Sequence record: OR995200.1
Direction: 5' to 3' (one strand)
Source of the DNA: Escherichia phage JY01
Length of the DNA stretch: 64,000 bases
The notes under the pieces were generated by a model. It worked only from the letters and a program-made list of their open reading frames with translations. It was not told the DNA's origin and searched no databases. The translations under genes were made by a program, and so were the position numbers. The number at the start of each line of letters is the position of its first letter. Within the stretch, counting starts at the first letter, position 1. Shown one piece after another: positions 1 to 64,000 of this stretch.

Positions 1-1
1 T

Positions 2-424
2 GAATCTGTCGCCCTGGAACAACTCCAGATAGTTCATATATCATCTGAGGCAGACTTTAGTGCGGTGTATTCTTTCCGCCCTAAAAACTTAAACTATTTT
101 GTTGATATTATAGCATATGAAGGAAAATTACCTTCAACAATAAGTGAAAAATCACTTGGAGGATATCCTGTTGATAAAACTATGGATGAATATGCAGTTC
201 ATTTAAATGGACGTCATTATTATTCCAACTCAAAATTTGCTTTTTTACCAACTAAAAAGCCTACTCCCGAAATAAACTACATGTACAGTTGTCCATATTT
301 TAATTTGGATAATATCTATGCTGGAACGATAACCATGTACTGGTATAGAAATGATCATATAAGTAATGACCGCCTTGAATCAATATGTGCTCAGGCGGCC
401 AGAATATTAGGAAGGGCTAAATAA
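2..424 (+). CDS. t: Holin T, C-terminal part (5' end lies outside the window)
   Basis: Frame is open from the window edge. Translation ...ESVALEQLQIVHISSEADFSAVYSFRPKNL...AQAARILGRAK matches the recalled T4 holin periplasmic domain. Only plus-strand gene at this end. Confidence 0.8.
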   Translation, partial: ESVALEQLQIVHISSEADFSAVYSFRPKNLNYFVDIIAYEGKLPSTISEKSLGGYPVDKTMDEYAVHLNGRHYYSNSKFAFLPTKKPTPEINYMYSCPYFNLDNIYAGTITMYWYRNDHISNDRLESICAQAARILGRAK

Positions 425-697
425 TTATTTGTTCGTATACATCTCTAGATATCGATATACACCCTCAAAACCCTCGTTGAATTCGTCGATGAGGGTTTTC
501 TTATCTTCTTGAGTTAATTCAGAAACAATTTTACGGAATGAATTCTGATTTAATTTTCTACCTTCATGCGTTACTCCAATCTCATTCAGAAATGCAATAA
601 AATTAGCACGATTTTCAACAATATCTTCTCTGGAAAATTTAATCAAAATAGACGCAACAGTAATAATTTCACGAACTGTATCAATGTTTTTATTCAT
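425..697 (-). CDS. asiA: Anti-sigma70 factor AsiA
   Basis: 90 aa, MNKNIDTVREIITVASILIKFSREDIV...YLEMYTNK, matches recalled T4 AsiA. ATG start. Confidence 0.85.
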   Translation of the reverse strand: MNKNIDTVREIITVASILIKFSREDIVENRANFIAFLNEIGVTHEGRKLNQNSFRKIVSELTQEDKKTLIDEFNEGFEGVYRYLEMYTNK

Positions 698-709
698 TAA
701 CTATACCAC

Positions 710-862
710 TCAATTAGTTGACTTTGTTATAATATCATCAGACGCTTGATTTGTAAACTGGTCTGTGTTATTTTCTTCAAAAATTTTTTCTACGAATTCC
801 TTGAACGACTCGCGTTCCTGAGCTGCATTATGCTCGATTACCTTTTCAAGATTATGACTCAT
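710..862 (-). CDS. Small acidic hypothetical protein (about 50 aa, not in ORF track)
   Basis: Manual translation MSHNLEKVIEHNAAQERESFKEFVEKIFEENNTDQF... ATG overlaps the arn stop (ATGA). Weak Shine-Dalgarno. Confidence 0.3.
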   Translation of the reverse strand: MSHNLEKVIEHNAAQERESFKEFVEKIFEENNTDQFTNQASDDIITKSTN

Positions 863-1137
863 TCGAAATAATCTTCAATTTCGTAATCATGGACGTAAAT
901 CATTATAGTTTTTAATACATCATCAATACTTTTTCCTGGAGCTGGAATTACGTAAAAATATCCTGCTTTTGAGAGGTCTTTATAAGTTCCAACCAAGAAA
1001 TCATTATTCTCGAGATGTAATTCTTCAACTAATTCATTAACAATTGAGTGGTATAAATTTGGTAGAAACTTATACAGCTTTTCTAGAATATCAATTTTGA
1101 TTGTGTATTGAACCACAGACTGAGAATCAATAATCAT
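859..1137 (-). CDS. arn: Anti-restriction nuclease Arn (McrBC inhibitor) candidate
   Basis: 92 aa, same length as T4 Arn, at the asiA-motA position. Acidic protein. Assignment by length and synteny only. Confidence 0.55.
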   Translation of the reverse strand: MIIDSQSVVQYTIKIDILEKLYKFLPNLYHSIVNELVEELHLENNDFLVGTYKDLSKAGYFYVIPAPGKSIDDVLKTIMIYVHDYEIEDYFE

Positions 1138-1220
1138 AGACCTTCCCCTTATGTTTCTGTTTGCGATTAGATTCTTTAAACGCTTTCTTCTTATCCTTAT
1201 GAACAGAAGCTTTATTAAAA

Positions 1221-1439
1221 TTATGTTTTGCGACTAAATTGTTCATAATGCTGAATTACCTCTCTTAAACATTTGCATGTGAATGAGAACTTTTTAGCTA
1301 CACCACATTCAAATATATGTTCTCTTAAATCACGTGTATCAGTATATCCCATCTCAACAATAAAATGCCTTATTAGATTTTTATCTTTATCATTGAGAGA
1401 ATTAAAATAATCAGATTTTGAATTAATTTCCCTGGCCAA
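1221..1439 (-). CDS. Hypothetical protein (arn-motA intergenic block)
   Basis: 72-aa ORF with 2 CxxC-like Cys pairs. Synteny with T4 arn.x ORFs. Confidence 0.4.
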   Translation of the reverse strand: MAREINSKSDYFNSLNDKDKNLIRHFIVEMGYTDTRDLREHIFECGVAKKFSFTCKCLREVIQHYEQFSRKT

Positions 1440-1719
1440 ATTGAATCACCTTCAGTTGACGTTTTAATTCTTTTATCATTTCTTCGTTCATCGCAATATA
1501 AAGATCGCGTAAAGCAGGTTTTAGCATTCCATTTACCGGAGAACTAAATGGGCATACATAATCTTTTCCTACAAGCTTTTTGGTAAATTCCATATCACAA
1601 AATTTAAATGCTGGCTCATTCGCATAAATTCCCCAATTAGTTGACATCATTTTATTGGCATATTCCAGTGCCTGAATTTGATTCATAATTCCATCGATTT
1701 GAAACTTTTTAATATTCAT
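1423..1719 (-). CDS. Hypothetical protein
   Basis: 98-aa ORF packed head-to-tail with neighbours. Confidence 0.4.
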   Translation of the reverse strand: MNIKKFQIDGIMNQIQALEYANKMMSTNWGIYANEPAFKFCDMEFTKKLVGKDYVCPFSSPVNGMLKPALRDLYIAMNEEMIKELKRQLKVIQFGQGN

Positions 1720-2180
1720 TAGTAAAGGTCCTCAGAGTAAAGTTCTTTTTCACTACCACCACGTTCAATACGTACTTGTCCAGCGTAAGTTGCAATAATC
1801 ATTGCTTCTTCACGTGTCCAATAATTACTATATTGGTCAATAAACCCTTGGTCATCATCACAAACTTGTTGAGTAACTAATTGAGGTTTAACTACATCTA
1901 AAACTTCGGCCATATCTTTAGAATAATGACGAGCACCTGGAATAATAAGAGTTCGTCCATCTTTTAATTTAAAACGGTTGGCCGCGCAGACAATTCGTCG
2001 TTGATACTTTTGGTTTTCATCCCAATATGCAGTCTGCCAACATATTTCAGGAACTTCTTTTAGAATATCTTCTTCTGTGCATTTATAACCATGCGCTTTA
2101 AATTTTTCAGCAAGACTTTCTGGAGTTTCACGAGATAAAGGAACATTCAGCATTTTTAAACGATTGATAAATGGGTTCAT
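1719..2180 (-). CDS. Hypothetical protein
   Basis: 153-aa ORF. Its stop overlaps the next start. Confidence 0.45.
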
Positions 2181-2506
2181 TTAAACCATCCTTTAATACG
2201 TTGCCACAAAGTTTTCTGTTGAGCTTTGTTAACACCAATTGAGCGAATAACTGGTTGAGATTCCTGGAATTCTTTATAATCGGCAAGGTAAATTTCGTAA
2301 GCTGCATCTGTAAAGGAACTTATCGCTGCCATGAAATTATTGCGAATACCTACTGGAGCATCTTTACTTTCACGAATAATCATGTATTTACCAGTCTTAA
2401 TCTTTACAATAGTTCCAAGATAAGCTCCATGGTACCAAATATCCCAACCCTCTTGAGTAGGTTCTGCACAACGACGAAGTTCATTGATAATTTCTAACTT
2501 GTTCAT
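2177..2506 (-). CDS. Hypothetical protein
   Basis: 109-aa ORF directly downstream of motA in the same operon. Confidence 0.45.
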
Positions 2507-2516
2507 TATTTATTCC

Positions 2517-3152
2517 TCACAGTTCAGATGCTACAGTGATTACTGCTTCAATGTTTTCTTCCGAGCGTTTAATGTCAAGATACACATTACCGTTTTTAGC
2601 GATTTTACATGACATTCCGATATCAGTAAATTTCTGAATATGATGTTCCATCATTTTGTATCCAAAAATTCGCATATTTCCATTGTTGTTAATTTCAAAA
2701 TTACGAATTCCGTGAGTGCGTTTTTCTAAAATAGCGAGATAGTTACTACGATAAGTTTCGACCTTTTTAAGAACAAATCCATTTTCATCTAAAAGTTTTA
2801 ACATGAGGTCTTTATCTTCTTCCATATCAGAAGTAATCTCACGAGCTTTACGAGTTGCTCGTTTTTTCAGTAGTTCCGGAGCATTTTCCTGTGCGTATAA
2901 AGTTGCTGCATTTGAAATAATATCCTGAGCTTCACCAGTAATGATTAATCCATCACCTGATTTCTCCACCAGGCCTTTTTTAATCAACACCCCAATATTA
3001 CTATTAACTACTGCGTTACCTAAATCTGGATGCACCTCACGAACTTCTGCAGCTGTAATGAAATCTTTCTTAGCAATAGTAATTAAAATCGCAGCAGTTT
3101 TTTCATTCAGAACATCGTTAGAAGCTTTGATGATGTAAGTTACTTTAGACAT
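2517..3152 (-). CDS. motA: Middle transcription activator MotA
   Basis: 211 aa, MSKVTYIIKASNDVLNEKTAAILITIAKKDF..., matches recalled T4 MotA in length and sequence. Confidence 0.85.
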   Translation of the reverse strand: MSKVTYIIKASNDVLNEKTAAILITIAKKDFITAAEVREVHPDLGNAVVNSNIGVLIKKGLVEKSGDGLIITGEAQDIISNAATLYAQENAPELLKKRATRKAREITSDMEEDKDLMLKLLDENGFVLKKVETYRSNYLAILEKRTHGIRNFEINNNGNMRIFGYKMMEHHIQKFTDIGMSCKIAKNGNVYLDIKRSEENIEAVITVASEL

Positions 3153-3189
3153 TTTCTAATCTCCGTAATTCTGTATCAGTAGTTGATAG

Positions 3190-3225
3190 TTGTATAGTAC
3201 CACAGTATGCTTTGGTTGTAAACCG
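3190..3225 (-). promoter_or_regulatory. Early promoter cassette for motA
   Basis: Minus strand reads GTTTAC, 17-18 nt spacer, TGGTACTATA, then the conserved leader CAACTATCAACTACTGATACAG and a GGAG Shine-Dalgarno. Confidence 0.55.
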
Positions 3226-3247
3226 TTTTGTGAAAAAAATTTTTGAA

Positions 3248-3278
3248 ATAAAAAAAGGGAGAGCCGAGGCTCTCCCTA
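3248..3278 (-). terminator. Rho-independent terminator
   Basis: GGGAGAGCC-GAGG-GGCTCTCCC hairpin followed by T8 on the minus strand. Confidence 0.65.
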
Positions 3279-3282
3279 AAAA

Positions 3283-3432
3283 TTACTGCATGACTGTGAT
3301 AACTGTCATGATAACACGTTGAATGCCGAACGCAAGAAGACCTCCTGCTACGGCTGGAACAACACCTAAACCCGCCAGTAAAATGCTACCGGATACTAAT
3401 GCAGCGCTTGTAATACCTATGAATGGACTCAT
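3283..3432 (-). CDS. Small hydrophobic protein (about 49 aa, not in ORF track)
   Basis: MSPFIGITSAALVSGSILLAGLGVVPAVAGG... AGAGGA Shine-Dalgarno. ATG overlaps the gene 52 stop. Confidence 0.35.
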   Translation of the reverse strand: MSPFIGITSAALVSGSILLAGLGVVPAVAGGLLAFGIQRVIMTVITVMQ

Positions 3433-4757
3433 TTGATTTCCTCTAAATCTTTAGTGTATTCGGTAACTACATTAGTAGTTTTCCAATATTCGTTTTCTTC
3501 TTTCTTAGCTTTAGCTTCTTCAGCAAGTTTCTTTGCTTCGTCGGAAGTCATATGAAAAATATTCATTCCAACTAGTTTATCAACATAAGAAGAATACATA
3601 TCGATTTTCGAAAGTTCTTCGGTCAGTTCTTTGCGAGTTTTACCCTGCACAACGATTTCACCTGAAATTACTTTCTTAATGAAATGTGCCTTGGCAAAGG
3701 CTAAACGAAAAGCTGACTCAGTTTCTTTGATTTTGTTATCAATTCGTTTTTTGACATAAGTTTTACGAACTTCAACAAAGTCTTTAATTAAATCGACTAC
3801 GTTATCGTAAACTTGTAGTTTTCCTTTCTCATTAATAACCGTAATATTCTGAGAACGGCGCTCAATTAACCCAAAGTCTTTCATAATTTTTGCATGGCGT
3901 TCTTCTTCATTATCGCTCAAAGAATATTCTTTACGGAATTTAACTTTAAAGCCAAAACCATGCTCACCACAAGCATCATCCCATGTAATGAAGCCTTTAT
4001 CTTCAAGTGGGTCTAAGATTTTACTCACATAAGTTTCACGATCATACTTATACGGAATCTCAGTGATATGCATTTGAGTTCGTGAAGTAAACTTATATGT
4101 TCCACGAATTTCATATTGCCCATCAATCTCAACGACTTCACCACGAAATTCTGGGAATTCTACCTTCGGTTTAGTTACTTTCTTTCCTTGAAGAGCTTGT
4201 AATACAGCTTTCTTAACAGAAGAAACGCTATGAGGAAGAATGTAAGTTGCATAACCAGTTGCAATACCGGAAACGCCATTAAGAAGAACAGTAGGAATAA
4301 TAGGCAAATAGAAAGCAGGCGGAATGTGTTCTTTATCTTGATGTACCGGAGCATATTCAGTATCTTTATATACGTTATAGAAATTTTTACTTACACGAGC
4401 AAAAATATAACGACTTGCTGCTGCTTTTTGGACGGTACGAGAACCAAAGTTTCCTTGACCATCTAACAAAGGAAAGTTATTATTCCAAGTGTTAGCCATC
4501 AAAGCCCCCGCATCTTGTGCAGAGTTTTCACCATGATGATATCCAAGGTCAGCTACACCACCTGCAATAGAAGCAAGTTTGTGAAACTTATCTTTATTTC
4601 CTCGTGCTAAATCAAGGGCTCGAGCAATAACAAATCGTTGGACTGGCTTAAATCCGTCAATCATATTTGGAATGGCACGATTTTCAACCGTGTACATAGC
4701 ATAAGCCAATGCTTCATTATCAATGATACTTTTTAAATCGCGATTATTCAGTTGCAT
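3429..4757 (-). CDS. 52: DNA topoisomerase II medium subunit (GyrA-like)
   Basis: 442 aa as in T4 gp52. GyrA-type N-terminus. ATG start. Confidence 0.9.
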   Translation of the reverse strand: MQLNNRDLKSIIDNEALAYAMYTVENRAIPNMIDGFKPVQRFVIARALDLARGNKDKFHKLASIAGGVADLGYHHGENSAQDAGALMANTWNNNFPLLDGQGNFGSRTVQKAAASRYIFARVSKNFYNVYKDTEYAPVHQDKEHIPPAFYLPIIPTVLLNGVSGIATGYATYILPHSVSSVKKAVLQALQGKKVTKPKVEFPEFRGEVVEIDGQYEIRGTYKFTSRTQMHITEIPYKYDRETYVSKILDPLEDKGFITWDDACGEHGFGFKVKFRKEYSLSDNEEERHAKIMKDFGLIERRSQNITVINEKGKLQVYDNVVDLIKDFVEVRKTYVKKRIDNKIKETESAFRLAFAKAHFIKKVISGEIVVQGKTRKELTEELSKIDMYSSYVDKLVGMNIFHMTSDEAKKLAEEAKAKKEENEYWKTTNVVTEYTKDLEEIK

Positions 4758-4761
4758 AAAT

Positions 4762-4908
4762 TTACCATACTAGTGAATGTAGTGCCATAATAACATCAGA
4801 AATGAAAAGCACGACTTGAATTAATCCGAACATTACTCCATAATATAGTGCTACTAATAAAGTAGCAAGGGCTAATGAATAGCCCAAGATTTTCTTAATC
4901 ATTTTCAT
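4762..4908 (-). CDS. Small hydrophobic protein (about 48 aa, not in ORF track)
   Basis: MKMIKKILGYSLALATLLVALYYG... Start overlaps the 3' end of the ac-like ORF. Weak Shine-Dalgarno. Confidence 0.25.
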   Translation of the reverse strand: MKMIKKILGYSLALATLLVALYYGVMFGLIQVVLFISDVIMALHSLVW

Positions 4909-5047
4909 TTAATAGCCAAAACAATGATAAAATTGCTAATACGCCTTGAGCTGTTGCTTGTAAAAATACTGAAGTTTCTCCAGTTATTACTGTTCCGGCG
5001 AATAAAAAGGACCAGCAGAAAAAGGCTATACCATAAACAAATTTCAT
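4895..5047 (-). CDS. Small membrane protein at the ac position (about 50 aa, not in ORF track)
   Basis: MKFVYGIAFFCWSFLFAGTVITGETSVFLQ... Strong GAGGA Shine-Dalgarno. Lies between stp and gene 52 as T4 ac does. Confidence 0.4.
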   Translation of the reverse strand: MKFVYGIAFFCWSFLFAGTVITGETSVFLQATAQGVLAILSLFWLLNEND

Positions 5048-5054
5048 ATTTTCC

Positions 5055-5135
5055 TCACTGGCGTCCGAAGACGCCTTTAGTTTTAAAATTATTACGATAG
5101 AACTGCATCACATGTTCGTTATGGAAATTACTCAT
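5055..5135 (-). CDS. stp: Stp peptide (activator of the host PrrC anticodon nuclease)
   Basis: 26-aa [29 protein letters not shown], near-identical to recalled T4 Stp. ATG overlaps the ndd stop (TAATG). Below the ORF-track length cutoff. Confidence 0.6.
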
Positions 5136-5593
5136 TAATATGCCTGCAAAACGAATTTAAAGTTATCAGCCAACATACGGTTCATTTCTTCAAGTGTTTG
5201 ATACTCAGAATGATGATTACGAGTAAACGCTAAAGCTAACTGTCCTTTTCCAAATCCCGTCGTCAGAGGTTTCATCTTAGAAGCAGGCAGATAAAACACT
5301 GTGTATGGAACATTGTTATTTGCAATAGTACGTGCAAGCTGAGACCGACGTTGACGAATATGACTTAGAACTGCACTGAATCCTTGCTTAGAACGCTGAT
5401 TACCTACATAAAATCGTGCTGACACACATGGATTACTAAATGGACGACCATCTAATTTACTTACTAAAAAGTAAAATCCAGGTTTAGATAAAATATCTTT
5501 ATGCGGAGTTCCCAAAAACCACTCACCACCCTTGATTGTACCAATAACAGTAGCACCTGCATCATTCAGATCAGTAACAGTCATATATTTCAT
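5135..5593 (-). CDS. ndd: Nucleoid disruption protein Ndd candidate
   Basis: The track ORF starts at an upstream GTG. The ATG with AGAGGA Shine-Dalgarno gives about 152 aa ([13 protein letters not shown]...), the length and position of T4 Ndd. Confidence 0.55.
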
Positions 5594-5651
5594 ATTAATT
5601 TCCTCTAAATTATTTTCTACTCCAAGGCCGCATGAATACGCGGCCATTAAA

Positions 5652-5867
5652 TTAATCGTCGCAGTCGACACTCAATTCCCAAAACTCTTCTACGGTATAA
5701 GTTTCAGTATCATTTTCAATACAGAAACGTTCATTACTATTGTTTGCTAAAGTAGCGTTAACTGTCATTTTTTCGCTAGTGCTCTTAAGAGGTGAAATAC
5801 GAATTAACTGATCGCCGTTATCTAAACAAAAAATTTCACCAACTTTTAAATCTTTAAAGATTTTCAT
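5652..5867 (-). CDS. Hypothetical protein
   Basis: 71 aa, ATG with AGGTGA Shine-Dalgarno. ndd.x position. Confidence 0.45.
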
Positions 5868-5982
5868 AATTCACCTCAAGGAGTATAAAATCCGAATGCA
5901 GTTGTTGACCATCCCATCCAATATGGAAAATTTGCACCAATGTAAAACATAAGAATATAAAACCAACCGCTCAACAAATTCA

Positions 5983-6180
5983 TCATTTTACACCATTCCA
6001 AATTGTTTCAACCACAGATTTTAAACCATTTTGATGAATATCAATTCCGACTACTGTCATCAAATAGATTCCAACTACAACTGAACCTAAGACAAAAATC
6101 AGCATAAAAATGAATAAAGCCGGAAAAATATTATCGAAAAACCATTCAATAAATGTAAAAGCACTGCGTTTACGCTTCAT
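5983..6180 (-). CDS. Small membrane protein (65 aa)
   Basis: Track ORF trimmed to the ATG with GAGGA Shine-Dalgarno. MKRKRSAFTFIEWFFDNIFPALFIFMLIF... has one or two transmembrane segments. Confidence 0.45.
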   Translation of the reverse strand: MKRKRSAFTFIEWFFDNIFPALFIFMLIFVLGSVVVGIYLMTVVGIDIHQNGLKSVVETIWNGVK

Positions 6181-6187
6181 ATTTTCC

Positions 6188-6301
6188 TCACATAAATCCA
6201 AAGTAAACGTTTAATACATCAATCATTAAAACGATTGGGAATATACTCAAAACTATTAGTATTATAACTACATTCCATATAGCTTTAACAATCTTTTTCA
6301 T
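6188..6301 (-). CDS. Small membrane protein (37 aa)
   Basis: Track ORF (69 aa) reads through the promoter-leader cassette. The real start is ATG after the leader GGAGG: MKKIVKAIWNVVIILIVLSIFPIVLMIDVL... Confidence 0.35.
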   Translation of the reverse strand: MKKIVKAIWNVVIILIVLSIFPIVLMIDVLNVYFGFM

Positions 6302-6324
6302 TTTCTGTTCCTCCGTAGTTGATA

Positions 6325-6358
6325 GGGTAATAGTACCACGGAAGAACAGTCTTGTAAA
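6325..6358 (-). promoter_or_regulatory. Early promoter cassette
   Basis: GTTTAC, spacer, TGGTACTATTA, leader CAACTACGGAGGAACAGAAA-ATG (variant 2 of the repeated cassette). Confidence 0.5.
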
Positions 6359-6543
6359 CAACTTTTTAAAAATATTCGTAATAAATGTGAATACCAATCA
6401 CCACTGTTGAAACCTGTGCAACCCACCACGCACAAGCAATAAGTACAGAATTCAAAATTTTCATAATAACCTCATCACAAAAGTAAATGTTAAACAAATT
6501 AATGGAATACTAATTAACCAAACGAAACACCACCATAATGAAC

Positions 6544-6807
6544 TCATAGTTCAATCTCAGCAATTTTCATTTCATTACTATTAATAGCCGCTTTAAGACT
6601 ATCTGAAAGAATTACATCCCAGTGGTCATTCATATGACCATTAATTAAGCGTGTAATTTCTTCTGGAGTTGAAAAATAAGGCGTATCAGACTCCCAATGC
6701 GATAGTCCCAAGCGAGTATAAATCATACCTTCATCATCGCTAGAATATTCAACTGACACAAATTCATCAGTTATTTTATGTTTAGCGTAATAAAATTTAA
6801 ATTTCAT
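6544..6807 (-). CDS. Hypothetical protein (87 aa)
   Basis: Track ORF trimmed to the ATG following the conserved leader GGAGGAGCGGAAA. Confidence 0.5.
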   Translation of the reverse strand: MKFKFYYAKHKITDEFVSVEYSSDDEGMIYTRLGLSHWESDTPYFSTPEEITRLINGHMNDHWDVILSDSLKAAINSNEMKIAEIEL

Positions 6808-6833
6808 TTTCCGCTCCTCCGTAGTTGATAGTT

Positions 6834-6866
6834 GTATAGTACCACGGTCCTTGTGGTATGTAAACT
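6834..6866 (-). promoter_or_regulatory. Early promoter cassette
   Basis: GTTTACATACCACAAGGACCGTGGTACTATACAACTATCAACTACGGAGGAG on the minus strand. Confidence 0.5.
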
Positions 6867-6881
6867 GTTTTATGAAATTTT

Positions 6882-7439
6882 TTAAATAGAAAGATACCAT
6901 CCGTTGTAGTTGCTTTTTCTTACAACCTTACGAAGGTCTTCTCTATCACCGATGAATTTCGGAGTGTACTGGATGACACCTGGATGAATTTCTTTAGTGT
7001 TGAATATAATTATACAGTCAGCGACTTGATGATTTAGAATGGGCCCTAAATTTATTCCAGAACCATATGGATACTCTCCGCTGCATCCCGTTGTTACCGA
7101 AATCCAACGCGAGTCAGTTTGATGTGTTTTGACTTCTACACGAAGCCCGCAATATTTTGGATGCGCTAAAACATCCCATGCATACGTGTACGGATCATCG
7201 ACATTTTCTTGGCCTTTATTGACATATCCGCTTAGCCAATCTGCCACAAAAAACTCTGCGTACACCGCGATACGGCATCTTTCGATAACTTCTGCTTTAT
7301 CCTGGTTCGGGTTTTGTTTTAAAGAGTATCTTGCTGTATCAGCAATTTTGACCTTCATTTCACTAGTCAAGTCACTGTTCGATAGGGTAAATGTCGGAAT
7401 CTGAAATAGTCTCTGCAAACCCGGATTTGTTTTCTGCAT
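6882..7439 (-). CDS. denB: Endonuclease IV (DenB) candidate
   Basis: 185 aa, same length as T4 DenB, between rIIB and ndd. ATG start. Assignment by length and synteny. Confidence 0.5.
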   Translation of the reverse strand: MQKTNPGLQRLFQIPTFTLSNSDLTSEMKVKIADTARYSLKQNPNQDKAEVIERCRIAVYAEFFVADWLSGYVNKGQENVDDPYTYAWDVLAHPKYCGLRVEVKTHQTDSRWISVTTGCSGEYPYGSGINLGPILNHQVADCIIIFNTKEIHPGVIQYTPKFIGDREDLRKVVRKSNYNGWYLSI

Positions 7440-7480
7440 TTAAACTTTCCTTTATGTCGGAATCATAATTTCTCTTAAAA

Positions 7481-7497
7481 CAAAAGGGCCGAAGCCC
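7481..7497 (-). terminator. GGGC-UUCG-GCCC hairpin, bidirectional terminator-like
   Basis: GGGCCGAAGCCCC stem-loop flanked by T-runs on both strands, between the 64-aa ORF and denB. Confidence 0.5.
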
Positions 7498-7503
7498 CTT
7501 ATT

Positions 7504-7698
7504 TTATTTGAATTGTGCAATTCTTTTTTCTAAACACTCTGCGTAAGATTTCATTGAGATGAACTGTGAAAGTAGAAGTTCTTGCTCAACTGCACTAACT
7601 GTTAGAAACTTTGTGCTTTCTAAAAATTTGCTCAGTGCATTAATTTTGAGCATTAATTGATCGTATTCTTCTTTTACTCGTGCTTGATAACCTAACAT
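7504..7698 (-). CDS. Hypothetical protein (64 aa)
   Basis: ORF between rIIB and denB. Predicted helical. Confidence 0.4.
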   Translation of the reverse strand: MLGYQARVKEEYDQLMLKINALSKFLESTKFLTVSAVEQELLLSQFISMKSYAECLEKRIAQFK

Positions 7699-7707
7699 AA
7701 TTTTCCT

Positions 7708-7722
7708 TAGTTAAGGGCCGAA
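7708..7722 (-). other. UUCG-tetraloop RNA hairpin
   Basis: GGGCCGAAGCCC immediately 3' of the rIIB stop. No T-run on the minus strand. Confidence 0.4.
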
Positions 7723-7726
7723 GCCC

Positions 7727-8665
7727 TTATTTAAATTGTTCAGTAACGTCTTCAACTACTTCGTATTGGCAGGTACGCATTTTAGCGTCGTTGTAATCAA
7801 TCGGAATTGATACTACATCACGTGGATGTACTTTAACTTTTACAACTCGGCTGGTTGAACTGCCAAAGTGACGAATATAAGATTTAGAACACACATGCAG
7901 ACCACGAGAACAAGTTTGTGTATCATCATCATTCACACGAGTACGTGGCATTTTAACTACTTTACCCGGACTGTTATCAAAGGTGTTTGAGTGACAGTCA
8001 AAGTAGTTGTCACGAACTACTTTCCAAGCATAGAAGTAACCATCTTCGGTGATTTCAATATCGTTTGCTACCAAGAAATCAAAGAGTCGAGATACCGCTT
8101 TTTGGCTTGGGTTTTCCAGCAGATTTTCCAAGAACGGAAAATAAAATTCAAAGTTTTCGCCTTTTTCCATCGAGTCAAGAATACGATCAACCAAACCAGA
8201 CCGCAATTCAATATTTTGATAGAACAAGCTTCCACCTTCAATTCGAACATCACCGGAAATATATTTTTCAACAGCGCGACGAACATTAATTTTTTGTGCC
8301 GCTTCTTCCAACTTATCTGCTACAAGCAGATTAAGAATTTCCTGGAAGTTTGAATGAGTATTAGGAGTTGCGTTATAAGTTACACCGTCAACAGTAATTG
8401 AAATGAATTTTTTAGAAGCATTCCAAATAATATCAGATTTAGCAACTGGAGCAATAGCTACATCGCTATTAACTTTAACTGTAATATCACCGCTAATAGT
8501 AACTTTAGGGCGTTTAGCTTCTTCAGCATTTTTCAAAACACGACGGATTGTGTCAACCGATACATCCTTCCAATAAGCTAATTCCTGCTGAGTGTAATTA
8601 CCGCTTGAATACAATTTAACAATTTCAGCTTGTTCGTTTTTGGTCAGGCATTTAATATTGTACAT
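7727..8665 (-). CDS. rIIB: rIIB protein
   Basis: 312 aa as in T4 rIIB. Directly downstream of rIIA. Confidence 0.85.
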   Translation of the reverse strand: MYNIKCLTKNEQAEIVKLYSSGNYTQQELAYWKDVSVDTIRRVLKNAEEAKRPKVTISGDITVKVNSDVAIAPVAKSDIIWNASKKFISITVDGVTYNATPNTHSNFQEILNLLVADKLEEAAQKINVRRAVEKYISGDVRIEGGSLFYQNIELRSGLVDRILDSMEKGENFEFYFPFLENLLENPSQKAVSRLFDFLVANDIEITEDGYFYAWKVVRDNYFDCHSNTFDNSPGKVVKMPRTRVNDDDTQTCSRGLHVCSKSYIRHFGSSTSRVVKVKVHPRDVVSIPIDYNDAKMRTCQYEVVEDVTEQFK

Positions 8666-8676
8666 AATTTTCCTTA

Positions 8677-10854
8677 TTAGGCCGCAAGGGCCTTCATAGT
8701 TTTAGCGATTTGGGAAACTTCATCATCACTCAAAGAGTTACGATAACCGATGAAGTCGGAAACAATACGGAATTTCTTGGTAAACTCAGCAACCATTTTA
8801 TCACTATTTTTTGAAGCATTACGTGATAATTCATCAAAGAGATTAGTTACTGTCCAGATATCATGACCGATGGTATCTTTTCCACCATTGAAATACACAC
8901 CGCGTAATGAACTAACCATATTACCAAGTCGTGTATATTCTTCAGAAACTTCATCTGTACTGAAGTACTTCATCATAAAATCTAGTTCAGGATACTTGAT
9001 AATTTTATCAATATATCGTTGAGCTGAACTTGAATAACCTACATACTTATCATAATCTACATCATCAAAAGCATCTACATATAAATCACGCAAAGCTTCA
9101 AAAATACATTGGCACTGACCGAGTTCTTTTACCTTTTTCTGTAAAAGCGGACGAATAACATAAAATTCATTAATGCCAATAAGATTAGCCATACGAATCA
9201 AAATATTCATAGATGGATGACAAAGTGATGTAGTACCATCCATAGAGAAAATATCAGAACGATGCATATACGCTACATAACCAGTAATTTCATCTGCTTC
9301 TGACGTAAGTGTAAATAGTTCCTCTTTTTCCCATCGTCCATCTTTAATTTCAAATTTAAATGCTGTAGCAGCTTTAGGACGAGGAGCTTTACTTTTAACT
9401 ACCTTTGGAATATAGCTTTTAACTAAAGCTTCAATTTCTGACAAATAATGAATGTTAACTTCATCACTTTCAAACATTGCCATAATATCAGGTAGTAAAT
9501 CAATCTGCGATTCTACTTCCGGATTAATAAACAGAAGACGCTCATTGTGATGAATATTTAAAGTGTTATTAAATTCACTATCATCTAACGCATGCGCTAA
9601 TCCACGGACAATATTAACACGATTTTTAATATTATCAATAACGATATTAATTTTTGTTGTATTAATACCAAACAGACGATAACTTGATGCAACGGCTGAA
9701 GTTTCATGGCTTTGCTTAATGCGTTTCAGTCGAGGGTCAAGATTTACTTCATACACAACTCCTGCATTGCATAACTTACTATCAGGTTCAAACATGCTCT
9801 GCATCTTTTTATATGACAGATTTTTAGTCGTGAATTTGACTGAATTACTAATCATATAATCTCGAGCAGAATACCCCATCTTCATCAATTCACGATATGT
9901 GTGACGAGGAGATGTAGATTCTTTAAATCGTTTTACATCTTCATTAAATGCTTTCTCACTGAGTTCTTTAACTCGTTCAATGATATTTTTACGAGTGCGA
10001 TCATCTAGTGAAAGAGCCTCGCGAGATGGAGCAATATCAAGTGAACCCATTGGAAACTTAATGTAATTCACTTCATTGCGAATGCTTAGCCAGTTACGGT
10101 CTCTAATAACACCATCGATAGGATAAACAATACCGCCATAGATAGCATATAATCCACCGCGATCAGGCCAGTATCTTTCTGGATTTACGCCATAATAATC
10201 ATCAAAATCCGGAAAATAATCAATTTCGCGGTCAAGACCATTAATGATAGCCAAATCTTTGAATGGTCGCATGATATAAGAAACTTCATAAGCAAAGTTT
10301 CTAAAGTCTTTTTCTTCAACTGGAACTACGATTTCAATACCAGTTTTATCATTTGGACCCATTTCTTTTACGAATGTAGGTTTAATTTGTGGACCATCGC
10401 CATCCATGTAAGCTACATAACCACGAATTTCACCTTTATGATACGAAGTAATACTAAACGTATCAGTATAACTAAACGGAGATTTAGAACCTAAACCAAA
10501 TCCGCCAATAAAGTCATTAGATTCAGCCTTAGATGAACTGAAATATGAATTATACAGCCCAGGAGAATTATCATCACCCTGAATATCAAAATCACTCATA
10601 CCCGGACCAAAATCTCGACAAACAAATCGTGGATCTAAACGTCCAGGAACTTGAATGATAAATTTTTCAGGATTTCCATTGAGAGCATGGGCATCAATCA
10701 TGTTGGTAATCAATTCACGAACAACTGCGCGAATTTTGTTTGTATACAAATCAGATGACAGAATTTTAAATACTTTAGGAGATGCTGCGATGCTAAATGC
10801 TTTTGATTTAGAACCATTGCCAAGAATTGTTTCTTTTTCAGTGGTGATAATCAT
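8677..10854 (-). CDS. rIIA: rIIA protein
   Basis: 725 aa as in T4 rIIA. N-terminal GHKL-ATPase-like region ([10 protein letters not shown], GxGxG). Confidence 0.9.
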
Positions 10855-10864
10855 AATTTCCTCA

Positions 10865-11068
10865 TTAATTCATATTACGCTTAATAACTTCAGCAACTTC
10901 TAGTAGTTCATCTTTAGTTGCAGTGTCGGATTGAATTTTATCTCTAATATCTTTAAAGCGGTTTTTAAATTCTTCGGCTTCTCCCATATCGAAAAAGCGT
11001 TGAATGATTCTATATTCTCGATGAACTGCTTTATCAAAAAGTTCTAAATTTACTTTATATGATTTCAT
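10865..11068 (-). CDS. Hypothetical protein (rIIA.1 position)
   Basis: 67 aa, ATG start, just upstream of rIIA. Confidence 0.5.
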
Positions 11069-11091
11069 TTCAATATCCTCATTTGCCCAAT

Positions 11092-11123
11092 TAATTATAC
11101 CACATCCTTGTGGTAAAGTAAAC
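11092..11123 (-). promoter_or_regulatory. Early promoter
   Basis: GTTTAC, 17 nt, GTGGTATAAT on the minus strand, upstream of the rIIA.1-position ORF. Confidence 0.5.
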
Positions 11124-12943
11124 TACTGGCTCATCCATTCTTTACGAAGGTCAGCATTATCTCCCATGAGCATTTCAAAAAGATCTTTCCAGTTCTCAGG
11201 AAGTTTAACAACATCATATACTGGATTTTGAATCATCTCACGATATTCAGATTTTTCCAAAGAGCCAAGTCCCTTAATATAACGGATGCTATGTTTAGGT
11301 AGAGCATCTTTAGCACTCTCATATTCAGCGACTGTATAAAACCATTCTTGTTTTTTACCGACCTGGGCGATGATTACAGGAGTTTTGACAAAGCGAATTC
11401 GTCCTTGCTCAAACAATTCTGGCCAATTACTAAAAAATCCAAGAAGAGAAGGATAAATGCTTCCTAGACCATCATGGTCAGCATCAGTCATAATAGCAAT
11501 ATTATGATAATTCAAGTTTTCAGCTTTTTCACCAAGAACTAATCCAGTGATTGCGCAAATATCAAATAGTTCTTTGTTTTTAAGCATATCAGCATATGAC
11601 ATACCCCAACTGTTGAGAACTTTACCGCGCAATGGATAACCACCATGAAGTTCTTTATCACGAACATCAATAAGATATCCGATAGCAGAATCACCCTCAG
11701 TCAAGAAAAGAGTAGTATCAGCATCTTTACCGCAAAGATTCGCTTTGATATGTTTATGAACCTTTGCCTTAGAAGCCTTTTTAGCTGCTTTAGTTTCAGC
11801 TGCTTTTTCTGCTGCCAATTTACGAGCTAGTGCAGCTTCAATAATTGGCATCAGAATTGCTTCATTATTTAGAATAGCGCGTGAAATCTTTTTAGCGTCA
11901 AGTTGAATATGACTACGGATTTCACCAAATGGAGAAGTCAAACGCTCTTTAGTTTGAGAATCAAATCGCATGTTTTTCATATCACGAACAAACATAACGA
12001 TAGTCAAACATTCTTTAACACGTGCTTTAGTTACATCAATTTTGAACTTACGTTTGATTTGTGGAATAAGGTCTTCACAAATATCATCCATAACACAGTC
12101 AATGTGATGACCACCATTCTTAGTATGAATGTTATTGACGTATGTTAATTGACGAAAACCATCCGGTGAACGACCAACCGCAATAGAACAATTTTCTTGT
12201 TCTTGAACAATAGCATGCTCATCATATTGGCGTGCATATTTCTTAAAATTACCCTGAACCTTTTTACCGTTAAAGGTAAATTGAATATCAGGATAAACTA
12301 CTGCAAGTGTCTGGAGACGATCTAGTGTAATGTCAAGATAAACCTGAGATAGCTCATTAGTTTCAAATGACATAAAATCAGGAATGAAAGTAACACGAGT
12401 TCCTTTCCATTTTCCAGGAATATCTTCCCATGATTTATTTTCCATGCCATTTGAACAACGAACTACAATATTATTTTGACCGTCGCCAGTTTCACCGACA
12501 AACATAACAGAAAAAATGTTAGTTAAACTAGAGCCAACACCGTTCATACCGCCAGTGACGCGTTCTTTATCATCGCCGAAGTTACCACCTGCTTTTGGAA
12601 TAGTCCAGGCGGCAACAGGACCAGGAATTTCTTCACCAGTAGGTGTTTTAACCATCGCTTGTGGAATACCACGACCGTTATCTTCAACTGTTACTTGATT
12701 GTTTTTAATAGTAACGTTAATTTTATTTGCGAATTTAAACTTAGTACGAATACCTTCATCTACTGAGTTATCGATAATTTCATCAATAAGCTTAACAAGA
12801 CCAGGTACATACTGAACACTTTCCCATTTACCAAACAGAAAGCGCTCATGCATTTCATTAGCAGAAGAACCAATGTACATGCCGCTACGCTTTTTGATAT
12901 GTTCAATATCGCTCAGAATTTTAATTTCATTCTTAATCATCAC
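11123..12943 (-). CDS. 39: DNA topoisomerase II large subunit (GyrB-like), unsplit 39+60 form
   Basis: 606 aa with GyrB ATPase and TOPRIM regions in one ORF. T4 splits this into gene 39 plus gene 60; here it is continuous. Confidence 0.9.
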   Translation of the reverse strand: MMIKNEIKILSDIEHIKKRSGMYIGSSANEMHERFLFGKWESVQYVPGLVKLIDEIIDNSVDEGIRTKFKFANKINVTIKNNQVTVEDNGRGIPQAMVKTPTGEEIPGPVAAWTIPKAGGNFGDDKERVTGGMNGVGSSLTNIFSVMFVGETGDGQNNIVVRCSNGMENKSWEDIPGKWKGTRVTFIPDFMSFETNELSQVYLDITLDRLQTLAVVYPDIQFTFNGKKVQGNFKKYARQYDEHAIVQEQENCSIAVGRSPDGFRQLTYVNNIHTKNGGHHIDCVMDDICEDLIPQIKRKFKIDVTKARVKECLTIVMFVRDMKNMRFDSQTKERLTSPFGEIRSHIQLDAKKISRAILNNEAILMPIIEAALARKLAAEKAAETKAAKKASKAKVHKHIKANLCGKDADTTLFLTEGDSAIGYLIDVRDKELHGGYPLRGKVLNSWGMSYADMLKNKELFDICAITGLVLGEKAENLNYHNIAIMTDADHDGLGSIYPSLLGFFSNWPELFEQGRIRFVKTPVIIAQVGKKQEWFYTVAEYESAKDALPKHSIRYIKGLGSLEKSEYREMIQNPVYDVVKLPENWKDLFEMLMGDNADLRKEWMSQ

Positions 12944-12991
12944 TTATCCTCGTTTGGTTTCGGGAATATTATACTCCGGTAATCATAAAGC

Positions 12992-13012
12992 TAAAGGCCC
13001 GAAGGCCTTTTA
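12992..13012 (-). other. UUCG-tetraloop RNA hairpin
   Basis: AAGGCCCGAAGGCCTT stem-loop at the 3' end of the lipoprotein gene, upstream of gene 39. Confidence 0.4.
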
Positions 13013-13270
13013 TTTAAAACGGATAGTCGAATCCTTGAAGAATAGACCAGAACATACGGTTCCTTCTACTTTCTGCCCGGTAGGTCCAATAGCGCGAAAT
13101 CCAGTATGTTGGAAATCATTTTCAGAGCAACCGAACCAATTGTATCCAGTGATTTCAATATTAGTAAAACCGCTTGATGACAAAATTTTGGTTGCATTAT
13201 CAGCATCAGTACATCCTGCTAAAGACACTGCTAATACTAATGCTGCGATAGAACGATTAATATATTTCAT
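13010..13270 (-). CDS. Putative lipoprotein (86 aa)
   Basis: Track ORF trimmed to ATG. MKYINRSIAALVLAVSLAGC has a signal peptide and LAGC lipobox. Confidence 0.5.
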   Translation of the reverse strand: MKYINRSIAALVLAVSLAGCTDADNATKILSSSGFTNIEITGYNWFGCSENDFQHTGFRAIGPTGQKVEGTVCSGLFFKDSTIRFK

Positions 13271-13274
13271 AATT

Positions 13275-13646
13275 TCACTCAAATTTAATGGCTTGAAGAA
13301 GACTAATAATTCTCAAGCGACTTCTTTCATCTTTAACTGTAAAAGAAAGAGGGTCACCAGATTTCATAGTGATGATGCATCCAAAATCAAAATCTTCTGT
13401 AACTTCTTCGAAGAAGTCAAATTCTTCATCATAAATTAGAACATTACTCTGAAAGCTGTGAAGAATTTTTCCATCATTTCCAGATGCTGTACTAATCATT
13501 GTAACATTATGACCTTTCATATCTTCAACGATAAATTCGCTTGTAGATATTACTGCATTAATAGAACCGTTCCTATGAATAGCAGAAAATAGATATTTCT
13601 TTTCTTCACCTTCGCGAACACGATATTTCTTACCGATTTTAAACAT
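13275..13646 (-). CDS. Hypothetical protein (123 aa)
   Basis: ATG start in a TAATTATG junction with the upstream small ORF. Confidence 0.45.
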   Translation of the reverse strand: MFKIGKKYRVREGEEKKYLFSAIHRNGSINAVISTSEFIVEDMKGHNVTMISTASGNDGKILHSFQSNVLIYDEEFDFFEEVTEDFDFGCIITMKSGDPLSFTVKDERSRLRIISLLQAIKFE

Positions 13647-13648
13647 AA

Positions 13649-13825
13649 TTACCCTTTAAGTAAGTCGTAAAATCCACCATTCACATGCTTAGGAGCAGAA
13701 GGCCGACGAGTAGACAAACGATGACATTTAGGGCAAACATCATTTTCTCGTTCAGAAATCTTTTTAATTTTTTCATATTCATGCCCGCAATCTTCGGATT
13801 GGCATTTATAATCATACATTGGCAT
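13649..13825 (-). CDS. Zinc-ribbon protein, FmdB-like (58 aa, not in ORF track)
   Basis: Manual translation MPMYDYKCQSEDCGHEYEKIKKISERENDVCPKCHRLSTRR... has two CxxC pairs. AAGGA Shine-Dalgarno. Fills the gap between track ORFs exactly. Confidence 0.4.
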   Translation of the reverse strand: MPMYDYKCQSEDCGHEYEKIKKISERENDVCPKCHRLSTRRPSAPKHVNGGFYDLLKG

Positions 13826-13827
13826 AA

Positions 13828-14247
13828 TTATTCCTTAAAGTGTGCTTTCAACATCTGATACAAGGACCATGCCTGTTCATTATTTTCAATAGTAACTTTC
13901 ATGACTGGGAATTCTGTGAAATCTTCTATTTGTTCTTGCTCTTCCTGCTCTTGTTCTTCAGCTGCCTGATATGGATTTTCCACTTCATCAAAGAACCCAG
14001 CTTCGGTAGTAGAAAGCCAGATAAAGTTTTCGTCAAGGATATCACCATGTGTTGCATATCCAACTGTGCCAGTAGATGTCACAATTTTAGTAGGACGACC
14101 AAGATGGTCAACATCTAAAATTTTAAAAGGATGCATACCTAAACGGCGTGCATAGATTCCGTTATCAGTATGGTCTTTAATAAAATTTTCTTGAGCTTGT
14201 TTATTTTTAAATTGATACCATTTATTAACTTCAAATTTAATAGCCAT
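13828..14247 (-). CDS. Hypothetical protein with acidic EQ repeat (goF position)
   Basis: 139 aa, internal [10 protein letters not shown] low-complexity tract. Position and size resemble T4 goF. Confidence 0.45.
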
Positions 14248-14462
14248 TAATAAATTTCCTTCCAGTAAGTTGTGCCATCTTCAGTAATTTCACGAAATAC
14301 ACCGTAAATTGGTTGTTTATCACCAACCTTTTCATACACATAAACCGAAGTCAAGTGAGTAAACTTGATGGTGTGTTCCTTTTGAACTACTACCAAATCT
14401 GGATCGAATAATACATCTTCAAATTCGTCATTAGTGCAATTCTGAACAATTTTACGTTTCAT
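14247..14462 (-). CDS. Hypothetical protein (71 aa, cef position)
   Basis: Same length as T4 Cef and same relative position. Sequence not independently recognised. Confidence 0.4.
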
Positions 14463-14475
14463 TACAATTTCCTCA

Positions 14476-14745
14476 TTAATTGAACAGTGGAGCGATGCGT
14501 TTCAGAAGAGTAGCAGCACCTTTAGCGAATTTTACATCATGAAAAACAGTTTCTTCTTCCGTTACAACACGAACTTTAATGTTTTCACAATCCCAATTTT
14601 TACGAACAATCTTCAAAAGCTGCAGTAAATCTTTACATTCAGCAATATCGATAACACATCCACGAGAATCTTCCATTATCGCACGATAACCGTAAGCCAT
14701 ACCATAATCGTTGAAAGATTGCTCGATGATAATTAAGTTTTCCAT
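14476..14745 (-). CDS. Hypothetical protein (89 aa)
   Basis: Track ORF starts at a TTG inside the leader (MENKM...). The real ATG follows TTGGAGAATAAA. Confidence 0.5.
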   Translation of the reverse strand: MENLIIIEQSFNDYGMAYGYRAIMEDSRGCVIDIAECKDLLQLLKIVRKNWDCENIKVRVVTEEETVFHDVKFAKGAATLLKRIAPLFN

Positions 14746-14764
14746 TTTATTCTCCAAGTTATTT

Positions 14765-14845
14765 TCTGTATCAGTAGTTGATATTGATATAGTACCATAA
14801 TCAACTACTGATGTATATAGTTTTATGAAAAAATTTTAAACTTTA
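14765..14845 (-). promoter_or_regulatory. Promoter-leader cassette with atypical -35
   Basis: Conserved TGGTACTATA and leader CAACTACTGATACAG are present, but no canonical GTTTAC at -35. Confidence 0.4.
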
Positions 14846-14852
14846 TGCAAAT

Positions 14853-15272
14853 TTATGCTAAAGCTGCTTCGCACCATTTTTTAATTTGGAATTCAGGAAC
14901 TACCATGAACTGGCCTGCAAAAACAATATTGTAGAGCTTGACACCATCTTCTACCCAACGGTCCGAAATAAAACCAGCGACTTGATTCGTTGTCCATGGA
15001 GTTCCATCTGTTGCCGCCGCAATTGTGAATTTATGGTCTTTTACAACTAAAACTGAAGAACAAAGTTTCCATTTAAATGCGCTTTCTTCTGGCTCAATGA
15101 ACTGACTTGAGACATAACCAATGTTACCATCAGCGTCACGAACTTTAACCTCGTTACGACCAAAAACTGGATCACTTACAGAAAGAACTTCAACCAGCTT
15201 TCCTGCAACTTTAGAACGAGAAGCAACGGATACATATACGTAATCACCAGTAGAGAGATTTACAATATTCAT
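14853..15272 (-). CDS. MotB-family paralog A (139 aa)
   Basis: Shares N-terminal VxVASRSKVAGKLVEV and C-terminal D-x-W-V-EDG-x-K-L-Y-N-I-V-F-x-G-x-F motifs with the two upstream genes. Confidence 0.5.
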   Translation of the reverse strand: MNIVNLSTGDYVYVSVASRSKVAGKLVEVLSVSDPVFGRNEVKVRDADGNIGYVSSQFIEPEESAFKWKLCSSVLVVKDHKFTIAAATDGTPWTTNQVAGFISDRWVEDGVKLYNIVFAGQFMVVPEFQIKKWCEAALA

Positions 15273-15281
15273 AATAATTCC

Positions 15282-15755
15282 TTAAGCTTTACGAGGAGAA
15301 GCATAACGAGTGATTTCAGATTCTTCAACAACCCGGAAGTCACCTAAGAATACGATATTGTAGAGCTTTTCACCATCTTCAACCCATTGGTCTGTGATGA
15401 AGCCACACATCCTATCAGTTTTACTTGGACCAGCGAAATCATCAATATAATCGAATTCTTCATCAGTTACAAATTCAACGCCTTTACACAACGCCCATTT
15501 AAATTGTGCATTAGACTCAGTGGATTCAACTTCTTCAACAGAAGCAAAATGAGAGCTAACACGAGTTTCCAGAAATTTAGGACTTACGTAAGCGTACTGA
15601 GTTTCAGTTTTTCCAGAACTAGGAATGATTCGAACTTTAACTTCTATAACACGACCAGTACCATTAGTACGAAGTCCTACCACTTCAACTAGACGACCTG
15701 CAGCTTTAGAACGAGATGCAGACGATACACGCTTAATTTCACCGATAGTAATCAT
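15282..15755 (-). CDS. MotB-family paralog B (157 aa)
   Basis: SSASRSKAAGRLVEV ... FITDQWVEDGEKLYNIVFLGDF. ATG start. Confidence 0.5.
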   Translation of the reverse strand: MITIGEIKRVSSASRSKAAGRLVEVVGLRTNGTGRVIEVKVRIIPSSGKTETQYAYVSPKFLETRVSSHFASVEEVESTESNAQFKWALCKGVEFVTDEEFDYIDDFAGPSKTDRMCGFITDQWVEDGEKLYNIVFLGDFRVVEESEITRYASPRKA

Positions 15756-15793
15756 AATTTTTCTCTCTTTATTGTTAAGATTTATTCTCCATG

Positions 15794-15828
15794 AGAGCCA
15801 TTATAACAGGCTCTCTATAAAGTAAACT
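15794..15828 (-). promoter_or_regulatory. Early promoter with inverted repeat around the -10
   Basis: GTTTAC, spacer, GAGAGCC-TGTTATAAT-GGCTCTC, then a 5-codon mini-ORF ATGGAGAATAAATCTTAA before the paralog B start. Confidence 0.45.
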
Positions 15829-16322
15829 TAATTAAGGATATTAATTACTGCACTACGTGGAACTACACTAAAATCACCTGCATGAACAACGTTCAGAAGT
15901 TCAACACCGTCTTCAATCCACTGATCAGTTACCCATCCACTCACTGGACCTGCGAACGGACGTCGAATTGAAACAGCTTTACACAACAAATCAGTAGGCT
16001 CAATAGGCTTAACCAGAGTACCGTACATACAAGCGATATCCATATCAATACAGATGTCTTTAACGGGTTCTACTTCTTCAATCAACAGTTCAAAGTCGGT
16101 GCTTGGAAGGGCGGTAGTAGAAATTGTACCGTATGAATTTTTAATTTCTAAGAATAACCAAGAGCCTTCAACTTGTTTGATGAAGTTAACAATAGTGAAA
16201 CTATTACCTTGAGTGGCGCCTAAAATTTCACAAAACTTTTCATAAGCTCGCACTGAAGCACCATACCAGTTGATTTGCTTTTCGTCTTTCAGGATGTAAG
16301 TAGCTGTAGTACTGATATTCAT
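15828..16322 (-). CDS. MotB-family paralog C (164 aa, motB position)
   Basis: C-terminal WVTDQWIEDGVELLNVVHAGDF. Size and position resemble T4 MotB (recalled as 162 aa). Confidence 0.5.
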   Translation of the reverse strand: MNISTTATYILKDEKQINWYGASVRAYEKFCEILGATQGNSFTIVNFIKQVEGSWLFLEIKNSYGTISTTALPSTDFELLIEEVEPVKDICIDMDIACMYGTLVKPIEPTDLLCKAVSIRRPFAGPVSGWVTDQWIEDGVELLNVVHAGDFSVVPRSAVINILN

Positions 16323-16334
16323 GATGTTTTCCCC

Positions 16335-16838
16335 TTAATCTAAGGTAATAAAGCCTTTTAATTCGGCATGTGACTTGCGGAACATTACTTGATGACCGCC
16401 AATGATAACTTGGTCATCAGGTACTTCGTATACAGCGAGATAAAATCCTTTAGAAGCTAATTCTTCACGCTCTTCTCGTGTGAACCATCTCATCATATCA
16501 TATTCGCTAGCGAAAGCAAAATGATAAAGAGCTATAAACCATCCTGGAATATAGTGATCTACGCCTACATATTCTTCTTTCTCAAAATTAGTATTAATTG
16601 CTATATTAGCATTTTTAACTAATAGTTTGTCTTCGTGCGGAAGAGGAATTCTTTTATTATCATTACTATGATGCATAAAATTAGGTCTGTCATAACCTAC
16701 GTGTAATAACCACTCTTCACTCCATGAATCTATTATACTCCTGTACGGAGTTATTTGAACACAAAGATCTCGACGTATTGTTATAGCATCTTCATAATTA
16801 AGAATACTAAATGATGATTCAACACGATAAATTTTCAT
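16335..16838 (-). CDS. Hypothetical protein (167 aa)
   Basis: Track ORF starts at a TTG inside the promoter -10. The real ATG has a GAGGA Shine-Dalgarno. Confidence 0.5.
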   Translation of the reverse strand: MKIYRVESSFSILNYEDAITIRRDLCVQITPYRSIIDSWSEEWLLHVGYDRPNFMHHSNDNKRIPLPHEDKLLVKNANIAINTNFEKEEYVGVDHYIPGWFIALYHFAFASEYDMMRWFTREEREELASKGFYLAVYEVPDDQVIIGGHQVMFRKSHAELKGFITLD

Positions 16839-16861
16839 TTTATTATCCTCAGTAGCTATGG

Positions 16862-16895
16862 TGTTATAATACCACAACTAACCGAGGAAGTAAAC
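16862..16895 (-). promoter_or_regulatory. Early promoter
   Basis: GTTTAC, 17 nt, GTGGTATTATAAC on the minus strand. Confidence 0.5.
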
Positions 16896-16901
16896 AACTT
16901 T

Positions 16902-17585
16902 TTATCGTTTTGTTGGAAGAGACAGAGGATCGCACTCTTCCTCTGACGGAGCATCTTCAAGACCCATAGCGTATCGCAAAGCATACTTCATCATCAGGAT
17001 GTCTTTCGCGCAGTCATGAATAGAATCATGTGCAACGAATCCATCTAAAGTTCCTTTTGGAAGAGGACACGTGGTCATATCACGAACAAGCAGAAGTGCT
17101 TCAATTCTGGTACGAATATCACGCTGATTCCAGAATTTACAAGGTTCTAACTTAAATGTATCAAGCTCATTCTCGGAAACGCCGTTAAGACGTTGAATAT
17201 CGCGAATGAGATCGACTAAAATTGGAAAATCAAACGACATTCCACGGCACCAACCTTGAGATTTCCAAGGATCGATATTATGCGCATTGATGTAATCATT
17301 AAATTTTGCAATACCATCGATAGTGCTTACATCTTCATCTGATGGCGCAATATTTTTTCGAGCTTCAGGAGATTGATTCTTCCACCATTCGATAGTGCTT
17401 TTAGTAAAAAGACGATGTCCTTTTTGACTTTTTAAGTCAAATTTAATTTTAATGCCACGTGAAACTAGTTCATCGAATGTTTCAACAACTTCCGGGTTAG
17501 GGTCAAAAGCAATTACAGCCAAATCAATAACAGCTGCTTTTTCACCGCTTCCCATCGTTTCAAAATCTATAATAAAATCAAACAT
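16902..17585 (-). CDS. dexA: Exonuclease A (DexA), DEDD 3'-5' exonuclease
   Basis: 227 aa as in T4 DexA. N-terminal FDFIIDFETMG resembles exonuclease motif I. Confidence 0.8.
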   Translation of the reverse strand: MFDFIIDFETMGSGEKAAVIDLAVIAFDPNPEVVETFDELVSRGIKIKFDLKSQKGHRLFTKSTIEWWKNQSPEARKNIAPSDEDVSTIDGIAKFNDYINAHNIDPWKSQGWCRGMSFDFPILVDLIRDIQRLNGVSENELDTFKLEPCKFWNQRDIRTRIEALLLVRDMTTCPLPKGTLDGFVAHDSIHDCAKDILMMKYALRYAMGLEDAPSEEECDPLSLPTKR

Positions 17586-17827
17586 TAAACTTTCCTCGCT
17601 AAATCGCGAATTTGACCTACAGTATAATCTTGGATATAAACTTTATTAATGGGCTCATCAATAAATTTTGCCATAGATTCAATATCTTTTTGCATCTCTT
17701 CAAGACTGTATACTATCTTTGAAGCTTTTTCACGAATAGTTACATTTTCAGGTCCTGGATTTTCTTCAATGACAGCTTTAACATTTGCCATAAGAGATTT
17801 AAACTGATACCAACTTAATTCAATCAT
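17585..17827 (-). CDS. Hypothetical protein (80 aa)
   Basis: ORF between dda and dexA. Confidence 0.4.
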   Translation of the reverse strand: MIELSWYQFKSLMANVKAVIEENPGPENVTIREKASKIVYSLEEMQKDIESMAKFIDEPINKVYIQDYTVGQIRDLARKV

Positions 17828-18080
17828 TAATAATCGCCTTATAAAGATGGCTAATTTCGCCTAAAACATAATCACTGATTGTAACAGTTTTCACTTCACC
17901 ACAAAAGAATTCTAACGCAATTAAATCTCGTTCAATTTCTTCTAATTGAAGCATTAACTTGCCAGATTCAATTTTTACATTTCTACGATTTTTACTATAA
18001 GCTATTTCATAAATTTCGCTCACATTATCTTGAAGCAGATAAAACTGGTCTTTAGTTATTTCCACGAATAGCTTCCTCAA
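17820..18080 (-). CDS. Hypothetical protein (86 aa)
   Basis: ORF between dda and dexA. Overlaps neighbours by a few nt. Confidence 0.4.
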   Translation of the reverse strand: MRKLFVEITKDQFYLLQDNVSEIYEIAYSKNRRNVKIESGKLMLQLEEIERDLIALEFFCGEVKTVTISDYVLGEISHLYKAIIND

Positions 18081-18312
18081 ATTTAATTAGTAATTTACAG
18101 ACACTTTCATCTAGTGTAATTACCGTATCTGTATTACTGTGATATGATTGTTTTTCAATTCGTTTAATTGCTAATATAGTATCACTTATAAGATAAAGCT
18201 TATGAAGGAGCTCAGCTCCTGTTACCATAACATCGAGATTATCTTGCTTATTAGTATGCTTCCTTATACCATCTATTAGACGATTTAAATATTTTGAATT
18301 GATGTTAATCAT
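18052..18312 (-). CDS. Hypothetical protein (86 aa)
   Basis: ORF directly downstream of dda. Start codon uncertain. Confidence 0.35.
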   Translation of the reverse strand: MININSKYLNRLIDGIRKHTNKQDNLDVMVTGAELLHKLYLISDTILAIKRIEKQSYHSNTDTVITLDESVCKLLIKFEEAIRGNN

Positions 18313-18318
18313 ATAGCC

Positions 18319-19638
18319 TCACACATAAAACACATCATAACGACCACGTGTTACACCAACATAAAGAAGCTGCTGAGCTAGTTCAGCATCTGCATAATGA
18401 ATACAAGGCGTATAAATGAAAGCACGGTCTACAGACATACCCTGGGCTTTATGGAATGTTGATGCAGGAAGTGCTTTCACTTTACTAAACTGTGATTTAG
18501 CATCCCAAAAATCACTCCACGGAGCCTTTCCGCCTTTATTCCAATTTTTATAAGTTTCTGCCGTTTTACCTAAAAACAGGTTAAACTTATATAGCTCTTC
18601 ATCAGATGAAATTATTTTAATCTTTTCACGATAATATTCATCATCGCCGTAAGTTTCTACTGTTAAATCCCAATGACGAATTAAGTATTCTCCAGGAACA
18701 CCACGAGCTTTAACAAACGTTGATGTATACTCTGCTTCTATAATACGAACTAATTGTCCGTTATTAAAAATAATTTCTGATACCGGTTTTCCGTCAATTT
18801 TATACGTTTTAATTAACGGTTCTTGCATTACAATAATTTCACCGACAATAAAATCTTTATCAGTTTCAAAAATCTTTTTACGAATAATGCTATTTAACTT
18901 GTCAACAGATTTATTCGTAAATGCCATTACGCGATTTTCAAACAAATCATCTAATGATTTTACGATTGAAAAATAATTTACCATAAAATCGCGTAAAGCG
19001 GTATCACCAGTAAATCCACGTACTCCATGCCCGTCAACAACTTTATCATAAATCCACTTACCGTTGCGAACATCAGTAGCTACATCAATAATAGGAGCAT
19101 TACTGCGTTTAACTTCAGTAAGTTCACACTGATAAAAATCTTTGTGTGTAAAGAATGGACTGATATAAGCAGTATTTTCTCCTGGATCAACAGGTCTAAT
19201 TTGCTTATTATCACCTATTCCAATTATAGTACACCACGGCGGGATAGTTGAAAGCAGAATTTTAAATAGCTTTCTATCATACATTGACACTTCATCGCAG
19301 ATTAATACTCTGCATTTAGCTAAATCTGGTACTTCTTTTTGTTCAAAAAGAACGTTTTCTTCATATGTTACCGGGTTAATTTTAAGAATGCTGTGAATAG
19401 TACTCGCTTCTTTCCCTGATAGTTTTGAAAGAATCTTTTTAGCTGCATGTGTAGGAGCTGCTAAAATAATACCAGTTTCACCCGTAGATATTAAAGCTTC
19501 AATGATGAATTTAGTAAGAGTAGTCTTACCGGTACCAGCAGGTCCATTAATAGTTACATGATGTTTCTTTTCTTTAATAGCCTTCATAACAATGTTAAAG
19601 GCATTTTTCTGGCCTTCGGTCAAATCATCAAATGTCAT
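18319..19638 (-). CDS. dda: Dda DNA helicase (SF1B)
   Basis: 439 aa as in T4 Dda. Walker A GPAGTGKTT. Confidence 0.9.
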   Translation of the reverse strand: MTFDDLTEGQKNAFNIVMKAIKEKKHHVTINGPAGTGKTTLTKFIIEALISTGETGIILAAPTHAAKKILSKLSGKEASTIHSILKINPVTYEENVLFEQKEVPDLAKCRVLICDEVSMYDRKLFKILLSTIPPWCTIIGIGDNKQIRPVDPGENTAYISPFFTHKDFYQCELTEVKRSNAPIIDVATDVRNGKWIYDKVVDGHGVRGFTGDTALRDFMVNYFSIVKSLDDLFENRVMAFTNKSVDKLNSIIRKKIFETDKDFIVGEIIVMQEPLIKTYKIDGKPVSEIIFNNGQLVRIIEAEYTSTFVKARGVPGEYLIRHWDLTVETYGDDEYYREKIKIISSDEELYKFNLFLGKTAETYKNWNKGGKAPWSDFWDAKSQFSKVKALPASTFHKAQGMSVDRAFIYTPCIHYADAELAQQLLYVGVTRGRYDVFYV

Positions 19639-19946
19639 CGGAAAGTCCCTGCAATTGGAATACTAACAATACGCCCAGTATCTAGAATTCGTTGATATAA
19701 TCTTTGTGTATCTACATCAGGCTTAACATGTTTAACTTCTATTTTATTAAACCAAAACTTGCGTGGAGTCTCAACTAGTCTTGGAATTCCCATACCTAAA
19801 GCTAGTTTATATTGGTCTTTGAGAGTAGTAAAAACTCTATCAGCAATCTCTCTTTCAAAAAACACAGCAGGACGATGTTCATCAAGTGGAACTGGCGCCG
19901 TAAATCCGTCTTTGTCTCGGTAAACTATCGCATATACATAAACCAT
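19635..19946 (-). CDS. Hypothetical protein (103 aa, dda.1 position)
   Basis: Stop overlaps the dda start. Confidence 0.45.
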   Translation of the reverse strand: MVYVYAIVYRDKDGFTAPVPLDEHRPAVFFEREIADRVFTTLKDQYKLALGMGIPRLVETPRKFWFNKIEVKHVKPDVDTQRLYQRILDTGRIVSIPIAGTFR

Positions 19947-19947
19947 A

Positions 19948-20694
19948 TTATCCTCGGATAAGTTTAAAAATTGAACAATTTAGCGGGTATCCTCTTTTCA
20001 GTTTAAGTTTATCAATAAAAGACAAGTTTTGATACCGCTCTACACCTTGAATAATTTTATCACACATGTCATATTGCATTTCTGCTTCTGACAACTTTTT
20101 CACAATTTTCCAATCCGAGCCTTTAAGAAGAACGTTCAGTTTAACAACTTCAGCGCCTTCTGCTATGCGAGAACCATCAATACGAGCTTTAAGTGCTATA
20201 ATCCTTAGCTTAATGTCAGAGGTCTGTTTTGATTTAGAAAGCTGAGAAATGTGTTCAATTCGATTTTCACGCTTTTTCTGTATAGCTTTAATTTGATTAT
20301 AAGTCTTTTTGATTTTAGCCCATTTCTTTTCATCTAAATTTAGTTTATGAACTTTTTTCGCAGATGAACGACCAATTCGCAAAGCAAATAAATCCCGTTT
20401 TTCAATCAACTCTTCTAAAGTATAATCAGAACGAAATGTATTATACTTTTTCTTTACTGCAATAACGTTCCCTTTAATGTATCCAATGTTATTATCAAAA
20501 CGTTCTAATGATAATTTCTCTCCTTCAATACGATTATCAAAAGGTTCTCCCGAGTAAGCACAAACTTTTTGATCTAAAATGTTCTTAATGTAATTGAAGT
20601 CTAAGTTAAAATCTTTAGAACGTCTTTTTGCAGATGCCTGAGTGTGCTCTAAACGACGTTTAATTTTACGAATTTGATTATTAGACAGTTTCAT
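19948..20694 (-). CDS. Basic 248-aa protein at the srd position
   Basis: Size and position between modA and dda match T4 Srd. Contains CAYSGEPFD...LSLERFDNNIGYIKGNVIAV, which resembles a degenerate HNH-like segment. Identity unverified. Confidence 0.45.
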   Translation of the reverse strand: MKLSNNQIRKIKRRLEHTQASAKRRSKDFNLDFNYIKNILDQKVCAYSGEPFDNRIEGEKLSLERFDNNIGYIKGNVIAVKKKYNTFRSDYTLEELIEKRDLFALRIGRSSAKKVHKLNLDEKKWAKIKKTYNQIKAIQKKRENRIEHISQLSKSKQTSDIKLRIIALKARIDGSRIAEGAEVVKLNVLLKGSDWKIVKKLSEAEMQYDMCDKIIQGVERYQNLSFIDKLKLKRGYPLNCSIFKLIRG

Positions 20695-20723
20695 ATTTTT
20701 CTCACATCTTACGGACGATTGAC

Positions 20724-20760
20724 TACTATACTATAACATTTTTACCTTAACTTGTAAACA
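20724..20760 (-). promoter_or_regulatory. Early promoter
   Basis: GTTTAC, 17 nt, GTTATAGTATAG on the minus strand, upstream of the srd-position gene. Confidence 0.45.
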
Positions 20761-20815
20761 ACTTTATGAAAAATGCTTTAAAACTTTCATGGTATAATGA
20801 ATCTAAGTCCTTCCA

Positions 20816-21418
20816 TTATAGATTAAATCCTTCAAAATCAAGAGTATAGATAGTGTATGTTGAATACTTTTTATACTCATATCTATCTGCAATTCTAAAT
20901 ACACTTCCAGCTGGTATCATTACTTCTTGTTCATCTGAAACTAATTCCATATTACGATAACGATGGCTATCCGGAAACTTAAAGTTTGGATTGTATTCTT
21001 TACAACGTAGAGCTTTTATAGCATACTCCTGGAAATTGAATACCATAGGAGCTTTGAATTCAAAAATAACCTGTGTGTTATACTCTAAACCGGAAGCAAA
21101 ATGTAGAGCTATATTTTTATCATATGAAGCTGATACGACTTTATCAAATGTAATAATATCAATTCCTTGATTTAACACCTGCTTAGTCTCAATTGGAACA
21201 CCTCTCCAAAGAGGTTTATCGTTTGGAACCAAACGAGATTTAATTATTTCATTTAACCAAGTATGGTCATCTGGTTTGTTGGTAATACAATGAATTAAAA
21301 GTTCAATTTCAGATAAATTAAACCCTTCAGAAAGTAATTCTTCACGAATAGAAGCACGCACCGATGCATCCATTGATTTTATTTTAAAATCTTTTAGTTG
21401 CATTACTGAGTATTTCAT
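20816..21418 (-). CDS. modA: ADP-ribosyltransferase ModA candidate
   Basis: 200 aa, same as T4 ModA. Paralogous to the adjacent 207-aa gene; both show an R...S...E-type ART pattern. Confidence 0.6.
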   Translation of the reverse strand: MKYSVMQLKDFKIKSMDASVRASIREELLSEGFNLSEIELLIHCITNKPDDHTWLNEIIKSRLVPNDKPLWRGVPIETKQVLNQGIDIITFDKVVSASYDKNIALHFASGLEYNTQVIFEFKAPMVFNFQEYAIKALRCKEYNPNFKFPDSHRYRNMELVSDEQEVMIPAGSVFRIADRYEYKKYSTYTIYTLDFEGFNL

Positions 21419-22038
21419 TCAACTACCTCAATATCATAAACTTTAAATGTTCCAAATGAATCGTGTAATTTTTCTTTTGAAATAGAAGTTATTTTATACT
21501 TTCCAATTGGAATCATCCATTCTTGTTCACGCACAATCATCATTAAGTTATCAGTTCTTTCTGAATCTAACCCGTCAGTATCTTCATACGTGTACTTAAA
21601 CTCAGTATTAGGAGAAGAAAGTATAATATCGCTGATATGGTCAGAATAATTAAAAGCTTTATCAGTTTTTAAGCGAAAAATTATTTCAGTGAAATACTCA
21701 AAATAAGAAAAACCACATGCTGTGTGCAAACTAGTAGTAAATGAATCTACCCTGTTCGTTGAAAACACTTCTCCAACTTGTAAATCTTTAATAAGTTCTT
21801 TTGTCGATTTTGATATACCACGATATAATTGATAAGGCGATTTAGTTAAATGCTTTTTAATGATTTTATTCAATTGCCGATGAAGAGCTTCATTCTTTTT
21901 GGCTTCCATACATTGCCAAAGAACAGACTGCTCAAAGTCAGTAAATTTTTCACAGACTTTTTTATACATATCATATTGAAAATCAACGCTTTCAGCTTTT
22001 ATAGATAACTGTTCAACATCTGCAAGATTAATAATCAT
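21415..22038 (-). CDS. modB: ADP-ribosyltransferase ModB candidate
   Basis: 207 aa, same as T4 ModB. Tandem with modA, 4-nt overlap. Confidence 0.6.
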   Translation of the reverse strand: MIINLADVEQLSIKAESVDFQYDMYKKVCEKFTDFEQSVLWQCMEAKKNEALHRQLNKIIKKHLTKSPYQLYRGISKSTKELIKDLQVGEVFSTNRVDSFTTSLHTACGFSYFEYFTEIIFRLKTDKAFNYSDHISDIILSSPNTEFKYTYEDTDGLDSERTDNLMMIVREQEWMIPIGKYKITSISKEKLHDSFGTFKVYDIEVVE

Positions 22039-22061
22039 GATAGCCTCCGTATACTTCAGAA

Positions 22062-22096
22062 GCTATCATATCATCGTTAGAAAGGAAAGTAAACAA
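22062..22096 (-). promoter_or_regulatory. Early promoter
   Basis: GTTTAC and a TATGATA -10-like element on the minus strand, upstream of modB. Confidence 0.4.
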
Positions 22097-22105
22097 CTTT
22101 TTGAA

Positions 22106-22288
22106 TTATTTTGCCCAGGGAGCCCAAGGCGGAGGGTCAAGATGGTATGAAGCTAGTTCTTCTAGAAGAGCATCTGGGGCTTCAATTCCATAATTCTGTA
22201 ATACTATACGGTATTCTTTCTTATAATCACTAGAATCATTCTGGATATTCGTAGAATGATTATCTTCTAACATCTCAAATAAATCCAT
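22106..22288 (-). CDS. Hypothetical protein (60 aa)
   Basis: Acidic small ORF upstream of modB. Confidence 0.35.
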   Translation of the reverse strand: MDLFEMLEDNHSTNIQNDSSDYKKEYRIVLQNYGIEAPDALLEELASYHLDPPPWAPWAK

Positions 22289-22296
22289 ACTAATTC

Positions 22297-22767
22297 CTAG
22301 CGATAAAAACCAAAGTAACGATTAGCTTCAATAATCTTTCTTTCTTCTTCGGACATTCTCCAGCGTAGTCCAACATCAAAATGAGCCCAGACCATCTTAA
22401 CAAATGCATTTATATCTTTAATATCTTCAATAATGAATGTTTTACTTTTAGAAGGTTGACTCGCTAATTTAACTTTATCGTCTTCAAACATGTCAAAAAG
22501 ACCATATTCATGAGCTCTTTTATAGCCTTTAATAGTTAAAGCTTCAGAAGAAGAAAACGGTGAATCAGTATTCTGCAAAATATCTTCAGTATGCTTTATA
22601 ATTAGAATAACATTTTCTGGATATTTTCTTTCTTTTATATCTTTAATTAAAATATCCGGATTTTCTGCTAAAGGAATAATTAATGAGCACTTTTTATCAA
22701 GTGTATTTACTGATTTACCTTCTTTGGACATAAATTCTATTGAATAATGTTTTGCTACTTCAATCAT
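22297..22767 (-). CDS. Hypothetical protein (156 aa)
   Basis: ORF in the modB-soc interval (T4 mrh region). Confidence 0.45.
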
Positions 22768-22920
22768 GTGATTTCCTTTTGCCTACTAATGGACCGTCAG
22801 GAATTTTATTTTCCTGAATGTATTTTTCATTTTCTTCCATCATTTTACTGCCAATTTTAAGAAGCAAATCCAAAGCTTCATTTGCTTTAGCCTTTGCCTC
22901 TTCTAACGTCATATCTTTGG

Positions 22921-23124
22921 TCATGATTTATCACCATAGATGTCTCTCATCAATTTAAGCGCTGAGCGTTCTAATTTCTTTTCTTTCTCAGCACTAATCA
23001 TTGATTTCATCCATTCTTCTGACTCGTTCTGCATTTCTTTATTTGCTTGTTCAACCCAACCATCATCAATATACATTGAGTTTGGTCTATTGAACCATTC
23101 AAGCATTTTCTTTAGGACTTTCAT
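22921..23124 (-). CDS. Hypothetical protein (67 aa)
   Basis: Charged helical ORF. Confidence 0.35.
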
Positions 23125-23605
23125 TCATTTTACCTAAAACAATAGTAGGAGCATCGTCAAATTTATGAATTTTTAGCAAATTTGGAGTTAATTTATTCCA
23201 TAAAGAAGTAATAAAATATGATAGCGCAATTTCTTCCGCAATTATGAATTTATTTCCCTTATCTCCCTTATCTATTTTCCAGTCATGTACTGAATCATAT
23301 GAATAGAAGGACAACGGTTTATTGTTATAAAATGCTTCACCAGCATCAATATAGTTAGATTTAGTAAATGCTTGAATTGACGTAAATGGAGAATTTTGTA
23401 CAGTTTCAATAATTCCGATCTTTTTAAGTTTTATTTCAACATCTTCTGGAACTGGCATTGAAATAAAATCTTCTACTAGATACATGCTATTGTCATATCT
23501 TTTGTCAATCATTACTGCTACAGTAATTGGAACATCCTTGACAAACACCGTACTAATACTATTGATAAACATTTCAAACAAAATTGCTTCCATAATTTTC
23601 CTCAA
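23099..23605 (-). CDS. Hypothetical protein (168 aa)
   Basis: ORF in the modB-soc interval. Confidence 0.45.
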
Positions 23606-23940
23606 TCACAGGATGTAGATGAACAACTAGAATCACAAGAACTTCCACATGAATCGCCCGTCCATACATGAACAGGAACATTAGTATCATATGAATCAGA
23701 ACTAGACTGTGTATTCTGTGTGTTAGATGATGTAGGTACTGACCAGCGCCAAGGATTTTTATAATATTCTTGGGCTTCTTCATAAGTCATAGTAACTTCT
23801 TCAACTGTTCCATCTCCCATATAAACATACTCAACTACAGTTAAAGGAAGGTAGTCATTTGAAATAGGAACTACACCTTCTCCCGGAGTTGTAGAGAAAA
23901 AATCTGTAAAGAAATTTTTAAACCAATTAAAGATAAACAT
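23602..23940 (-). CDS. Hypothetical protein with Cys/Ser-rich C-terminal tail
   Basis: 112 aa ending [18 protein letters not shown], with an S/T/Q-rich linker. Confidence 0.45.
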
Positions 23941-24146
23941 TACAAAAAGCCTCTTTTGAATTCGACTTGCTTCTCACCATAATCATACCTAATCTCTGCA
24001 TTAAATTCAACAGAACCATCTGCGTACATCATAAATGAATGCACAACAACTTCTGTAGACCATGGCTGCAGTTCATATTTCTTCATTACATGTCGTGAAA
24101 TGATAATATCTAAATCTTCATTTGGTTTAATCCAACGATTTAACAT
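23940..24146 (-). CDS. Hypothetical protein (68 aa)
   Basis: ORF just upstream of the soc terminator region. Confidence 0.4.
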   Translation of the reverse strand: MLNRWIKPNEDLDIIISRHVMKKYELQPWSTEVVVHSFMMYADGSVEFNAEIRYDYGEKQVEFKRGFL

Positions 24147-24216
24147 AGTGCTCTCCTCTATAAGATAATTCTATTATACCATACTCATTTTGATATGTAA
24201 ACCGGTAAAATGAAAA

Positions 24217-24240
24217 AAGGAACCCCGAAGGATTCCTTAA
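24217..24240 (-). terminator. Rho-independent terminator downstream of soc
   Basis: AGGAATCCTTCGGGGTTCCT hairpin followed by TTTTTCATTTT on the minus strand. Confidence 0.55.
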
Positions 24241-24244
24241 ATTA

Positions 24245-24481
24245 TTAACCACCTATTTCTGTAGGTGTAAACATCGCAGCATTCTTAGTTTTCCAGTCAG
24301 CTGCATCAGAAACTACAGTAGAATATGCCGCCTTTTCAGAAGGAAAGGTCTGATAATGAGAATCTGCAATACGATGCTCGTTAGAATAGATTTCAAATGG
24401 AACAGAAACTTCCATACCTTTAACTTCTTTGCCTTCACCTGCTGGATGAGTAAAGGTCTTGATGTTAACGAAACCACCCAT
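24245..24481 (-). CDS. soc: Small outer capsid protein Soc
   Basis: 78 aa, FVNIKTF...HYQTFPSEKAAYSTV matches recalled T4 Soc motifs but is diverged from it. Confidence 0.8.
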   Translation of the reverse strand: MGGFVNIKTFTHPAGEGKEVKGMEVSVPFEIYSNEHRIADSHYQTFPSEKAAYSTVVSDAADWKTKNAAMFTPTEIGG

Positions 24482-24512
24482 AATAAACTCCTTTATTGTT
24501 TAATTACAGGTG

Positions 24513-24520
24513 TATTTATA
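24513..24520 (-). promoter_or_regulatory. Late promoter (TATAAATA) for soc
   Basis: Exact TATAAATA on the minus strand about 30 nt upstream of the soc ATG, with an AAGGAG Shine-Dalgarno. Confidence 0.5.
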
Positions 24521-24522
24521 AC

Positions 24523-24663
24523 TTATAATTTAGCGGCTTTCCAGAGTTGTTCAATAATCTCTTGGTCTATTTCTTTAGTTATTTCATTACGTAATAAAGC
24601 AGTAAGGGCTTTCGCCCTTTTCTTATTCAACTTTTTGAGTTGACGTTTATTTAAACGAGACAT
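24523..24663 (-). CDS. Small basic protein (about 46 aa, not in ORF track)
   Basis: MSRLNKRQLKKLNKKRAKALTALLRNEITKEIDQ... ATG overlaps the gene 56 stop (TAATG). Confidence 0.3.
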   Translation of the reverse strand: MSRLNKRQLKKLNKKRAKALTALLRNEITKEIDQEIIEQLWKAAKL

Positions 24664-25181
24664 TAATAACCTCGGTCTTGACGTGCGAAATTTTCAGCAT
24701 TTTTCAGGTAATAAAGTTTAAAGATTTCTTCTGCTGTAAGACCAAGACCTTGGAACATATTCAGAACGAAATGGAGAATATCAATCATTTCAAATTTAAT
24801 TTCCAGTTGGTCTTGTGGAGACAAATCAGTAATCAGAGTTTCACGACGTTCACCATGCTGCGACTTCCAAGGTTTCCATACAGCAGATGCATCTTTTTCA
24901 CCATTGCTCATACCACCAAGAGAAGTCAGAAGTTCGCGGAATTCATCATCAATATAATCTTTCTGATTACGCATCCAATCAACAACTTCACCTGCAGTAG
25001 CCAAATCATCAGGATGACGGTTATATTCAGGTTTATCTTTAGCTAAACGAACCTGTAAAGATTTCTGCATATCAAGCATAACTTGCAGCGGGTCTTTTTC
25101 ATCACCGAGAATATCCCAATATTCATTTTGAGCTTTATCAGCGCCTTCAATCAGTTGTGAACATTCGTTAAAGTAAGCCAT
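24663..25181 (-). CDS. 56: dCTP pyrophosphatase (MazG-like)
   Basis: Track ORF trimmed to the ATG with AAGGAAA Shine-Dalgarno, giving about 172 aa versus 171 in T4 gp56. Confidence 0.8.
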   Translation of the reverse strand: MAYFNECSQLIEGADKAQNEYWDILGDEKDPLQVMLDMQKSLQVRLAKDKPEYNRHPDDLATAGEVVDWMRNQKDYIDDEFRELLTSLGGMSNGEKDASAVWKPWKSQHGERRETLITDLSPQDQLEIKFEMIDILHFVLNMFQGLGLTAEEIFKLYYLKNAENFARQDRGY

Positions 25182-25252
25182 TATTTTTCCTTTCAATTCA
25201 TGGGTTAGTAGATTAATTATACAATAAATATATAAAGCAATAAGGAGGACAT

Positions 25253-25453
25253 ATGGTACAAAAATTAATGGCACTTGTTAATGCCATCAAAGGTAATAAG
25301 AAACGTATAGCTTTTACTATTTCTGCTATGGTAGGAATTTTACTCTGGAACTTTATTTTATCACCAATTGCAATTGCACATGGTGTTAATATTCCAGTAG
25401 TTACTCTTGATACATTTGTAGATTTAGCATTTGCTTTAGTTGGGTTAATTTAA
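25253..25453 (+). CDS. Small hydrophobic protein on the plus strand (66 aa)
   Basis: Strong AAGGAGG Shine-Dalgarno 5 nt before the ATG. Two predicted transmembrane segments. Convergent with and overlapping the primase stop. Confidence 0.55.
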   Translation: MVQKLMALVNAIKGNKKRIAFTISAMVGILLWNFILSPIAIAHGVNIPVVTLDTFVDLAFALVGLI

Positions 25454-26478
25454 ATCTTAGCATATTTAGATAACCGCATTTTAGCCATCAACCCCTGGGC
25501 AATATTATTTTTCATATATTCCATAATTTGTTCAGGGGTTGCACCTTCCTTTCTAATCATATCATTAACATCTTTTGATTTCCAGGGAGATTTATCCCAA
25601 AACATAACCCTTTCTCCTGCATCAACTAATTTAGTCATTCGCTTAATAGTGTCAGGATGACGAGGTTCATTATCTAAGACCCACACACGCCTATCTTTAA
25701 ATGGAACAACTTCTAGGTCTAATTGACCACCCGTAATAGCTATACCATTTTCAATAAAAAGTGAATCTATAGGTCCTTCTAAAACATATACATCACCATC
25801 TTTAACTCGTTCGACTCCATATATTTTTGTTGCCTCAGGATAAGCTTTGATGGTGATATATTTTTGAGGAGCATCTTTCTTTAATGCACGCCCTTGAAAC
25901 GACTCGGCTTTTCCATTAGCATTATAAATTGGAATAACAAGACGAGGCTCAGAAATTTCCTTTTTGTATGTTCCCGGTGCTATGCTATTAACTAATTTAG
26001 GCCATTCGGTTGTAAACCAAAGATATTTCCATTTATCCTTTGGAATACAACGAGCTTTTACATATTTTATAATTGGATGGTCTTCCACCAGTTTATCTAA
26101 TCTAACACATGACTGAAGAGATTTAATTATTTTCTTCTCAGGATGTTTAGGAAGTTCTTTAGGTTTTTCTACTGGACGACTTTTACCTTTTTCTTTTCTT
26201 ATTTCAAAGATATACTCACGATATAAATCAGGTTCAAACTCCTTTAAATATATTCCGATTGGTGCATGATAGTTACAGTTATAACAATGAATATTTCCTT
26301 CATTATTATCACCGTAATACCATCCACGGGCTTTATTCTGGTCGGTTTTTGAATCTCCACAAACAGGGCATCTAAACCGTAATTTAAAAGTTGAACTATT
26401 ATTTACTTGTGTGAATTTAGGTAAATGAGCTAATGCACGATACGCAAACTCATTATCAATCCAAGGTATTGATGACAT
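25450..26478 (-). CDS. 61: DNA primase
   Basis: 342 aa as in T4 gp61. N-terminal zinc ribbon CPVCGDSK...CYNC. Confidence 0.9.
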   Translation of the reverse strand: MSSIPWIDNEFAYRALAHLPKFTQVNNSSTFKLRFRCPVCGDSKTDQNKARGWYYGDNNEGNIHCYNCNYHAPIGIYLKEFEPDLYREYIFEIRKEKGKSRPVEKPKELPKHPEKKIIKSLQSCVRLDKLVEDHPIIKYVKARCIPKDKWKYLWFTTEWPKLVNSIAPGTYKKEISEPRLVIPIYNANGKAESFQGRALKKDAPQKYITIKAYPEATKIYGVERVKDGDVYVLEGPIDSLFIENGIAITGGQLDLEVVPFKDRRVWVLDNEPRHPDTIKRMTKLVDAGERVMFWDKSPWKSKDVNDMIRKEGATPEQIMEYMKNNIAQGLMAKMRLSKYAKI

Positions 26479-26480
26479 TT

Positions 26481-26645
26481 TTACTCTTCTTTTTCTTTAG
26501 ATTCCTCTTTTTTCTTTTTAGGAATCTGTTCAGGACCTTTATTTACTACAGCGCCCGACGTTGTTCCAGTAGAGATATTTTCAGGATTACCACCTGAATC
26601 TCCAGCTACCATATCTTCTTTAATAAATTCTTTATATGTTTTCAT
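26481..26645 (-). CDS. Small hypothetical protein (54 aa, not in ORF track)
   Basis: MKTYKEFIKEDMVAGDSGGNPENISTGTTSGAVVNKGPEQIPKKKKEE... AGAGGT Shine-Dalgarno. Fills the gap before the primase gene. Confidence 0.35.
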   Translation of the reverse strand: MKTYKEFIKEDMVAGDSGGNPENISTGTTSGAVVNKGPEQIPKKKKEESKEKEE

Positions 26646-26646
26646 A

Positions 26647-27003
26647 TTAACCTCTATTCATAAAAGCATTAAAAATTTGGTCATCAATAGATGGAATAGC
26701 AACCTTTTCGGCATCATTTAGCAAATCATTAATTTCATCAGATAGCATAACACATGTGCCTTTATTTCCTGTAATTGTTACTGCGCAATTACGAACGTTT
26801 TCTTTATCAAATTTTAGGTTAATATTTTCGTAGTGAAAATCCTTTAATGCCGAATATATCTTTAAAATGAAATTGTCTTTTACTACAATAAACCCAACCT
26901 CACTATTAAAACGTGGTTCATGGAAACTGTAATAAACCTTTTCATCTATAAAATCGTATGAAATTTTTTCCATTTTTAAATATGAAAATTCAGAACTATA
27001 CAT
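26647..27003 (-). CDS. Hypothetical protein (118 aa), paralogous tail with the next gene
   Basis: C-terminus SIDDQIFNAFMNRG. The 3' coding DNA is repeated at 27001-27045. Confidence 0.5.
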   Translation of the reverse strand: MYSSEFSYLKMEKISYDFIDEKVYYSFHEPRFNSEVGFIVVKDNFILKIYSALKDFHYENINLKFDKENVRNCAVTITGNKGTCVMLSDEINDLLNDAEKVAIPSIDDQIFNAFMNRG

Positions 27004-27004
27004 A

Positions 27005-27646
27005 TTAACCTTTATTCATAAAAGCATTAAAAATTTGATCGTCAATAGAAACTTTTACTTTAGGCTGTTCTTCAAACGGTAATTCATATCCACATATTAC
27101 AATTTTGTGATCAATATCAAAATACACAGAAGAAATATGATTAATGATGTTTTCAGTAAAGTCTAAATCAACATCAATATCTTTTTGACCACAGCCCAAA
27201 GGATAAATAATGCGAGTAATTCGATTATCTTTAACAAATATTCCACCGACATACTCTGTGCTGCGTTTAAAGTTTACACGTTTCCTAAATGAAAAATATT
27301 CAGGCTCTCTATGAGCTCGGCTCATAGGACACAACGAGTAACTAGAATAAGAGATGTCAAATCCTACACCTTCAATATGAGCCAACGCGTCATGATTAAA
27401 CCAATTATAATCGTACGCCAAATCCATTATATTGTAATATGTGAAAGGCACCGGATTAACATCATGCGTTGTACCTTTAAAATCTGCCCAGGCAACGATT
27501 TCGTTATCTTTAACAATTACAAAAATTGTGCCAATAAGATATCCACGGTTATTTTCATCAGGCGTTATATTATAACATTGTGCACCAGGAAATTTACCGT
27601 ATTTAAACGGTGGATTTTTGTGCATATAATAAATCATATTATTCAC
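27005..27646 (-). CDS. Hypothetical protein (213 aa)
   Basis: C-terminus SIDDQIFNAFMNKG, shared with the downstream 118-aa gene. Confidence 0.5.
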   Translation of the reverse strand: MNNMIYYMHKNPPFKYGKFPGAQCYNITPDENNRGYLIGTIFVIVKDNEIVAWADFKGTTHDVNPVPFTYYNIMDLAYDYNWFNHDALAHIEGVGFDISYSSYSLCPMSRAHREPEYFSFRKRVNFKRSTEYVGGIFVKDNRITRIIYPLGCGQKDIDVDLDFTENIINHISSVYFDIDHKIVICGYELPFEEQPKVKVSIDDQIFNAFMNKG

Positions 27647-27932
27647 CTGTGATTTCGGTTACGATATCTTTGTTATTAAAGTTTTTATCGCAATACAAAA
27701 CATAATTATACTGCATTACACCACCAGACTTAAGCTGTTTTTGCACTTCAGCTTTCATTTCAGGACGATCGCGCTCAACAATATTCATAATATCCGCTTC
27801 AATTTGAGTTTCAACTTCAGTCTGATCCGCAGTCATAGACCATTCACACAAATCTTTATCATAACCTGCCATAGCAGGCTGAGCAGCACAAGAAGCTAAA
27901 GCAAAAATTGTAGCAAAAATAAATTTTTTCAT
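27639..27932 (-). CDS. sp: Spackle (periplasmic superinfection-exclusion protein)
   Basis: 97 aa with a cleavable signal peptide (MKKFIFATIFALASCAAQPAMA), in the 61-41 interval, matching T4 Sp in length and position. Confidence 0.7.
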   Translation of the reverse strand: MKKFIFATIFALASCAAQPAMAGYDKDLCEWSMTADQTEVETQIEADIMNIVERDRPEMKAEVQKQLKSGGVMQYNYVLYCDKNFNNKDIVTEITGE

Positions 27933-27992
27933 GATAATCTCCTCAGTAGTTTATGTTTATATAGTATCTCAATTTCCAACAAAAGTAAATAG

Positions 27993-28250
27993 TTATTTTA
28001 AAACTTCTGCATAATCACATGTTACAAACTGTTTCTCTAACTTAACGATCTTACGAAAATATCTTTTGCATTGACGAATCTGCCTCTTCGTAGGACGTAC
28101 AGCAAACTTAATAAATTCCACTCGACCAAATGGAGGGCTTTCTTCTGCTGGAATATCTAACACCAATTCCCACGTTTCTGCAATAAGTGCTTTGAATTGA
28201 GTATTTTTCCTGACGTTATACGGAGTAGGTTTAAATAAAACAATATGCAT
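27993..28250 (-). CDS. Hypothetical protein (85 aa, 61.4 position)
   Basis: Basic ORF adjacent to dmd. As I recall, T4 61.4 has been reported as a ToxN inhibitor (TifA); homology here is unverified. Confidence 0.45.
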   Translation of the reverse strand: MHIVLFKPTPYNVRKNTQFKALIAETWELVLDIPAEESPPFGRVEFIKFAVRPTKRQIRQCKRYFRKIVKLEKQFVTCDYAEVLK

Positions 28251-28251
28251 A

Positions 28252-28434
28252 TTATCCTCGGCAATCTACTTCACATACTTTCTTGTCATCAATGAAAGCT
28301 TTAACTAATGCTTTATTAACTTCAGCATATTGAGTAGTAGCCCATTGAACGTCATCTTTCATCATTGTGGTTTCTTTAGTAAACATGCTTTCATTCTTAA
28401 ACCACCCCATAAAAACTACCTTTACCAATTCCAT
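28252..28434 (-). CDS. dmd: Dmd, antitoxin against host RnlA/LsoA
   Basis: 60 aa, MELVKVVFMGWFKNESMFTKETTMMKDDVQW..., matches recalled T4 Dmd (gene 61.5) in length and position. Confidence 0.65.
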   Translation of the reverse strand: MELVKVVFMGWFKNESMFTKETTMMKDDVQWATTQYAEVNKALVKAFIDDKKVCEVDCRG

Positions 28435-28461
28435 AACAATCTCCTCATTTAACCAACAAGA

Positions 28462-28494
28462 CTACTATACCATAGTCTTGTCAGCTTGTAAACT
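28462..28494 (-). promoter_or_regulatory. Early promoter upstream of dmd
   Basis: GTTTAC, 17 nt, TGGTATAGT on the minus strand. Confidence 0.5.
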
Positions 28495-29920
28495 AAAATT
28501 TTAATTCATTTGCCAAAGCATCTAACTGAGCTCGAGTGGATTCATTTCTTTGATAGCGATTCTGTTCAGCCTGAATCTGTTGTGAACCTGCTACTTCACT
28601 CACTTCAGTTGGAGTAGAATCTTGTTCAATTTCTACCCATTTTTGATTTCCTTTTTGAACACCCATCAAAAACTTATTCCACTTATTCTTATCACCATAT
28701 CGTGATTTGATTTGCTTAATGAGTTGTTGTTCAGCAGCTGCTAGCTCCTCGGTTTCAATGACCGCAAGCATAAAATCAGCTGTTGCTGGAAGACCAGCAG
28801 ATTCTGCAATATCACTCATGTTAACATCAGAAGAGTCCCAAGCTTGTTTACCGACCTGTGCTGCAGTCCAAAGAACAGTTTCGGTTTCAACAGCCAGAGC
28901 ACGTAATTCCTCTGCAATAGCTTTAACAGTTGTGTAACTATTTTCTGAATAAACTCTAATGCGACAAGATTTACAAATACCTAGATAGTCGACAATAATG
29001 ATCGTTGGAACAAAATTCTTTTTGAGCTTCAATTCATTCAAGAGAGACCTGAATGTATTAGCGTCTGCTCCACCAGTGGGATACTGTTTAACGATTAAAC
29101 GACCGAGAGTAGATTTCTCACGCCATTTTTCCATTTTTCCTTTATACTCGGCGTAAGAAATATGTCCATCATCAATATCGTCAAGAGAAACATCGAGCAT
29201 GTTAGCATCAATACGTTTAGCACAGACTTCTTCTGCCATTTCCATGGAGATATAAAGAACGTTATGACCAAGCTGTAAATAATCCGCTGCTAATGAACAA
29301 AGTCCTAATGATTTACCAACGTTAACGCCAGCCATTAAAACGTTCAGTGTTCCTGTCTCAGCTCCGCCTTTAGTAATTTTGTTTAGAATTCTGAGTTTAA
29401 ATGGAACTTTACGAGCTTTATTCATATAAGATAGCCAGCGTGCTTCGTAGTCATCCATCCAATCATGACCAACGTAGCTATCAAATGAAATTGATAATGC
29501 TTGACGCATGATATCAGGAATAGCACCTACATCTGGCATTTTCTTATTTCGTTTTTCCGGAGGAAGCTCAGCATTAGTTTGAATTTCGATTATTTTAGAC
29601 GTAGCATTAAACATCGCCCTTTGCTGAACATATTTTTCTGTTTCTTTTACTAACCAACTGTGGTCTTCTGGAGAATCGGCTAGTTTTGAAATAAGTGTTT
29701 TTACACCAGAATATTCTGTTTCAGTAAATGAACTATTTTCTAATGCAACATTTAACGCATTAATAGATGGAACGCTATGATACTCATTAACATGAGATTT
29801 AATTAATTTGAATGTATTTTTAGCTGGACCACTTTCAAAATATTCTGAATCCATATATGGCCAAACTTTTGAAAAATAAGCTTGATCAAATATAAGATGA
29901 GAAAGAATAATTTCTACCAC
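28493..29920 (-). CDS. 41: Replicative DNA helicase (DnaB family)
   Basis: 475 aa as in T4 gp41. Walker A GVNVGKS. GTG start codon. Confidence 0.9.
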   Translation of the reverse strand: MVEIILSHLIFDQAYFSKVWPYMDSEYFESGPAKNTFKLIKSHVNEYHSVPSINALNVALENSSFTETEYSGVKTLISKLADSPEDHSWLVKETEKYVQQRAMFNATSKIIEIQTNAELPPEKRNKKMPDVGAIPDIMRQALSISFDSYVGHDWMDDYEARWLSYMNKARKVPFKLRILNKITKGGAETGTLNVLMAGVNVGKSLGLCSLAADYLQLGHNVLYISMEMAEEVCAKRIDANMLDVSLDDIDDGHISYAEYKGKMEKWREKSTLGRLIVKQYPTGGADANTFRSLLNELKLKKNFVPTIIIVDYLGICKSCRIRVYSENSYTTVKAIAEELRALAVETETVLWTAAQVGKQAWDSSDVNMSDIAESAGLPATADFMLAVIETEELAAAEQQLIKQIKSRYGDKNKWNKFLMGVQKGNQKWVEIEQDSTPTEVSEVAGSQQIQAEQNRYQRNESTRAQLDALANELKF

Positions 29921-29929
29921 ACTTACTCC

Positions 29930-30274
29930 TTAAAAGAATTTAAATTTTTTCTTTGACCTTTTATTAAATGCATCTTGTAGTTGCATTGTAATACATTTTT
30001 CTACATGAGGAGCTAACTCAGCTTTTCTTTCTTGGTCAAGAACAGCAAAGTCCATTACGACTTTTCCATCAACCCAATCTAATTTTGTCACATACACAAT
30101 GTGTGTAGAACCATCTTCTAGTTTAATGACAATCTCCTGGATAACATTTTCCATGGCAGATTTAATTATCTTAAGAGATTCATTAAAAAGACGTTCTTTT
30201 CTTTCTTCTTCCCCCTCCGAAGAGGGGGATTCATCGATAATTTCTAGATCTAAGTCTAAATCATCTTTATTCAT
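29930..30274 (-). CDS. 40: Head vertex assembly chaperone gp40 candidate
   Basis: Between uvsX and 41. The track ORF starts at a GTG inside uvsX; the first ATG gives 114 aa. Start uncertain. Confidence 0.5.
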   Translation of the reverse strand: MNKDDLDLDLEIIDESPSSEGEEERKERLFNESLKIIKSAMENVIQEIVIKLEDGSTHIVYVTKLDWVDGKVVMDFAVLDQERKAELAPHVEKCITMQLQDAFNKRSKKKFKFF

Positions 30275-31448
30275 TAAATTCTTCCATATCACTTAACTGT
30301 TCGAGGTCAGTTTCTAAATCAGCAGCTGATTTACTTTTACTTTCTGGAGATTTAAATTTTTCAACCTTTGAGTTAATCAATTCATCAACTTCAGCTTCAA
30401 CAATTTCATTACTATCAATAGCACCTAACTGATAAGCACGTTTAATAGCATCTCGGAATGGTTGATGCTTAAATAAAGGACCCCAGAATGTAGTGCAGTT
30501 AGTATCTTTTGCACGCCAAGATTTTTCTTCGCGAATCATCTCGCCGGTTTCTTCTTCAAGAAATTCACGAGCATACCAACCATTCTTAGGTTTTACTACA
30601 AATCCTAATTCTAGAGCCATATCTAACAATCCAGAATAAGGATCGATACCACCGTCAAATTTAACATCAATAAAGAATTTACTTTTTTCTTTAACGGTAC
30701 GAGATTTTTCTACATTTAGAACAAATTGATACCCCTGAAGATCAGAACCATCTTTAATCTGACGCTTACCGATAATGAATACAGTATCAGCCGAATACAT
30801 TACGCCTGTACCACCTGTCATCACGGTTTTACTAAACATTTCAATTGTTTCAATTGTATGGTTAACCGCAACACACGGAATATTTTTAATGCTAAAATAA
30901 GGAGTAACGATACGGAATAATGACTTCAGTGATTTAGCACGAGTCATATCTGCAACAGATTTTTCATTCAAGGCATCTTCCGTTTCTTTCTTAGAAGCCA
31001 TATTACCGATTGAGTCGATGAATACAATAACCTTTTCGCCACGCTCAATAGCTTCAAGCTGATTCACCATATCAATTTTCAGCTGTTCAACTGATTGAAT
31101 TGGCGTATGAATTACACGTTCCGGGTCAACTCCCATGGATCGCAAATAAGCTGGAGTAATACCAAATTCGCTATCATAGAATAGACAAACCGCGTCAGGA
31201 TATTTGTTCAAATATGCCGCAACCATAGTCAAAGACATATTTGATTTAAAGTGTTTAGAAGGCCCTGCGAAAATAGTTAAACCAGACTGCATACCGCCAT
31301 CAATCGCACCAGAAATAGCGATATTAAGCATTGGGATTTTTGTACGAATTACATCCTTTTCATTAAAGAATTTAGATGTAGTCAGTTCGGCAGTCATTTT
31401 AGAAGTGGAAGCTTTAATCAAACGGGATTTTAAATCTGCAATAGACAT
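30267..31448 (-). CDS. uvsX: UvsX recombinase (RecA-like)
   Basis: 393 aa, Walker A GPSKHFKS. Similar to recalled T4 UvsX with scattered substitutions. Confidence 0.9.
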   Translation of the reverse strand: MSIADLKSRLIKASTSKMTAELTTSKFFNEKDVIRTKIPMLNIAISGAIDGGMQSGLTIFAGPSKHFKSNMSLTMVAAYLNKYPDAVCLFYDSEFGITPAYLRSMGVDPERVIHTPIQSVEQLKIDMVNQLEAIERGEKVIVFIDSIGNMASKKETEDALNEKSVADMTRAKSLKSLFRIVTPYFSIKNIPCVAVNHTIETIEMFSKTVMTGGTGVMYSADTVFIIGKRQIKDGSDLQGYQFVLNVEKSRTVKEKSKFFIDVKFDGGIDPYSGLLDMALELGFVVKPKNGWYAREFLEEETGEMIREEKSWRAKDTNCTTFWGPLFKHQPFRDAIKRAYQLGAIDSNEIVEAEVDELINSKVEKFKSPESKSKSAADLETDLEQLSDMEEFNE

Positions 31449-31525
31449 TCATTTTTTCCATAGGCATCATTATATTTTCCTCACTGGTTAAAGATAGAGT
31501 AATTATAACACAATAAATTTAGGCA

Positions 31526-32368
31526 TTAATCAACTGCTATTGGATGAATAGCATTAAACTTATGAAACGCTTCTGATTTTTCTTTGCGCGAAACACACAT
31601 GCGAAGAACCTTTAATGGCTCGTCTTCTTCACCCAACGATTTTCTCTTTTCAATATTCGATGTTTTCCAACGAGCTTGCTCTGGAAACTCTCTATTGATT
31701 TGCTCAAGCGCTCTATTATGTTTAGAATTACTACGAATTGAACTACATCCGCCAGGAGCTTGTGCTTTTCCAGATACAACCAGATATTTGAACAGGGCCA
31801 AATGCGGATAACCTTGACTAATTAAATTGAGAAATGCATACATATCTTCGCATAAATCAATTTTTCCATACCCAATTTGTTCTGTCGTAAGTTTTCCGAG
31901 GTCATACCATGTATTCGTGAATCCATATGAATTTTCACGATAATTACCCCAAGATGAAGTAATTTTAAAAATAGGTAGACGAGCATGGCCATGATAATAC
32001 CCGCAATCCATGGCATCCTCAACATATTGAATCAATTCATAGAACTGTTCACGAGTCAATTGATTGACTTTATCTACGCAACGACGATCATCTCTTTTTC
32101 GCATTGAACTCATACGAATAGTAGTATCATCGTCAATCATCCAGATTCGTTGACCTGCATATATATCGGTAATTGCTTTACGAGTACCGGCAATTCCGTT
32201 TACATCATCAGGAATAGTTATAATTTTAGCTCTAGACCCATAAGCGTCATGATAAGCTTTTTCTTCATGTTCACGCACTACAATATGGGGTTCATAATCA
32301 GTCGGAAACATATCAAGGGCAGAAACTGCCCCGACACGCTGATAACTTGGAATTACGAATTGAATCAT
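31526..32368 (-). CDS. Putative DNA hydroxymethylcytosine glycosyltransferase, GT-A-like
   Basis: About 280 aa at the locus where T4 has bgt (351 aa). IWMIDDDTTI has a DxD-like motif. ATG overlaps the gene 42 stop. Resembles the T2/T6 arrangement by position only. Confidence 0.55.
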   Translation of the reverse strand: MIQFVIPSYQRVGAVSALDMFPTDYEPHIVVREHEEKAYHDAYGSRAKIITIPDDVNGIAGTRKAITDIYAGQRIWMIDDDTTIRMSSMRKRDDRRCVDKVNQLTREQFYELIQYVEDAMDCGYYHGHARLPIFKITSSWGNYRENSYGFTNTWYDLGKLTTEQIGYGKIDLCEDMYAFLNLISQGYPHLALFKYLVVSGKAQAPGGCSSIRSNSKHNRALEQINREFPEQARWKTSNIEKRKSLGEEDEPLKVLRMCVSRKEKSEAFHKFNAIHPIAVD

Positions 32369-33105
32369 TTCCACTCACCGTTATAATCTTTTTTCACAAT
32401 ATGAGTTTCGCCAGTATTCCACCAATGATCAACCAAGTAAAAATGACGAGAATATACATGAAGACTTCCAACATTCCATATAATAGAACCTGCTTTATAC
32501 TGACGAGTTGAATCGCCGGCATTCAAATCAGATACTAATTTATCTAATACGTATTTTTGCCATGCATAATCATTACGGAATCCGAAGACCACGTCATTTG
32601 AGCGCATGCTTACTACTGCATTGACTTTCTTATCACGAATCAGATACTGTACGGTATTCGTACACATGAAATCTGACATACCATCTTTATTGTAGTCAAA
32701 TTGCATGGATGGACGAGTATAAATCATGATACCACGTCGAGAATCAGGATTTTGACCAAGTTCAGCTAAACACATATCATACTGGGCATAGTTATCTTCT
32801 GACCAGATAGCCCAACCATAATTCGAGTTAATTTCGCCTTTAGAAGATGCTACCTGCTGCCAAATCTTTGGTGTTTCACCTGGAATATCTTTAACAAACA
32901 AGCTCTTAGATTTATACCATTCAAGTTCGCGCTGAATGTATTCATCATTAAGAGCGCCAAAAATAAACGGTTCATCTGCTACAAATGATGCGCCAATAAT
33001 TTCAATAGTTTTAACACCAGTTTTATCAACTACGAAATCTTTTTCTTTTAATGCAAGCCCCAAATGAAGACGGATTTCTTCAACTGTCATAGAGTCACTA
33101 ATCAT
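32365..33105 (-). CDS. 42: dCMP hydroxymethylase
   Basis: 246 aa as in T4 gp42. Thymidylate-synthase-like fold expected. Confidence 0.9.
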   Translation of the reverse strand: MISDSMTVEEIRLHLGLALKEKDFVVDKTGVKTIEIIGASFVADEPFIFGALNDEYIQRELEWYKSKSLFVKDIPGETPKIWQQVASSKGEINSNYGWAIWSEDNYAQYDMCLAELGQNPDSRRGIMIYTRPSMQFDYNKDGMSDFMCTNTVQYLIRDKKVNAVVSMRSNDVVFGFRNDYAWQKYVLDKLVSDLNAGDSTRQYKAGSIIWNVGSLHVYSRHFYLVDHWWNTGETHIVKKDYNGEWK

Positions 33106-33258
33106 TTAAACCTCAATTGATACATTCATATTTAACTTGTAACAGTAATAAGCTCCAACCTAAAATAATAGTTGGAATCATAAGAGGAACCGTTACACTA
33201 TAGTATATACTTATTATAATCATCAAGATTAAAAGCAACACTGTTATAATTTTGCTTT

Positions 33259-33510
33259 TCATTCCTTCTCTCTGATGATAATTACCTGATTTGGTTGTGC
33301 AGACTTTTTAGTTTCACCCGCAATTGACCAAATAAATGTAATAAACCAACCAATAATTGACCAGTTAAACAGTAAAGATGTGAAAAAGATTCCTACTGTC
33401 GATTTTGACCCACGCATCAAAGCAATAAACCATGGAAGCATGTATATAATAATAGCCAACACACCTGAAACTAAAACCATAAAAATTGAACCTGCTACTA
33501 AAGTTTCCAT
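33259..33510 (-). CDS. imm: Immunity protein Imm (superinfection exclusion)
   Basis: 83 aa with two transmembrane segments, between 42 and 43 as in T4. Confidence 0.7.
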   Translation of the reverse strand: METLVAGSIFMVLVSGVLAIIIYMLPWFIALMRGSKSTVGIFFTSLLFNWSIIGWFITFIWSIAGETKKSAQPNQVIIIREKE

Positions 33511-33516
33511 ATTTCC

Positions 33517-33897
33517 TCACTTAGTCAAATTTTTTACGCATGAATTATAAGAATTCACTACATACTCCATCGGAGCATTTTTACCAGTACGCCATTGGTA
33601 ATTATTAGCCCAATTAGCCCAAATTTCGGCGCAGTAGTTTTCAATTTTTTCTTCGCGTGTAATTACATCAGAATTACGATATGCTTGAGCAGATTCATCT
33701 GGACGAATAGCTTCGTCAAAATTTGCCTGCATTTGTTCTACTGTTTGCTTTGGAGCTTCTTTATAACACTTGACATTAGGATTATAAAACTTGCTTGAAC
33801 AGTTTACAATTTTTCCTACATCAGACTGATTTACTACCGGTCCTTGAGCCACACAACCAGTAAGACCTAATGCAATAACCAAAATAGCGATTTTCAT
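33517..33897 (-). CDS. Putative lipoprotein (126 aa)
   Basis: MKIAILVIALGLTGC signal peptide with lipobox. Confidence 0.5.
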   Translation of the reverse strand: MKIAILVIALGLTGCVAQGPVVNQSDVGKIVNCSSKFYNPNVKCYKEAPKQTVEQMQANFDEAIRPDESAQAYRNSDVITREEKIENYCAEIWANWANNYQWRTGKNAPMEYVVNSYNSCVKNLTK

Positions 33898-33907
33898 AAT
33901 AATTTCC

Positions 33908-34144
33908 TCAAATGCAAGTAGTAATTACTCCAGTAGTGCTTATACAGGTATTACCCATTTGCACACCTAAAGATCCATTTGTATTCACATGAAGATTATC
34001 ATCAATTTTAACTGATATTTTACCATTAGTGTGAATAACGGTGCTAGATTTAATCACAGGTTGAGTATCATTTTCAACACTAACAAATGGAACTGCTACT
34101 AATGCAACTAAACAAACTGCTAAACATCCCATAACAATTTTCAT
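33908..34144 (-). CDS. Small secreted protein (78 aa)
   Basis: Track ORF trimmed from the TTG in the leader to the ATG. MKIVMGCLAVCLVALVAVPFVSVEN is a signal peptide. Confidence 0.5.
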   Translation of the reverse strand: MKIVMGCLAVCLVALVAVPFVSVENDTQPVIKSSTVIHTNGKISVKIDDNLHVNTNGSLGVQMGNTCISTTGVITTCI

Positions 34145-34179
34145 TTTATTCTCCAAATCTGTATCAGTAGTTGATAGTT

Positions 34180-34222
34180 GTATAGTACCACAGAAGAACA
34201 GTCTTGTAAACAGTTTTGTGAA
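34180..34222 (-). promoter_or_regulatory. Early promoter cassette
   Basis: GTTTAC, spacer, TGTGGTACTATACAACTATCAACTACTGATACAGATTTGGAGAATAAA-ATG. Confidence 0.55.
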
Positions 34223-34287
34223 AATTTTTTAGGGAATTCTAAAGGTCCAGAATCATCTGTTTTTCATAAGTATAGATTTATATTACT

Positions 34288-34312
34288 TGTATGAAAAAGG
34301 GACCCGGAGGTC
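34288..34312 (-). terminator. Rho-independent terminator downstream of gene 43
   Basis: GGGACC-UCCG-GGUCCC hairpin followed by a T-run on the minus strand. Confidence 0.55.
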
Positions 34313-34327
34313 CCTAGATTTATTCTA

Positions 34328-37024
34328 TCAGCCAAACAGGAAGTCTAACGAAGCTTTTTCTTCATAGTCCATACCAGCCGATTCACACATGCCTGCAAGC
34401 GGTTTAACAAACGATTTTTGGAACAAAGTTGAGTAGTCAATCCAAGACAGTACGTCAGAACGAATTTCTTTTGGAAGTTCTGTACCCGACGGCCAAGCAA
34501 TGCATTTGTCACCAAATGGATTTCCTTCACGCAATGGAAGAACCATTACTTTATTTCCATCCAAAATTGGAGCTACACCTAAACCGCTAACAGCTCGACG
34601 ATAAGTTAGCACACCACGAATATGGAACGGACATTTAAATCCTGGCCAACCTTTATCATCATATTTCGCTATATCGTTCGCAGTTTTTACTTCAGCAATA
34701 ACTTTATAGTCAAGTTGACGATATTCTTTCTCGAAGTTCTTGTAATATTCTTGGACAGACTCTTCACCTTCCTGAAGAATACGACGGATACTTTCTTCAA
34801 GAGCTTCTTGGACCGCTTTAGGCGTTGAACTTTGCTGAGTTTCCATACCCATGATTTTTAGATGCGGTTCAGCAAATCGCTTATCTTCCATATCATAAAC
34901 GTTCAGAGCATAACGTTTTTTCGCTTTCCAAAATCCACCAACACCCTTTGAACCAAGTGGAGGGCAAGAAATAGCTTCACGGTCCATATGCATCAGATGC
35001 TCGCGGTTATTCATATAATCACATAACTCACGATATGCAACATCAATCATAGGTTCCATCTTTTTCTTACCGAACTGATTCATGAATTCAACTAAATCGT
35101 TCTGCTCTTTGAATCGGTCAAGACCAACTTTTTCAATAACTTTATCTACACAAACATATACCGAATCAGTATCACCTGCTGCGATGAAATCTTCGCCATT
35201 AGTTCCACATACTTTATTCAGATACTCATTAATTTTACGAGCAATCCACTGAATACCGACTTGACCAAAAATTGTAATAGCAGTAGCATTTCGCAAATCA
35301 TAGTAGCGGAAATGAATATTACCAAGAGCACCGTAAAGGCTGTTAATAAGAATTTTACGGTTCAGCTGATTTGTATTAGCAAGTGTAGCCGCTTTTTCAC
35401 ATTCTTCAATCAAACTATTGAGAACAGATTCAGTATAATTCGATAGTTCATTTAAGAAATCATCACTGAACTTAACATATCGTTTAACTTCAGGTTTAGT
35501 TGAACAAGACCCTGCGCCTTTCATAATAATCTTTTTAATAGCTTCGGCATTCATTTCTTCAGCGAACATTTTCTTTTTCCAATCTTTACGCTGGAAAAAT
35601 ACTTTAGCGATTTCCTTTGGAATGATACCTTCTTGATGCTTATCATACATCCATCCATTCGGAGAACAAGAATATTCATCACTCGGTTTAGGAGCTGTTC
35701 CTGCGATATATTCATGAATTGGATGAACTTTAAACTGACCACGAATAGTCTCAGGACTAATGTTAACCTGACGAATAATGCTCGGATACAGAGACGTCAA
35801 GTCAAAACTCATAATATATCGACGAGCAATTGGTTTAGGTTCAAATACAAATGCACCCGGAAAACTTTGTTTAACGTGCGAACCTTGTTGAGGAATAACC
35901 TTATGTTCACCTTTCAATGAGTTAAAAATAATAGCATCCCAAGTTTTAATAGGACTCATTACACCAGAAAAAGGCATTTTAGCATAATAAGACATACTTA
36001 AAACTAGATCGATAAACCCGCGAATTTTATCAATTGCTTGAACTGATTCTACGTCAATGATGTTATAACTAATGTATCGTTGATGATTAGTCTCACGAAG
36101 TTTATTAATAGGACCGTCGTATGGTAATTTACCTTTTTTGGTTTCATGCTGAGCAACTGATTCCAAAGAGAATGACGGCAAATTAGTAAATGCGAATTTC
36201 TTATACAAATCTAAATAATCAAGAATAGATACGCCATCAATAGAATAAATTTCTTTGCTACCGTACATATTTTGGATAAGTTTAGATTTTACTCGACCGA
36301 TTGGAGAGAAGCGTTTCATACTGCGTTCACCAAGAACCATTTTAACACGATTCATGATATACGGAACGTCAAATCCCTCAATATTCCAACCAGTAAAAAT
36401 AGCAGGTCGTTTCTGTTCCCAAAGATTAATATATTCCATGAGCATATCACGCTCATTATCGAATGGCATATAAATTACTCGGTCAAGAATTTCTTGAGGA
36501 ACTTCATCACCACCTTCACAGTCAAGCTTAGCAGCTAACTTTGCATCCCATTTTGATACTGAACCGTACATTGAATTCAAAAGGTCGAAAACATAAAAAC
36601 GATCATCAATTGAATCGTAATGAGTGATAGCATCAATTTCATATTCAGCTTTCATTGGGTCAGGAAATTTATCACCAGTAACCTCAATGTCACAGTTAGC
36701 TACACGAACAAATTTTCGGTCATAAACAATTTCTGAACCATATGTATCACTGATATAAGCGAGTTTAAAATCGTTCATACCGAGAGCTTCGAGACCGATG
36801 TCTTCCATTCGTTTCATCCAATCTCGAGCATCTTTCATTGATGGAAATTTTTGAGGAGCACAGTTTTTACCATAGATGTCTTTGTACTTTGACTCTTCCT
36901 TACAATGTCTAAACATAGTTGGAAGATATTCTACTTCACGAGTACGTTCCTTTCCGTTTTCATCAATATAACGTTCAACAATGTTATTTCCGACTGTTTC
37001 AATAGAGATATAAAATTCTTTCAT
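34328..37024 (-). CDS. 43: DNA polymerase (family B)
   Basis: 898 aa as in T4 gp43. Exonuclease and polymerase motifs present, including DTDS. Confidence 0.95.
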   Translation of the reverse strand: MKEFYISIETVGNNIVERYIDENGKERTREVEYLPTMFRHCKEESKYKDIYGKNCAPQKFPSMKDARDWMKRMEDIGLEALGMNDFKLAYISDTYGSEIVYDRKFVRVANCDIEVTGDKFPDPMKAEYEIDAITHYDSIDDRFYVFDLLNSMYGSVSKWDAKLAAKLDCEGGDEVPQEILDRVIYMPFDNERDMLMEYINLWEQKRPAIFTGWNIEGFDVPYIMNRVKMVLGERSMKRFSPIGRVKSKLIQNMYGSKEIYSIDGVSILDYLDLYKKFAFTNLPSFSLESVAQHETKKGKLPYDGPINKLRETNHQRYISYNIIDVESVQAIDKIRGFIDLVLSMSYYAKMPFSGVMSPIKTWDAIIFNSLKGEHKVIPQQGSHVKQSFPGAFVFEPKPIARRYIMSFDLTSLYPSIIRQVNISPETIRGQFKVHPIHEYIAGTAPKPSDEYSCSPNGWMYDKHQEGIIPKEIAKVFFQRKDWKKKMFAEEMNAEAIKKIIMKGAGSCSTKPEVKRYVKFSDDFLNELSNYTESVLNSLIEECEKAATLANTNQLNRKILINSLYGALGNIHFRYYDLRNATAITIFGQVGIQWIARKINEYLNKVCGTNGEDFIAAGDTDSVYVCVDKVIEKVGLDRFKEQNDLVEFMNQFGKKKMEPMIDVAYRELCDYMNNREHLMHMDREAISCPPLGSKGVGGFWKAKKRYALNVYDMEDKRFAEPHLKIMGMETQQSSTPKAVQEALEESIRRILQEGEESVQEYYKNFEKEYRQLDYKVIAEVKTANDIAKYDDKGWPGFKCPFHIRGVLTYRRAVSGLGVAPILDGNKVMVLPLREGNPFGDKCIAWPSGTELPKEIRSDVLSWIDYSTLFQKSFVKPLAGMCESAGMDYEEKASLDFLFG

Positions 37025-37040
37025 AGATATTCCTTAGTTT

Positions 37041-37062
37041 ATAGCCCGAGTTATTAGGCTCT
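37041..37062 (-). promoter_or_regulatory. gp43 translational operator hairpin
   Basis: The mRNA reads AGCC-UAAUAACUC-GGGCU immediately 5' of the AAGGA Shine-Dalgarno. The AAUAACUC loop is the known gp43 autoregulatory operator. Confidence 0.55.
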
Positions 37063-37081
37063 TGATATATTATACTCCAAA

Positions 37082-37098
37082 TAAGGGGCCGAAGCCCC
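37082..37098 (-). other. UUCG-tetraloop RNA hairpin
   Basis: GGGGCCGAAGCCCC between the 78-aa ORF and the gene 43 leader. Confidence 0.45.
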
Positions 37099-37104
37099 TT
37101 TGCT

Positions 37105-37341
37105 TTAAATTTCTATTGTACGACGCGATATAACGGACTTGCCATCTTTATTTGTGGTTTTGATAATCGCATGAAATACGCGTTGGCGTGGGTAAACTAA
37201 TCGTTGGAATTCTTTTTGGAATTCTATTTGTTTATCTTCCGGGAGGTCAAAAACTAGTTGGGTAGAAGACAGACCATATGTTTGTTTTAGATTTTCGAAT
37301 ATTAGAAAAGCTTCGGTAAACTGAATCTCTGATTGTGTCAT
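37105..37341 (-). CDS. Hypothetical protein (78 aa) between regA and 43
   Basis: Track ORF trimmed to the ATG with AAGGT Shine-Dalgarno, 10 nt after the regA stop. Confidence 0.45.
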   Translation of the reverse strand: MTQSEIQFTEAFLIFENLKQTYGLSSTQLVFDLPEDKQIEFQKEFQRLVYPRQRVFHAIIKTTNKDGKSVISRRTIEI

Positions 37342-37351
37342 ATAATTTACC

Positions 37352-37720
37352 TTAATTACCAATCGTATATTTAGGAACGAGTTTCCATTCGTGCTTTTGT
37401 TTAAAAGAAATAACTCGGAAGTTATTAGTTAAATCTTTCATAAAAGTTCTTTGTCCAGGAACGATTTCAATTAGTCCCCAATCTTCTAACAGCCATGCAA
37501 TCGAATCACGACGAACTTCATCTTCTTCTGTCATTTCAACTTGGCGACCATCCATACGAAGCATTTCTTTAAAATGAACGATATAGTATAGTCCTTTTTT
37601 CTGAAGAATATGACAGGACTGATACAGAACTTTATCTTTATTATTAGCAATTCCCATACGAGTCAAAGTTTCTTTTACTTTCAGAAAATCTTCAGGTTTT
37701 TTAAGAGTAATTTCAATCAT
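37352..37720 (-). CDS. regA: Translational repressor RegA
   Basis: 122 aa as in T4 RegA. Position downstream of 62. Confidence 0.8.
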   Translation of the reverse strand: MIEITLKKPEDFLKVKETLTRMGIANNKDKVLYQSCHILQKKGLYYIVHFKEMLRMDGRQVEMTEEDEVRRDSIAWLLEDWGLIEIVPGQRTFMKDLTNNFRVISFKQKHEWKLVPKYTIGN

Positions 37721-37721
37721 T

Positions 37722-38285
37722 TTACCATTCCAATGCTAGTTTTTTGAGTTGTTTCTGTTCTTTTACGTTCTTAGTCACTTCTTTCAAAAAATCATCCGTG
37801 ACTAAACCTTTTAGTTCTTTTAATACTAAAGGAAGTTTTCCATTTTTAGTAAGAATTGATTTATAGTTAATTGCATCATTTGTGTTAACTTGATACCGCT
37901 TAGCAAGTAACTTAATAATCAATACTTCGGTGGAATCTTCAACTAGTTTTGCCCATTTACCATATCTTTTACCACGAGGAACTGCAGCCATTAGATAATT
38001 AAAATGAGCTTCATCGCTTAAGCCTGATCCAATTAAATTCATAGCATATACAGCTGGCATGCACTCTGGAAATTGTGATAATGCATTTTCAACCATGAAT
38101 TTTGAATAATCTTTTTGAGCAATAGAGCATTTAGTTTTATTATTAATAGCTCCAATTATTTCAAAAAATTCATTTTCAGCTTTTTCTTTAAAAGAATCAG
38201 CAGCGGATTGGACAGCTGTCCAATCTTTTGAATACCAAGCAACTTGATGCTCGTTTAATTGAATATCATCTTCAAATAAGCTCAT
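37722..38285 (-). CDS. 62: Clamp loader small subunit
   Basis: Trimmed to [22 protein letters not shown]... (187 aa as in T4 gp62). Confidence 0.85.
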
Positions 38286-38286
38286 A

Positions 38287-39246
38287 TCACTTCCACTGCA
38301 TTTCACATGCTAACTGAATGAAAAGATAAACTAGATGCAATTCAGTATTAGCTGCAATACCATGATACTGATTATTTTCGCCGACAATTTCGTACATACG
38401 AATAATACTCTGTGGAGTTACACGTGAATAGATTTCTTCGGCAAGTTTACCCACGAACCACGAATAATCGGCTGCATATTTTGGTGCTAAAGCTCTGAGT
38501 TGTTTAACATCTTTATTTTTGAGAGACTCAAGAACATCATCAATAGCACCACGATCGTTAGTAACCAGTGATAAAATACCAGCATCCAAAACACCTTTAG
38601 ATGAATAACTATCGAGCTCGCCAATAGTTTTACGAAAATCAGGAAAATTCTTTTTAACCAAAGCTGCTACAACTTTCATATCAGCTATAGCAATTCCTTC
38701 ATGCTTACAGATTTCAGTCAATCGACGAATCATCTGCTTCATCATTTCAATTTTATCTTCATCGGTCGGTTGACCGAATGTGATAACTCGGCAGCGTGAC
38801 TGAAGCGGTTTAATAATACCATCAATATTGTTAGCAGTAATAATAATACTACAGTTCGAACTATAAGCTTCCATAAAGGAACGAAGATGTCGCTGAGACT
38901 CTGCTAATCCTGAACGGTCAAATTCATCAATAACGATTACTTTTTGACGACCGTCAAATGAAGCGGCGCTGGCAAAATTAGTCAAAGGACCGCGAACGAA
39001 ATCAATTTTACAATCTGATCCATTCACAAACATCATATCAGCATTTACATCATGACACAATGCTTTTGCTACAGTTGTTTTACCTGTTCCTGGAGAAGGA
39101 GAATGAAGAATAATATGTGGAATCTTACCTTTACTTGTAATAGATTTAAAGGTTTCTTTATCAAAGGCGGGAAGAATACATTCATCGATAGTAGATGGAC
39201 GATATTTCTGTTCAAGAATGTGTTCTTTTTCATTTACGGTAATCAT
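38287..39246 (-). CDS. 44: Clamp loader large subunit (AAA+)
   Basis: Trimmed from the TTG to the ATG with GAGGA Shine-Dalgarno, giving 319 aa as in T4 gp44. Walker [11 protein letters not shown]. Confidence 0.9.
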
Positions 39247-39277
39247 AATTTCCTCATTCAAGTTTTAGTGTAAATTA

Positions 39278-39294
39278 TAAAGGGCCGAAGCCCT
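39278..39294 (-). other. UUCG-tetraloop RNA hairpin between genes 45 and 44
   Basis: GGGCCGAAGCCC followed by a U-rich tract on the minus strand. Attenuator or RNA stability element. Confidence 0.45.
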
Positions 39295-39297
39295 CTA

Positions 39298-39984
39298 TTA
39301 AAAATCGTGGGTAGAATCAGCTTCAAGAGCTACTACATAATTCGCGTGTTCACCTTCAAATTTAGCAGCACCTTGTTTACCTTTTGCCCAGAGCAGAAGT
39401 TTATAATTTCCTGGTTGCATTTTCATATTTGCCATATTGATAATGAAATTAAATGTATTTTCACCATCATAATCACCAAGAGTCAAAGAATATTTAACAC
39501 GGGTCAGAGCAGAATCTTCTACTTTATTAAAACCGTTAATTACGATTTTACCTTCTTTTACCGTGATAGCAATTGTATCAATCTGCAGACCACGAGATAC
39601 ACGCAACAGCTGTTGAAGGTCTTCAGCTTTAATTTCAGTAACAACAGATGCTACTGGGAATGGAATTGGTTTATTAGGAGCAACTACTGTACTCGGATCG
39701 GCTGCTGGCCAAAAAATTGTTGAACGGGCATCAGCAATTTTAATATTTCCATCTTCTGACTGGGAAATTTCTGCATCATCATTAACTAAAGACAGAATAC
39801 CGAGAAAACCATTCAAATCGTAAATTGCTACATCAAAATCAATAGTGTCAGAAATATTTGCTTCCGCATAAGTTGTACCATTAACTGCACGAGTCATAAT
39901 AAATTGACCGGATTTAAGCATAATACCAGAGTTAATAGTAGCGAAATTTTTAAGCAGAGCAGTAGTATCTTTAGACAGTTTCAT
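39298..39984 (-). CDS. 45: Sliding clamp
   Basis: 228 aa as in T4 gp45. Confidence 0.9.
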   Translation of the reverse strand: MKLSKDTTALLKNFATINSGIMLKSGQFIMTRAVNGTTYAEANISDTIDFDVAIYDLNGFLGILSLVNDDAEISQSEDGNIKIADARSTIFWPAADPSTVVAPNKPIPFPVASVVTEIKAEDLQQLLRVSRGLQIDTIAITVKEGKIVINGFNKVEDSALTRVKYSLTLGDYDGENTFNFIINMANMKMQPGNYKLLLWAKGKQGAAKFEGEHANYVVALEADSTHDF

Positions 39985-40039
39985 GTAATTTCCTTCAATT
40001 CAAATGAGATTTAATTTTATAACTAATTTAATAAAGCAA

Positions 40040-40429
40040 TTAACGATTAAAATCAGCAGCAATTGTTTCCGCAACAATTTGAGCAGCAACAATTAGACGT
40101 TCATCTGCATTACCGCAATAATCATCTTCAAGGCGTTCACCGCATGAAGTCATAATAAATTTAGCACCAGCATTTAGAGATTCTGTCGTATGTTTGCGCA
40201 TTAGTTCAATCCATTTATTACTTACTTCACGATCGATAGCTTCATAATATGCATGACGAGCAGGTGCAGATTTAATTTTGTTCTGAATAACTTCCATTGC
40301 GTTATCAGAAAGAGACAAAACCCATGCGCGACGAATTTTATTTTGGTTTTGCGGATTTGAGTCAGAACGCACGTGTTTTGGCTGAATATCTTTTACATCA
40401 ACAGTATAATTCACAGTAATTTTAGTCAT
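40040..40429 (-). CDS. rpbA: RNA polymerase binding protein RpbA candidate
   Basis: 129 aa, same length and position (between 46 and 45) as T4 RpbA. Confidence 0.55.
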
Positions 40430-40438
40430 AATACACCT

Positions 40439-40627
40439 TTAGTCATAATAATCAGTAACAGTCCAAGCTTCATTTCTATTGGACATTATTTTTGTATATT
40501 CTGCTTTAAATGCATTCCTAAGCATAGATTCAGTAACTATATGCTCTTCATTAGAAAAATTATTTCTCAGAATATATCGTTTTATTTCAGGAATAGTTAA
40601 TAGATGCTGTCCAGTTGAATATTCCAT
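40439..40627 (-). CDS. Hypothetical protein (62 aa)
   Basis: ORF between 46 and rpbA (45.2 position). Confidence 0.4.
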   Translation of the reverse strand: MEYSTGQHLLTIPEIKRYILRNNFSNEEHIVTESMLRNAFKAEYTKIMSNRNEAWTVTDYYD

Positions 40628-40682
40628 GTTTTTCCTCCATAGAGATTATACTCTAATAAATTAAAGCATAATCTCTTATAAA

Positions 40683-42365
40683 TTAAACCATTACAGTAAA
40701 TCGACCAACTTTCTTCATTTGAAGATGCTGACCGTATGCTTGCGGGTCATGGTCTCTATGCGAAATAACAAAAACATTAGTATTTTTTAAACTATCTAAA
40801 ATAGTTGAAATAGCTTTTACACCTTCAACGTCGGTCGCTGAATCAAAAACTTCATCAAGAATTAGTGTGTTTATTTTAACGCCTGAAACTTTTTCAGCAA
40901 TATCACGCCAAGTAAATAAAAGAGCAATATCAATTCGCGCTTTTTCACCTTGACTGAATGAAGCATAACTAAAATCTTCACGACCACGTGATTTAATTGT
41001 CTCATTAAATTCTTCATCTAATGTAAACACATAATCCGCTTCCATTATTTTAAGATAATGGTTAATCTGCTTATTAAATAATGGAATGTACTTTTTAATA
41101 ATAGCACCTTTAATACCAGAATCTTTGAGCATATCAGTCAAAATTCCTCGGTGGTATTTTTCCATTACTAAATTAGTTTTTGTCTTAACAATTTTATCAA
41201 GTTCTTCTTGAAGCAGTGCTATTTCATCAGCATGGTCAATAAACTCAGAAGATGCTTTTTCTATAGCCGCTTTAACCTTTTTAGCTTTATCTACTGCTGC
41301 GATCAGAGATTGCTTTTTATTGCGAATATCATTTGCCAACGACTGCTGGGTTTTAATATTATCTCGGTATTCATCAACAAGAACTTTTAAATTATCACGA
41401 TGTGTTGAAAGCTGTTCAAACGAATGCGTACATTCAGAAACTTTATCTTTAATTTTAGAAACAACTTTATCACCTGAACTTAATTGTGACAAGCAGGTTG
41501 GGCATAATCCACCTTCGTGATACATATTAATGACTTTATTATACGAGTCAATTTTTGATTTAATTAAAACTGCTTCTTGACCGATTTTATTAAATGCATC
41601 AGTCGGGTCTTCATCTAAAACAATATTAACTAATCTTTCATTAGCTTCTTCTATTTCCGATTTTAGCGTTCTAGCTTCTTTTGCCAAATCATCATACATA
41701 TTTTGAAGACGAGTAAGGTTGTCACCCGTTAATTTTTTCTGGCGTTCAACGTTATCATTATATATTTTAATTTGTTGGATAATACTATCTTTTTTAACAT
41801 CAAGCACTTGGTTTTGTGAATTTAATTCACGTATTAGTGCTTTATTAAGCTTATCCATTTCAGCTAATGTTCCTACCTCAAGCAGGTCTTCCACAAGCTT
41901 TCTTCGCGCAGGGGTCGACAAACCCATGAAAGGGGTATACCCTGCTGTACCAAGGACAACAATCTGCTTGAAACTGGCATATGACATTCCGATAAGCTGT
42001 TCAAATTCTGCTTGGAAATCTTTACTGCTGGCAGATTCATTAAGACGTGTACCGTTAACGGTGATTTCGAAAACGTTTGGTTTTTGTCCTCTTTTGATAT
42101 AGTACTTTTTCTCATCATATTCCATCCACAGTTCAACTAAAAGTTCTTTCTTATTTGTGCTGTTTATTAATTGACCTTTCTTTACATCACGAAATGGCTT
42201 GCCAAAAAGCCCAAATGTGATGGCTTCTAACATAGTAGACTTACCACCGCCATTTCGTCCAGTAATAAGAGTTTTTTGAACCTTATCTAATTGAATGCCA
42301 ATAGGATTTCCACCTACTGACATTATATTTTGATACCTAACTCGGTTTAGTTTAAAATTCTTCAC
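40683..42365 (-). CDS. 46: Recombination endonuclease subunit (SbcC/Rad50-like)
   Basis: 560 aa as in T4 gp46. Walker A GRNGGGKST, central coiled coil, C-terminal LILDEVFD. GTG start. Confidence 0.9.
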   Translation of the reverse strand: MKNFKLNRVRYQNIMSVGGNPIGIQLDKVQKTLITGRNGGGKSTMLEAITFGLFGKPFRDVKKGQLINSTNKKELLVELWMEYDEKKYYIKRGQKPNVFEITVNGTRLNESASSKDFQAEFEQLIGMSYASFKQIVVLGTAGYTPFMGLSTPARRKLVEDLLEVGTLAEMDKLNKALIRELNSQNQVLDVKKDSIIQQIKIYNDNVERQKKLTGDNLTRLQNMYDDLAKEARTLKSEIEEANERLVNIVLDEDPTDAFNKIGQEAVLIKSKIDSYNKVINMYHEGGLCPTCLSQLSSGDKVVSKIKDKVSECTHSFEQLSTHRDNLKVLVDEYRDNIKTQQSLANDIRNKKQSLIAAVDKAKKVKAAIEKASSEFIDHADEIALLQEELDKIVKTKTNLVMEKYHRGILTDMLKDSGIKGAIIKKYIPLFNKQINHYLKIMEADYVFTLDEEFNETIKSRGREDFSYASFSQGEKARIDIALLFTWRDIAEKVSGVKINTLILDEVFDSATDVEGVKAISTILDSLKNTNVFVISHRDHDPQAYGQHLQMKKVGRFTVMV

Positions 42366-42625
42366 AAAAGATTCCTTTTAATGTATCTTTTAGACCATTC
42401 TATCATATCATCATAATCTAAAAAGTATTCATCAAATTCAGCCATGCAAACAACACCTTGTGCTACTTTTGATGTGATATAAATTATTCCAACATATCTA
42501 GAATCTTCTTCGGTATAATCAATATTTGCTATGAATTCATCATTAATGTCAAATGTCGAAAACTTCACAGTATGCATCCTTAATACAAGATACAGCCATA
42601 TCTTGTAATGATTTAGGTGTATCAT
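42362..42625 (-). CDS. Hypothetical protein (46.1 position)
   Basis: 87-aa ORF overlapping the next ORF in another frame. Start uncertain. Confidence 0.35.
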   Translation of the reverse strand: MIHLNHYKIWLYLVLRMHTVKFSTFDINDEFIANIDYTEEDSRYVGIIYITSKVAQGVVCMAEFDEYFLDYDDMIEWSKRYIKRNLL

Positions 42626-42812
42626 TATCTAAAATGTTGAAGTTAAAAGATACGGCCCAATCAGTGCATACCGTAACCTTTTTAATACAATTATCTTCAA
42701 CCTCTAACGGTTCAAACCAATATTCAATAATTTCTTTATGCCCAATATCATCTTTTACTTCGCATTCAAAATGCTGACTCATCATAACATTTTTAAATTC
42801 ATCAAAAGTCAT
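42549..42812 (-). CDS. Hypothetical protein (46.2 position)
   Basis: 87-aa ORF. ATG overlaps the gene 47 stop. Confidence 0.4.
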   Translation of the reverse strand: MTFDEFKNVMMSQHFECEVKDDIGHKEIIEYWFEPLEVEDNCIKKVTVCTDWAVSFNFNILDNDTPKSLQDMAVSCIKDAYCEVFDI

Positions 42813-43828
42813 TGTGTTGCCTCTACATATAACTGATTTGCATATTGAATAAGTGCTTCGCGATCAGAATCAGTGATGTCTGGAATTGCATTAATGTATT
42901 CTTCCATCAATGTCTGAAGAGATTGAACTTCAACTTCTTCACTATCATCTGACTCAACAGAGTTATCAATCTTTGACACAACTCGTAATGAATGCACAAC
43001 TTTTTCTAGTTCAGATTCGAACTTCGTTAAATTTTTGTCTACTTCAGTTACTATAACACGCACTGATAGATTTGTAAAATCTTTATAGTCAATTTTTCCT
43101 TTAAATGGATAATGAATTCTACGATGCCAGGTAGTATTGTTTGGAATAAATTCCATTCGTTCTGTTTCTGTATCAAACATCCAGAACCCACGAGGGTCAT
43201 TCTCGTCACCTGCAGTTAGTGTCCATGGTGTCCCAATATATCTAACGTTAGCAGCCTCAGAGATAGTATGGAAGTGACCAGACCACACTTCTTTATAAGT
43301 CTTAAGGAAATCAGGTTCAAGACCATGAGATTTCATTCCTTTATAAAAATAAAATCCATTCAGTTCCCAGTGACCAACACAAAAAGAAGCAGATGAAGTT
43401 TTGATGTGTTCAAGAATTTCACCAGTATTTTCTTCACACATCCAAGGAATCAAATCAATCAAACACCCGTCAAAATCTACTGTAGTAGGCTTATCATATA
43501 CTTTAACATTAGGATATTTAGCCAAAAGCTCAGTAGAAGCATTTGGATGCATTACATTTTTGTAGTGAAGATCGTGATTTCCTACAATAGTATGTAGGGT
43601 AATACCAGCATCATCAAGCATTTGAACTATTTCACGAGCAAACTCCATAGTTTTATGCGTGATCGCTTTTCGCACATCAAAAATATCACCGTATTGAATC
43701 CATACCGTAATTCCATTTTTCTTAGAATATTCTATCGCTTGCTTAATTCCATCAATTTGAATACCGCGAATCCACTCATCATCAGCTTTAACGCCTAAAT
43801 GCCAATCACCTAAATTTAAAATTTTCAT
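42809..43828 (-). CDS. 47: Recombination endonuclease subunit (SbcD/Mre11-like)
   Basis: 339 aa as in T4 gp47. N-terminal GDWHLG phosphoesterase motif. Confidence 0.9.
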   Translation of the reverse strand: MKILNLGDWHLGVKADDEWIRGIQIDGIKQAIEYSKKNGITVWIQYGDIFDVRKAITHKTMEFAREIVQMLDDAGITLHTIVGNHDLHYKNVMHPNASTELLAKYPNVKVYDKPTTVDFDGCLIDLIPWMCEENTGEILEHIKTSSASFCVGHWELNGFYFYKGMKSHGLEPDFLKTYKEVWSGHFHTISEAANVRYIGTPWTLTAGDENDPRGFWMFDTETERMEFIPNNTTWHRRIHYPFKGKIDYKDFTNLSVRVIVTEVDKNLTKFESELEKVVHSLRVVSKIDNSVESDDSEEVEVQSLQTLMEEYINAIPDITDSDREALIQYANQLYVEATQ

Positions 43829-43965
43829 ATATCAAGAACCGTCATTGAAATGCAAAATAAAATTATTGAAATAAACCCATCTGGTGTGCTAAAGAACCCA
43901 ATCCAACATGCTCTAGTGAATAGATAAAATGCGAGAAAAAGTATCACATATCCAAGAAATATCAT
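43825..43965 (-). CDS. Small hydrophobic protein (about 46 aa, not in ORF track)
   Basis: MIFLGYVILFLAFYLFTRACWIGFF... Stop overlaps the gene 47 start. GGAG is 12 nt upstream. Confidence 0.3.
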   Translation of the reverse strand: MIFLGYVILFLAFYLFTRACWIGFFSTPDGFISIILFCISMTVLDI

Positions 43966-43989
43966 TATATCAAACTCCGTATAAAGCTA

Positions 43990-44006
43990 AAGGGCCGAAG
44001 CCCTTT
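43990..44006 (-). terminator. UUCG-tetraloop hairpin, terminator-like
   Basis: GGGCCGAAGCCC followed by a T-rich tract on the minus strand at the end of the 400-aa gene. Confidence 0.45.
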
Positions 44007-45207
44007 ATTTTGTAATAATGTCAAACTGTTCTTTAAAACAGAAGCTTGAATCTTGATGCTGATACAAAAATTCATAAGCTTTTTCACGTTCGCGGTCATA
44101 AAGAGCTCGGTCAGATGACAGTTCTTTAATACGTTCAAATGTTGATTCCATATCATTTTCATCAAACCAAATGATACCGCTATCATGCGAGGTCAAAGGA
44201 GTATTATCAACACGGAATTTTAAATTTTCGCCAGTAGATTTCCAAAATACCGGAATTGTTCCACATGCACCAAGCTCGAGATGAGTATATTCTAAAGAAC
44301 GTTGTAGATATTTTTTATCCAACTTACTCAACTGATAACCAAAACCGGATTTACTCATACGTTCAAGCATTTCGCTATTTACATAACGGTCAAGAATTTG
44401 CGTTGGCAAATTAGGAGCAATTTTAATTTGGTCTACTTGATGAAGACGATAATACTCGTATGGAATTCCTTTTTCTTTAATAGGAATGAACGCTGGAGAA
44501 CGTTCCAGACCTTCCATAATAGTACTTAGTCCTGCAGGTTTAAGATGTTTTTCATGAAAATCAAACATCTGATAAAAACCTTTCCATGTAGTCGTACGAC
44601 CAATCCAACGGTTAACATTCATGTTAACTTCAGAAACATCTTTCCAGTAGGTTGACCGAACCTTCGCAATATCCATAGGAGGCTGAAAGTTATATACTGT
44701 CGGTGCTTCTTCAATATCATCAAACAGAGAAACAGTTTCTGGATACCATTCTTTCATCAGAACTTTATTAAAATCGCCATTATCAGAATGGCTAAAAATA
44801 ACATCAGCTCGACGAACAGTTTCTTCTAATCCCAAATTTCGACGCAAAGAAAGAGAAGAATGGTCATGCTGATAAACTACAACACGAACAGAAGGTTTAA
44901 TGTTATCAATAATTTTTTTATAGTTATTAATAGTGTCTTCTTCAACCGAAGTAGCAGGAACTGAATTGATAATTAGAATATCACAATCATTTACCAGCTT
45001 AAGTGTTTTATCGTATTCTTTTGCCAATAAAACCGGAATTGAAAATGATTTATAATCATGCGCACAATTACGAGTAAATGATTTATCTTTAGCATAAACC
45101 AAAGTTACTTCATGACCATTTTTAATAAACCAATCACGTTGCTCAAGAGAAAATTTAGTTACACCACAACCTTCAAGACCTCGAGCCATAAAAATACATA
45201 CTTTCAT
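44005..45207 (-). CDS. agt: Alpha-glucosyltransferase candidate
   Basis: 400 aa, same length and position (between 55 and 47) as T4 a-gt. Not verified by motif. Confidence 0.6.
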   Translation of the reverse strand: MKVCIFMARGLEGCGVTKFSLEQRDWFIKNGHEVTLVYAKDKSFTRNCAHDYKSFSIPVLLAKEYDKTLKLVNDCDILIINSVPATSVEEDTINNYKKIIDNIKPSVRVVVYQHDHSSLSLRRNLGLEETVRRADVIFSHSDNGDFNKVLMKEWYPETVSLFDDIEEAPTVYNFQPPMDIAKVRSTYWKDVSEVNMNVNRWIGRTTTWKGFYQMFDFHEKHLKPAGLSTIMEGLERSPAFIPIKEKGIPYEYYRLHQVDQIKIAPNLPTQILDRYVNSEMLERMSKSGFGYQLSKLDKKYLQRSLEYTHLELGACGTIPVFWKSTGENLKFRVDNTPLTSHDSGIIWFDENDMESTFERIKELSSDRALYDREREKAYEFLYQHQDSSFCFKEQFDIITK

Positions 45208-45261
45208 TTAATATCCTCTTTGTTTTGGTTTATTTTACCAAAAATTTATAAAGCAATATAG

Positions 45262-45276
45262 GAGCCGAAGCTCCTA
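45262..45276 (-). other. UUCG-type RNA hairpin
   Basis: GGAGCCGAAGCTCC stem-loop. Confidence 0.4.
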
Positions 45277-45447
45277 TCCGCATAATACACCGTATAGAGG
45301 CTCATTAGAGCTTCTAAATTTTATACGCTTATATGTTATAGTTCCTTCTGCTTTAGCTTTATCATGAGACTCTTTAAAGCGTCTCATCATTTCCTTTTTA
45401 GAGGAACGAATTTTATTATAATCTATTTCAGAAGTCTGGATGTTCAT
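45274..45447 (-). CDS. Small basic protein (about 57 aa, not in ORF track)
   Basis: MNIQTSEIDYNKIRSSKKEMMRRFKESHDKAKAEG... Starts 4 nt after the upstream stop. Confidence 0.3.
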   Translation of the reverse strand: MNIQTSEIDYNKIRSSKKEMMRRFKESHDKAKAEGTITYKRIKFRSSNEPLYGVLCG

Positions 45448-45450
45448 CTT

Positions 45451-45657
45451 TCATAACTGCCACCATTTTTTGACTTGATAAGAATCAACCCACACTTTCA
45501 TATTAGGGTCTGCTCTTACAATAGGAGGATTAACTTCTTTAATTGAACTATCATGGTATTCTTTTTCAGAAATTTTCACACAAAGATGACCATTCAAAGA
45601 TTCAGTAAATCCTGCATTAATTTTAAGACGCTTGAATTTTACATGTGTAAGCATCAA
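45451..45657 (-). CDS. Hypothetical protein (68 aa)
   Basis: ORF in the 55 to a-gt interval. Start uncertain. Confidence 0.35.
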   Translation of the reverse strand: MMLTHVKFKRLKINAGFTESLNGHLCVKISEKEYHDSSIKEVNPPIVRADPNMKVWVDSYQVKKWWQL

Positions 45658-45940
45658 TCATATCCTCAATCTGCGATCTAGTAGTCTTCCAAAGAATACT
45701 AATAAGTTCATCGTTATATGGCTGTTTTAGAATATCCCGACTTTTCTTGATAGCATATTCGTATTGAGCAAAATTATTATTTTCAGCTGCAATCTGAGCG
45801 TGCTTATAAAGACGATTCAGTTCGCGTTTGTTTTTAGACAATAACTTATTTGCTTTTCTTTCTGCTTCAAGACGGTTCTTTTCTTCAATAGAAGAAATAA
45901 GCTTTTCCACTTCATCATTAATTTCGGGTTTATCAGTCAT
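45623..45940 (-). CDS. Hypothetical protein (105 aa)
   Basis: Helical, charged ORF. Confidence 0.45.
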   Translation of the reverse strand: MTDKPEINDEVEKLISSIEEKNRLEAERKANKLLSKNKRELNRLYKHAQIAAENNNFAQYEYAIKKSRDILKQPYNDELISILWKTTRSQIEDMIDAYTCKIQAS

Positions 45941-45941
45941 A

Positions 45942-46160
45942 TTATTTCTCTAATATAAAATAAAAATCATCATCTGTTAAATGATACCGATAGTTTAATT
46001 CTACACCATTAGATTTAAAAGCGGTATCATACGGATTTTCTGGATCAATATCAATGTCAAGAGCTAAAACTTCCCTGAGATACATTTTAAGTAAATAGGG
46101 AATAGCTTCAACTTCAGGTATTTCTTCCAAGAATCCGGAGAGGTTAATCGTTAGCCTCAT
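45942..46160 (-). CDS. Hypothetical protein (72 aa)
   Basis: ORF directly downstream of gene 55. Confidence 0.45.
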
Positions 46161-46701
46161 ATAAAAAATCCAAACTAGGAGAATCGTCTACAACACTTTT
46201 CTTTTCAGCCCCCGGTGTTCTATAGGTTGATTCTTCGTAATGCGTCATTTTATCATAGATGTCTTGAATAAAAGTTTCATCTACTAACGCAACCATATCG
46301 TCGTCACGGCTGTCATAGACATTGTGAACGAAGTAACTATATTTCTTTGCAACTTCCTTACGTTCTTTTTTAATACGCTGGACGAATGCATTAAAACAAG
46401 CTTGAGTTATATATGCATGTGGGTTTTTATATTTCGTTTCATCAAAATTATGAAGCCCCTTAATAGAAGCTTCTATACCATCTGCAATCATTTCTTGTTT
46501 CCAAGACTGGGTGTATCCTGAAAAGTTGAAACGTTTAGATAAGCCTTCTGCAATAAGCATAATGGCTAATCCGATAGTATCATTCTGACGAACTACTTTA
46601 TTTGGGTCTTTATTATTTGCTAATTCTGTTTTCCAATCAATAATAGCTTGTAAAAGCTCTTTATTGTTTACGTAATTATATTTAGGCTTAGTTTCTGACA
46701 T
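46144..46701 (-). CDS. 55: Late-promoter sigma factor
   Basis: Trimmed to [24 protein letters not shown]... (185 aa as in T4 gp55). AGAGGTGA Shine-Dalgarno. Confidence 0.85.
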
Positions 46702-46728
46702 TTTCACCTCTTAGCTCAATTCATAGAT

Positions 46729-46768
46729 CTATTATATCATAATATTTGAAGATCTATCTTAAAGCATA
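46729..46768 (-). promoter_or_regulatory. Candidate MotA-dependent middle promoter for gene 55
   Basis: Minus strand has a MotA-box-like TATGCTTTA about 12 nt upstream of a TATTAT/TATAAT -10 region. Confidence 0.35.
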
Positions 46769-46779
46769 GAGGATATCAG

Positions 46780-47049
46780 TTATCTAAGTAAACAGTATGC
46801 TTGGAACACTTTCTCCATCATCTTTTTAAATTCATGAATATCTATGTAATGATCATTAATATCAGCGCGATATAAAAAGTCTAAAAACTTTTTATGGGTA
46901 TTAGAATATTTACTTCCAGTTAATTCAGAAACATGGCTTTCCCAATATCCAACACCAGTTTTATTTGGGAAAAATGAAATTTTCATGTATTGGTCAACAT
47001 AGAAAATACCAAAATTTTCAATAGCAATAGAAATATTAATTAATTTCAT
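46780..47049 (-). CDS. Hypothetical protein (89 aa)
   Basis: ORF upstream of gene 55. Confidence 0.4.
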   Translation of the reverse strand: MKLINISIAIENFGIFYVDQYMKISFFPNKTGVGYWESHVSELTGSKYSNTHKKFLDFLYRADINDHYIDIHEFKKMMEKVFQAYCLLR

Positions 47050-47267
47050 ACATTCATCAACTTAGCCGCTTCAAGAGCTGCATCTAGTGAATCAAATTGG
47101 TCAACATATTCAATTAATTCGCCGTAATTAGCGTATAACCACCATTGGCTAAATTCATACTCAAGGATGAATCCGTTTCCTTCAATTTGAGTTAAACCAA
47201 TGCCATTTGTATTTACTTCGTATCCGGCAAGACGCAAATCGTTAATAAGAGATTCGTTCATATTCAT
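47046..47267 (-). CDS. Hypothetical protein (73 aa)
   Basis: Acidic ORF. Stop overlaps the next start. Confidence 0.4.
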   Translation of the reverse strand: MNMNESLINDLRLAGYEVNTNGIGLTQIEGNGFILEYEFSQWWLYANYGELIEYVDQFDSLDAALEAAKLMNV

Positions 47268-47590
47268 ACCTTAGCAATTTTCAGGTCAGCAAATTTTTTC
47301 TTGCGTTGATTTTTCATGCGACGAATAGTTTTATCGGAAATTTCATGCTTTTGATAAGCTTTAGATTCTACACCAAAAGCTTTAACATCAAATTCTGACA
47401 AGATATATTGAACCAACAATTCACGGACAGTATTGCGTCCAATTTTCTGATCATTCTGTTTCATCGTCTGATGAAGTTCTTTTTCCCATTTATCCAAAAT
47501 TTGAGGAGTTACAATATCGCCTTTTTCTAGCAAAGAAACTACTTTATCATATGCGTAAGAATTGATGGCGTTTTTAATTTGAATAGTCAT
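47264..47590 (-). CDS. Hypothetical protein (108 aa)
   Basis: ATG start. Basic C-terminus. Confidence 0.45.
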   Translation of the reverse strand: MTIQIKNAINSYAYDKVVSLLEKGDIVTPQILDKWEKELHQTMKQNDQKIGRNTVRELLVQYILSEFDVKAFGVESKAYQKHEISDKTIRRMKNQRKKKFADLKIAKV

Positions 47591-47629
47591 ACATTATCCT
47601 CAATTGCATTAAAAATTTATTATCCAAAA

Positions 47630-47644
47630 AAGGGCCGAAGCCCT
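47630..47644 (-). terminator. UUCG-tetraloop hairpin terminator
   Basis: GGGCCGAAGCCC followed by CTTTTTT on the minus strand. Confidence 0.5.
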
Positions 47645-47844
47645 TAGCTAAACTTTTTGGCACCCTTCCAGCCTTCATACATCATTGCGGCTGATATTAA
47701 TATTGCTCCTGAGCAACTTGAATATTTGTGATTCCAAAACCAGTTTAGAAAAACTTCGTCATCAATACCTTGTGCTATCATATTTTCAAAGAACTGACGA
47801 CGAGCTTCTGCAATTCGCTGCGATAATTTAGATTCAGGATTCAT
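47644..47844 (-). CDS. Hypothetical protein (66 aa)
   Basis: ORF with ATG start. Confidence 0.4.
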   Translation of the reverse strand: MNPESKLSQRIAEARRQFFENMIAQGIDDEVFLNWFWNHKYSSCSGAILISAAMMYEGWKGAKKFS

Positions 47845-47976
47845 TTAAATTTTCCAATTACCGTTTTCATCAATGAATTTAATCCAGTCATTTACTGACC
47901 ACTTAGTTGTATCGCCTTTTGGAGTAACATTTAAAGTATATAGCCCTTGCTTAAAAAGCATTCGTTTGATATTCAT
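47845..47976 (-). CDS. Small hypothetical protein (43 aa)
   Basis: Track ORF trimmed to the ATG with strong GAGGAAAAT Shine-Dalgarno: MNIKRMLFKQGLYTLNVTPKGDTTKW... Confidence 0.4.
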   Translation of the reverse strand: MNIKRMLFKQGLYTLNVTPKGDTTKWSVNDWIKFIDENGNWKI

Positions 47977-47983
47977 ATTTTCC

Positions 47984-48277
47984 TCAGCTGTAACGATAAC
48001 ACTCGTTTGATTTACGTTTAGCAACTCGTTGAGAAGTATTATAATCAAAATCATCGTCAATGTAAACTGATTTTTTCAACTTTCTTACTTCACCGCGTAA
48101 TTGACGATTTAACTCATCTTTAACTTCTGAATCAATGCCTTTCATTCTACGCCATTTATCTGAGCGAAAAATGTTTTCAACCATATCTTTATGACTTACA
48201 CCGTCTGGAGCTTTACGCTTTCCAAAATAGTCATAATCACGCACTTTTAAGTCTTTACGACGATACGTTTTACCCAT
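47984..48277 (-). CDS. Basic hypothetical protein (97 aa)
   Basis: Track ORF trimmed to MGKTYRRKDLKVRDYDYFGKRK... with AAGGA Shine-Dalgarno. Confidence 0.45.
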   Translation of the reverse strand: MGKTYRRKDLKVRDYDYFGKRKAPDGVSHKDMVENIFRSDKWRRMKGIDSEVKDELNRQLRGEVRKLKKSVYIDDDFDYNTSQRVAKRKSNECYRYS

Positions 48278-48446
48278 GGAGTTTAATTTCCTTAGCAACT
48301 GAACTAAATACAGCACGATCACAAATCATACGTTTGTTCCATTTAATCACAGTATAATGAACATCTAAATCATCGACTGCTGTAACAATAACGATATGTC
48401 CGTTAACACGATAGTACTGGTCAATTTTAATCTCTTTATCAACCAT
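48270..48446 (-). CDS. Small hypothetical protein (58 aa, not in ORF track)
   Basis: MVDKEIKIDQYYRVNGHIVIVTAVDDLDVHYTV... GAGGA Shine-Dalgarno. First gene after the promoter at 48475-48507. Confidence 0.4.
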   Translation of the reverse strand: MVDKEIKIDQYYRVNGHIVIVTAVDDLDVHYTVIKWNKRMICDRAVFSSVAKEIKLHG

Positions 48447-48474
48447 ATCAATTCCTCAAAGGTAATTCATATGT

Positions 48475-48507
48475 TAATAATACCACGGTTTGAACTTCTT
48501 GTAAACA
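48475..48507 (-). promoter_or_regulatory. Early promoter
   Basis: GTTTAC, 17 nt, GTGGTATTATTAAC on the minus strand. Confidence 0.5.
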
Positions 48508-48587
48508 ACTTTGTGAAAATTATTTTAGGGAATGATAAGAAGGGAACGATAGCTTAGAATGGTAATATACAGAATGTAAGAAAGAAA

Positions 48588-48602
48588 GGCCCAGAGGGCC
48601 CG
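48588..48602 (-). terminator. Hairpin terminator downstream of nrdH
   Basis: GGGCCC-UCU-GGGCC stem-loop followed by a U-rich tract on the minus strand. Confidence 0.45.
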
Positions 48603-48604
48603 TC

Positions 48605-48928
48605 TTAGTCTTCTATGATATCTCTATCATATCCAAGTGAAATGAGAGTTTCTTTGAAGTGTTTAATGTTCTTTTGTCTAGAATCATTAATGAAAATGAC
48701 TGGATAACGAATGTTAAGAGATGTGAATCCAGCGCGTTTAGCAAGAGATACAATCAGCGGACGATCATACTCAATCTTACCATTATTTGTAAGAACTTTA
48801 TAGAAAGTAAAAGGAGCATTGAGCTCCTTTAGAAGTTTTGTAACTGATTGACATCCAGGACAACGACCAACTTCATCTGGAATTCCGTAGACTTCAATCT
48901 TATTCTTTAAGTTCGAGTTTTGTTCCAC
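48605..48928 (-). CDS. nrdH: Glutaredoxin-like protein NrdH candidate
   Basis: CPGC redox motif (KIEVYGIPDEVGRCPGCQ). The track start is an upstream ATG overlapping the neighbour; likely starts at an in-frame GTG. Start uncertain. Confidence 0.5.
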   Translation of the reverse strand: MEQNSNLKNKIEVYGIPDEVGRCPGCQSVTKLLKELNAPFTFYKVLTNNGKIEYDRPLIVSLAKRAGFTSLNIRYPVIFINDSRQKNIKHFKETLISLGYDRDIIED

Positions 48929-49211
48929 GAGAAATAATTCCTTGGTAAGCCCAATAAGGAGGATTAACAGAATCCTCACCAGAGTTTTCTTCAGGAAAAT
49001 AAACCTGGATAACGAAGCCGGATTCATCAAAGGTGAAATAAGTAGTAGGCAGTTCACCTAACAAATCGGCACGAGCGTTGATTTCTTCGAGGTCTTGTTC
49101 ACGTCCAGCCCAGAAGCTTGGGTTCAGACTACATTCATAGAAATAATAGTCATTACCGAACATATCAAAACCATTCCAACTCTCTACTACATACCGCTCA
49201 AAACTAATCAT
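48900..49211 (-). CDS. Hypothetical protein (103 aa)
   Basis: ORF between nrdG and nrdH. Overlaps the nrdH 5' end. Confidence 0.45.
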   Translation of the reverse strand: MISFERYVVESWNGFDMFGNDYYFYECSLNPSFWAGREQDLEEINARADLLGELPTTYFTFDESGFVIQVYFPEENSGEDSVNPPYWAYQGIISRGTKLELKE

Positions 49212-49213
49212 AA

Positions 49214-49429
49214 TTAAGCCTTTTTATCAAGAACAGCATTCAGCTTGTTAGTAATTTTATCCAGACGCTCATTGAACTCACTAGAAGATAAGCCTTTTTC
49301 TGGAGAAATTAAGCTAATCACGAAAAATACAACAATAAAAGGAATAAGGAAAATAGCTCCAACTGCCATAAACAGAAAGAATGTTACAGTTGTAAGAAAA
49401 TCAGCTAAACCTTTACGAAATTTATACAT
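49214..49429 (-). CDS. Small membrane protein (71 aa)
   Basis: Two predicted transmembrane helices (LTTVTFFLFMAVGAIFLIPFIVVFFVISLI). Confidence 0.45.
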   Translation of the reverse strand: MYKFRKGLADFLTTVTFFLFMAVGAIFLIPFIVVFFVISLISPEKGLSSSEFNERLDKITNKLNAVLDKKA

Positions 49430-49549
49430 ATTTTACCCTTAATTGATTAACCAAGCATTGATAAGCACTAAACTATATTGGGAATAAAATTCTGGACCAA
49501 AATGAAAAATCATATCATTTATAGTATCCATAATATAATATAATTCAAT

Positions 49550-50020
49550 TTAATCATGTTTCCACACCCCATCGGTATTTGACCAAAGTCGCTGATTGTC
49601 TGATCCTCGCCACAGCTTTTTGGTCGGAAGATTTTTCTCATACTTCCCATCAATAATAACATCAACATATTTAAGCATTTCTAGTTGTTTAATATCTTCA
49701 AACTTATATCCTGTCCACAACCAAATGCTTTTATTGGGATAAAGATTTTTTACTGTTTGAACGATGCAATGAATAACATCTCGGTTATCAGGATAGAGAG
49801 GGTCACCTCCGGTTATAGTCAATCCTTCTATATAATCATTATTCAAACATTCAATCAATTGTTCTAGTGTTTCACCAGTGAATGGAATACCATTTCTAGC
49901 ATTCCATGTTGATTTATTATAACACCCTTCGCATTTATGCAAACAACCTGTGACGAAAAGAACGACCCTGCATCCAGGGCCATTCACAAAATCACAGGGA
50001 TAAAATCTATCATAATTCAT
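49550..50020 (-). CDS. nrdG: Anaerobic ribonucleotide reductase activating protein (radical SAM)
   Basis: 156 aa as in T4 NrdG. Cys cluster GCLHKCEGC. Confidence 0.85.
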   Translation of the reverse strand: MNYDRFYPCDFVNGPGCRVVLFVTGCLHKCEGCYNKSTWNARNGIPFTGETLEQLIECLNNDYIEGLTITGGDPLYPDNRDVIHCIVQTVKNLYPNKSIWLWTGYKFEDIKQLEMLKYVDVIIDGKYEKNLPTKKLWRGSDNQRLWSNTDGVWKHD

Positions 50021-51834
50021 TGGTGTTTAACCCTATGCATGATTTCTTTATTTTTACCGAGATTAAATCCGCGTTCGTTCGGATTTCCCAAATAACCACA
50101 TGTTCTTCTTATGGTATTCATCTTTTTAGGATCAGTTTCTCCGCAAATAGAACAAACAAATCCGTTTTCAGTAGGAGTCATTTCATGGGTACTTCCACAT
50201 GTAAAACATTTATCTACTGGCATATTAACACCAAAATAATCTAAATGTTGTGCGGCATAATCCCATACAGCCTCAAGACCTTTTAAGTTATTTTTCATAT
50301 CAGGAAGTTCAACATAAGAAATGTGACCACCTGTCGCAATGAAATGATATGGCGCTTCACGAGAAATCTTTTCAAACGGAGTAACATTTTCTTCTACTGA
50401 AACGTGGAAACTGTTAGTGTACCAGCCTTTATCAGTAACATCCTTTACACTTCCATATTTTTCTGTATCAAGTTTACAGAAGCGATAGCAAAGGTTTTCA
50501 GCAGGAGTAGAATACAAGCTAAAAGCAAATCCAGTTCTTTCAGTCCACTGTTTAAGATGAGCATTCATTTTAGTTAAAATTTCTTGCCCAATATCACGAC
50601 CGACAAGAATATTCAATTCGTGAATACCAATGTATCCTAAAGACACTGAACTTCTACCGTTTTTAAATAACTCAATTATGTCGTCATCAGGTTTAAGACG
50701 AACCCCGAATGCACCTTCTTGGTAAAGAATAGGAGCAACAGTCGCTTTAACTCCTTTTAAGGAACTAATTCTACACATCAAAGCTTCAAAACATAAATCC
50801 ATTCGCTCATTGAACAATTCAGTAAATTTCTGTTCATTGAACTGTGTTCCAATATAAGAATCTAACGCAATACGAGGAAGATTCAGTGTTACAACACCAA
50901 GATTATTACGTCCATCAAGAATTTCATTGCCAGTCGAATCTTTCCATACGCTCAAGAAACTACGGCATCCCATCGGGGAAACAGGAACAGATGAACCAGT
51001 GATAGCTTTATTGTTCTTAGCTGAAATAATATCAGGATACATCCTTTTGCTTGCACACTCTAAAGCAAGCTGCTTAATATCATAGTTCGGATCGTCTTTA
51101 TAAAGATTAACACCTTCTTCAACAAACATAACAAGCTTAGGGAAAATAGGAGTTATCCCATCACGACCAAGACCTTTAATACGATTTTTCAAAATTGCTT
51201 TCTGAATCATTCGTTCAGTCCAGTCAGTTCCTGTACCAAATGTAATTGTTACAAAAGGAGTCTGTCCGTTTGAACTAAAGAGAGTATTTACTTCATATTC
51301 ATAAGCTTGGAATGCATCGTATACGTCTTTTTCTGTTTTAGATTGGGCATAATTCAGTGCATCGGCGATTTGCCATTTTTCTGCGTCTTCGATATGTTTT
51401 GCATAGGTGCGTTTAACATAAGGAGAAAGTACTTTATCTACATTAGCAAAAGTCGTTCCGCCATATTGATGGGAAGCAACTTGCGCAGTAATTTGTGCCA
51501 TAATTGCAGTAGCAACACCGATTGATTTAGGAGTTTCAATCTGCGCATTACCAAGCTTAAATCCGTTCTCAAGCATTCCTTTTAAATCTACTAAACAACA
51601 ATTAGTAAATGGAAGAGCAGGGGAATAATCAATATCATGAAAATGAATAATTCCGCTTTCATGCGCTTTCATAATAAAAGACGGGACCATATTTTTGGCA
51701 ATGTGTTTAGACACAATACCAGCCATAAGGTCCCGTTGAGTTGGAAAAACACGAGAATCTTTATTAGCATTCTCGTTTAAAAGGTCTTTATTAGTTTTAT
51801 GAATCAATCCTTCAATTTCTTTTTCAATTGTCAT
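50017..51834 (-). CDS. nrdD: Anaerobic ribonucleotide reductase, intronless
   Basis: Continuous 605-aa ORF with C-terminal glycyl-radical motif RTCGYLG and a Cys-rich tail. Confidence 0.9.
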   Translation of the reverse strand: MTIEKEIEGLIHKTNKDLLNENANKDSRVFPTQRDLMAGIVSKHIAKNMVPSFIMKAHESGIIHFHDIDYSPALPFTNCCLVDLKGMLENGFKLGNAQIETPKSIGVATAIMAQITAQVASHQYGGTTFANVDKVLSPYVKRTYAKHIEDAEKWQIADALNYAQSKTEKDVYDAFQAYEYEVNTLFSSNGQTPFVTITFGTGTDWTERMIQKAILKNRIKGLGRDGITPIFPKLVMFVEEGVNLYKDDPNYDIKQLALECASKRMYPDIISAKNNKAITGSSVPVSPMGCRSFLSVWKDSTGNEILDGRNNLGVVTLNLPRIALDSYIGTQFNEQKFTELFNERMDLCFEALMCRISSLKGVKATVAPILYQEGAFGVRLKPDDDIIELFKNGRSSVSLGYIGIHELNILVGRDIGQEILTKMNAHLKQWTERTGFAFSLYSTPAENLCYRFCKLDTEKYGSVKDVTDKGWYTNSFHVSVEENVTPFEKISREAPYHFIATGGHISYVELPDMKNNLKGLEAVWDYAAQHLDYFGVNMPVDKCFTCGSTHEMTPTENGFVCSICGETDPKKMNTIRRTCGYLGNPNERGFNLGKNKEIMHRVKHQ

Positions 51835-52304
51835 TTTAAACTCTTTCTAAGCTGCTTCTTAAATGAAGCTATTAATTGTGTTTTAGTGTCAGATTCATTA
51901 TATTCAAATCCTCTTTGAAGCATCTCGGCCATCATTTCCTCTTTTCCTAAACGAGAAAATTCCTTTGATTTATCTCCAACAAAGTTAGGGTGAATATTAT
52001 TTTGGGTGTAATCGGATTTTAAATAAGTAAGTAAATTTTCTAACCATTCAAGATAATCAACACCTTGTCCCTTTAAGCCAGAACGATTAAATTTATGCTT
52101 CATTTGACCTTCTGCGGCATTGCATAGATTACAAAGCAATCCACGTACCTTTCCTGCTTTTGGTCCATTTAATTCATGGTCATGATCAAGATGATTAGCT
52201 TGAACATCAGGATTTAGTTCTCGTTGGCAAATTAAGCATTTACCGTTTTGTGCATTATAAAATTTTTGTTTTTCTTCTTTGTATAATTTGCCAGTCAATA
52301 ACAT
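51831..52304 (-). CDS. 49: Endonuclease VII (Holliday junction resolvase)
   Basis: 157 aa as in T4 gp49. Zinc-binding CLICQ...HLDHDH...CNLC. Confidence 0.85.
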   Translation of the reverse strand: MLLTGKLYKEEKQKFYNAQNGKCLICQRELNPDVQANHLDHDHELNGPKAGKVRGLLCNLCNAAEGQMKHKFNRSGLKGQGVDYLEWLENLLTYLKSDYTQNNIHPNFVGDKSKEFSRLGKEEMMAEMLQRGFEYNESDTKTQLIASFKKQLRKSLK

Positions 52305-52346
52305 AATAAAACCCTTACCTTAAATAGATAAGGGTATTTATTATTT

Positions 52347-52523
52347 TTAAGTATTGTAAAACATTCGATGCAATCGTTTATACTGTCGAATCATCTTTTT
52401 AGTAGGACGAGAATAGGTTCCTACGCAAGTGGTCATATGAGGGTCCGTAGAATGTCCTTTAATAAAAAGTTTCCAAACCTTACCGCCATTTAACTTTTCA
52501 GTATAAACCAATTCGGTTTTCAT
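52347..52523 (-). CDS. Small ORF (58 aa) that is a partial duplicate of the upstream gene's 3' end
   Basis: MKTELVYTEKLNGGKVWKLFIKGHSTDPHMTTCVGTYSRPTKKMIRQYKRLHRMFYNT. The last 14 aa and about 45 nt of DNA repeat the end of the 167-aa gene. Confidence 0.35.
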   Translation of the reverse strand: MKTELVYTEKLNGGKVWKLFIKGHSTDPHMTTCVGTYSRPTKKMIRQYKRLHRMFYNT

Positions 52524-52559
52524 TAAAATGTCCTGTCAGAAAAAGAATTTTGAGTTTTT

Positions 52560-53063
52560 TCAAGTATTGTAAAACATTTGATGCAATCGCTTATATTGCC
52601 GAATCTTTTGGTCAGAAAAAGAAATTTGAGTTTCAAGCCATTCAATGTACTCTGCGGCAGCTTGCATCAGGTTACCTTCATAGCCATCGTTATTTTCTTG
52701 CGCAGCTAATTTAGCTAATGCGTATGAAATACGTTCACCTTGAAAAGCGGCTTTAGGATTCTGAACATCTTGGCTAGTTCTCTCTACAACTTCTTCAATT
52801 TCGCCATTTTCAACGGATTCAGTATTCCACAAACACCAGTATGTAATTGGCTTATCATAGATGTTAATAATCTTTCCGTCGGAAAGTTCAATTTCAATAA
52901 TTCCAGTATCAGGTTCTATATCATCTTCGCATTCTTTTGCAAGTTCACGAACTTTAAAGACAGTACCTGCACTAAGTTCCGGCCAGTAATTACATAGCCC
53001 TGTATCAACACGATTAATTCTAAACCACTTATCTACTGTAATCATGTCCCATCTCCATATCAA
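52560..53063 (-). CDS. Hypothetical protein (167 aa)
   Basis: ORF upstream of gene 49, ending ...KIRQYKRLHQMFYNT. T4 pin lies near here but identity is not established. Confidence 0.45.
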   Translation of the reverse strand: MIWRWDMITVDKWFRINRVDTGLCNYWPELSAGTVFKVRELAKECEDDIEPDTGIIEIELSDGKIINIYDKPITYWCLWNTESVENGEIEEVVERTSQDVQNPKAAFQGERISYALAKLAAQENNDGYEGNLMQAAAEYIEWLETQISFSDQKIRQYKRLHQMFYNT

Positions 53064-53167
53064 TTAAGTCATTTATCGTTGGTTCATTATATACTGTTTC
53101 TTCATCAGTGTAAACCGGTTCTTCCGGCTCTGGCTCTACAGTTTCCCATCTAGCCGCCCACCAAGGT

Positions 53168-53377
53168 TTAACCCCGAAGCTTATTAAGTTCTTCATAATC
53201 AATCCAGGATTCTAATCCTGATGGCAGGTCACATTCAATTTCCCAAAGAAGTTCTTCAATTTTATGAAGACGATCTAATTCTTCAACAGGAATAGTAACC
53301 ATTGATGGAGCTCTTGCTGCACTAATATCGTATATCATATTTACCCCAGTTTGACCATGCAATCGCCGTATTTCCAC
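53168..53377 (-). CDS. Hypothetical protein
   Basis: 69-aa track ORF. An internal ATG (MIYDISAARAPS...) would remove the overlap with the upstream gene. Confidence 0.35.
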   Translation of the reverse strand: MEIRRLHGQTGVNMIYDISAARAPSMVTIPVEELDRLHKIEELLWEIECDLPSGLESWIDYEELNKLRG

Positions 53378-53556
53378 TTAGAAATAGACTTTTCACCATT
53401 AGAATAATAAACTTCGAGTTTAGCACGATTATTTTTAATTTGAATAACCTTGGCTGTCATCAAAGTTCCATACCCATAATAAACTGCAACTTCATCACCT
53501 ACATATACCGCGCTTCCGCGGTAATCATGAATATAGTCAGTTCCTTCGAGCATCAT
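53341..53556 (-). CDS. Hypothetical protein (71 aa)
   Basis: ORF directly downstream of nrdC. Confidence 0.4.
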   Translation of the reverse strand: MMLEGTDYIHDYRGSAVYVGDEVAVYYGYGTLMTAKVIQIKNNRAKLEVYYSNGEKSISKWKYGDCMVKLG

Positions 53557-53816
53557 TTAAAATATTCTCGCAGTTGGTCAAATCCACCAATATGACTTCC
53601 ATCAGGAGCAAATACCTGAGGCATTGTCAAGCCGATTTGAGTATCACGACCTAGTTTAGTCAGAAGCTCAGCGATTTTCTCATCATCAAAAACACCTTTT
53701 TCCGGCATAATGTTGATAAATTCAAACGGCTGTTTCTTCACAGTCAAAAGACGTTTTGCATTATCGCAATACACGCATTTATGAATGTTGCTATCATAAC
53801 CATATACTTTAAACAT
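53553..53816 (-). CDS. nrdC: Thioredoxin/glutaredoxin NrdC
   Basis: 87 aa, MFKVYGYDSNIHKCVYCDNAKRLL..., matches recalled T4 NrdC including the CVYC active site. Confidence 0.8.
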   Translation of the reverse strand: MFKVYGYDSNIHKCVYCDNAKRLLTVKKQPFEFINIMPEKGVFDDEKIAELLTKLGRDTQIGLTMPQVFAPDGSHIGGFDQLREYFK

Positions 53817-53817
53817 A

Positions 53818-54060
53818 TTATTCCTTAATTCCTAGTACTTGTTTAAAAGTCTCGTCGTAATCAAGACTTTGGCCCGTTTGTTCTTTATGTTTGTATATAA
53901 TATCACTTACTTCTGATAGCATATTTTTATATGAACGAGTTAAAGCAGATTTAAGCACGCTGTATCTATCAGGAAATTTACCGTGTTCATTATAATAAGC
54001 TATTGCTAATTCACGGACTGCCTTTTCAGCAGCCTCCATATATTCTTTACGCTTGGTCAT
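53818..54060 (-). CDS. Hypothetical protein (80 aa)
   Basis: ORF tightly packed upstream of nrdC. Confidence 0.45.
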
Positions 54061-54062
54061 TT

Positions 54063-54452
54063 TTAATCCAAAATATTATTAGGCATTGGTTGAACACTCA
54101 CAAGTTCTTTAAAGAACTCAGTAGAGTCAGGCAATTTAACCATTTCCGGAGCATGCTTACTGAATTTATGTTTACATTGACGGCATTTATATTCAAGCTC
54201 TGGTTTACGCCAGTTAATCAACTGAACTTGTTCAGTACCGCATTCAGGGCAATTAGGAACGTTTTTAGAAGCTCTTTCACGTCGTTCAACCATAGCCATA
54301 ATAGCATCCCATGCTGGAGGTTTAAAATCTAAATCGTCGCAGCCGTGAATCTTTCCACGCATTTCCATATCATCTTCCTCACCAGCCATAATAATTTTAA
54401 TTAAACTGGAATTACTTGAAGCTGCAATGTCTTCTAATAAACGCTTTTTCAT
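54063..54452 (-). CDS. Zinc-ribbon hypothetical protein (129 aa)
   Basis: C-terminal CPECGTE...CRQCKHKF has four Cys. Confidence 0.45.
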
Positions 54453-55378
54453 TTCAATACCTCAATAGCATTACGTAAACCATTTGCTTTTGCATTAAGA
54501 GCTTTTAACAATTTGGTGTGTTCTGCAATTTGGGCTTCAACTTCAATCAAACGGGCATTGAGATATTCACGTTCTTCACTCAGATTATCAACCTTTTCTA
54601 CTTTAGGCTCTTTTACAACTGTCTTATATGTATTAGGGTTCTTCAGTTTAATTAGAATGCGTGAACTGTATAACATTGAACCATTATCTTCGGTTTCGTC
54701 ATACATTTCCACTACGTCCATAATTTTTAACATCATGCGGAGTTTATAAGACAACGAACGAATAGTTTTGTTGTGCTTATTAATTTCTTTAGCTGTCATG
54801 GTGCCAAGATTACGTGAGTAATAATAAGGAACCTGGATATTAATTAATACTGATGAACCACCTGGCTTGTGTGTTACTTCATCAGCAATAACCCAGTCCT
54901 TAACATGAACTGTATTTGTACGGTCATCGCCCGCGGTAAATAGTTTGCGAGCATGCTTAAAAAGCATATTCACTTGGTCATTGAATTGACAAGCAAATTT
55001 ATCAGCAAATTTAGTTTCAGGAATGGTAGAAAACCAATCAGCCAAATGAGTCTTTTTAACATCATTAACAATAGTAAATTCAACCAAATCGGTTATAGAT
55101 GTCTCAGATTTAATGAAGCTTGGCTTCATAAAGTTTTTAATGTTCTCATGAGCTACAGTAGAAGATAACATACGAGAACGTTTAAACCATTCAAGCAAAT
55201 TTCCTAACGAATGAGAATAAGCATTCTGAGTATCTTTACAGATATGATTTTCCTGCCCAACATATTGAAGAAAATCACGAAGAATATTATTAACTACTGC
55301 TCTGTGCCCTATCTGATAATTACGATGTTTAGTAATAAGACTGTCAAAATAATCAATATAATGTTTACGAGTTTTCAT
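54449..55378 (-). CDS. Coiled-coil-tailed hypothetical protein, paralog 1 of 4
   Basis: 309 aa, starts MKTR. C-terminal about 45 aa is a predicted coiled coil (LSEEREYLNARLIEVEAQIAEHTKLLKALNAKANGL). Confidence 0.5.
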   Translation of the reverse strand: MKTRKHYIDYFDSLITKHRNYQIGHRAVVNNILRDFLQYVGQENHICKDTQNAYSHSLGNLLEWFKRSRMLSSTVAHENIKNFMKPSFIKSETSITDLVEFTIVNDVKKTHLADWFSTIPETKFADKFACQFNDQVNMLFKHARKLFTAGDDRTNTVHVKDWVIADEVTHKPGGSSVLINIQVPYYYSRNLGTMTAKEINKHNKTIRSLSYKLRMMLKIMDVVEMYDETEDNGSMLYSSRILIKLKNPNTYKTVVKEPKVEKVDNLSEEREYLNARLIEVEAQIAEHTKLLKALNAKANGLRNAIEVLK

Positions 55379-55430
55379 ATTCTTCTCACTTGGTTAATGA
55401 TTTATGCTCCAAGCCATCCTTGGCTTTAAA

Positions 55431-56432
55431 TTACTTAATTAACTGTAAAGCTTGTTCAAGACGATCTAGGCGATTAACAGATTCTTCCCAAATCCTTTTA
55501 GCCTGTTCATATTCTTTTTGCGCTTTATTAGAAATTTCTAGAACTTCTTTATAAGCTTTTTCCAGTGCAATAACTTCTGGACGAATTTCTACCGGTTCAG
55601 GTGAATCGTCAAGATTATCCATTAGTTCCTCAAGGGTAGTTTCTTCTTTAGGAGTATTCACAATTTCCTCACATTTTTGTTGGTAAATTTCTTTATCAGT
55701 CGGTGAGTACGCACACTTTACTTCACGAAGGCTAATTATAATTTTATATCCTTCCCAACCGCATATATTCTTAAAAGGATAAGTATGAATATTTTCTACT
55801 GTTTCCATACAAAGTAATGCGGTCTCTAATTGACGAGTTATAGTGCTAGCAATTGAGAAAAATTTATTAATGTTCTTTTGGTTAGTTTCTGGTGTAAAAA
55901 ATCCATAATTCACAAAAATAGCTACTTTATTTTTATCAAGCTCATATTCTTTTACGATAATCATATCAGAAGCTAAAGGATGAATTTGACGATAATCACC
56001 ATAACATAATTTAGAAGCTGATTTTAAAATTTGTCCTTTAAAAAGTCTGAAATTACTAATCCAACGACGAGTAAAAATATTCTCAGGGTCTTCTTTATTA
56101 TTAAGATGATAAGAATTAACATCACCGAACCAATTATATCCTACTACATCTTTGGTTCGTTTAATTTCTTTCCCAAAATTACCAAGAATATCCCGATTAA
56201 CCAAATATGAAAGAAGACGAGACTCTTTAAAGGTTTTCTTGATAACATCTTTATCTACACGGCTAGAAATTTTACGAATTTCATGAATAAATTTAGTAGA
56301 AGAAACAATACTTGCATCAACACTATTGAGCCATTGATTGATAATAGAAAGAACGATATTTTGACCAAACATCGGTATAGCTTTATCATCAATAACGCTA
56401 TTGAATGATTTGATATATTCGTTACGAGTCAT
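55431..56432 (-). CDS. Coiled-coil-tailed hypothetical protein, paralog 2
   Basis: Track ORF trimmed to MTRNEYIKSF... with GAGGAG Shine-Dalgarno (333 aa). Core RRWISNFRLFKGQILKSASKL. C-terminal coiled coil. Confidence 0.5.
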   Translation of the reverse strand: MTRNEYIKSFNSVIDDKAIPMFGQNIVLSIINQWLNSVDASIVSSTKFIHEIRKISSRVDKDVIKKTFKESRLLSYLVNRDILGNFGKEIKRTKDVVGYNWFGDVNSYHLNNKEDPENIFTRRWISNFRLFKGQILKSASKLCYGDYRQIHPLASDMIIVKEYELDKNKVAIFVNYGFFTPETNQKNINKFFSIASTITRQLETALLCMETVENIHTYPFKNICGWEGYKIIISLREVKCAYSPTDKEIYQQKCEEIVNTPKEETTLEELMDNLDDSPEPVEIRPEVIALEKAYKEVLEISNKAQKEYEQAKRIWEESVNRLDRLEQALQLIK

Positions 56433-56459
56433 AATAATCTCCTCAGTAGAAAGTAAGAA

Positions 56460-56491
56460 CATTATACCACATCCTTGTGGCGAAGTAAACT
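56460..56491 (-). promoter_or_regulatory. Early promoter
   Basis: GTTTAC, 17 nt, GTGGTATAATG on the minus strand. Confidence 0.5.
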
Positions 56492-57494
56492 AGTTCAGTG
56501 CATTTAGTGCGTTGTTCAGTTTAGAACGTTGCTTTGTCAGATTTTGAACTCTTGACTGCGCTTGTTCTAGCACCTTTTCAGCTTCTAGCATTTCATTGGT
56601 TGCTTTAACGAGTTCATCATCTACTGCTTTAAGAGACTTCTCAATCGCATCGGCGTGCCATTTTTCTACAGGTTTAAAATTTGAATTTTCAGTAGGAAGA
56701 AAACTCACTTTATTAAGTTTCCATGCATCTGTACTACTTGAACTGTACATCCAACATTTAGGATCGTTGGATGAGCAATTAGTTTGAGGTTCAGGTTTTT
56801 TCTCTTGCGTAACTTCGTCCTTTCTCAAAAAATCGTATTTAAATGAAACGATCATATCAAGTTCATATGTTGTCGTATCTAACTTAAATCGTTCAAAACG
56901 AGGTAAAATCTTAGATTGAACAGCAGAAACAACATCCATATACTTAAATGCTTCTGTCAACTGTGATTTAAGGCATTCACAAATTGAAAGAGAATTTTTT
57001 GTATTAGGTTTAAAGCTAATTCGTGCAGTTCTGTTATTTTCTTTTAATGGTCTTACTTCCATCTGAAGAGTATAACCATCAAATTTCAGATTCTTTAAGT
57101 TAATGTCAGAGCCTTTTAATCGACTAGCTGTGGACAAAATTTGCTTTAATTGTCTACGGAACAGAGCAATAAATCTCCATTCAATACGATAATGATTTGG
57201 ATTGAAAAATCCAGATGATAAATCGACCTTACTTTGACCAACGCCTTGAACAAATAGAGGATTTTTATAATCAATAGTTTTACAGAAATCGGTGAGCTGT
57301 TCACGAGCAGTCATTTGTGTAATATACCCCGCTTTACTAAAATGACGTAACCATTCACTGCTATTCATATATTTAAAGTGAATATCACGATTAACTTTAT
57401 CAGGGTCTAAATTATTTTGGCACAAAAATGTCATAACATCACGAGTATAGCTGGCATTACGAACCATATCTTCAATTTGAGAACGAGTTTTCAT
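56490..57494 (-). CDS. Coiled-coil-tailed hypothetical protein, paralog 3
   Basis: 334 aa, starts MKTR. Core RIEWRFIALFRRQLKQILSTASRLKG. C-terminal coiled coil. Confidence 0.5.
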   Translation of the reverse strand: MKTRSQIEDMVRNASYTRDVMTFLCQNNLDPDKVNRDIHFKYMNSSEWLRHFSKAGYITQMTAREQLTDFCKTIDYKNPLFVQGVGQSKVDLSSGFFNPNHYRIEWRFIALFRRQLKQILSTASRLKGSDINLKNLKFDGYTLQMEVRPLKENNRTARISFKPNTKNSLSICECLKSQLTEAFKYMDVVSAVQSKILPRFERFKLDTTTYELDMIVSFKYDFLRKDEVTQEKKPEPQTNCSSNDPKCWMYSSSSTDAWKLNKVSFLPTENSNFKPVEKWHADAIEKSLKAVDDELVKATNEMLEAEKVLEQAQSRVQNLTKQRSKLNNALNALN

Positions 57495-57502
57495 GGTGTT
57501 CC

Positions 57503-58390
57503 TTAAGATTTAAGTAAATCAACAATTTTAATTAATTTTTCACGCTCAGATTTAGCTTTACTACTCAATCCAGATAGTCTAAAAATTTCATCATCATATT
57601 GTTGAATAGAAATATTCAGCTCTTCAATCTGCTTATTAAAATAATCAATTTGTTCAGAATGTTTTTCGTTACTACGAACTGGTACAGGTTTTGTAGGCAA
57701 TTTAGTTGAACTGGATTCATCCGGGCGATAAATTAAAATACAACTTGAACCAATTGGACATTTTGCACCAGATGAATATTCTAATGTTCCAGATTCTTTT
57801 AAAACTTCAAAAGCTAAACAGAGATGATGACCCATATTGACATAATCAGTAGAGCGAGCTCTGATGTAATAATCATCTCCACGAGTACTAAATTTAAAGC
57901 ATTTAAGGTCTTCTGTATTATTGGTCTTAAAAATCATTTGTTTATCTAGACCTTTAGCTAATCGAGCGCCTAATGCTAATAATCGTCGTTGATTTTCCCA
58001 CAAATCTGCAATCATTTGGTCAAATGATAATTTTGGCATTAGTCGACCATAAAGGTCATATCCTTTATTATAATTACGAAGAATTTCACTCGCATTAATA
58101 CGAGACAATGCTCCAATTTTATTAAGGGCTTTCATGATGCGATTAGATAAACTCATTCCAGATCCGTTTGTTCGCTGTAAATGTTTTTCTAATCCAAATC
58201 CAATATCAACTTTAAATTTATCTAAAATTTCAGCATGAACATCTCTGTCAATAACATTCAAATCCAAAGTTGGGTTAAATCTATGAAAAAATTTATCTGG
58301 CTCTCCACGACGAAGTACAGTCCATTCATTCAATTTTTTATTAACTAAAGATTTAATTACTGTATTGACATTATTAATTACTACTGACAT
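57503..58390 (-). CDS. Coiled-coil-tailed hypothetical protein, paralog 4
   Basis: Trimmed to the ATG with GAGGA Shine-Dalgarno (295 aa). Core DLWENQRRLLALGARLAKG. C-terminal coiled coil. Confidence 0.45.
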   Translation of the reverse strand: MSVVINNVNTVIKSLVNKKLNEWTVLRRGEPDKFFHRFNPTLDLNVIDRDVHAEILDKFKVDIGFGLEKHLQRTNGSGMSLSNRIMKALNKIGALSRINASEILRNYNKGYDLYGRLMPKLSFDQMIADLWENQRRLLALGARLAKGLDKQMIFKTNNTEDLKCFKFSTRGDDYYIRARSTDYVNMGHHLCLAFEVLKESGTLEYSSGAKCPIGSSCILIYRPDESSSTKLPTKPVPVRSNEKHSEQIDYFNKQIEELNISIQQYDDEIFRLSGLSSKAKSEREKLIKIVDLLKS

Positions 58391-58397
58391 ATTTTCC

Positions 58398-58805
58398 TCA
58401 CTCAATTTCAATTTTACTAAATACACAGAATATGATGGAAAAGACTATATAAGCACCGCATACAGATTGAACTAATACCATTCCAAAGAACCAAACGATA
58501 TTATCAAACAATGTCTGTTTTACGTCGAAAGGACGTAAACTTACAGTAATATTATCACCTTTTTCTATTGAAGAATACATCTCTGGGGAAATATATTCAC
58601 TAAATCTATAACCGTCTTTGAGTTCATATACGGCAATAAACGATAAACTAGACCCCTTTCCTTGAGTTCCTGTAATGGTATTAACTACAGTAACATCATA
58701 ATCTTTATAATGCATATAATCATTAATAGCATAATAACCATATGCAATTACTATACATAAACAACATATCAATAAATTCAATCTTTTAATTATCAACTGT
58801 TTCAT
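58398..58805 (-). CDS. Membrane protein (135 aa)
   Basis: N-terminal and C-terminal transmembrane helices around a soluble domain. Confidence 0.5.
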   Translation of the reverse strand: MKQLIIKRLNLLICCLCIVIAYGYYAINDYMHYKDYDVTVVNTITGTQGKGSSLSFIAVYELKDGYRFSEYISPEMYSSIEKGDNITVSLRPFDVKQTLFDNIVWFFGMVLVQSVCGAYIVFSIIFCVFSKIEIE

Positions 58806-58860
58806 AATAATCTCAATTAAAAGGGCTTAGAACCATTATACCATCCTTGGTATAAAGCGG

Positions 58861-59388
58861 TTATGCGAGTACCGTCTTTAACCGTTCTTCAAATTTCCGA
58901 AGAGTGTTCTGGCGTTCAGCTCTTTGCTTTTTGTAAGTTTCAATACGCTCTGAAATGAGAGTGTATCGTTCATTTACTGATTCTTTCATAAAATCAGGAA
59001 TTTCACGAGAAGCTTTAATCTCATCAAATTTATCAATAACAGCTTGCTCTTCAGCAATTAAGTTATCATACATTAAAATATCTTTCTTGATGAACTCAAT
59101 ATCTTCTTGAGTTACACGAGATAATTTAGATGCTTTATCCTTTTTGTACTGTTCGTTAGTATCACGAGACCAGTGTAATGTACGATTTTTATTCGTATTT
59201 TTGTAAATTTCTACAATACCAATTTCATCAATAATAACGATCCAATTCCAACGGGATTTGTAAATTTGTCCTCCATCAACAGTGATTTCACCTCCGATTG
59301 AGATGTCGTTAAAGAACTTGCTTTGTGCTTCAGATTTAAATTTACCATCGTTGTAATTTACCAAGTTGAAAATATCTTTAGCGTTCAT
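58861..59388 (-). CDS. Hypothetical protein (175 aa)
   Basis: Track ORF trimmed to the ATG following the leader GGAGGAACAGAAA. Charged, helical C-terminus. Confidence 0.5.
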   Translation of the reverse strand: MNAKDIFNLVNYNDGKFKSEAQSKFFNDISIGGEITVDGGQIYKSRWNWIVIIDEIGIVEIYKNTNKNRTLHWSRDTNEQYKKDKASKLSRVTQEDIEFIKKDILMYDNLIAEEQAVIDKFDEIKASREIPDFMKESVNERYTLISERIETYKKQRAERQNTLRKFEERLKTVLA

Positions 59389-59413
59389 TTTCTGTTCCTC
59401 CGTAGTTGATAGT

Positions 59414-59447
59414 TGTATAGTACCACAGAGGAACAGTCTTGTAAACA
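59414..59447 (-). promoter_or_regulatory. Early promoter cassette
   Basis: GTTTAC, spacer, TGTGGTACTATACAACTATCAACTACGGAGGAACAG. Confidence 0.5.
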
Positions 59448-59448
59448 A

Positions 59449-59763
59449 CTAAAAGAAACTTCTTTCACAATTTTTTCCACTGAACCAAGCGCTCACTGCT
59501 TTCTTAGTCTCAGGAGCAGTGTTATCCATAAACCATTCAAAGGCAGCCTTTTTATGATTCTGGAGGGCTTCTCGGGCTTTAATCTGCTCACGGTCTATTA
59601 ACACTAACATATGAGCCTTTCTTGTCACCAAGGGCTTCTTATGATTCTTGGAGTATTCCCAGTCATTTGTCCAACGCATTGTCGTTGCGAACTGAAATAC
59701 TGCTTCTTTAATTTTAGTTTCGTAAATTTCACGAGCCTTTGAGTATAACATCATTACCTCCAT
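59449..59763 (-). CDS. Hypothetical protein (104 aa)
   Basis: ORF whose 3' end runs into the promoter cassette. Start uncertain. Confidence 0.35.
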   Translation of the reverse strand: MEVMMLYSKAREIYETKIKEAVFQFATTMRWTNDWEYSKNHKKPLVTRKAHMLVLIDREQIKAREALQNHKKAAFEWFMDNTAPETKKAVSAWFSGKNCERSFF

Positions 59764-59852
59764 TTACCAGTTTAATTCTAGTCATCTTTTTGATGGCAGT
59801 CCATATAATCTATTTCTGAACTGCCTTTTTGTCATAGAAGGCCTCTTATGAA

Positions 59853-60821
59853 TTATTTCAGAAGAGTAACCTCAGCAATTTCTTCCCAACCGTTTTTGTC
59901 GGTCATAATAAAGTCAGCAAGATAAAGAGCAGTACGCAGTGAAACATTGCGTAAACGATTAACATTGACTTTCATCCATGATAATGCTTTATAAGTTTCT
60001 TCATCAGAAAGACCGCGCTTTTGCATCATGTCAGTTGAAAGAATAACATCTTCAACCCTGACCATAATTTCTTCATTAGTGTGAACACCCAAATCCAAAT
60101 AAACTGAGCGGGACACTAATGCTTGTAAATGTGGAGCAAGTTTAGTACCACGGTCTAATTCGCGGTCAATGTCAACGTTTGTGATAAAAACAATCGTTCC
60201 TTTAAATTCAAACTCACGCTCAATGCCTTTTTCTTCTAAGTAAGAAGATGCAGTGCTCCAGCAGACTTTACGGGTCTCTCCAGTGTCCAGAGCGGCTTTT
60301 AGAAGATTAAGAATATCCATATCAGAGAAAACATCCACATCATCAATCAAAAGGACAGAATTCTCTTCACGATTATTCCAAAGCTGCTCATAAAGACCGA
60401 TACCGGAGATTTTACCGTTAATGCTTTTATATTCAATGTATCCAATATCATTTGCTTTATTTAAAGCTTTATCTAAAGAATACGTTTTACCAATACCTGC
60501 TGCACCAGAGATAATTAATGAACGAATGTTTCCGTTAATAATACCATTCGTCATCATTCCCATAACATTAAATCTTTTATTAATGCGGGTTTTCATATCT
60601 TCATACGATTCTTTAACTTCTTCAACTTTTACACCATCATATGAAATGTCTGATTTGTAAACCCAAACACCGCGACGTTTACCGTCAATTTCAACAAAAA
60701 CTTTACCATCTCCTTGTGCATCTACCGGAGCATTATCTGGGAACCATTCGCCTAAGAGCTCAAAAGTTCCAGAGATTTCTTTACCGAAGTAGATACCCTT
60801 ATTGATAGTTACAGTTTTCAT
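59853..60821 (-). CDS. AAA+ family ATPase (322 aa)
   Basis: Walker A SGAAGIGKTYS and Walker B VLLIDDVD. Track ORF trimmed from the TTG in the leader to the ATG. Confidence 0.6.
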   Translation of the reverse strand: MKTVTINKGIYFGKEISGTFELLGEWFPDNAPVDAQGDGKVFVEIDGKRRGVWVYKSDISYDGVKVEEVKESYEDMKTRINKRFNVMGMMTNGIINGNIRSLIISGAAGIGKTYSLDKALNKANDIGYIEYKSINGKISGIGLYEQLWNNREENSVLLIDDVDVFSDMDILNLLKAALDTGETRKVCWSTASSYLEEKGIEREFEFKGTIVFITNVDIDRELDRGTKLAPHLQALVSRSVYLDLGVHTNEEIMVRVEDVILSTDMMQKRGLSDEETYKALSWMKVNVNRLRNVSLRTALYLADFIMTDKNGWEEIAEVTLLK

Positions 60822-60856
60822 TTTATTCTCCAAATCTGTATCAGTAGTTGATAGTT

Positions 60857-60889
60857 GTATAGTACCATAAAGCTTTATGATTGTAAACC
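60857..60889 (-). promoter_or_regulatory. Early promoter cassette
   Basis: GTTTAC, spacer, TATGGTACTATACAACTATCAACTACTGATACAGATTTGGAGAATAAA-ATG. Confidence 0.55.
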
Positions 60890-60907
60890 GTTTTGTGAAA
60901 AATTTTT

Positions 60908-60932
60908 GAAATAAAAAAGGGAGCCCGAAGGC
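60908..60932 (-). terminator. Rho-independent terminator
   Basis: GGGAGCC-UUCG-GGCUCCC hairpin followed by TTTTTTATTT on the minus strand. Confidence 0.6.
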
Positions 60933-60938
60933 TCCCTA

Positions 60939-61952
60939 TCATTTATAATAACTTCGGTGGTTTTCAAGATAGACCTTCTCAAGGAAGTCATCCCAGAAAC
61001 TCATGTCTACTGTTTTAGGCATACCGTTCTTAGAAGCTTCAGTAGATGCTGCTTCTACTTGATCGACCACATCTTCTAAAAACTCTTGAACCGTTTTAAA
61101 TGGATGCTTACCCAACTTCACGTCGAGAATAAATGGAGCGTCTTGAAGTGGATAAATCAAGTCGCCAGTTTTGTAAATTTCCAATAGTTGAAGTCCACCA
61201 CGACAGGCATGACTCAGAGCTTTCCAGTCAATGCCTTCATTGGCTTCGGCCTTACGAGCACGTTCACCATATTCAGCATCTAATTTGTTCAGTGACTGCT
61301 TAAGCTCAATAAGAGAAAGCGTTGTCTGATATTTACGACCCAATACAGTGTAGAACGTTTGTGGACCTGTTTTCTCATGATTATGGAATACCCATTCACA
61401 GAACTCGTTTTCTGGAAGACGATGCTTAATATCTTCAATTTTAGTGCGACGTTGTCCTTGTGTTCCATCTTCTCGGTAGACATTCCGTTGATCAGGAATT
61501 TGATTAACTACTTTCAATACATCACGTAATGCAGCCAAACGAGAACCCTTGACACCGTATTTAGAAGCTTGCTTGCGGACATATCCTAAATAGGATTTCA
61601 TGTTAGTCGTATAAAAACGAGAACGGTTGTCTTGAATAAACTTCCACACATCAGGCAAATCGGATTTAACCACTAGTTCAGGTGGAGTGTGAAGCATATC
61701 CAATGCTACAGTTTCACCATCTGCTGCTAATTTAAAGAAATATTTAAGACTGTATAGTTCATGGTCAATATCATCTTTAGTGTTTTTAGATGATGTGTTG
61801 TTAGTGTTTTTACTCATATGCTCTTTAACATTTCCGATAAGAATATCGCGAGCACGAGGAACAAAGATTTCTTTAAAATCTACATCAGATTCTGGAGTAG
61901 AAGTTCCATAAAGATGACTACCAAAATAGCTTTTCATTACTGTTTTCATCAT
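60939..61952 (-). CDS. Nucleotidyltransferase-motif protein (pol-beta / MNT-type), 337 aa
   Basis: N-terminal FGSHLYGTSTPESDVDF fits the GS-x(9-13)-DxD nucleotidyltransferase signature. The rest of the protein is not recognised. Confidence 0.5.
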   Translation of the reverse strand: MMKTVMKSYFGSHLYGTSTPESDVDFKEIFVPRARDILIGNVKEHMSKNTNNTSSKNTKDDIDHELYSLKYFFKLAADGETVALDMLHTPPELVVKSDLPDVWKFIQDNRSRFYTTNMKSYLGYVRKQASKYGVKGSRLAALRDVLKVVNQIPDQRNVYREDGTQGQRRTKIEDIKHRLPENEFCEWVFHNHEKTGPQTFYTVLGRKYQTTLSLIELKQSLNKLDAEYGERARKAEANEGIDWKALSHACRGGLQLLEIYKTGDLIYPLQDAPFILDVKLGKHPFKTVQEFLEDVVDQVEAASTEASKNGMPKTVDMSFWDDFLEKVYLENHRSYYK

Positions 61953-62410
61953 TCAGCCTTATATTCAATAACAGGACATACTTTAGCTTTACGGGCTTTT
62001 AAAAATTCGACGATAATAGATTTCTTGGGTTGAATAGGAGGTAAACCTTTATACGCCCTATCAATATTTTCTACATGTAAAGCATAATCCTTTTTCCATT
62101 TATAATCTTTATATTTTTCATGCAGTTGTGCAGGAATAACAAATGAACCAATAATAAGTAAAACAAGCAAAATGGCAAGTATAAATGCTGATGGAATAAG
62201 AGTCCATAAACTACCAAAAATAAGCCATTTCTGCATGATTTCTGCACAGATAATAGTTAGACCTGCGAGTATAGTACATCCGAAAAAAGAAACGAAAAAT
62301 GTAGGAATAACAACAGACCAAAAATACGCGCATAGTGTCTTAGGTCGTTGCCATTCATCGTTAAACAATTTGAATAATTTATAGTGCCAAGAGTTTTCAT
62401 TAATAATCAT
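61949..62410 (-). CDS. Polytopic membrane protein (153 aa)
   Basis: Three or four hydrophobic helices. Stop overlaps the nucleotidyltransferase start by 4 nt. Confidence 0.5.
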   Translation of the reverse strand: MIINENSWHYKLFKLFNDEWQRPKTLCAYFWSVVIPTFFVSFFGCTILAGLTIICAEIMQKWLIFGSLWTLIPSAFILAILLVLLIIGSFVIPAQLHEKYKDYKWKKDYALHVENIDRAYKGLPPIQPKKSIIVEFLKARKAKVCPVIEYKAE

Positions 62411-62412
62411 AA

Positions 62413-62934
62413 TTATCCTTTCATTGAAGGCGTAACGGTTGTTAAATACTTAATCATAGCTTCAGCTTCTGATTTTGATAATGAAATTTCTTCATTGTTT
62501 TGACGAATAGAAATAAAATCCGGATGACGGTCACCACCAGCTTTTAAAACACACATATAAGTATCGACTTCGCCTTCAATATTTGAAATGATTGAAGCAG
62601 TTCCGCATGAATGTGGTTTTTGATAAATCAATACAGCTTTTCTTCCACCGTTTGACTGTTCATAGGCTTTTAATACATCAAGCAAATCAGTTCTTTTATC
62701 AATAGCTAAAATGTTATTTTCATCTTCAATGTTAAATCCTTCGGATACTTCATAAAGTGTTACCCATAAATCACCGATGTCAATAACAGCATTTACTTTT
62801 CCACGACTTTCAAGAGTATGACAAATTTTCTTGATTTCGTCATAACTCATTTTAATAATATCATCTCCTTGACTAAGGAAGATGTCATTTTTAAATTCAA
62901 CACGAATTAAACCGCTTCCACTTGAAATAAACAT
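62413..62934 (-). CDS. Hypothetical protein (173 aa), tandem paralog a
   Basis: C-terminal SKSEAEAMIKYLTTVTPSM resembles the end of the upstream 184-aa gene. Confidence 0.45.
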   Translation of the reverse strand: MFISSGSGLIRVEFKNDIFLSQGDDIIKMSYDEIKKICHTLESRGKVNAVIDIGDLWVTLYEVSEGFNIEDENNILAIDKRTDLLDVLKAYEQSNGGRKAVLIYQKPHSCGTASIISNIEGEVDTYMCVLKAGGDRHPDFISIRQNNEEISLSKSEAEAMIKYLTTVTPSMKG

Positions 62935-62940
62935 ATTTCC

Positions 62941-63495
62941 TCACTTTGAAATCATAGTTGGAATGACAGAATCAAGATAAGTCTTTAGTGCAATAGCTTC
63001 GTCTTTGGTAAATGTGACAATATGTGATCGAAAATCGTCAATTTGACGAATAGATACTATATCTCCCTCTTCATAGCATTTTGAAACATTTAAAATAGTT
63101 TCATCATTCTGATTACAGGAGTTAGTAATAATAGCATTACATTTTTTAAACCATTTTAAATTATGTTTTCTTTTAGTAGAATCATAAAAATATTTAATGT
63201 TAGTTATAAAATTATCCCAATTATTAATTGATAAGCACATTGACTCGCTTTTAATATTAAATCCTGGGCATGAAGAATAAAAATGAATTTTATGCTCATC
63301 ATTAATGCTTACAATTTTATCAGTGTAAGCATATTCAATTTGGGTTAAATGAACAATTTCACTAGACGTAAAATATAACATATCATCTTCTTGCGTCAAA
63401 CGATACATGTTATTTACTTTTTCTATAGCCAATTCACCAAAAAGCACACTATCTTCTAATACTAATCGTTTCATATTAATCCTTTTTATTGGCAT
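62941..63495 (-). CDS. Hypothetical protein (184 aa), tandem paralog b
   Basis: C-terminal TKDEAIALKTYLDSVIPTM. Confidence 0.45.
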   Translation of the reverse strand: MPIKRINMKRLVLEDSVLFGELAIEKVNNMYRLTQEDDMLYFTSSEIVHLTQIEYAYTDKIVSINDEHKIHFYSSCPGFNIKSESMCLSINNWDNFITNIKYFYDSTKRKHNLKWFKKCNAIITNSCNQNDETILNVSKCYEEGDIVSIRQIDDFRSHIVTFTKDEAIALKTYLDSVIPTMISK

Positions 63496-63754
63496 GAATT
63501 TGTTCTAAAATTTTAGAGTATTCCTTTGTATCAGATTTACGTACAATCGATACACTATACGGCATACTATCGGTGTCTTTTATAAAGCGTTCCAAATGAC
63601 ATTCTAATAAAATTTCTGGATTATAAATCGTGTACATCAAATTACCTGTTGCTCCACGATATTGACAGATTTCTACTGATTGAACACCATTCCATAATTT
63701 TGTTAAGACCAAATCACCTACTTCTAATTTAGGAAAGCCCATGTTATTCACCAA
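63476..63754 (-). CDS. Hypothetical protein (92 aa)
   Basis: ORF overlapping neighbours by a few codons. Confidence 0.4.
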   Translation of the reverse strand: MVNNMGFPKLEVGDLVLTKLWNGVQSVEICQYRGATGNLMYTIYNPEILLECHLERFIKDTDSMPYSVSIVRKSDTKEYSKILEQIHANKKD

Positions 63755-63929
63755 TTAAAGTTTCAATATAAGAATCAAGATTTACTTTAGCTTCTTCCAT
63801 AAGAGTTTTGTATTTAATCTTGTTGGCATGTCCGGAGAAAGCTGATTCATCAATAATTGTTGATGTATGAACAGCTTTACTATACGTCTCAATTAATTCT
63901 CTTAATTTAAAAGCCTGCTCACTTGTCAT
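63744..63929 (-). CDS. Hypothetical protein (61 aa)
   Basis: Small ORF at the window end. Confidence 0.35.
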   Translation of the reverse strand: MTSEQAFKLRELIETYSKAVHTSTIIDESAFSGHANKIKYKTLMEEAKVNLDSYIETLIGE

Positions 63930-64000
63930 TACATACTCCTTTGAATAATATCAATAATGTTGTTCACCAAATTATAAGTAAACATTGGGTAATTATATTG

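Follow-up and report, generated by a model that had tools for sequence, protein, structure and literature searches.

The 26-residue Stp peptide of bacteriophage T4 acts on the host type Ic restriction enzyme EcoprrI, which it binds and inhibits, and this inhibition unmasks the tRNA-Lys anticodon nuclease PrrC in prr+ hosts, the resulting damage being repaired by the phage Pnk and RNA ligase 1 (PMC3014915). The neighbouring T4 gene ac has been linked to acriflavine sensitivity, and its product was proposed to be a membrane peptide blocking efflux through AcrAB-TolC (bioRxiv 10.1101/2025.06.30.662393). All ten T4 genes whose orthologues are described below were recorded as early transcripts in an omics study of T4, in which LC-MS detected the proteins AsiA.1, a-gt.2 and 55.6, the last as an early protein (PMC9697503 Table S2). 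The remaining seven (39.2, 61.1, 47.1, motA.1, 52.1, ac and stp) were not detected by LC-MS, and small size is one of the detection limits named by the authors (PMC9697503).

The stretch of DNA analyzed here (the window; 64,000 nucleotides of Escherichia phage JY01, record OR995200.1) is a segment of a Tequatrovirus (T4-like) genome that extends from t/asiA, via rIIB-rIIA, past nrdC, with a nucleotide identity of at least 95% to hundreds of Tequatrovirus genomes. A first-pass annotation had pointed to eleven plausible genes of fewer than 60 amino acids (aa) that were missing from its ORF track. Upon re-translation, all eleven coordinate pairs were found to be ATG-to-stop ORFs on the minus strand, free of internal stops, with lengths by rising coordinate of 50, 49, 48, 50, 26, 58, 46, 54, 46, 57, and 58 aa. 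They were missed because the track ignores reading frames shorter than 60 codons, and a default 60-aa listing is indeed empty between gene 52 (3429-4757) and ndd (5135-5671). No Rfam family or tRNA overlapped any of the eleven.

Taking the T4 (RefSeq) and Sf23 records as annotation references, ten of the ORFs map one-to-one to T4 genes named in the T4 record (asiA.1, motA.1, 52.1, ac, stp, 39.2, 61.1, 47.1, a-gt.2, and 55.6), all eleven match PHROG families, and four pass curated Pfam/NCBIfam cut-offs, i.e., stp (PF08133), 39.2 (Zn_ribbon_8/FmdB), 52.1 (DUF7396), and a-gt.2 (DUF5486). The eleven ORFs are thus very likely genuine, already catalogued small protein-coding genes of Tequatrovirus, carried on the minus strand in leftward pre-replicative (early/middle) transcription units. 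Their absence from the 60-aa track, and the omission of several of them from some RefSeq annotations (that of Sf23 lacks stp, 52.1, and 47.1), could suggest new, previously unrecognized genes. This idea has virtually no chance of being right in view of the ten T4 names and the eleven PHROG families, and the one ORF without a T4 name, located between soc and gene 56, already has an annotation in Sf23 and, among the at least 30 Tequatrovirus records that contain it, in most of the rows sampled, usually as 'hypothetical protein'. On the basis of these annotations, families, and records, new-gene status was rejected: nothing among the eleven is new, as the T4 RefSeq entry and those of many relatives already list these ORFs. 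The practical point is rather that the annotation of these small genes is uneven across public records, with stp unannotated in about two thirds of those sampled. The first-pass description of all but stp as unassigned therefore stands for function, since a published function is established for Stp alone among the eleven, but not for identity.

The ORFs had also been described as coupled and preceded by Shine-Dalgarno (SD) sequences, which agrees with our calculations. The predicted anti-SD duplex was -4.9 kcal/mol or stronger in eight of the eleven, and the remaining three overlap the stop of the upstream ORF (asiA.1 by 4 nt, 52.1 by 14 nt, and stp by 1 nt). The SD energies of the candidates were similar to those of large ATG ORFs (100 aa or more, n=66; Mann-Whitney p=0.81) and unlike those of small ORFs lying on the plus strand (n=206) or nested (n=116), with p about 5e-6. 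Each gene would thus be translated either from an SD site of its own or through termination-reinitiation coupling with its immediate upstream neighbour.

Small open frames are abundant, as any 64-kb stretch contains thousands with 20 aa or more (the first 6 kb here have 83), and the base composition leaves a 26-codon frame open by chance in 12% of cases. Considering also that several of the ORFs lack protein-level evidence, one or more of them could be frames left open by chance in AT-rich intergenic DNA and spread through databases by annotation transfer. We consider this very improbable, as frames of 46-58 codons stay open by chance in only 0.9-2.4% of cases, as each ORF occupies the gap between its neighbours, on the coding strand, with an SD or a coupling overlap, and as the shortest one, stp, has direct genetic and biochemical proof (PMC3014915). 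Besides, conservation in related phages argues for real genes: homologous ORFs were intact in IMG/VR loci with anchor proteins down to about 50-60% identity, and the constraint was frame-specific over several diverged genera. In each of the eleven, the claimed frame had the lowest pN/pS ratio (0.03-0.62 versus roughly 0.45-2.1 in shifted frames), in a comparison biased toward the claimed frame by the choice of homologues with tblastn and their alignment as proteins.

The lowest of these ratios (0.03) belongs to stp (5055..5135, 26 aa), the anti-type-Ic-restriction peptide and PrrC trigger, which occurs in 611 phage records. Its identification in the first-pass annotation was borne out by 25 of 26 residues being identical to T4 Stp and by a score of 71.2 bits (cut-off 25) on PF08133, the anticodon nuclease activator family. 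As in T4, the gene encodes 26 aa and lies directly after ndd and before ac, its start overlapping the ndd stop. The sole substitution, L17F, differs from T4 within the N-proximal 18 residues implicated by the literature in the EcoprrI interaction. The L17F variant was also observed in other natural isolates (L013).

The adjacent ORF (4895..5047, 50 aa; SD energy, -6.5) was correctly recognized as a membrane peptide in the ac position, being strongly hydrophobic and belonging to the same PHROG family as T4 Ac (phrog_2501). It shares with T4 Ac the slot between stp and 52.1, a similar length (50 versus 51 aa), two hydrophobic segments, and the central motif SVF.QA.AQG. On the other hand, the amino acid identity is only 38-40%, and the nucleotide identity to T4 drops to 50-67% within the ORF while it is at least 93% on either flank, indicating a mosaic patch. 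The peptide is 100% identical to Sf23 gp109 and was found in 243 phage records, mostly labelled 'acridine resistance protein', which form a graded identity series; 15 of them are at 95% identity or above and most are at 60-80%, pointing to a distinct allelic class. This diverged allele would share the activity of T4 Ac, judging from their common family at this level of identity. Its pN/pS of 0.62 is only moderately below 1.

Around gene 52, small hydrophobic ORFs keep their positions even where the sequence has been replaced. The motA.1 orthologue (3283..3432) encodes a Gly/Ala-rich hydrophobic peptide of 49 aa, 100% identical to T4 MotA.1 (phrog_3487), with an SD energy of -6.0, a start that overlaps the stop of gene 52 by 4 nt, and a pN/pS of 0.41. 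It closes the transcription unit of gene 52 and is followed by an intrinsic terminator at 3277-3256, and its slot holds a small hydrophobic ORF in many diverged T4-like phages. The 52.1 orthologue (4762..4908; 48 aa, or 46 aa if it starts at 4902) has two hydrophobic segments, is 98% identical to T4 gp52.1, scores 81.7 bits on Pfam DUF7396, and was found in 25 related loci with identities down to 29% (pN/pS, 0.47). The longer form differs from T4 52.1 by two additional residues at the start, and the second in-frame ATG (4902), used in T4 and in 16 of 26 sequences (the window and 25 relatives), is the more likely start.

The ORF between gene 56 and soc (24523..24663) encodes a basic, helical product of 46 aa, with a Lys-rich, low-complexity N-terminus. 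It has no T4 orthologue, the slot in T4 carrying the homing endonuclease gene segF, and it corresponds to the 142-nt segment that fails to align to T4. Its closest counterpart is gp151 of Shigella phage Sf23, with 100% identity and an equal position (phrog_14392, E 5e-25), while a form of 66-70 aa in some relatives resembles it only in the basic N-terminus M(A/S)RLNKRQLKK. The SD energy is -6.6, the start overlaps the gene 56 stop by 1 nt, and the pN/pS of 0.58 is only moderately below 1.

Most junctions in the set show a tight stop/start overlap or a spacing of 1-4 nt, sequence turnover is high at the ac position and behind gene 52, where different genera carry unrelated peptides of 22-77 aa, and the pN/pS values of ac and the soc/56 ORF reach 0.58-0.62. 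Some ORFs might thus be kept mainly as translated spacers that bridge cistrons, their peptide sequence mattering little; the best candidates would be the soc/56 ORF and the rapidly changing slots of ac and motA.1. This is unlikely, however, as the replaced sequences retain their hydrophobic character and size, which implies selection on the product, and as T4 ac has a genetic phenotype. Furthermore, motA.1 closes its transcription unit ahead of a terminator and therefore cannot act as a coupling bridge, and no ORF has a pN/pS of 1 or more, the in-frame value being the lowest in each case.

The 39.2 orthologue (13649..13825, 58 aa) lies between goF and 39.1, as in T4, and passes the cut-offs of both PF09723 (Zn_ribbon_8; 45.7 bits, cut-off 34.4) and the FmdB-family model TIGR02605 (44.9 bits, cut-off 31.3), in agreement with the FmdB-like zinc ribbon proposed in the first-pass annotation. 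The motif given there as CxxC...CxxC is actually C-x4-C ... C-x2-C (C8/C13 and C31/C34). The product shares the N-terminal MP.YDYKC and the two Cys pairs with T4 gp39.2 and FmdB-family proteins, and the pairs are retained in 20 relatives (pN/pS, 0.40). It is 100% identical to Sf23 gp126 and 70% identical to T4 gp39.2 over 44 aa. The length of 58 aa is found in 13 of 21 sequences compared (window included), whereas the reference protein of T4 ends after 45 aa, the final 14 residues being encoded in a different frame. The JY01 locus also differs from T4 in having a 123-aa ORF between 39.2 and 39.1. A role as an FmdB-family zinc ribbon protein is predicted from sequence alone, and we found no experiment behind the name 'transcriptional regulator'.

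The remaining orthologues, together with motA.1 and 52.1, share 71-100% amino acid identity with their T4 counterparts, with an identical gene order and equal neighbour coupling. The asiA.1 product (710..862, 50 aa; net charge -6, soluble) is 96% identical to T4 AsiA.1 (phrog_3762, E 3e-37); its start forms an ATGA overlap with the arn stop, and its pN/pS is 0.28 versus 0.82/0.45 in shifted frames, among seven close homologues only. The hydrophilic 61.1 product (26481..26645, 54 aa; SD energy, -6.5), whose gene ends 2 nt before the primase gene 61, is 96% identical to T4 gp61.1 (phrog_1823) and has the conserved core MVAGDxGGxPxNIxxGTTSGAVVNKGP. Of the related loci, all 30 that have a homologue keep it intact, at gp61 identities as low as about 51% (pN/pS, 0.35). 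The 47.1 product (43825..43965, 46 aa), 100% identical to T4 gp47.1 (phrog_6693) and contained in 601 phage records, has two hydrophobic segments that flank the invariant loop RACW(I/V)GFFSTPDGFIS; its pN/pS is 0.29, its SD energy -6.1, and its stop shares 4 nt with the start of gene 47.

The a-gt.2 product (45274..45447, 57 aa) is basic and soluble, scores 134.6 bits on Pfam DUF5486, and is 92% identical to T4 a-gt.2, differing at the N-terminus, at the site of T4 mobB. Its length of 57 aa, found in 16 of 26 sequences compared (the window and 25 relatives), contrasts with 63 aa in T4 because mobB is inserted adjacently there. The soluble 55.6 product (48270..48446; 58 aa versus 60 aa in T4) is 71% identical to T4 gp55.6 (phrog_2283, E 7.5e-34) and has 16 intact homologues (pN/pS, 0.47; SD energy, -6.2). 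As had been noted for several of the ORFs, motA.1, 52.1, ac, and 47.1 encode strongly hydrophobic products; from their sequences, MotA.1, 52.1, and 47.1 may be small inner-membrane peptides. The products of asiA.1, 61.1, a-gt.2, 55.6, and the soc/56 ORF would be small soluble early proteins that probably modulate host or phage machinery.

Although all eleven proposed genes are real, the list was incomplete, as at least eight more annotated genes of fewer than 60 aa lie within the same span, all on the minus strand. These include a gene for a 39-aa product (1127..1246) 100% identical to Sf23 gp102 (phrog_1359, Pfam DUF7230) and a gene upstream of imm (33113..33262) for a 49-aa membrane peptide 100% identical to Sf23 gp166 (phrog_3610). 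Four belong to the ndd series: ndd.2 (5876..5986, 36 aa, hydrophobic; 97% to T4 Ndd.2; phrog_4135), ndd.4 (6188..6301, 37 aa, or 41 aa if the start is at 6313; 95-98% to Sf23 gp114 and T4 Ndd.4; phrog_3098), ndd.5 (6366..6464, 32 aa; 94-97% identity; phrog_5011), and ndd.6 (6461..6547, 28 aa; 96% to T4 Ndd.6; phrog_8851). The other two are modA.4 (22760..22924, 54 aa; 96% to T4 ModA.4; phrog_2681) and 55.4 (47845..47976, 43 aa; 98% to T4 gp55.4; Pfam DUF5484, 119.9 bits), the proteins of both having been detected in T4 (PMC9697503). In the mechanical ORF list, 55.4 appears only as an over-extended TTG ORF of 71 aa.

Exact re-translation of the eleven coordinate pairs proposed in the first-pass annotation showed that each is an ORF running from ATG to stop on the minus strand, over 26–58 aa and with no internal stops. 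Their absence from the ORF track was also borne out: the default 60-aa listing is empty between gene 52 and ndd, and the candidates are thus truly invisible to such a track. The finding as a whole is already known, as ten of the ORFs bear T4 gene names, all eleven fall in PHROG families, and copies are annotated in tens to hundreds of records. The candidate genes have been part of the T4 annotation for decades.

The first 6.5 kb of the window was matched across 80% or more of its length by 457 phage records, nearly all of them Tequatrovirus and the best 98.7% identical. A second probe (window 13.0–14.5 kb) agreed, Shigella phage Sf23 being 99.5% identical there. The minus strand carries nearly all window genes, in an order that, following the Sf23 and T4 annotation, is t/asiA, motA, 52, ndd, denB, rIIB, rIIA, 39, dexA, dda, modA/B, soc, 56, 61, 41, uvsX, 42, 43, 45, 46, 47, a-gt, 55 and nrdG/D, ending at the nrdC cluster. 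The eleven peptides were mapped by local tblastn against T4 and Sf23, and the annotated small T4 and Sf23 proteins against the window, which gave a one-to-one correspondence. Identity to T4 was 100% for motA.1 (3283–3432) and 47.1 (43825–43965), 98% for 52.1 (4762–4908), 96% for asiA.1 (710–862) and 61.1 (26481–26645), 92% for a-gt.2 (45274–45447) and 71% for 55.6 (48270–48446), and Stp (5055–5135) shared 25 of 26 residues with its T4 counterpart. The 39.2 product (13649–13825) was 70% identical to T4 over 44 aa and 100% identical to Sf23 gp126, annotated as 'FmdB-like', and the peptide in the ac slot (4895–5047) was 100% identical to Sf23 gp109. All eleven matched PHROG families, with E values from 7e-12 to 3e-37, and four passed Pfam gathering scores (Stp, PF08133; Zn_ribbon_8, PF09723; DUF7396; DUF5486). 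DUF7396 and DUF5486 are the families of T4 gp52.1 and a-gt.2, against which the window 52.1 and a-gt.2 scored 81.7 and 134.6 bits, respectively (cut-off 27 for both). Only 39.2 was matched by NCBIfam among the candidates. Annotated relatives and PHROG/Pfam together settle the eleven identities.

Several lines of evidence support these ORFs as genes. A duplex energy with the 16S 3' end was calculated for the 18-nt stretch preceding each start, and the proposed Shine-Dalgarno (SD) sequences and coupling held: eight of the eleven have an SD duplex of -4.9 to -6.6 kcal/mol, and the other three (asiA.1, 52.1 and stp), with no strong SD, overlap the preceding gene at its stop codon by 4, 14 and 1 nt, respectively. 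As a set, the candidate energies could not be told apart from those of the 66 ORFs with an ATG start and 100 aa or more (p=0.81) and were very unlike those of small ORFs on the plus strand (206) or nested in others (116) (median -0.4; p ~5e-6). The chance of an open frame of 46–58 codons, estimated from the coding-strand base composition, is only 0.9–2.4%. Conservation in relatives was seen as well, in 123 IMG/VR loci retrieved with gp52, gp61, gp47 and gp39 as anchors (anchor identity 38–100%). Each candidate had homologues in 7 to 30 loci. Where a hit spanned 60% or more of the query, the ORF was in essentially every case intact and of nearly the same length; the exceptions were two stp hits that could be given neither a start nor a stop.

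For each of the eleven, pooled Nei-Gojobori pN/pS had its minimum in the claimed frame (shifted frames ~0.45–2.1), in a test that favours the claimed frame, as homologues were chosen by tblastn and aligned as proteins. The claimed-frame values were 0.03 for stp, 0.28 for asiA.1, 0.29 for 47.1, 0.35 for 61.1, 0.40 for 39.2, 0.41 for motA.1, 0.47 each for 52.1, a-gt.2 and 55.6, 0.58 for the ORF between soc and gene 56, and 0.62 for ac. Conservation could also reflect a known RNA element; Rfam and tRNA scans found no family or tRNA overlapping any candidate, which removes this explanation. Evidence for translation in the window phage is indirect and comes from T4, where all ten orthologues are classed as early transcripts and the protein was detected for three (AsiA.1, a-gt.2 and 55.6) (PMC9697503, Table S2). 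The remaining seven of the ten went undetected, and the authors of that study list small size among the causes of missed protein detection (PMC9697503). A literature search for ribosome profiling or small-protein studies of T4 found nothing specific.

Stp is a textbook example of a phage peptide with a double effect: it inhibits restriction and also sets off an anticodon nuclease. The assignment of 5055–5135 to stp proved correct, with a PF08133 score of 71.2 bits (cut-off 25) over the full length (1–26), and the 26-residue frame lies between ndd and ac in the order ndd-stp-ac-52.1-52. The peptide is nearly invariant across the alignment of relatives. T4 Stp, also of 26 residues, is necessary and sufficient to activate PrrC, the latent tRNA-Lys anticodon nuclease, acting by targeting the PrrC-associated type Ic restriction enzyme EcoprrI, and inhibits EcoR124I too; the cut tRNA is repaired by T4 polynucleotide kinase and RNA ligase 1 (PMC3014915). 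The window Stp differs from that of T4 by a single change, L17F, which lies within the 18 N-proximal residues linked to interaction with EcoprrI and occurs in another natural isolate as well. Stp is the sole candidate with an established mechanism, shown for the T4 peptide (PMC3014915), and the L17F copy may share it.

Homologues of Stp were also observed in siphophages. The Kagunavirus vB_EcoS-Ro145c2YLVW (MH051334.1), a 42-kb siphophage unrelated to T4, carries at 2501–2578 of its comparison locus (L128) an intact, unannotated 25-aa homologue with its own SD, the stop of which overlaps the start of the next ORF. Further matches were present in other 42–50 kb siphophages, and the Stp family thus extends beyond T4-like phages.

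The membrane peptide proposed at the ac position has hydrophobic segments at ~3–23 and 31–47, and its slot between stp and 52.1 was confirmed. The window peptide and T4 Ac share a PHROG (phrog_2501; E 9e-23 and 2e-25, respectively), but they are only 38–40% identical (pairwise BLASTP, 38% over 47 aa, E 8e-9). Genetic work ties Ac to sensitivity to acriflavine, and in a model put forward in a 2025 preprint the peptide enters the membrane and obstructs AcrAB-TolC; the acriflavine work concerns T4-type alleles only (93–100% nt identity set) (bioRxiv 10.1101/2025.06.30.662393). The body of the window ac ORF (4910–5029) forms a sharp mosaic patch of 50–67% nt identity to T4, flanked by stp and 52.1 at 93% or more, and the alleles of the peptide in 243 phage records form a graded series, 58 to 100% identical.

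A survey of the ndd-52 interval independent of sequence similarity found that T4-like phages keep 1–4 small hydrophobic ORFs there, down to a gp52 identity of ~56%, and in many of them a small hydrophobic ORF remains coupled to the gene 52 end. Two comparison loci with gp52 ~81% identical, L008 (3907–4363) and L034 (3850–4306), carry an Ac-family peptide (phrog_2501), stp, and then an unrelated membrane peptide of 53 aa (phrog_9347). The 18 nt preceding each membrane ORF in these loci (GACGCnnnTGAGGAAAAT) resemble the stp 3' end, and this likeness suggests that a cassette was duplicated or exchanged at a conserved junction. It is conceivable, though we think it improbable, that the ndd-52 interval and the post-52 slot are hot-spots of peptide exchange and that the window Ac represents one state of a host-specific arms race, for example with differing efflux pumps or membrane-associated defences, its target or acriflavine phenotype being unlike that of T4 Ac. 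T4-like phages would then hold 1–4 interchangeable two-segment membrane peptides (Ac family, phrog_9347, 52.1 and motA.1-type) at these sites.

The FmdB-like assignment of 39.2 was upheld by TIGR02605 (44.9 bits, cut-off 31.3) and PF09723 (45.7 bits, cut-off 34.4). The two Cys pairs of the suggested zinc ribbon are present; their spacing is C-x4-C ... C-x2-C (C8/C13 and C31/C34) and not CxxC...CxxC. Among relatives the first pair is either C-x2-C or C-x4-C, and 20 homologues retain the full set of four Cys, which could form a four-Cys zinc site. A single-sequence AlphaFold2 model was of low confidence (mean pLDDT 58.5) and judged too poor for a fold search, and a PDB sequence search with 39.2 gave nothing usable. 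The T4 reference 39.2 (5665–5839 of the T4 comparison locus, L003) has 45 aa, and the window and 12 other sequences (13 of 21) have 58 aa; the 14 C-terminal residues absent from T4 39.2 are encoded there in another frame, pointing to a frameshift or sequencing error in T4 near codon 44.

The ORF at 24523–24663 (46 aa), between gene 56 and soc, is the only candidate without a T4 counterpart and is identical to Sf23 gp151. It corresponds exactly to the 142-nt stretch that does not align to T4, which has segF there, and soc/56 is the segF insertion site (PMC2988022, Table 1). Together, this comparison and that table suggest that T2-type phages carry small ORFs where T4 has segF. The ORF occurs in at least 30 Tequatrovirus records, as 'hypothetical protein' in most sampled rows. 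A relationship to SegF was rejected, as tblastn against T4 gave no similarity, and a Pfam match to Gp23 (16.9 bits) was below the cut-off and is noise from a Lys-rich helix.

Other differences from T4 were observed along the window. Sites at 11123–12943, 24521–24662, 25221–25242, 31436–32383 and 45198–45223 are without several T4 mobile or optional elements, and segF, dam, segA and mobB are missing. Gene 39 is a single 606-aa ORF with neither a gene 60 split nor mobA, and no translational bypass. A beta-glucosyl-HMC-alpha-glucosyltransferase replaces T4 b-gt, and gene 56, adjoining the segF slot, shares only 77% identity with T4.

Any role for the candidates other than Stp and Ac is putative, being read from sequence. 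By hydropathy, motA.1, 52.1, ac and 47.1 are strongly hydrophobic and the other seven hydrophilic. The position of 52.1 immediately upstream of gene 52 is kept in 25 related loci, and its start is probably at 4902. Alignments gave a conserved core for 61.1 (MVAGDxGGxPxNIxxGTTSGAVVNKGP) and an invariant loop for 47.1 (RACW(I/V)GFFSTPDGFIS). A single-sequence AlphaFold2 model of 55.6 (mean pLDDT 54.0) was judged too poor for a fold search, and a PDB sequence search with this peptide gave nothing usable. Directly after the motA.1 stop lies a strong intrinsic terminator (3277–3256, minus strand; a 9-bp stem, 6 of its pairs GC, followed by a T-run), and a promoter-like site for motA is found at 3222–3194.

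As discovery, these results carry little weight; their residual value lies in the uneven public annotation of these small genes. In samples of 60 evenly spaced rows from the matching phage records, taken each for stp (611 records) and 47.1 (601 records), 39 rows listed only the overlapping ndd at the stp position and 28 only gp47 at the 47.1 position. Most of these conserved early peptides would be reasonable candidates in host-takeover or anti-defence screens. The list of eleven was incomplete, with at least eight more annotated sub-60-aa genes in the same span (1127–1246, ndd.2, ndd.4, ndd.5, ndd.6, modA.4, 33113–33262 and 55.4). On adding 20 small ORFs, minus-strand coding coverage rose from 88.6% to 92.8%, and a 60-codon cut-off thus hides ~4% of the coding capacity of the window.

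Past 48446, three more conserved sub-60-aa ORFs lie on the minus strand at 52347–52523, 53029–53196 and 53168–53338 (58, 55 and 56 aa), two with Sf23 homologues (the 49.1-like gp202 and gp204) and all three with homologues in other T4-like loci. At 5983–6201 (minus strand), ndd.2a and ndd.3, separate ORFs of 40 and 26 aa in T4, are fused into one of 72 aa by mechanical call (65 aa in the annotation of the orthologous Sf23 gp113), which implies a frameshift difference from T4.

Within the otherwise minus-strand block, a plus-strand ORF (25253–25453) encoding a hydrophobic product of 66 aa is convergent with the primase gene 61. It has a near-perfect SD (TAAGGAGG, -12.2 kcal/mol), preceded by an AT-rich, late-promoter-like sequence (AATAAATATATAAAG), and its pN/pS is 0.51 in frame vs 0.71 and 1.5. 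The ORF is 97% identical at T4 17738–17935, where the T4 RefSeq table has no CDS, and 37–55% identical in distant T4-like phages; in Sf23 it is annotated as gp153, a 'predicted membrane protein'.

Follow-up and report, generated by a model that had tools for sequence, protein, structure and literature searches.

The window analyzed here, a 64,000-nucleotide stretch of Escherichia phage JY01 (OR995200.1), is a Tequatrovirus early region that is ~95% identical to, and collinear with, phage T4; all of its genes are carried on the minus strand, and the G+C content of the genome is about 34%. Searching for the 24-mer TGGTACTATACAACTATCAACTAC yielded five exact copies (3179-3202, 6821-6844, 34167-34190, 59402-59425, and 60844-60867) and two variants, one with three mismatches at 14774-14797 and one with four (TACTATTACCCTATCAACTAC, 6315-6338), all on the minus strand, with 0.00 copies expected by chance (100 shuffles). 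All seven positions at which the original prediction had placed a repeated promoter-leader cassette were recovered in this way. The genes downstream of the copies, again all on the minus strand, are motA, ndd.x genes, the imm.1 region, nrdC.8, and nrdC.10, and the cassette was found at 3591 places in 551 phage records, that is, roughly 6.5 copies per genome. The strand, the connection to RegB, and the stem-loop component had gone unnoticed in that prediction.

Each copy comprises an A/T-rich UP element, GTTTAC(A), a 17-bp spacer, TGn, a TACTAT -10 element, a predicted +1 A, and a leader of 22 to 37 nt that ends in GGAG...AAA-ATG. GTTTAC lies 15 nt upstream of TGG in all seven copies, with ATATAC in its place at 14.8 kb, and TTTACA-17-TACTAT with TG is present in six of seven, the 14.8-kb copy having the weak -35. 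An A/T-rich stretch with TTCACAAAAC precedes the -35 in all seven, and AAAAATTTTTTCACAAAAC-type UP sequence occupies -60 to -36 in most copies, being weak at 59.4 kb. This geometry, together with TGn, the UP element, and the -35/-10 annotation of T4 orthologues, bore out the promoter reading. Alignment of the copies confirmed two leader types, namely, leader A (TGATACAGA...TTGGAGAATAAA-ATG) at 14.8, 34.2, and 60.9 kb, to which the motA leader (3.2 kb) is related, and leader B (ACGGAGGA(A/G)C(A/G)GAAA-ATG) at 6.3, 6.8, and 59.4 kb. The near-identical block had been put at 60 to 70 nt; the invariant part proved to be ~24 to 33 nt, from TGG to the leader start, and the 15-nt -35/-10 spacer varies. 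Conservation past the hexamers was upheld, since in the extended T4 subfamily (n = 11) it runs through the discriminator and the start site into the leader, a region that is weakly conserved in the other 20 T4 early promoters. The artefactual open reading frame (ORF) extensions were likewise found, as TTG-started ORFs reading LENKM... and as GTIQLSTTEEQKM, a translated promoter plus leader.

The motA cassette (3150..3277, minus strand; exact core) opens with an intrinsic terminator hairpin at 3256-3277, followed by an A/T-rich UP region, GTTTAC at 3218-3223, TGGTACTAT at 3194-3202, a predicted +1 A at 3187, and a 35-nt leader with GGAGATTAGAA that leads to the ATG at 3150-3152; its T4 orthologue at 163629-163673 has an identical 24-mer core and carries -35/-10 signals in GenBank Z48569. 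The ndd.4-like cassette (6299..6395, minus strand) contains the variant core, GTTTAC at 6354-6359, a predicted +1 at 6323, and leader ACGGAGGAACAGAAA, with an ATG at 6301 that starts a 37-aa ORF; its Shine-Dalgarno (SD) sequence is paired with the spacer (arms 6305-6319 and 6335-6349) to form a hairpin (-22.7 kcal/mol, z -5.5). In the neighboring 6.8-kb cassette (6805..6900, minus strand), GTTTAC at 6860-6865, the exact core, and a predicted +1 at 6829 are followed by leader ACGGAGGAGCGGAAA, an ATG at 6807, and an 87-aa ORF (PHROG 2390) that is absent from T4, where the same UP, -35, spacer, and core are present and divergence sets in exactly after CAACTAC.

Between motB-side genes and cef, the 14.8-kb cassette (14743..14855, minus strand) has the weak -35 ATATAC at 14813-14818, the three-mismatch core, a predicted +1 at 14782, and a 37-nt leader ending in TTGGAGAATAAA, with the ATG at 14745 and an 89-aa ORF (PHROG 3720) downstream; its -10 lies inside a 13-bp perfect inverted repeat (-20.2 kcal/mol, z -4.7). 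Downstream of gene 43, the 34.2-kb cassette (34142..34247, minus strand) shows GTTTAC at 34206-34211, the exact core, a predicted +1 at 34175, leader TGATACAGATTTGGAGAATAAA, and an ATG at 34144, and an extra 78-aa ORF (PHROG 4189) follows. The nrdC.8 cassette (59386..59482, minus strand) has GTTTAC at 59441-59446, the exact core, a predicted +1 at 59410, leader ACGGAGGAACAGAAA, and an ATG at 59388; its SD is paired with the spacer (arms 59392-59406 and 59422-59436; -25.5 kcal/mol, z -6.9), and the T4 orthologue carries -35/-10 signals in U76612. Finally, the nrdC.10 cassette (60819..60936, minus strand) begins with a terminator hairpin, GGGAGCCTTCGGGCTCCC, at about 60919-60936 with a T-run, then a UP region, GTTTAC at 60883-60888, a spacer palindrome (CATAAAGCTTTATG), the exact core, a predicted +1 at 60852, leader TGATACAGATTTGGAGAATAAA, and an ATG at 60821, and in U76612 its T4 orthologue is annotated with -35/-10 signals, "early promoter 54.4," and an upstream "terminator."

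At least eight cassettes had been predicted; the seven extended copies stood, and the eighth and later ones are ordinary T4-type early promoters. An early-promoter pattern gave 17 minus-strand matches against 3.4 expected and 2 on the plus strand, and for nine or ten other early promoters of the T4 type in the window the resemblance to the cassettes is limited to the UP, -35, TGn, and -10 elements. The extended subfamily accounts for 7 of roughly 16 early promoters in the window, compared with 11 of 31 in T4. The ordinary promoters, all on the minus strand, include 729..758 (GTTTAC-N15-TGATATTAT; T4 orthologue 161211); 11094..11123, with the spacer hairpin ACCACAAGGATGTGGT, and its paralogue at 56461..56490, with 94% identity between the two over 32 nt (56461-56492); 16866..16895 (T4 orthologue at 8218), whose -10 sits within a hairpin that pairs with the SD (-23.7 kcal/mol, z -6.4); 20730..20759, upstream of srd (19948-20694, a 248-aa ORF; T4 orthologue 11851); and 22065..22094, upstream of modB and modA, where the -10/start region is paired with the SD and AUG in read-through RNA (-20.8 kcal/mol, z -5.0). 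A terminator hairpin precedes 24173..24202. At 28464..28493 the -10 is in a hairpin loop (-18.9 kcal/mol, z -3.9), the stem of which is a 9-bp perfect inverted repeat (ACAAGACTA / TAGTCTTGT) by the repeat finder and 15 pairs by RNA folding. The promoter at 48477..48506, one of the "shorter versions" of the original prediction, matches the cassette at 63% identity over 87 nt.

The cassettes share sequence, loci, and architecture (UP, GTTTAC, 17-bp spacer, TGn, TAnnnT, and +1 A) with the T4 early promoters (Pe). The 24-mer cores are identical in T4 at motA, imm.1, nrdC.8, and the ndd.6 locus (T4 163629, 27036, 53899, and 167042, respectively), and three orthologous T4 cassettes, those of motA, nrdC.8, and nrdC.10, carry -35/-10 annotation in older GenBank records (U76612 and Z48569). 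T4 differs in the downstream gene at three sites, where JY01 has the 87-aa (6.8 kb), 89-aa (14.8 kb), and 78-aa (34.2 kb) ORFs, and at 6.8 kb in leader type as well. The 34.2-kb cassette is orthologous to the promoter that precedes imm.1 in T4, which we read as Pe26.4. The T4 region transcribed from Pe26.4, Pe20.3, and Pe19.8 has its upstream limit at 27,044 (PMC6024815), and this coordinate falls on the predicted +1, the A of CTATCAAC; we take this quoted map coordinate, which is indirect evidence, to mark where transcription of the T4 orthologue begins.

Cassettes of this kind are already known from T4-type phages (Hinton 2010; Arbiol 2010; Comeau 2014). T4 early promoters have been described as "uber" UP/-35/TGn/-10 promoters with extra consensus regions (Hinton 2010, PMC2988021), and the promoter-early stem-loops (PeSLs) of RB49/phi1 (Arbiol et al. 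2010) and of PST/T4 and nt-1/KVP40 (Comeau et al. 2014) likewise combine an A/T-rich region, an early promoter, a stem-loop, an SD, and an ATG. The PST/T4 PeSL consensus is TTTACW-N17-TAYWAT with SD and ATG at the end (Comeau 2014, PMC4122927), and the stem-loop is described as situated upstream, within the spacer, or across the -10 (Arbiol 2010, PMC2839356). Like PeSLs, the JY01 cassettes are repeated in variable early regions and adjoin insertions, deletions, and replacements; indeed, the ndd.4-ndd.6 locus (6.3-6.9 kb) is the example figured for PST/T4 (Comeau 2014, PMC4122927). Excised mini-circles, produced by recombination between neighboring copies, have been demonstrated for the RB49/phi1 PeSLs only.

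The suggestion of co-regulated 5' untranslated regions found support in the leaders, as the SD region of leader A, GGAGAATAAAA, matches the RegB/S1 cleavage consensus GG*AGRAYARAA (Durand et al. 2006; review PMC3014915) exactly. The window holds three exact GGAGRAYARAA matches against 0.45 expected, all within cassettes and all 11/11 (14745-14755, 34144-34154, and 60821-60831). The motA leader GGAGATTAGAA at 3154-3164 matches at 10 of 11 positions (one mismatch), and leader B (GGAGGAACAGAAA) differs in fitting the consensus only after a one-base shift. In Uzan's work on motA and RegB, the T4 motA mRNA was reportedly cut at the corresponding leader site. In JY01, the leaders that match the consensus would be candidate RegB substrates. 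The regB gene itself lies outside the window.

The cassettes also coincide with sites of rearrangement, in line with the recombination and module shuffling that had been proposed. Three of the 22 indel events between the window and T4 have an edge inside a cassette, compared with 0.44 expected (p about 0.008) under a null that is uniform over the window, a result that an intergenic-only null would weaken; most differences from T4 lie away from cassettes, at homing endonuclease genes, introns, and small tandem duplications. Indel junctions fall exactly after CAACTAC and at ATGAAAAT, and in one relative (L014) a three-ORF insert begins directly after ACAACTATCAA, at about +5. One locus carries the cassette of another: in a second relative (L016), the ndd.4 locus has the core and spacer of the nrdC.8 cassette and not the variant form of T4 and JY01. 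Genome-specific variants are common to paralogues, with ACAGATTTGG in both JY01 copies and ACGGATTTGG in all three T4 copies. The cassettes occupy the same loci in T4, in the JY01 window, and in five other contigs, and two neighboring pairs occur, at 6.3/6.8 kb (506 bp apart) and at 59.4/60.9 kb (1442 bp apart). The breakpoints and the cassette swap are consistent with the published model of modular shuffling by PeSLs.

With a probability of about 0.9, we interpret the repeats as early promoters of the T4 type that are built into composite regulatory cassettes (PeSLs). The interpretation draws on direct observation of their anatomy, their orthology to early-promoter sites of T4, three of which GenBank annotates, the breakpoints at cassettes, and the mosaic copies; promoter activity, the exact start site in JY01, RegB cleavage, and the relative weight of conversion against selection are inferred. 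From upstream to downstream, a cassette would consist of an optional terminator or attenuator hairpin, a UP element, -35, spacer, TGn, -10, start, leader, and ATG. Unmodified host sigma-70 polymerase, its alpha C-terminal domains contacting the A/T-rich UP element, would fire these promoters immediately after infection, and transcription would start at the A of CTATCAAC and yield an SD (GGAG) in an A-rich leader context. The GGAG(R)AYARAA leader would then make the mRNA a substrate of the phage RegB/S1 endonuclease, so that within a few minutes early messages would be turned off. That members of the subfamily are nearly identical between TGG and about +9, and on into the leader, probably reflects common descent together with ectopic homologous recombination and gene conversion between copies, with a further contribution from selection favoring great strength of the promoter and start region; the shared homology would let ready-to-express gene modules be gained, lost, or exchanged. 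Both purifying selection acting across the -10 to +9 block and homogenization of the block by conversion fit the present data.

The same block, -10 to about +9 (TACTATACAACTATCAACTAC, with CAACTA twice), might instead be invariant mainly as the recognition site of a specific factor, such as an early-promoter shut-off agent or a determinant of stimulation by Alt ADP-ribosylated polymerase. Among copies of one cassette family, the block is constant and the spacer is not, and in orthologous JY01/T4 pairs a hand count gave 1 substitution plus 1 indel for the core (168 nt) and 4 changes for the spacer (105 nt), although this difference is based on very few changes. Neither early-promoter shut-off nor the Alt effect is understood, according to reviews (PMC2988021 and PMC3014915); yet mutational analysis of the latter revealed no single responsible promoter position (PMC2988021), and shut-off hits all early promoters, whereas the block is in only about a third of them. 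The block is moreover itself a mosaic junction, with divergence after ACAAC, CTATC, or CAACTAC, which fits recombination better than a fixed operator, and we consider a dedicated recognition site improbable.

Still less probable, and in our judgment very unlikely, is an autonomous mobile element, be it a miniature transposon or an integron-style site with a dedicated recombinase. The many copies per genome and the variable ORFs flanked by copies would suit such an element, and a possible dedicated recombinase was left open for PeSLs (Arbiol 2010, PMC2839356), but no terminal inverted repeats or target-site duplications were seen at the cassettes, and the copies stand at the same loci in T4, JY01, and the five other contigs. 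Their junctions fall at varying points in homologous stretches and at short repeats like ATGAAAAT, as in homologous or microhomology recombination. General homologous recombination is very active in T4. As for chance, composition, or an assembly artefact, the A/T-rich intergenic DNA of a genome of about 34% G+C might have favored repeats of this sort, but that explanation was refuted, the 24-mer being found in 0 of 100 shuffles and the same copies in T4 and 551 independent records.

Concerning the stem-loop component of the early-promoter cassettes, a terminator lies upstream of the 3.2- and 60.9-kb copies, the spacers of the 6.8- and 60.9-kb copies contain palindromes, and the -10 is enclosed by a hairpin in the 6.3-, 14.8-, and 59.4-kb copies (z between -4.7 and -6.9). 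In four of the seven extended copies, two of which have an upstream terminator, RNA folding of the stretch from the -35 to the ATG revealed no significant hairpin, and terminator, palindrome, and fold analyses found no stem-loop at the 34.2-kb copy, in which the hairpin is broken because a spacer typical of leader-B cassettes is combined with leader A.

In the predicted read-through RNA at 6.3, 16.9, 22.1, and 59.4 kb, the SD or AUG is paired with promoter sequence (SD unpaired probability, 0.00), whereas in the predicted RNA from the local promoter the SD is free (0.78 to 0.91). It is possible, though we hold this only tentatively, that the hairpins make downstream translation and RegB sensitivity depend on which promoter made the RNA. 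If so, read-through RNA would have its SD locked in a 13- to 18-bp helix, own-promoter RNA would lack the 5' arm and hence have an open SD, and the mechanism known for T4 genes e, soc, 49, and I-TevI would apply to a substantial fraction of early promoters as well. In those genes, as here, the ribosome binding site is hidden by an RNA hairpin in long transcripts and the promoter lies inside the hairpin, but they use late promoters, whereas the promoter in the hairpin here is early. The PeSL authors regarded the stem-loops as attenuators or terminators and not as translational masks, and masking of the SD in read-through RNA would be a modest addition to what has been published. In T4, spacer-leader complementarity lies beyond the 5th percentile of mismatched pairs at 13 of the 31 early promoters, and the paired stretch covers the SD in 7 of these 13.

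The original prediction, in which a promoter with a shared leader recurs in near-identical form, co-regulates the genes behind it, serves as a recombination substrate and creates ORF artefacts, was supported in all these parts, and the repeat occurs far beyond chance. Five exact minus-strand copies of the 24-mer TGGTACTATACAACTATCAACTAC were found at 3179, 6821, 34167, 59402 and 60844, and one minus-strand copy with three mismatches at 14774, with none expected in shuffled sequence; the seventh cassette, at 6315, carries the variant core TACTATTACCCTATCAACTAC. Each core is preceded by an A/T-rich stretch (often TTCACAAAAC), GTTTAC and a variable 15-nt segment. Leader A (TGATACAGA...TTGGAGAATAAA-ATG) follows at 14.8, 34.2 and 60.9 kb, a leader related to it is found at motA, and leader B (ACGGAGGA(A/G)C(A/G)GAAA-ATG) follows at 6.3, 6.8 and 59.4 kb. 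The genes behind the cassettes bear no relation to one another: motA, a 37-aa ndd.4-like ORF, small ORFs of PHROG 2390, 3720 and 4189, nrdC.8 and nrdC.10. The wider pattern GTTTAC-N14-16-TGnTAnnnT matched 17 minus-strand and 2 plus-strand sites in the window versus 3.4 expected in all. All seven positions listed beforehand were recovered, but the claimed "at least eight" was a little high: the extended block is confined to these seven copies, and the nine or ten others in the window are early promoters of this type in its ordinary form. The cassettes show where the early genes truly start, which matters for annotation: at least six window ORFs are over-extended by TTG or upstream-codon calls, TTG-GAG-AAT-AAA-ATG being translated as LENKM and promoter with leader B as GTIQLSTTEEQKM.

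A 6-kb piece of the window, across which the topoisomerase medium subunit, rIIB, denB, ndd and motA are annotated, matched more than 400 T4-like phage genomes in the database at 94 to 97% identity. In local BLAST the window was collinear with complete T4 from ~160.4 kb over the map origin to ~57.8 kb, with identities mostly of 92 to 98%. Given this collinearity, the location of every gene on the minus strand and a G+C content of ~34%, the window represents the classical Tequatrovirus early region. Gene-content differences from T4 lie at 11458-11523, 24520-24663, 25221-25242, 31436-32383, 45198-45223, 50000-50020, 51296-51299 and 61953-62916. The window is without the gene 60/mobA insertion present in T4, so the topoisomerase large subunit is a single 606-aa ORF (11123-12943); segF, dam, mobB, mobC and the nrdD intron with I-TevII are all missing as well, and other sequence stands in place of the segA/b-gt and mobD regions.

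The cassette geometry (TTTACA, 17 bp and TACTAT, with TG and a UP-like A/T tract ahead) corresponds to a very strong sigma-70 promoter. T4 early promoters have been described as "uber" UP/-35/TGn/-10 promoters, whose alignments show further consensus regions (Hinton review, PMC2988021). T4 itself contains twelve sites with no more than 5 mismatches to the 24-mer, seven of them at orthologous loci (motA, ndd.4, ndd.6, the motB-cef gap, imm.1, nrdC.8 and nrdC.10), and three of these seven are annotated in older GenBank entries: U76612 gives a terminator and -35 and -10 signals labelled "early promoter 54.4" ahead of nrdC.10 as well as -35/-10 signals ahead of nrdC.8, and Z48569 gives -35/-10 signals ahead of motA. 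The start site was assigned from spacing and one map coordinate, T4 27,044, given as the upstream boundary for transcription from Pe26.4, Pe20.3 and Pe19.8 (Hinton laboratory, PMC6024815), which we read as the start of the imm.1 promoter; it is the A of CTATCAAC, seven nt past TACTAT, the same position as predicted from spacing. None of the expected start coordinates was found in the supplement text of a T4 NAD-cap/dRNA-seq preprint. Across phage records, the cassette was found at 3591 places in 551 records, or ~6.5 per genome.

Such cassettes are known in T4-type phages as promoter-early stem-loops (PeSLs), repeated units of an A/T-rich region, early promoter, stem-loop, Shine-Dalgarno sequence (SD) and ATG, which sit in variable genome regions and through which small ORFs are inserted, deleted and exchanged (Arbiol 2010, PMC2839356; Comeau 2014, PMC4122927). 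The window cassette fits the PST/T4 PeSL promoter consensus, TTTACW-N17-TAYWAT, and the ndd.4/ndd.5 locus, a worked example in the same study (Comeau 2014, PMC4122927), corresponds to the 6.3-6.9 kb region of the window. In RB49, crossovers have been mapped between the -10 and the ATG. The cassette is a textbook T4 feature that is already known from T4-type comparative genomics. It illustrates how T4-like phages add small early genes with promoter, ribosome-binding site and a probable RegB off-switch attached; since such plug-in of early genes has been described for T4, PST, RB49 and KVP40-type phages, nothing new is opened by it, and the promoter-embedded hairpins were the only lead reaching slightly past what was found described.

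Conservation was predicted to extend beyond the -35/-10 hexamers into the leader, and this was borne out for a T4 subfamily (11 of 31 strictly defined early promoters) that is near-perfectly conserved from TGG to about +9; the other 20 show just a weak cTaTC-like preference near the start. NAD capping was considered as the reason for the conserved start region and rejected, as purines at -1 and -2 and G/C at +2 are reportedly preferred and the context at +1 (C T A T C) does not fit this pattern. Further downstream, the SD part of leader A, GGAGAATAAAA, agrees at all 11 nt with the consensus GG*AGRAYARAA for strong RegB/S1 cleavage (PMC3014915). Only three exact matches occur in the window, all of them leader A copies (0.45 expected), and the motA leader is one position off. 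These matches agree with the proposed co-regulated 5′ UTRs and suggest that the shared leader plausibly acts, via predicted RegB cleavage, as a common off-switch of early messages. Subfamily membership, a RegB-type SD and mosaic copying between cassettes would each contribute to leader conservation.

Six early promoters of the window lie inside minus-strand hairpins (6290-6359, 14734-14818, 16827-16895, 22027-22094, 28423-28493 and 59377-59446) far exceeding shuffles in stability, with z from -3.9 to -6.9 and none of 200 shuffles being as good, while the 3.2 and 60.9 kb copies have a classical terminator directly upstream instead. This placement agrees with PeSL stem-loops, which have been described upstream, within the spacer or across the -10 (Arbiol 2010, PMC2839356). 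In T4, the mean duplex energy of a spacer with its own leader was -11.5 kcal/mol versus -7.0 kcal/mol with leaders taken from other promoters; the observed complementarity was not equalled in any permutation, also when the 31 promoters were collapsed to 23 spacer families. Strong spacer-leader pairing was seen in 0 of 6 terminator-preceded T4 promoters versus 12 of 25 others (rough p ~0.06), which is only suggestive of an association between an upstream terminator and weak pairing. A scan of the whole window with Rfam gave no family at gathering score.

At four window promoters, those at 6.3, 16.9, 22.1 and 59.4 kb, the 3′ arm of the hairpin is the SD or AUG, and its predicted unpaired probability was 0.00 in read-through RNA versus 0.78-0.91 in RNA started locally. 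We hypothesize that read-through RNA would be masked and local-promoter RNA open at these four promoters, similar to the masking in long transcripts known for e, soc, 49 and I-TevI; unlike those, the window hairpins hold an early promoter. The PeSL authors interpret the stem-loops as attenuators (Arbiol 2010, PMC2839356), and the nrdC.8 hairpin showed no covariation across five phages, its two variable positions (spacer T/C and leader G/C) lying in different base pairs and being not compensatory. SD masking is put forward as a hypothesis.

The copies are mosaic. Those at motA and nrdC.10 have the terminator and UP part in common and different spacers; those at 6.3, 34.2 and 59.4 kb have the spacer AAGACTGTTC(T/C)TC(T/C)G in common and different leaders; and the T4 copies leave the family sequence after ACAAC, CTATC or CAACTAC. 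Paralogues within a genome have private variants in common: both copies in the window carry ACAGATTTGG, and all three in T4 carry ACGGATTTGG. At ndd.4, one relative (L016) has the canonical core with an nrdC.8-type spacer, where T4 and the window have a variant core and spacer. By their sequence patterns, these mosaics bear the signature of ectopic recombination or gene conversion among the copies. Chaining the window against T4 gave 22 insertion, deletion or replacement events, three of which begin or end within one of the seven cassettes, versus 0.44 expected under uniform placement (p ~0.008). At 6.8 kb, the window equals T4 through UP element, -35, spacer and core and splits exactly past CAACTAC, the window continuing into leader B and an 87-aa ORF, and T4 into leader A, to which just the final eight codons of this ORF are joined. 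At 34.2 kb, two ATGAAAAT repeats bound a 78-aa ORF whose presence varies. Another relative (L014) has an insertion directly past ACAACTATCAA of the nrdC.10 cassette, made up of three ORFs that bring early promoters of their own. An exact-match scan of IMG/VR yielded 12 loci on 5 contigs, used for junctions and too few for per-position conservation. Breakpoints and mosaic copies together support the cassette as a recombination substrate. Otherwise, the window differs from T4 mostly in homing-endonuclease genes, an intron and small duplications, and the cassettes are therefore one source of plasticity among several.

The eight-codon T4 mini-ORF MKIAEIEL (T4 167017-166994, versus window 6807-6544) follows the cassette upstream of ndd.6, overlaps the ndd.6 start and is left over from the C-terminal end of the 87-aa ORF that the window has intact. 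Its leader is nearly identical to that of the T4 imm.1 cassette, which suggests an origin by ectopic exchange.

Other repeats were noted in the window. Short G+C-rich, terminator-like intergenic hairpins with a GAAG loop (AAGGGCCGAAGCCCTT) form a second family at 7476-7505, 7713-7740, 12986-13015, 37076-37105, 39272-39301, 43982-44011 and 47630-47657, the copy at 37076-37105 adjoining an 85-aa ORF missing from T4. Two pairs of direct repeats (26643-26691/27001-27049, 94% identical and 358 bp apart; 52330-52392/52543-52605, 83% identical and 213 bp apart) coincide with double alignments of the window to one T4 segment, a pattern indicating small tandem duplications in the window as compared with T4. 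The neighbouring ORFs 14853-15272 and 15282-15755 look like tandem paralogues, with common segments (14884-14976/15313-15405 and 15187-15234/15682-15729) at 71-79% nucleotide identity; they lie within 14738-16001, a stretch with poor or no alignment to T4 (69-79% where aligned). Apart from the main cassette family, two ordinary early promoters 45 kb apart (11094-11125 and 56461-56492) form a second paralogous pair, with 32 nt in common at 94% identity (GTTTACTTTACCACAAGGATGTGGTATAAT), including the spacer hairpin. A possible extra early promoter at 15800-15827 (minus strand) has a spacer two bases shorter, GTTTAC-N13-TGTTATAAT; GAGAGCC/GGCTCTC encloses its -10, and after the promoter comes GGAGAATAAAT, which differs from the RegB consensus at one position.

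Follow-up and report, generated by a model that had tools for sequence, protein, structure and literature searches.

The 64-kb window of Escherichia phage JY01 analysed here, referred to throughout as the window, is early-gene DNA of a Tequatrovirus, a T4-like coliphage, with about 98-98.7% identity to sequenced Tequatrovirus genomes and a gene order collinear with T4. All genes of the window are carried on the minus strand, so the plus-strand sequence GGGCCGAAGCCC reads GGGC-UUCG-GCCC in mRNA. Six exact copies of GGGCCGAAGCCC are present, all on the plus strand (7486, 7715, 37086, 39282, 43992 and 47632), against a chance level of 0.00 (mean over 100 dinucleotide-preserving shuffles), and GGGCNNNNGCCC occurs seven times versus 0.07 expected. 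The window contains 12 hairpins with a UUCG loop and four with variant loops (CUCG, UCCG, GAAA and UCU), 16 in total, each in sense orientation and 14 of them at a cistron boundary. The family of recurrent RNA hairpins with a UUCG tetraloop that a preliminary description of this DNA reported at gene boundaries is therefore real. Its count of at least ten copies is exceeded through UUCG hairpins at 5060, 24217, 30210 and 60918, plus a GAAA-loop hairpin at 24604, and a G+C-rich hairpin lies at all nine positions that it named, including 13.0, 45.27 and 48.6 kb. The variant loops given there as CGGA and GAGG correspond to the hairpins at 34298 (UCCG in RNA) and 3256 (CUCG), although the latter lies outside the range assigned to the family. 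Placement at 3' ends or between genes is correct for the 14 boundary hairpins, but 10 of the 12 UUCG hairpins lie between ORFs and two within them: 5060 codes for the last residues of Stp, and 30210 is inside gene 40.

A U-run, scored as at least five U in the 8 nt directly after the stem-loop (scan rule plus inspection), follows seven of the 16 hairpins, in keeping with the earlier remark that only some have one. All hairpins are on the minus strand and are given in RNA sense. At the motA.1/motA boundary, AGGGAGAGC-CUCG-GCUCUCCCU (3256-3277; dG -20.8, z -5.2) precedes a U7 run as a putative PeSL-type terminator, with the early-promoter consensus TTTACA-N17-TACTAT (3222-3194) 34 nt 3' of it. 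AAGGGGC-UUCG-GCCCUUU (7483-7500), between denB.1 and denB, is followed by U-rich UGUUUU and is terminator-like. The hairpin 3' of soc, AAGGAAUCC-UUCG-GGGUUCCUU (24217-24238; one G.U pair), has a U-run and an early-promoter consensus 16 nt 3'. A second candidate PeSL-type terminator, AGGGACC-UCCG-GGUCCCU (34298-34315), lies with its U-run 3' of gene 43 (DNA polymerase), and early-promoter consensus sequences are found 3' of it. AAGGGC-UUCG-GCCCUU (47630-47645), at the 55.3/55.2 boundary, is followed by a U run and then by GGAUAAUAAA, which fits the RegB consensus. The triloop hairpin GGGCCC-UCU-GGGCCU (48587-48601, or 48590; z -3.6), 3' of nrdH, has a U-rich tail and an early-promoter consensus 82 nt 3'. 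At the nrdC.11/nrdC.10 boundary, AGGGAGCC-UUCG-GGCUCCCU (60918-60937) carries a U6 run, 31 nt 5' of an early-promoter consensus, and would be a further PeSL-type terminator.

The remaining nine hairpins have no U-run. GGCGUC-UUCG-GACGCC (5060-5075) codes for the C-terminal GVFGRQ of the 26-aa Stp peptide, and the next cistron has its SD and ATG 12 nt 3'. UAAGGGC-UUCG-GCCCUUA (7712-7729) holds the rIIB stop codon in its 5' arm, with the SD and ATG of the following ORF 13 nt 3'. Between 39.1 and 39, the 3' arm of AAAGGCC-UUCG-GGCCUUU (12993-13010) merges into a MotA-like box, UUUAGCUUUA, followed after 12 nt by TATAAT; the T4 P39 start was mapped about 32 nt 3' of the orthologous hairpin. AAGGGC-GAAA-GCCCUU (24604-24619), with a GNRA loop, lies between gene 56 and soc. 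UCCCCCUC-UUCG-GAGGGGGA (30210-30229) is situated within gene 40, 37 nt past the uvsX stop. AAGGGGC-UUCG-GCCCCUU (37083-37100) adjoins the gene 43 middle promoter on its upstream side, and the -10 TATAAT of that promoter begins 8 nt downstream. Gene 45 (sliding clamp) and gene 44 are separated by AUAGAGGGC-UUCG-GCCCUUUAU (39277-39298, hereafter 39281; z -4.15), a hairpin that has the stop codon in its 5' arm and a borderline tail (AAUUUACA; UUUAUAAUUU), and could be a weak terminator. At the a-gt/47.1 boundary, UAAAGGGC-UUCG-GCCCUUUA (43988-44007) likewise contains the stop codon in its 5' arm, and its 3' arm overlaps the MotA-like box UUUAGCUUUA, with a 12-nt spacer before TATAAT (T4 P47). Finally, AUAGGAGC-UUCG-GCUCCUAU (45258-45277) adjoins the MotA box AUUGCUUUA, after which come 11 nt and TAAAAT (T4 PmobB/Pa-gt.1).

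Every site folds into the expected hairpin, with a predicted MFE of -10.8 to -20.8 kcal/mol (nearest-neighbour, 46-61-nt segments). Stems at the 12 UUCG sites are 4-9 bp long, perfect or with G.U, and a C-G pair closes the loop. The window's transcribed strand has 43 tetraloop hairpins with a perfect stem of 4 bp or more; the loop is UUCG in 11 of them, where base composition predicts 0.13 (P about 7e-19). No antisense UUCG loops were seen in the window (sense:antisense 12:0). The ratio is 18:0 in T4, including two plus-strand loops after the plus-strand genes 23 and 37, and 61:3 across 80 UvsX-anchored T4-like loci. In an alignment of 15 sites, invariance or near-invariance is confined to the C(UUCG)G core (mean column identity 45%), and the flanks are unrelated between sites. 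A dispersed repeat or mobile element of the REP/MITE kind was rejected on this alignment, as the copies share no similarity beyond the stem-loop. Both strands of the whole window gave no match at gathering score to Rfam 15 families.

The GGGC-UUCG-GCCC repeats are the C(UUCG)G tetraloop hairpins long described for T4-type phages; the motif is already known, and its detection here is correct but ordinary. The T4 origin of the UUCG motif went unrecognised in the preliminary description. The JY01 hairpins share with those of T4 the phage group, the C(UUCG)G hexamer with short G+C-rich inverted repeats, the sense strand and the intercistronic position, and differ in nothing essential. The T4 hairpins are reportedly summarised in Miller et al. 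2003 (MMBR 67:86). Their description goes back to Tuerk et al. 1988 (PNAS 85:1364), as represented in the citing papers PMC8948821 and bioRxiv 10.1101/2022.08.31.505936. According to PMC8948821, which cites Tuerk 1988, CUUCGG hairpins of T4 are abundant, intergenic and stop reverse transcriptase; the citing literature has C(UUCG)G hairpins punctuating the T4 early genes as terminators or stable RNA ends. A base-by-base comparison with T4 covered ten of the 12 UUCG sites. All ten are orthologous and six hairpins are identical, while the other four differ from the T4 RefSeq by one or two bases absent in a stem G/C run. The UUCG hairpins at 24217, which carries a compensatory C-G to A-U change relative to T4, and at 30210 match listed T4 hairpins. 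Stems are complete in both JY01 and re-sequenced T4 at five sites (four UUCG, one UCCG) where RefSeq T4 is one base short, a finding re-checked at three sites.

Comparison with relatives demonstrated that the structure outlasts the sequence. At the 45/44 boundary a hairpin of dG -9.1 or lower is present in 14 of 14 loci (52-100% identity over the gp45 C-terminal anchor), built from seven different stems with UUCG, UUUG, UACG or GAAA loops. Both sides have changed in six of its seven pairs and 96.8% of cells are paired, in an alignment that leans towards pairing because it is centred on hairpins chosen per sequence. Loops at the regA/43 boundary of relatives are UUCG, CGUG, UCCG, UUAC and GAAA. 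Downstream of uvsX, a hairpin with dG at or below -10.8 is present in 22 of 23 sampled loci (UvsX identity at least 63%); -10 is reached by 5% of random 126-nt windows. That a stable hairpin is kept at these three places while stem and loop class change points to selection acting on RNA structure. The conservation of 5060 and 30210 could partly reflect protein-coding constraint, since both are inside coding sequence. We regard the motif identity, strand, position, predicted stability and structural conservation of the hairpins as established.

Sequence context divides the family. All five hairpins followed by TTTACW-N17-TAYWAT have a U-run, versus none of the eight followed by a MotA box or SD (Fisher P = 0.0008). 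These five (3256, 24217, 34298, 48587 and 60918) show the PeSL arrangement of a stem-loop with an early promoter 16-88 nt downstream, and match exactly the PST/T4-type consensus (stem-loop, U-run, TTTACW-N17-TAYWAT). Three others (12993, 43988 and 45258) resemble the PmSL of phage nt-1 in that the stem-loop is followed by a Mot box and -10 element (WGCTTTA, 11-12 nt, then TATAAT or TAAAAT); T4 starts were mapped 31-33 nt 3' of their orthologs. The other eight JY01 hairpins differ from PeSLs and PmSLs in having no attached promoter. PeSL/PmSL cassettes were published in 2010 and 2014 (Arbiol et al. 2010, PMC2839356; Comeau et al. 2014, PMC4122927), and the PeSL stem-loops are described as effective terminators. 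In the available portions of these papers the UUCG loop is unmentioned and the stress is on recombination rather than RNA function, and those of PMC4122927 report PmSLs from nt-1 but not from the T4 group.

We think it likely that the C(UUCG)G hairpins of T4-type phages are short sense-strand RNA stem-loops of very high predicted stability at the 3' ends of cistrons in prereplicative (early and middle) units, acting at the RNA level with the role of each set by flanking sequence. A single role is conceivable, namely that every hairpin, with or without a U-run, is an intrinsic terminator or attenuator of graded efficiency, with no separate function in stabilisation or processing. The family does resemble E. 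coli Rho-independent terminators in its G+C-rich stems, stable tetraloops (here the hyperstable UUCG loop) and, in seven members, a U tract, and UUCG loops are reportedly over-represented in those terminators (d'Aubenton-Carafa et al. 1990). U-rich 3' arms or tails occur even at 39281 (UUUAUAAUUU), 43988 (UUUAGCUUUA) and 12993 (UUUAGCUUUAU), the logic of PeSLs and PmSLs is that of a terminator directly 5' of a promoter, and PeSL stem-loops matched rrnB T1 termination in a published reporter assay. In contrast to E. coli terminators, nine members lack a U tract and two of the 16 (5060 and 30210) lie within coding sequence. The sequence after 5060, 7712 and 30210 is purine-rich, with 0-1 U in 8 nt, and ac, denB.1 and 40/41 depend on read-through because the gap after each of these hairpins contains no promoter of their own. 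Middle genes are also fed in part by extension of early transcripts (Hinton 2010), a route that efficient termination everywhere would block. We consider uniform, graded termination unlikely.

It is more doubtful still that the hairpins serve at the DNA level, as conserved parts of mobile PeSL/PmSL cassettes whose short homologies drive gene insertion, deletion and swapping among T4-like phages. PeSLs are documented recombination points, with one published crossover mapped inside the loop, and the regions 3' of 3256, 34298, 48590 and 60918 recur elsewhere in T4, at 3-10 loci and with 74-96% identity. Of about 20 breakpoints between the window and T4, three are no more than 60 nt away from a hairpin (about 0.75 expected): a 245-bp insertion that begins at the 5' edge of 37083, a mobB indel that follows 45258 by 35 nt, and the segment that stands in place of T4 segF and contains 24604. 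A homology patch, however, predicts neither the strict strand asymmetry of UUCG nor pairing kept through compensatory changes; the common core is just 12-16 nt, flanks are unrelated among the promoter-less members, and gene boundaries tolerate indels anyway. Hardly credible is a function as protein-binding operators (RegA, gp43 or gp32) or in masking or translational control of the next ribosome-binding site: the hairpins do lie 12-58 nt upstream of start codons, in a gene cluster that encodes the translational repressors RegA and gp43, but no predicted fold pairs any of them with a downstream SD or AUG, four, being 5' of mapped middle-promoter starts, are missing from the main mRNA of the downstream gene, the known gp43 operator is another hairpin with a UAAC-containing loop nearer the AUG (about 37040-37060; GAGCCUAAUAACUCGGGCU), and the free turnover of stems and loops between relatives is unexpected for a sequence-specific operator.

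Returning to RNA stem-loops whose role depends on their flanks, a hairpin with a U-run would be an intrinsic terminator. The candidates are 3256, 7483, 24217, 34298, 47630, 48587 and 60918; terminator assignment and presumed efficiency are read here from the U-runs only, as our literature search for Term-seq or 3'-end mapping of T4 found none. The five of these seven that lie 16-88 nt 5' of an early-promoter consensus may insulate neighbouring early units. Hairpins without a U-run (5060, 7712, 12993, 24604, 30210, 37083, 39281, 43988 and 45258) are found directly 5' of T4-mapped middle promoters, ribosome-binding sites or RegB cleavage motifs, and the mapped T4 starts P39, P43, P47 and PmobB are 19-33 nt 3' of the orthologous hairpins. 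This anatomy is consistent with the earlier suggestion that such hairpins are stability or processing elements, which also agrees with the view of the T4 hairpins given in bioRxiv 10.1101/2022.08.31.505936, PMC8948821 and PMC1702504. RegB is reported to cleave T4 RNA at orf 55.2 (GGAU, the exact site being provisional) and 47.1 (GGAG).

E. coli REP/BIME elements and the 3' hairpins that RNase III leaves on T7 early mRNAs are intercistronic stem-loops that hold up 3'-5' exonucleases and so determine how stable the upstream cistron is. The JY01 hairpins may work alike but differ in form. A REP element is an imperfect palindrome of about 35 nt whose sequence is conserved, whereas the JY01 hairpins have no extended conserved sequence; a T7 RNase III site is a long duplex, interrupted and about 20 bp or more in length, whereas the JY01 stems, of 4-9 bp under a tetraloop, are too short for RNase III. 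The division into terminators and stabilisers, and the link to RegB, we infer from sequence context. The eight hairpins directly 5' of a MotA-type promoter or ribosome-binding site are probably read-through-permissive 3' barriers. Most RNA polymerases would pass them, which would keep the route of early-transcript extension into the middle genes open, and after a cut further 3' in the RNA, such as RegB would make at GGAG or GGAU, the hairpin may serve as a stable 3' anchor that blocks 3'-5' exonucleases.

The window is collinear with T4 throughout (asiA, motA, rIIB/rIIA, 39, dda, uvsX, 43, regA-62-44-45, 46/47, a-gt, 55, nrdD and nrdC.11), and a 12-kb piece of it shares 97.8-98.7% identity with many Tequatrovirus genomes. 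Differences from T4 are indels, chiefly of homing-endonuclease genes. T4 dam, mobC, mobD and the nrdD intron with I-TevII are missing from the window, and the segA/b-gt segment is replaced. Topoisomerase gene 39 is one 606-codon ORF (window 11123-12943, minus strand); the T4 arrangement of genes 39 and 60 with mobA and a 50-nt translational bypass is not present in the window, and the T4 bypass take-off hairpin is a UUCG hairpin too (T4 2837-2854). The G+C content is ~34%, GC skew is negative throughout, and the long ORFs are all on the minus strand, so that plus-strand GGGCCGAAGCCC reads as GGGC-UUCG-GCCC in mRNA.

This 12-mer has six copies in the window and none in 100 shuffles. A mechanical search of the transcribed strand for perfect tetraloop hairpins (stem of at least 4 bp, at least three G-C pairs) returned 43, and 11 of these carry a UUCG loop, compared with 0.13 predicted from composition (P ~7e-19); the shuffle and composition expectations rule out chance or a compositional artefact. 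The twelfth UUCG hairpin contains a single G.U pair and is located 3' of soc (24217; hairpins are designated by their window start coordinates). Variant loops are CUCG at 3256, UCCG at 34298, GAAA at 24604 and the triloop UCU at 48587. The expected hairpin was formed at every site in the minimum-free-energy fold of its 46-61-nt context. An energy-ranked hairpin list, in which some loops are mislabelled as 6-8 nt because hairpins sharing their ends replaced one another, served for positions, tails and ORF context alone and not for loop identity or dG. All nine positions at which the preliminary description had placed these gene-boundary hairpins were confirmed, and the family reaches beyond them to 3256, 5060 and 60918. 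An Rfam scan of the whole window matched no family; that the UUCG hairpins have no Rfam family explains how they came to be flagged by an annotation-free reader.

Since the stem of a perfect palindrome reads alike on both DNA strands and these are distinguishable by the loop alone, loop orientation tests whether the element acts as RNA or DNA. The sense to antisense ratio of UUCG loops is 12:0 in the window, 18:0 in the T4 reference, whose two plus-strand copies follow late genes 23 and 37, also on the plus strand, and 61:3 among 80 UvsX-anchored loci from IMG/VR phages. When 15 sites were aligned with 60-nt context, the only invariant or nearly invariant columns were the C(UUCG)G core; stems vary (GGGC, GGCC, GGAGC, GGCGUC, GGGAGCC, CCCCCUC) and flanks are unrelated, which indicates that the copies are independent instances of a structural motif and not of a longer repeat. 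A dispersed repeat or mobile element was rejected for the whole family, as the flanks fail to align. The sequence comparisons identify the hairpins as an RNA element, not a DNA element.

The T4 RefSeq genome (NC_000866) is without one or two bases of the stem G/C runs at five hairpins (window 7483-7500, 7712-7729, 34298-34315, 39277-39298 and 47630-47645), for example GGGCTTCGG-CC at the boundary between cistrons 45 and 44 (45|44). Complete, symmetric stems are found in the NGS-resequenced T4 "wild" (KJ477684) and in JY01 at three sites checked. The gaps in the old reference probably arose from gel compression, in which case T4 would have ~22 perfect UUCG hairpins, not 18.

At three orthologous boundaries (45|44, regA|43 and downstream of uvsX) the hairpins are retained by structure, not sequence, in distant T4-like phages. 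Among gp45-anchored loci with whole-protein identity of 54-100%, the 45|44 hairpin was found in all 14 that reach the boundary (-9.1 to -14.8 kcal/mol), with seven distinct stems and UUCG, UUUG, UACG or GAAA loops. Both sides change at six of the seven pairs, and 96.8% of cells are paired in an alignment that, being loop-centred and hairpin-fitted, leans to pairing; shifting the 3' partner by one column lowers pairing to 57-62%. The regA|43 boundary behaves in the same way, with UUCG, CGUG, UCCG, UUAC and GAAA loops. Downstream of uvsX, 22 of 23 sampled loci (UvsX identity at least 63%) have a hairpin of -10.8 kcal/mol or below, 4-63 nt past the stop; the best simple hairpins of random 126-nt windows drawn from these loci have a median of -3.7, and only 5% reach -10. 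The hairpin after denB.1 is kept at ~51% RIIB identity with its stem inverted (AAAGCCC-UUCG-GGGCUUU). In the UvsX-anchored loci, UUCG is the commonest loop down to ~60% UvsX identity, with GAAA second at 60-94%, and the loop preference fades in the most distant relatives.

A U-run follows seven hairpins (3256, 7483, 24217, 34298, 47630, 48587 and 60918), and five of these have the T4/PST early-promoter consensus TTTACW-N16-18-TAYWAT 16-88 nt downstream. This consensus has 16 sense-strand and no antisense matches in the whole window; a generic sigma-70 scan gave no excess over shuffles (72-96 found, 80-88 expected). A hairpin with U-run followed by an early promoter is the promoter-early stem-loop (PeSL) cassette of T4-like phages, the stem-loop of which equalled rrnB T1 as a terminator in a published reporter assay. 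For four of the five promoter-linked hairpins, the downstream sequence recurs at 3-10 further loci in T4. Among the eight hairpins that lead directly into a MotA-type promoter or ribosome-binding site (SD), none has a U-run, as opposed to all five with an early promoter (Fisher P = 0.0008); 30210, the last of the nine that lack one, is within gene 40.

In three of the eight (12993, 43988 and 45258) the hairpin is directly followed by a Mot-like box, UUUAGCUUUA or AUUGCUUUA, with TATAAT or TAAAAT at a spacing of 11-12 nt, and at 5060 and 7712 the next SD and AUG follow within 12-13 nt with no promoter between. In T4, orthologous hairpins precede mapped middle-promoter starts by 19-33 nt (P39, start 5349, hairpin 5381; P47, 36576 and 36607; PmobB, 38682 and 38715; P43, 29933 and 29952), which places the hairpins in the upstream RNA and not in the middle transcript. 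For P43, a MotA box on the hairpin itself (GCUU within GGGC-UUCG) was considered and rejected, because no register gives the 12 +/- 1 bp spacing to TATAAT; we therefore make no claim that hairpin DNA is a Mot box. T4 middle genes are reached also through extension of early transcripts (Hinton, 2010), and a non-terminating hairpin upstream of middle genes is consistent with that route. That all the hairpins are terminators of graded efficiency, and nothing more, fits poorly with those that are followed by purine-rich sequence and by genes lacking a promoter. The suggestion in the preliminary description that those without a U-run may be RNA stability or processing elements is supported.

RegB, as described in PMC1702504, cleaves GGAG/GGAU in early intergenic regions, including T4 orf 55.2 (GGAU) and, moderately, 47.1 (GGAG). 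GGAU motifs occur 6-34 nt downstream of hairpin 47630 and a GGAG 13 nt downstream of 43988, so that an upstream product of cleavage there would end in a hairpin. A hairpin at the end of an RNA can block 3' exonucleases such as PNPase and RNase II, and those at 47630 and 43988 may then shield the RegB-cut upstream RNA. RNase III processing sites were excluded by stem length, 4-9 bp being unsuited to this enzyme. After hairpins 12993 and 37083, GGAGUAUAAU (window 12968-12990 and 37062-37082, minus strand) contains both a GGAG and a middle-promoter -10 box, and its positions 6, 8 and 11 are A, as they are in the 11-nt RegB/S1 consensus GGAGAAUAAAA. On read-through transcripts, this -10 box may also serve as a candidate RegB site.

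A role in DNA-level recombination is backed by published PeSL work and by three indel junctions relative to T4 at or near hairpins, but leaves the strand asymmetry of the loops and the compensatory changes unexplained; we therefore treat recombination as a side effect. The indels adjoining hairpins are at window 37101-37351, 45198-45223 and 24521-24662. The first, a 245-bp insertion that begins at the 5' edge of 37083, carries an extra 85-codon ORF (37105-37362); at the second, T4 mobB is missing and the junction falls 35 nt 3' of 45258; and at the third, a short segment with the GAAA hairpin 24604 stands in place of T4 segF. Although numbers are small (3 of ~20 junctions), these would fit a shuffling of cassettes at PeSL/PmSL sites.

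That the hairpins are operators or mask ribosome-binding sites is made unlikely by the predicted folds, the mapped promoter positions and the free sequence turnover. Between the -10 box of P43 and the start of gene 43, ~25 nt downstream of the UUCG hairpin, lies a separate hairpin, GAGCCUAAUAACUCGGGCU (window 37040-37060, minus strand), which matches the described gp43 translational operator with its UAAC-containing loop. Three long minus-strand hairpins (~ -15 to -18 kcal/mol) also embed expression signals. In 40641-40676, immediately 5' of a 45.2-like ORF (T4 P45.2), the -10 region (TATAAT) base-pairs with the MotA box (TTATGCTTTA) of the same promoter; 28451-28486 contains an early-promoter spacer and -10 upstream of a dmd-like ORF; and 22036-22070 covers an ATG start. 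These three could mask ribosome-binding sites on read-through RNA.

In PMC8948821 (citing Tuerk et al., 1988), CUUCGG hairpins of T4 are said to be abundant, to lie mostly between genes and to arrest reverse transcriptase, and PMC1702504, from Uzan's group, places the UUCG tetraloop "often" in intergenic stem-loops such as terminators. The terminator-promoter pairing seen here is the published PeSL/PmSL concept (Arbiol, 2010, PMC2839356; Comeau, 2014, PMC4122927). We conclude that the hairpin finding is a correct rediscovery of an already known motif. Its significance as a discovery is small: it was through this motif that the UUCG tetraloop first came to notice as an RNA element of exceptional stability. 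The practical value, a site-by-site hairpin map for JY01, is modest. Nothing usable in the way of T4 Term-seq or 3'-end maps was found in the literature searched.

A more specific reading, which we offer tentatively and think rather unlikely to hold, is that U-run status is a punctuation code tied to the class of the downstream promoter, combined with a triple use of the GGAGUAUAAU segment. A hairpin with a U-run, then an early promoter, would be a full stop; a hairpin without one, then a MotA middle promoter or ribosome-binding site, would be a comma, at which early transcripts could extend into middle genes and would gain a hyperstable 3' end after cleavage shortly beyond the hairpin. The -10 box in GGAGUAUAAU, at 12993 and 37083, would double as an A-rich RegB recognition element on read-through RNA, making a single DNA segment RNA 3' anchor, nuclease site and promoter. 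No prior statement or test of this code and triple use was found in the literature searched. The rule linking U-run to promoter class is testable, and could help to tell terminators from stabilisers in annotation and to design synthetic T4 genomes.
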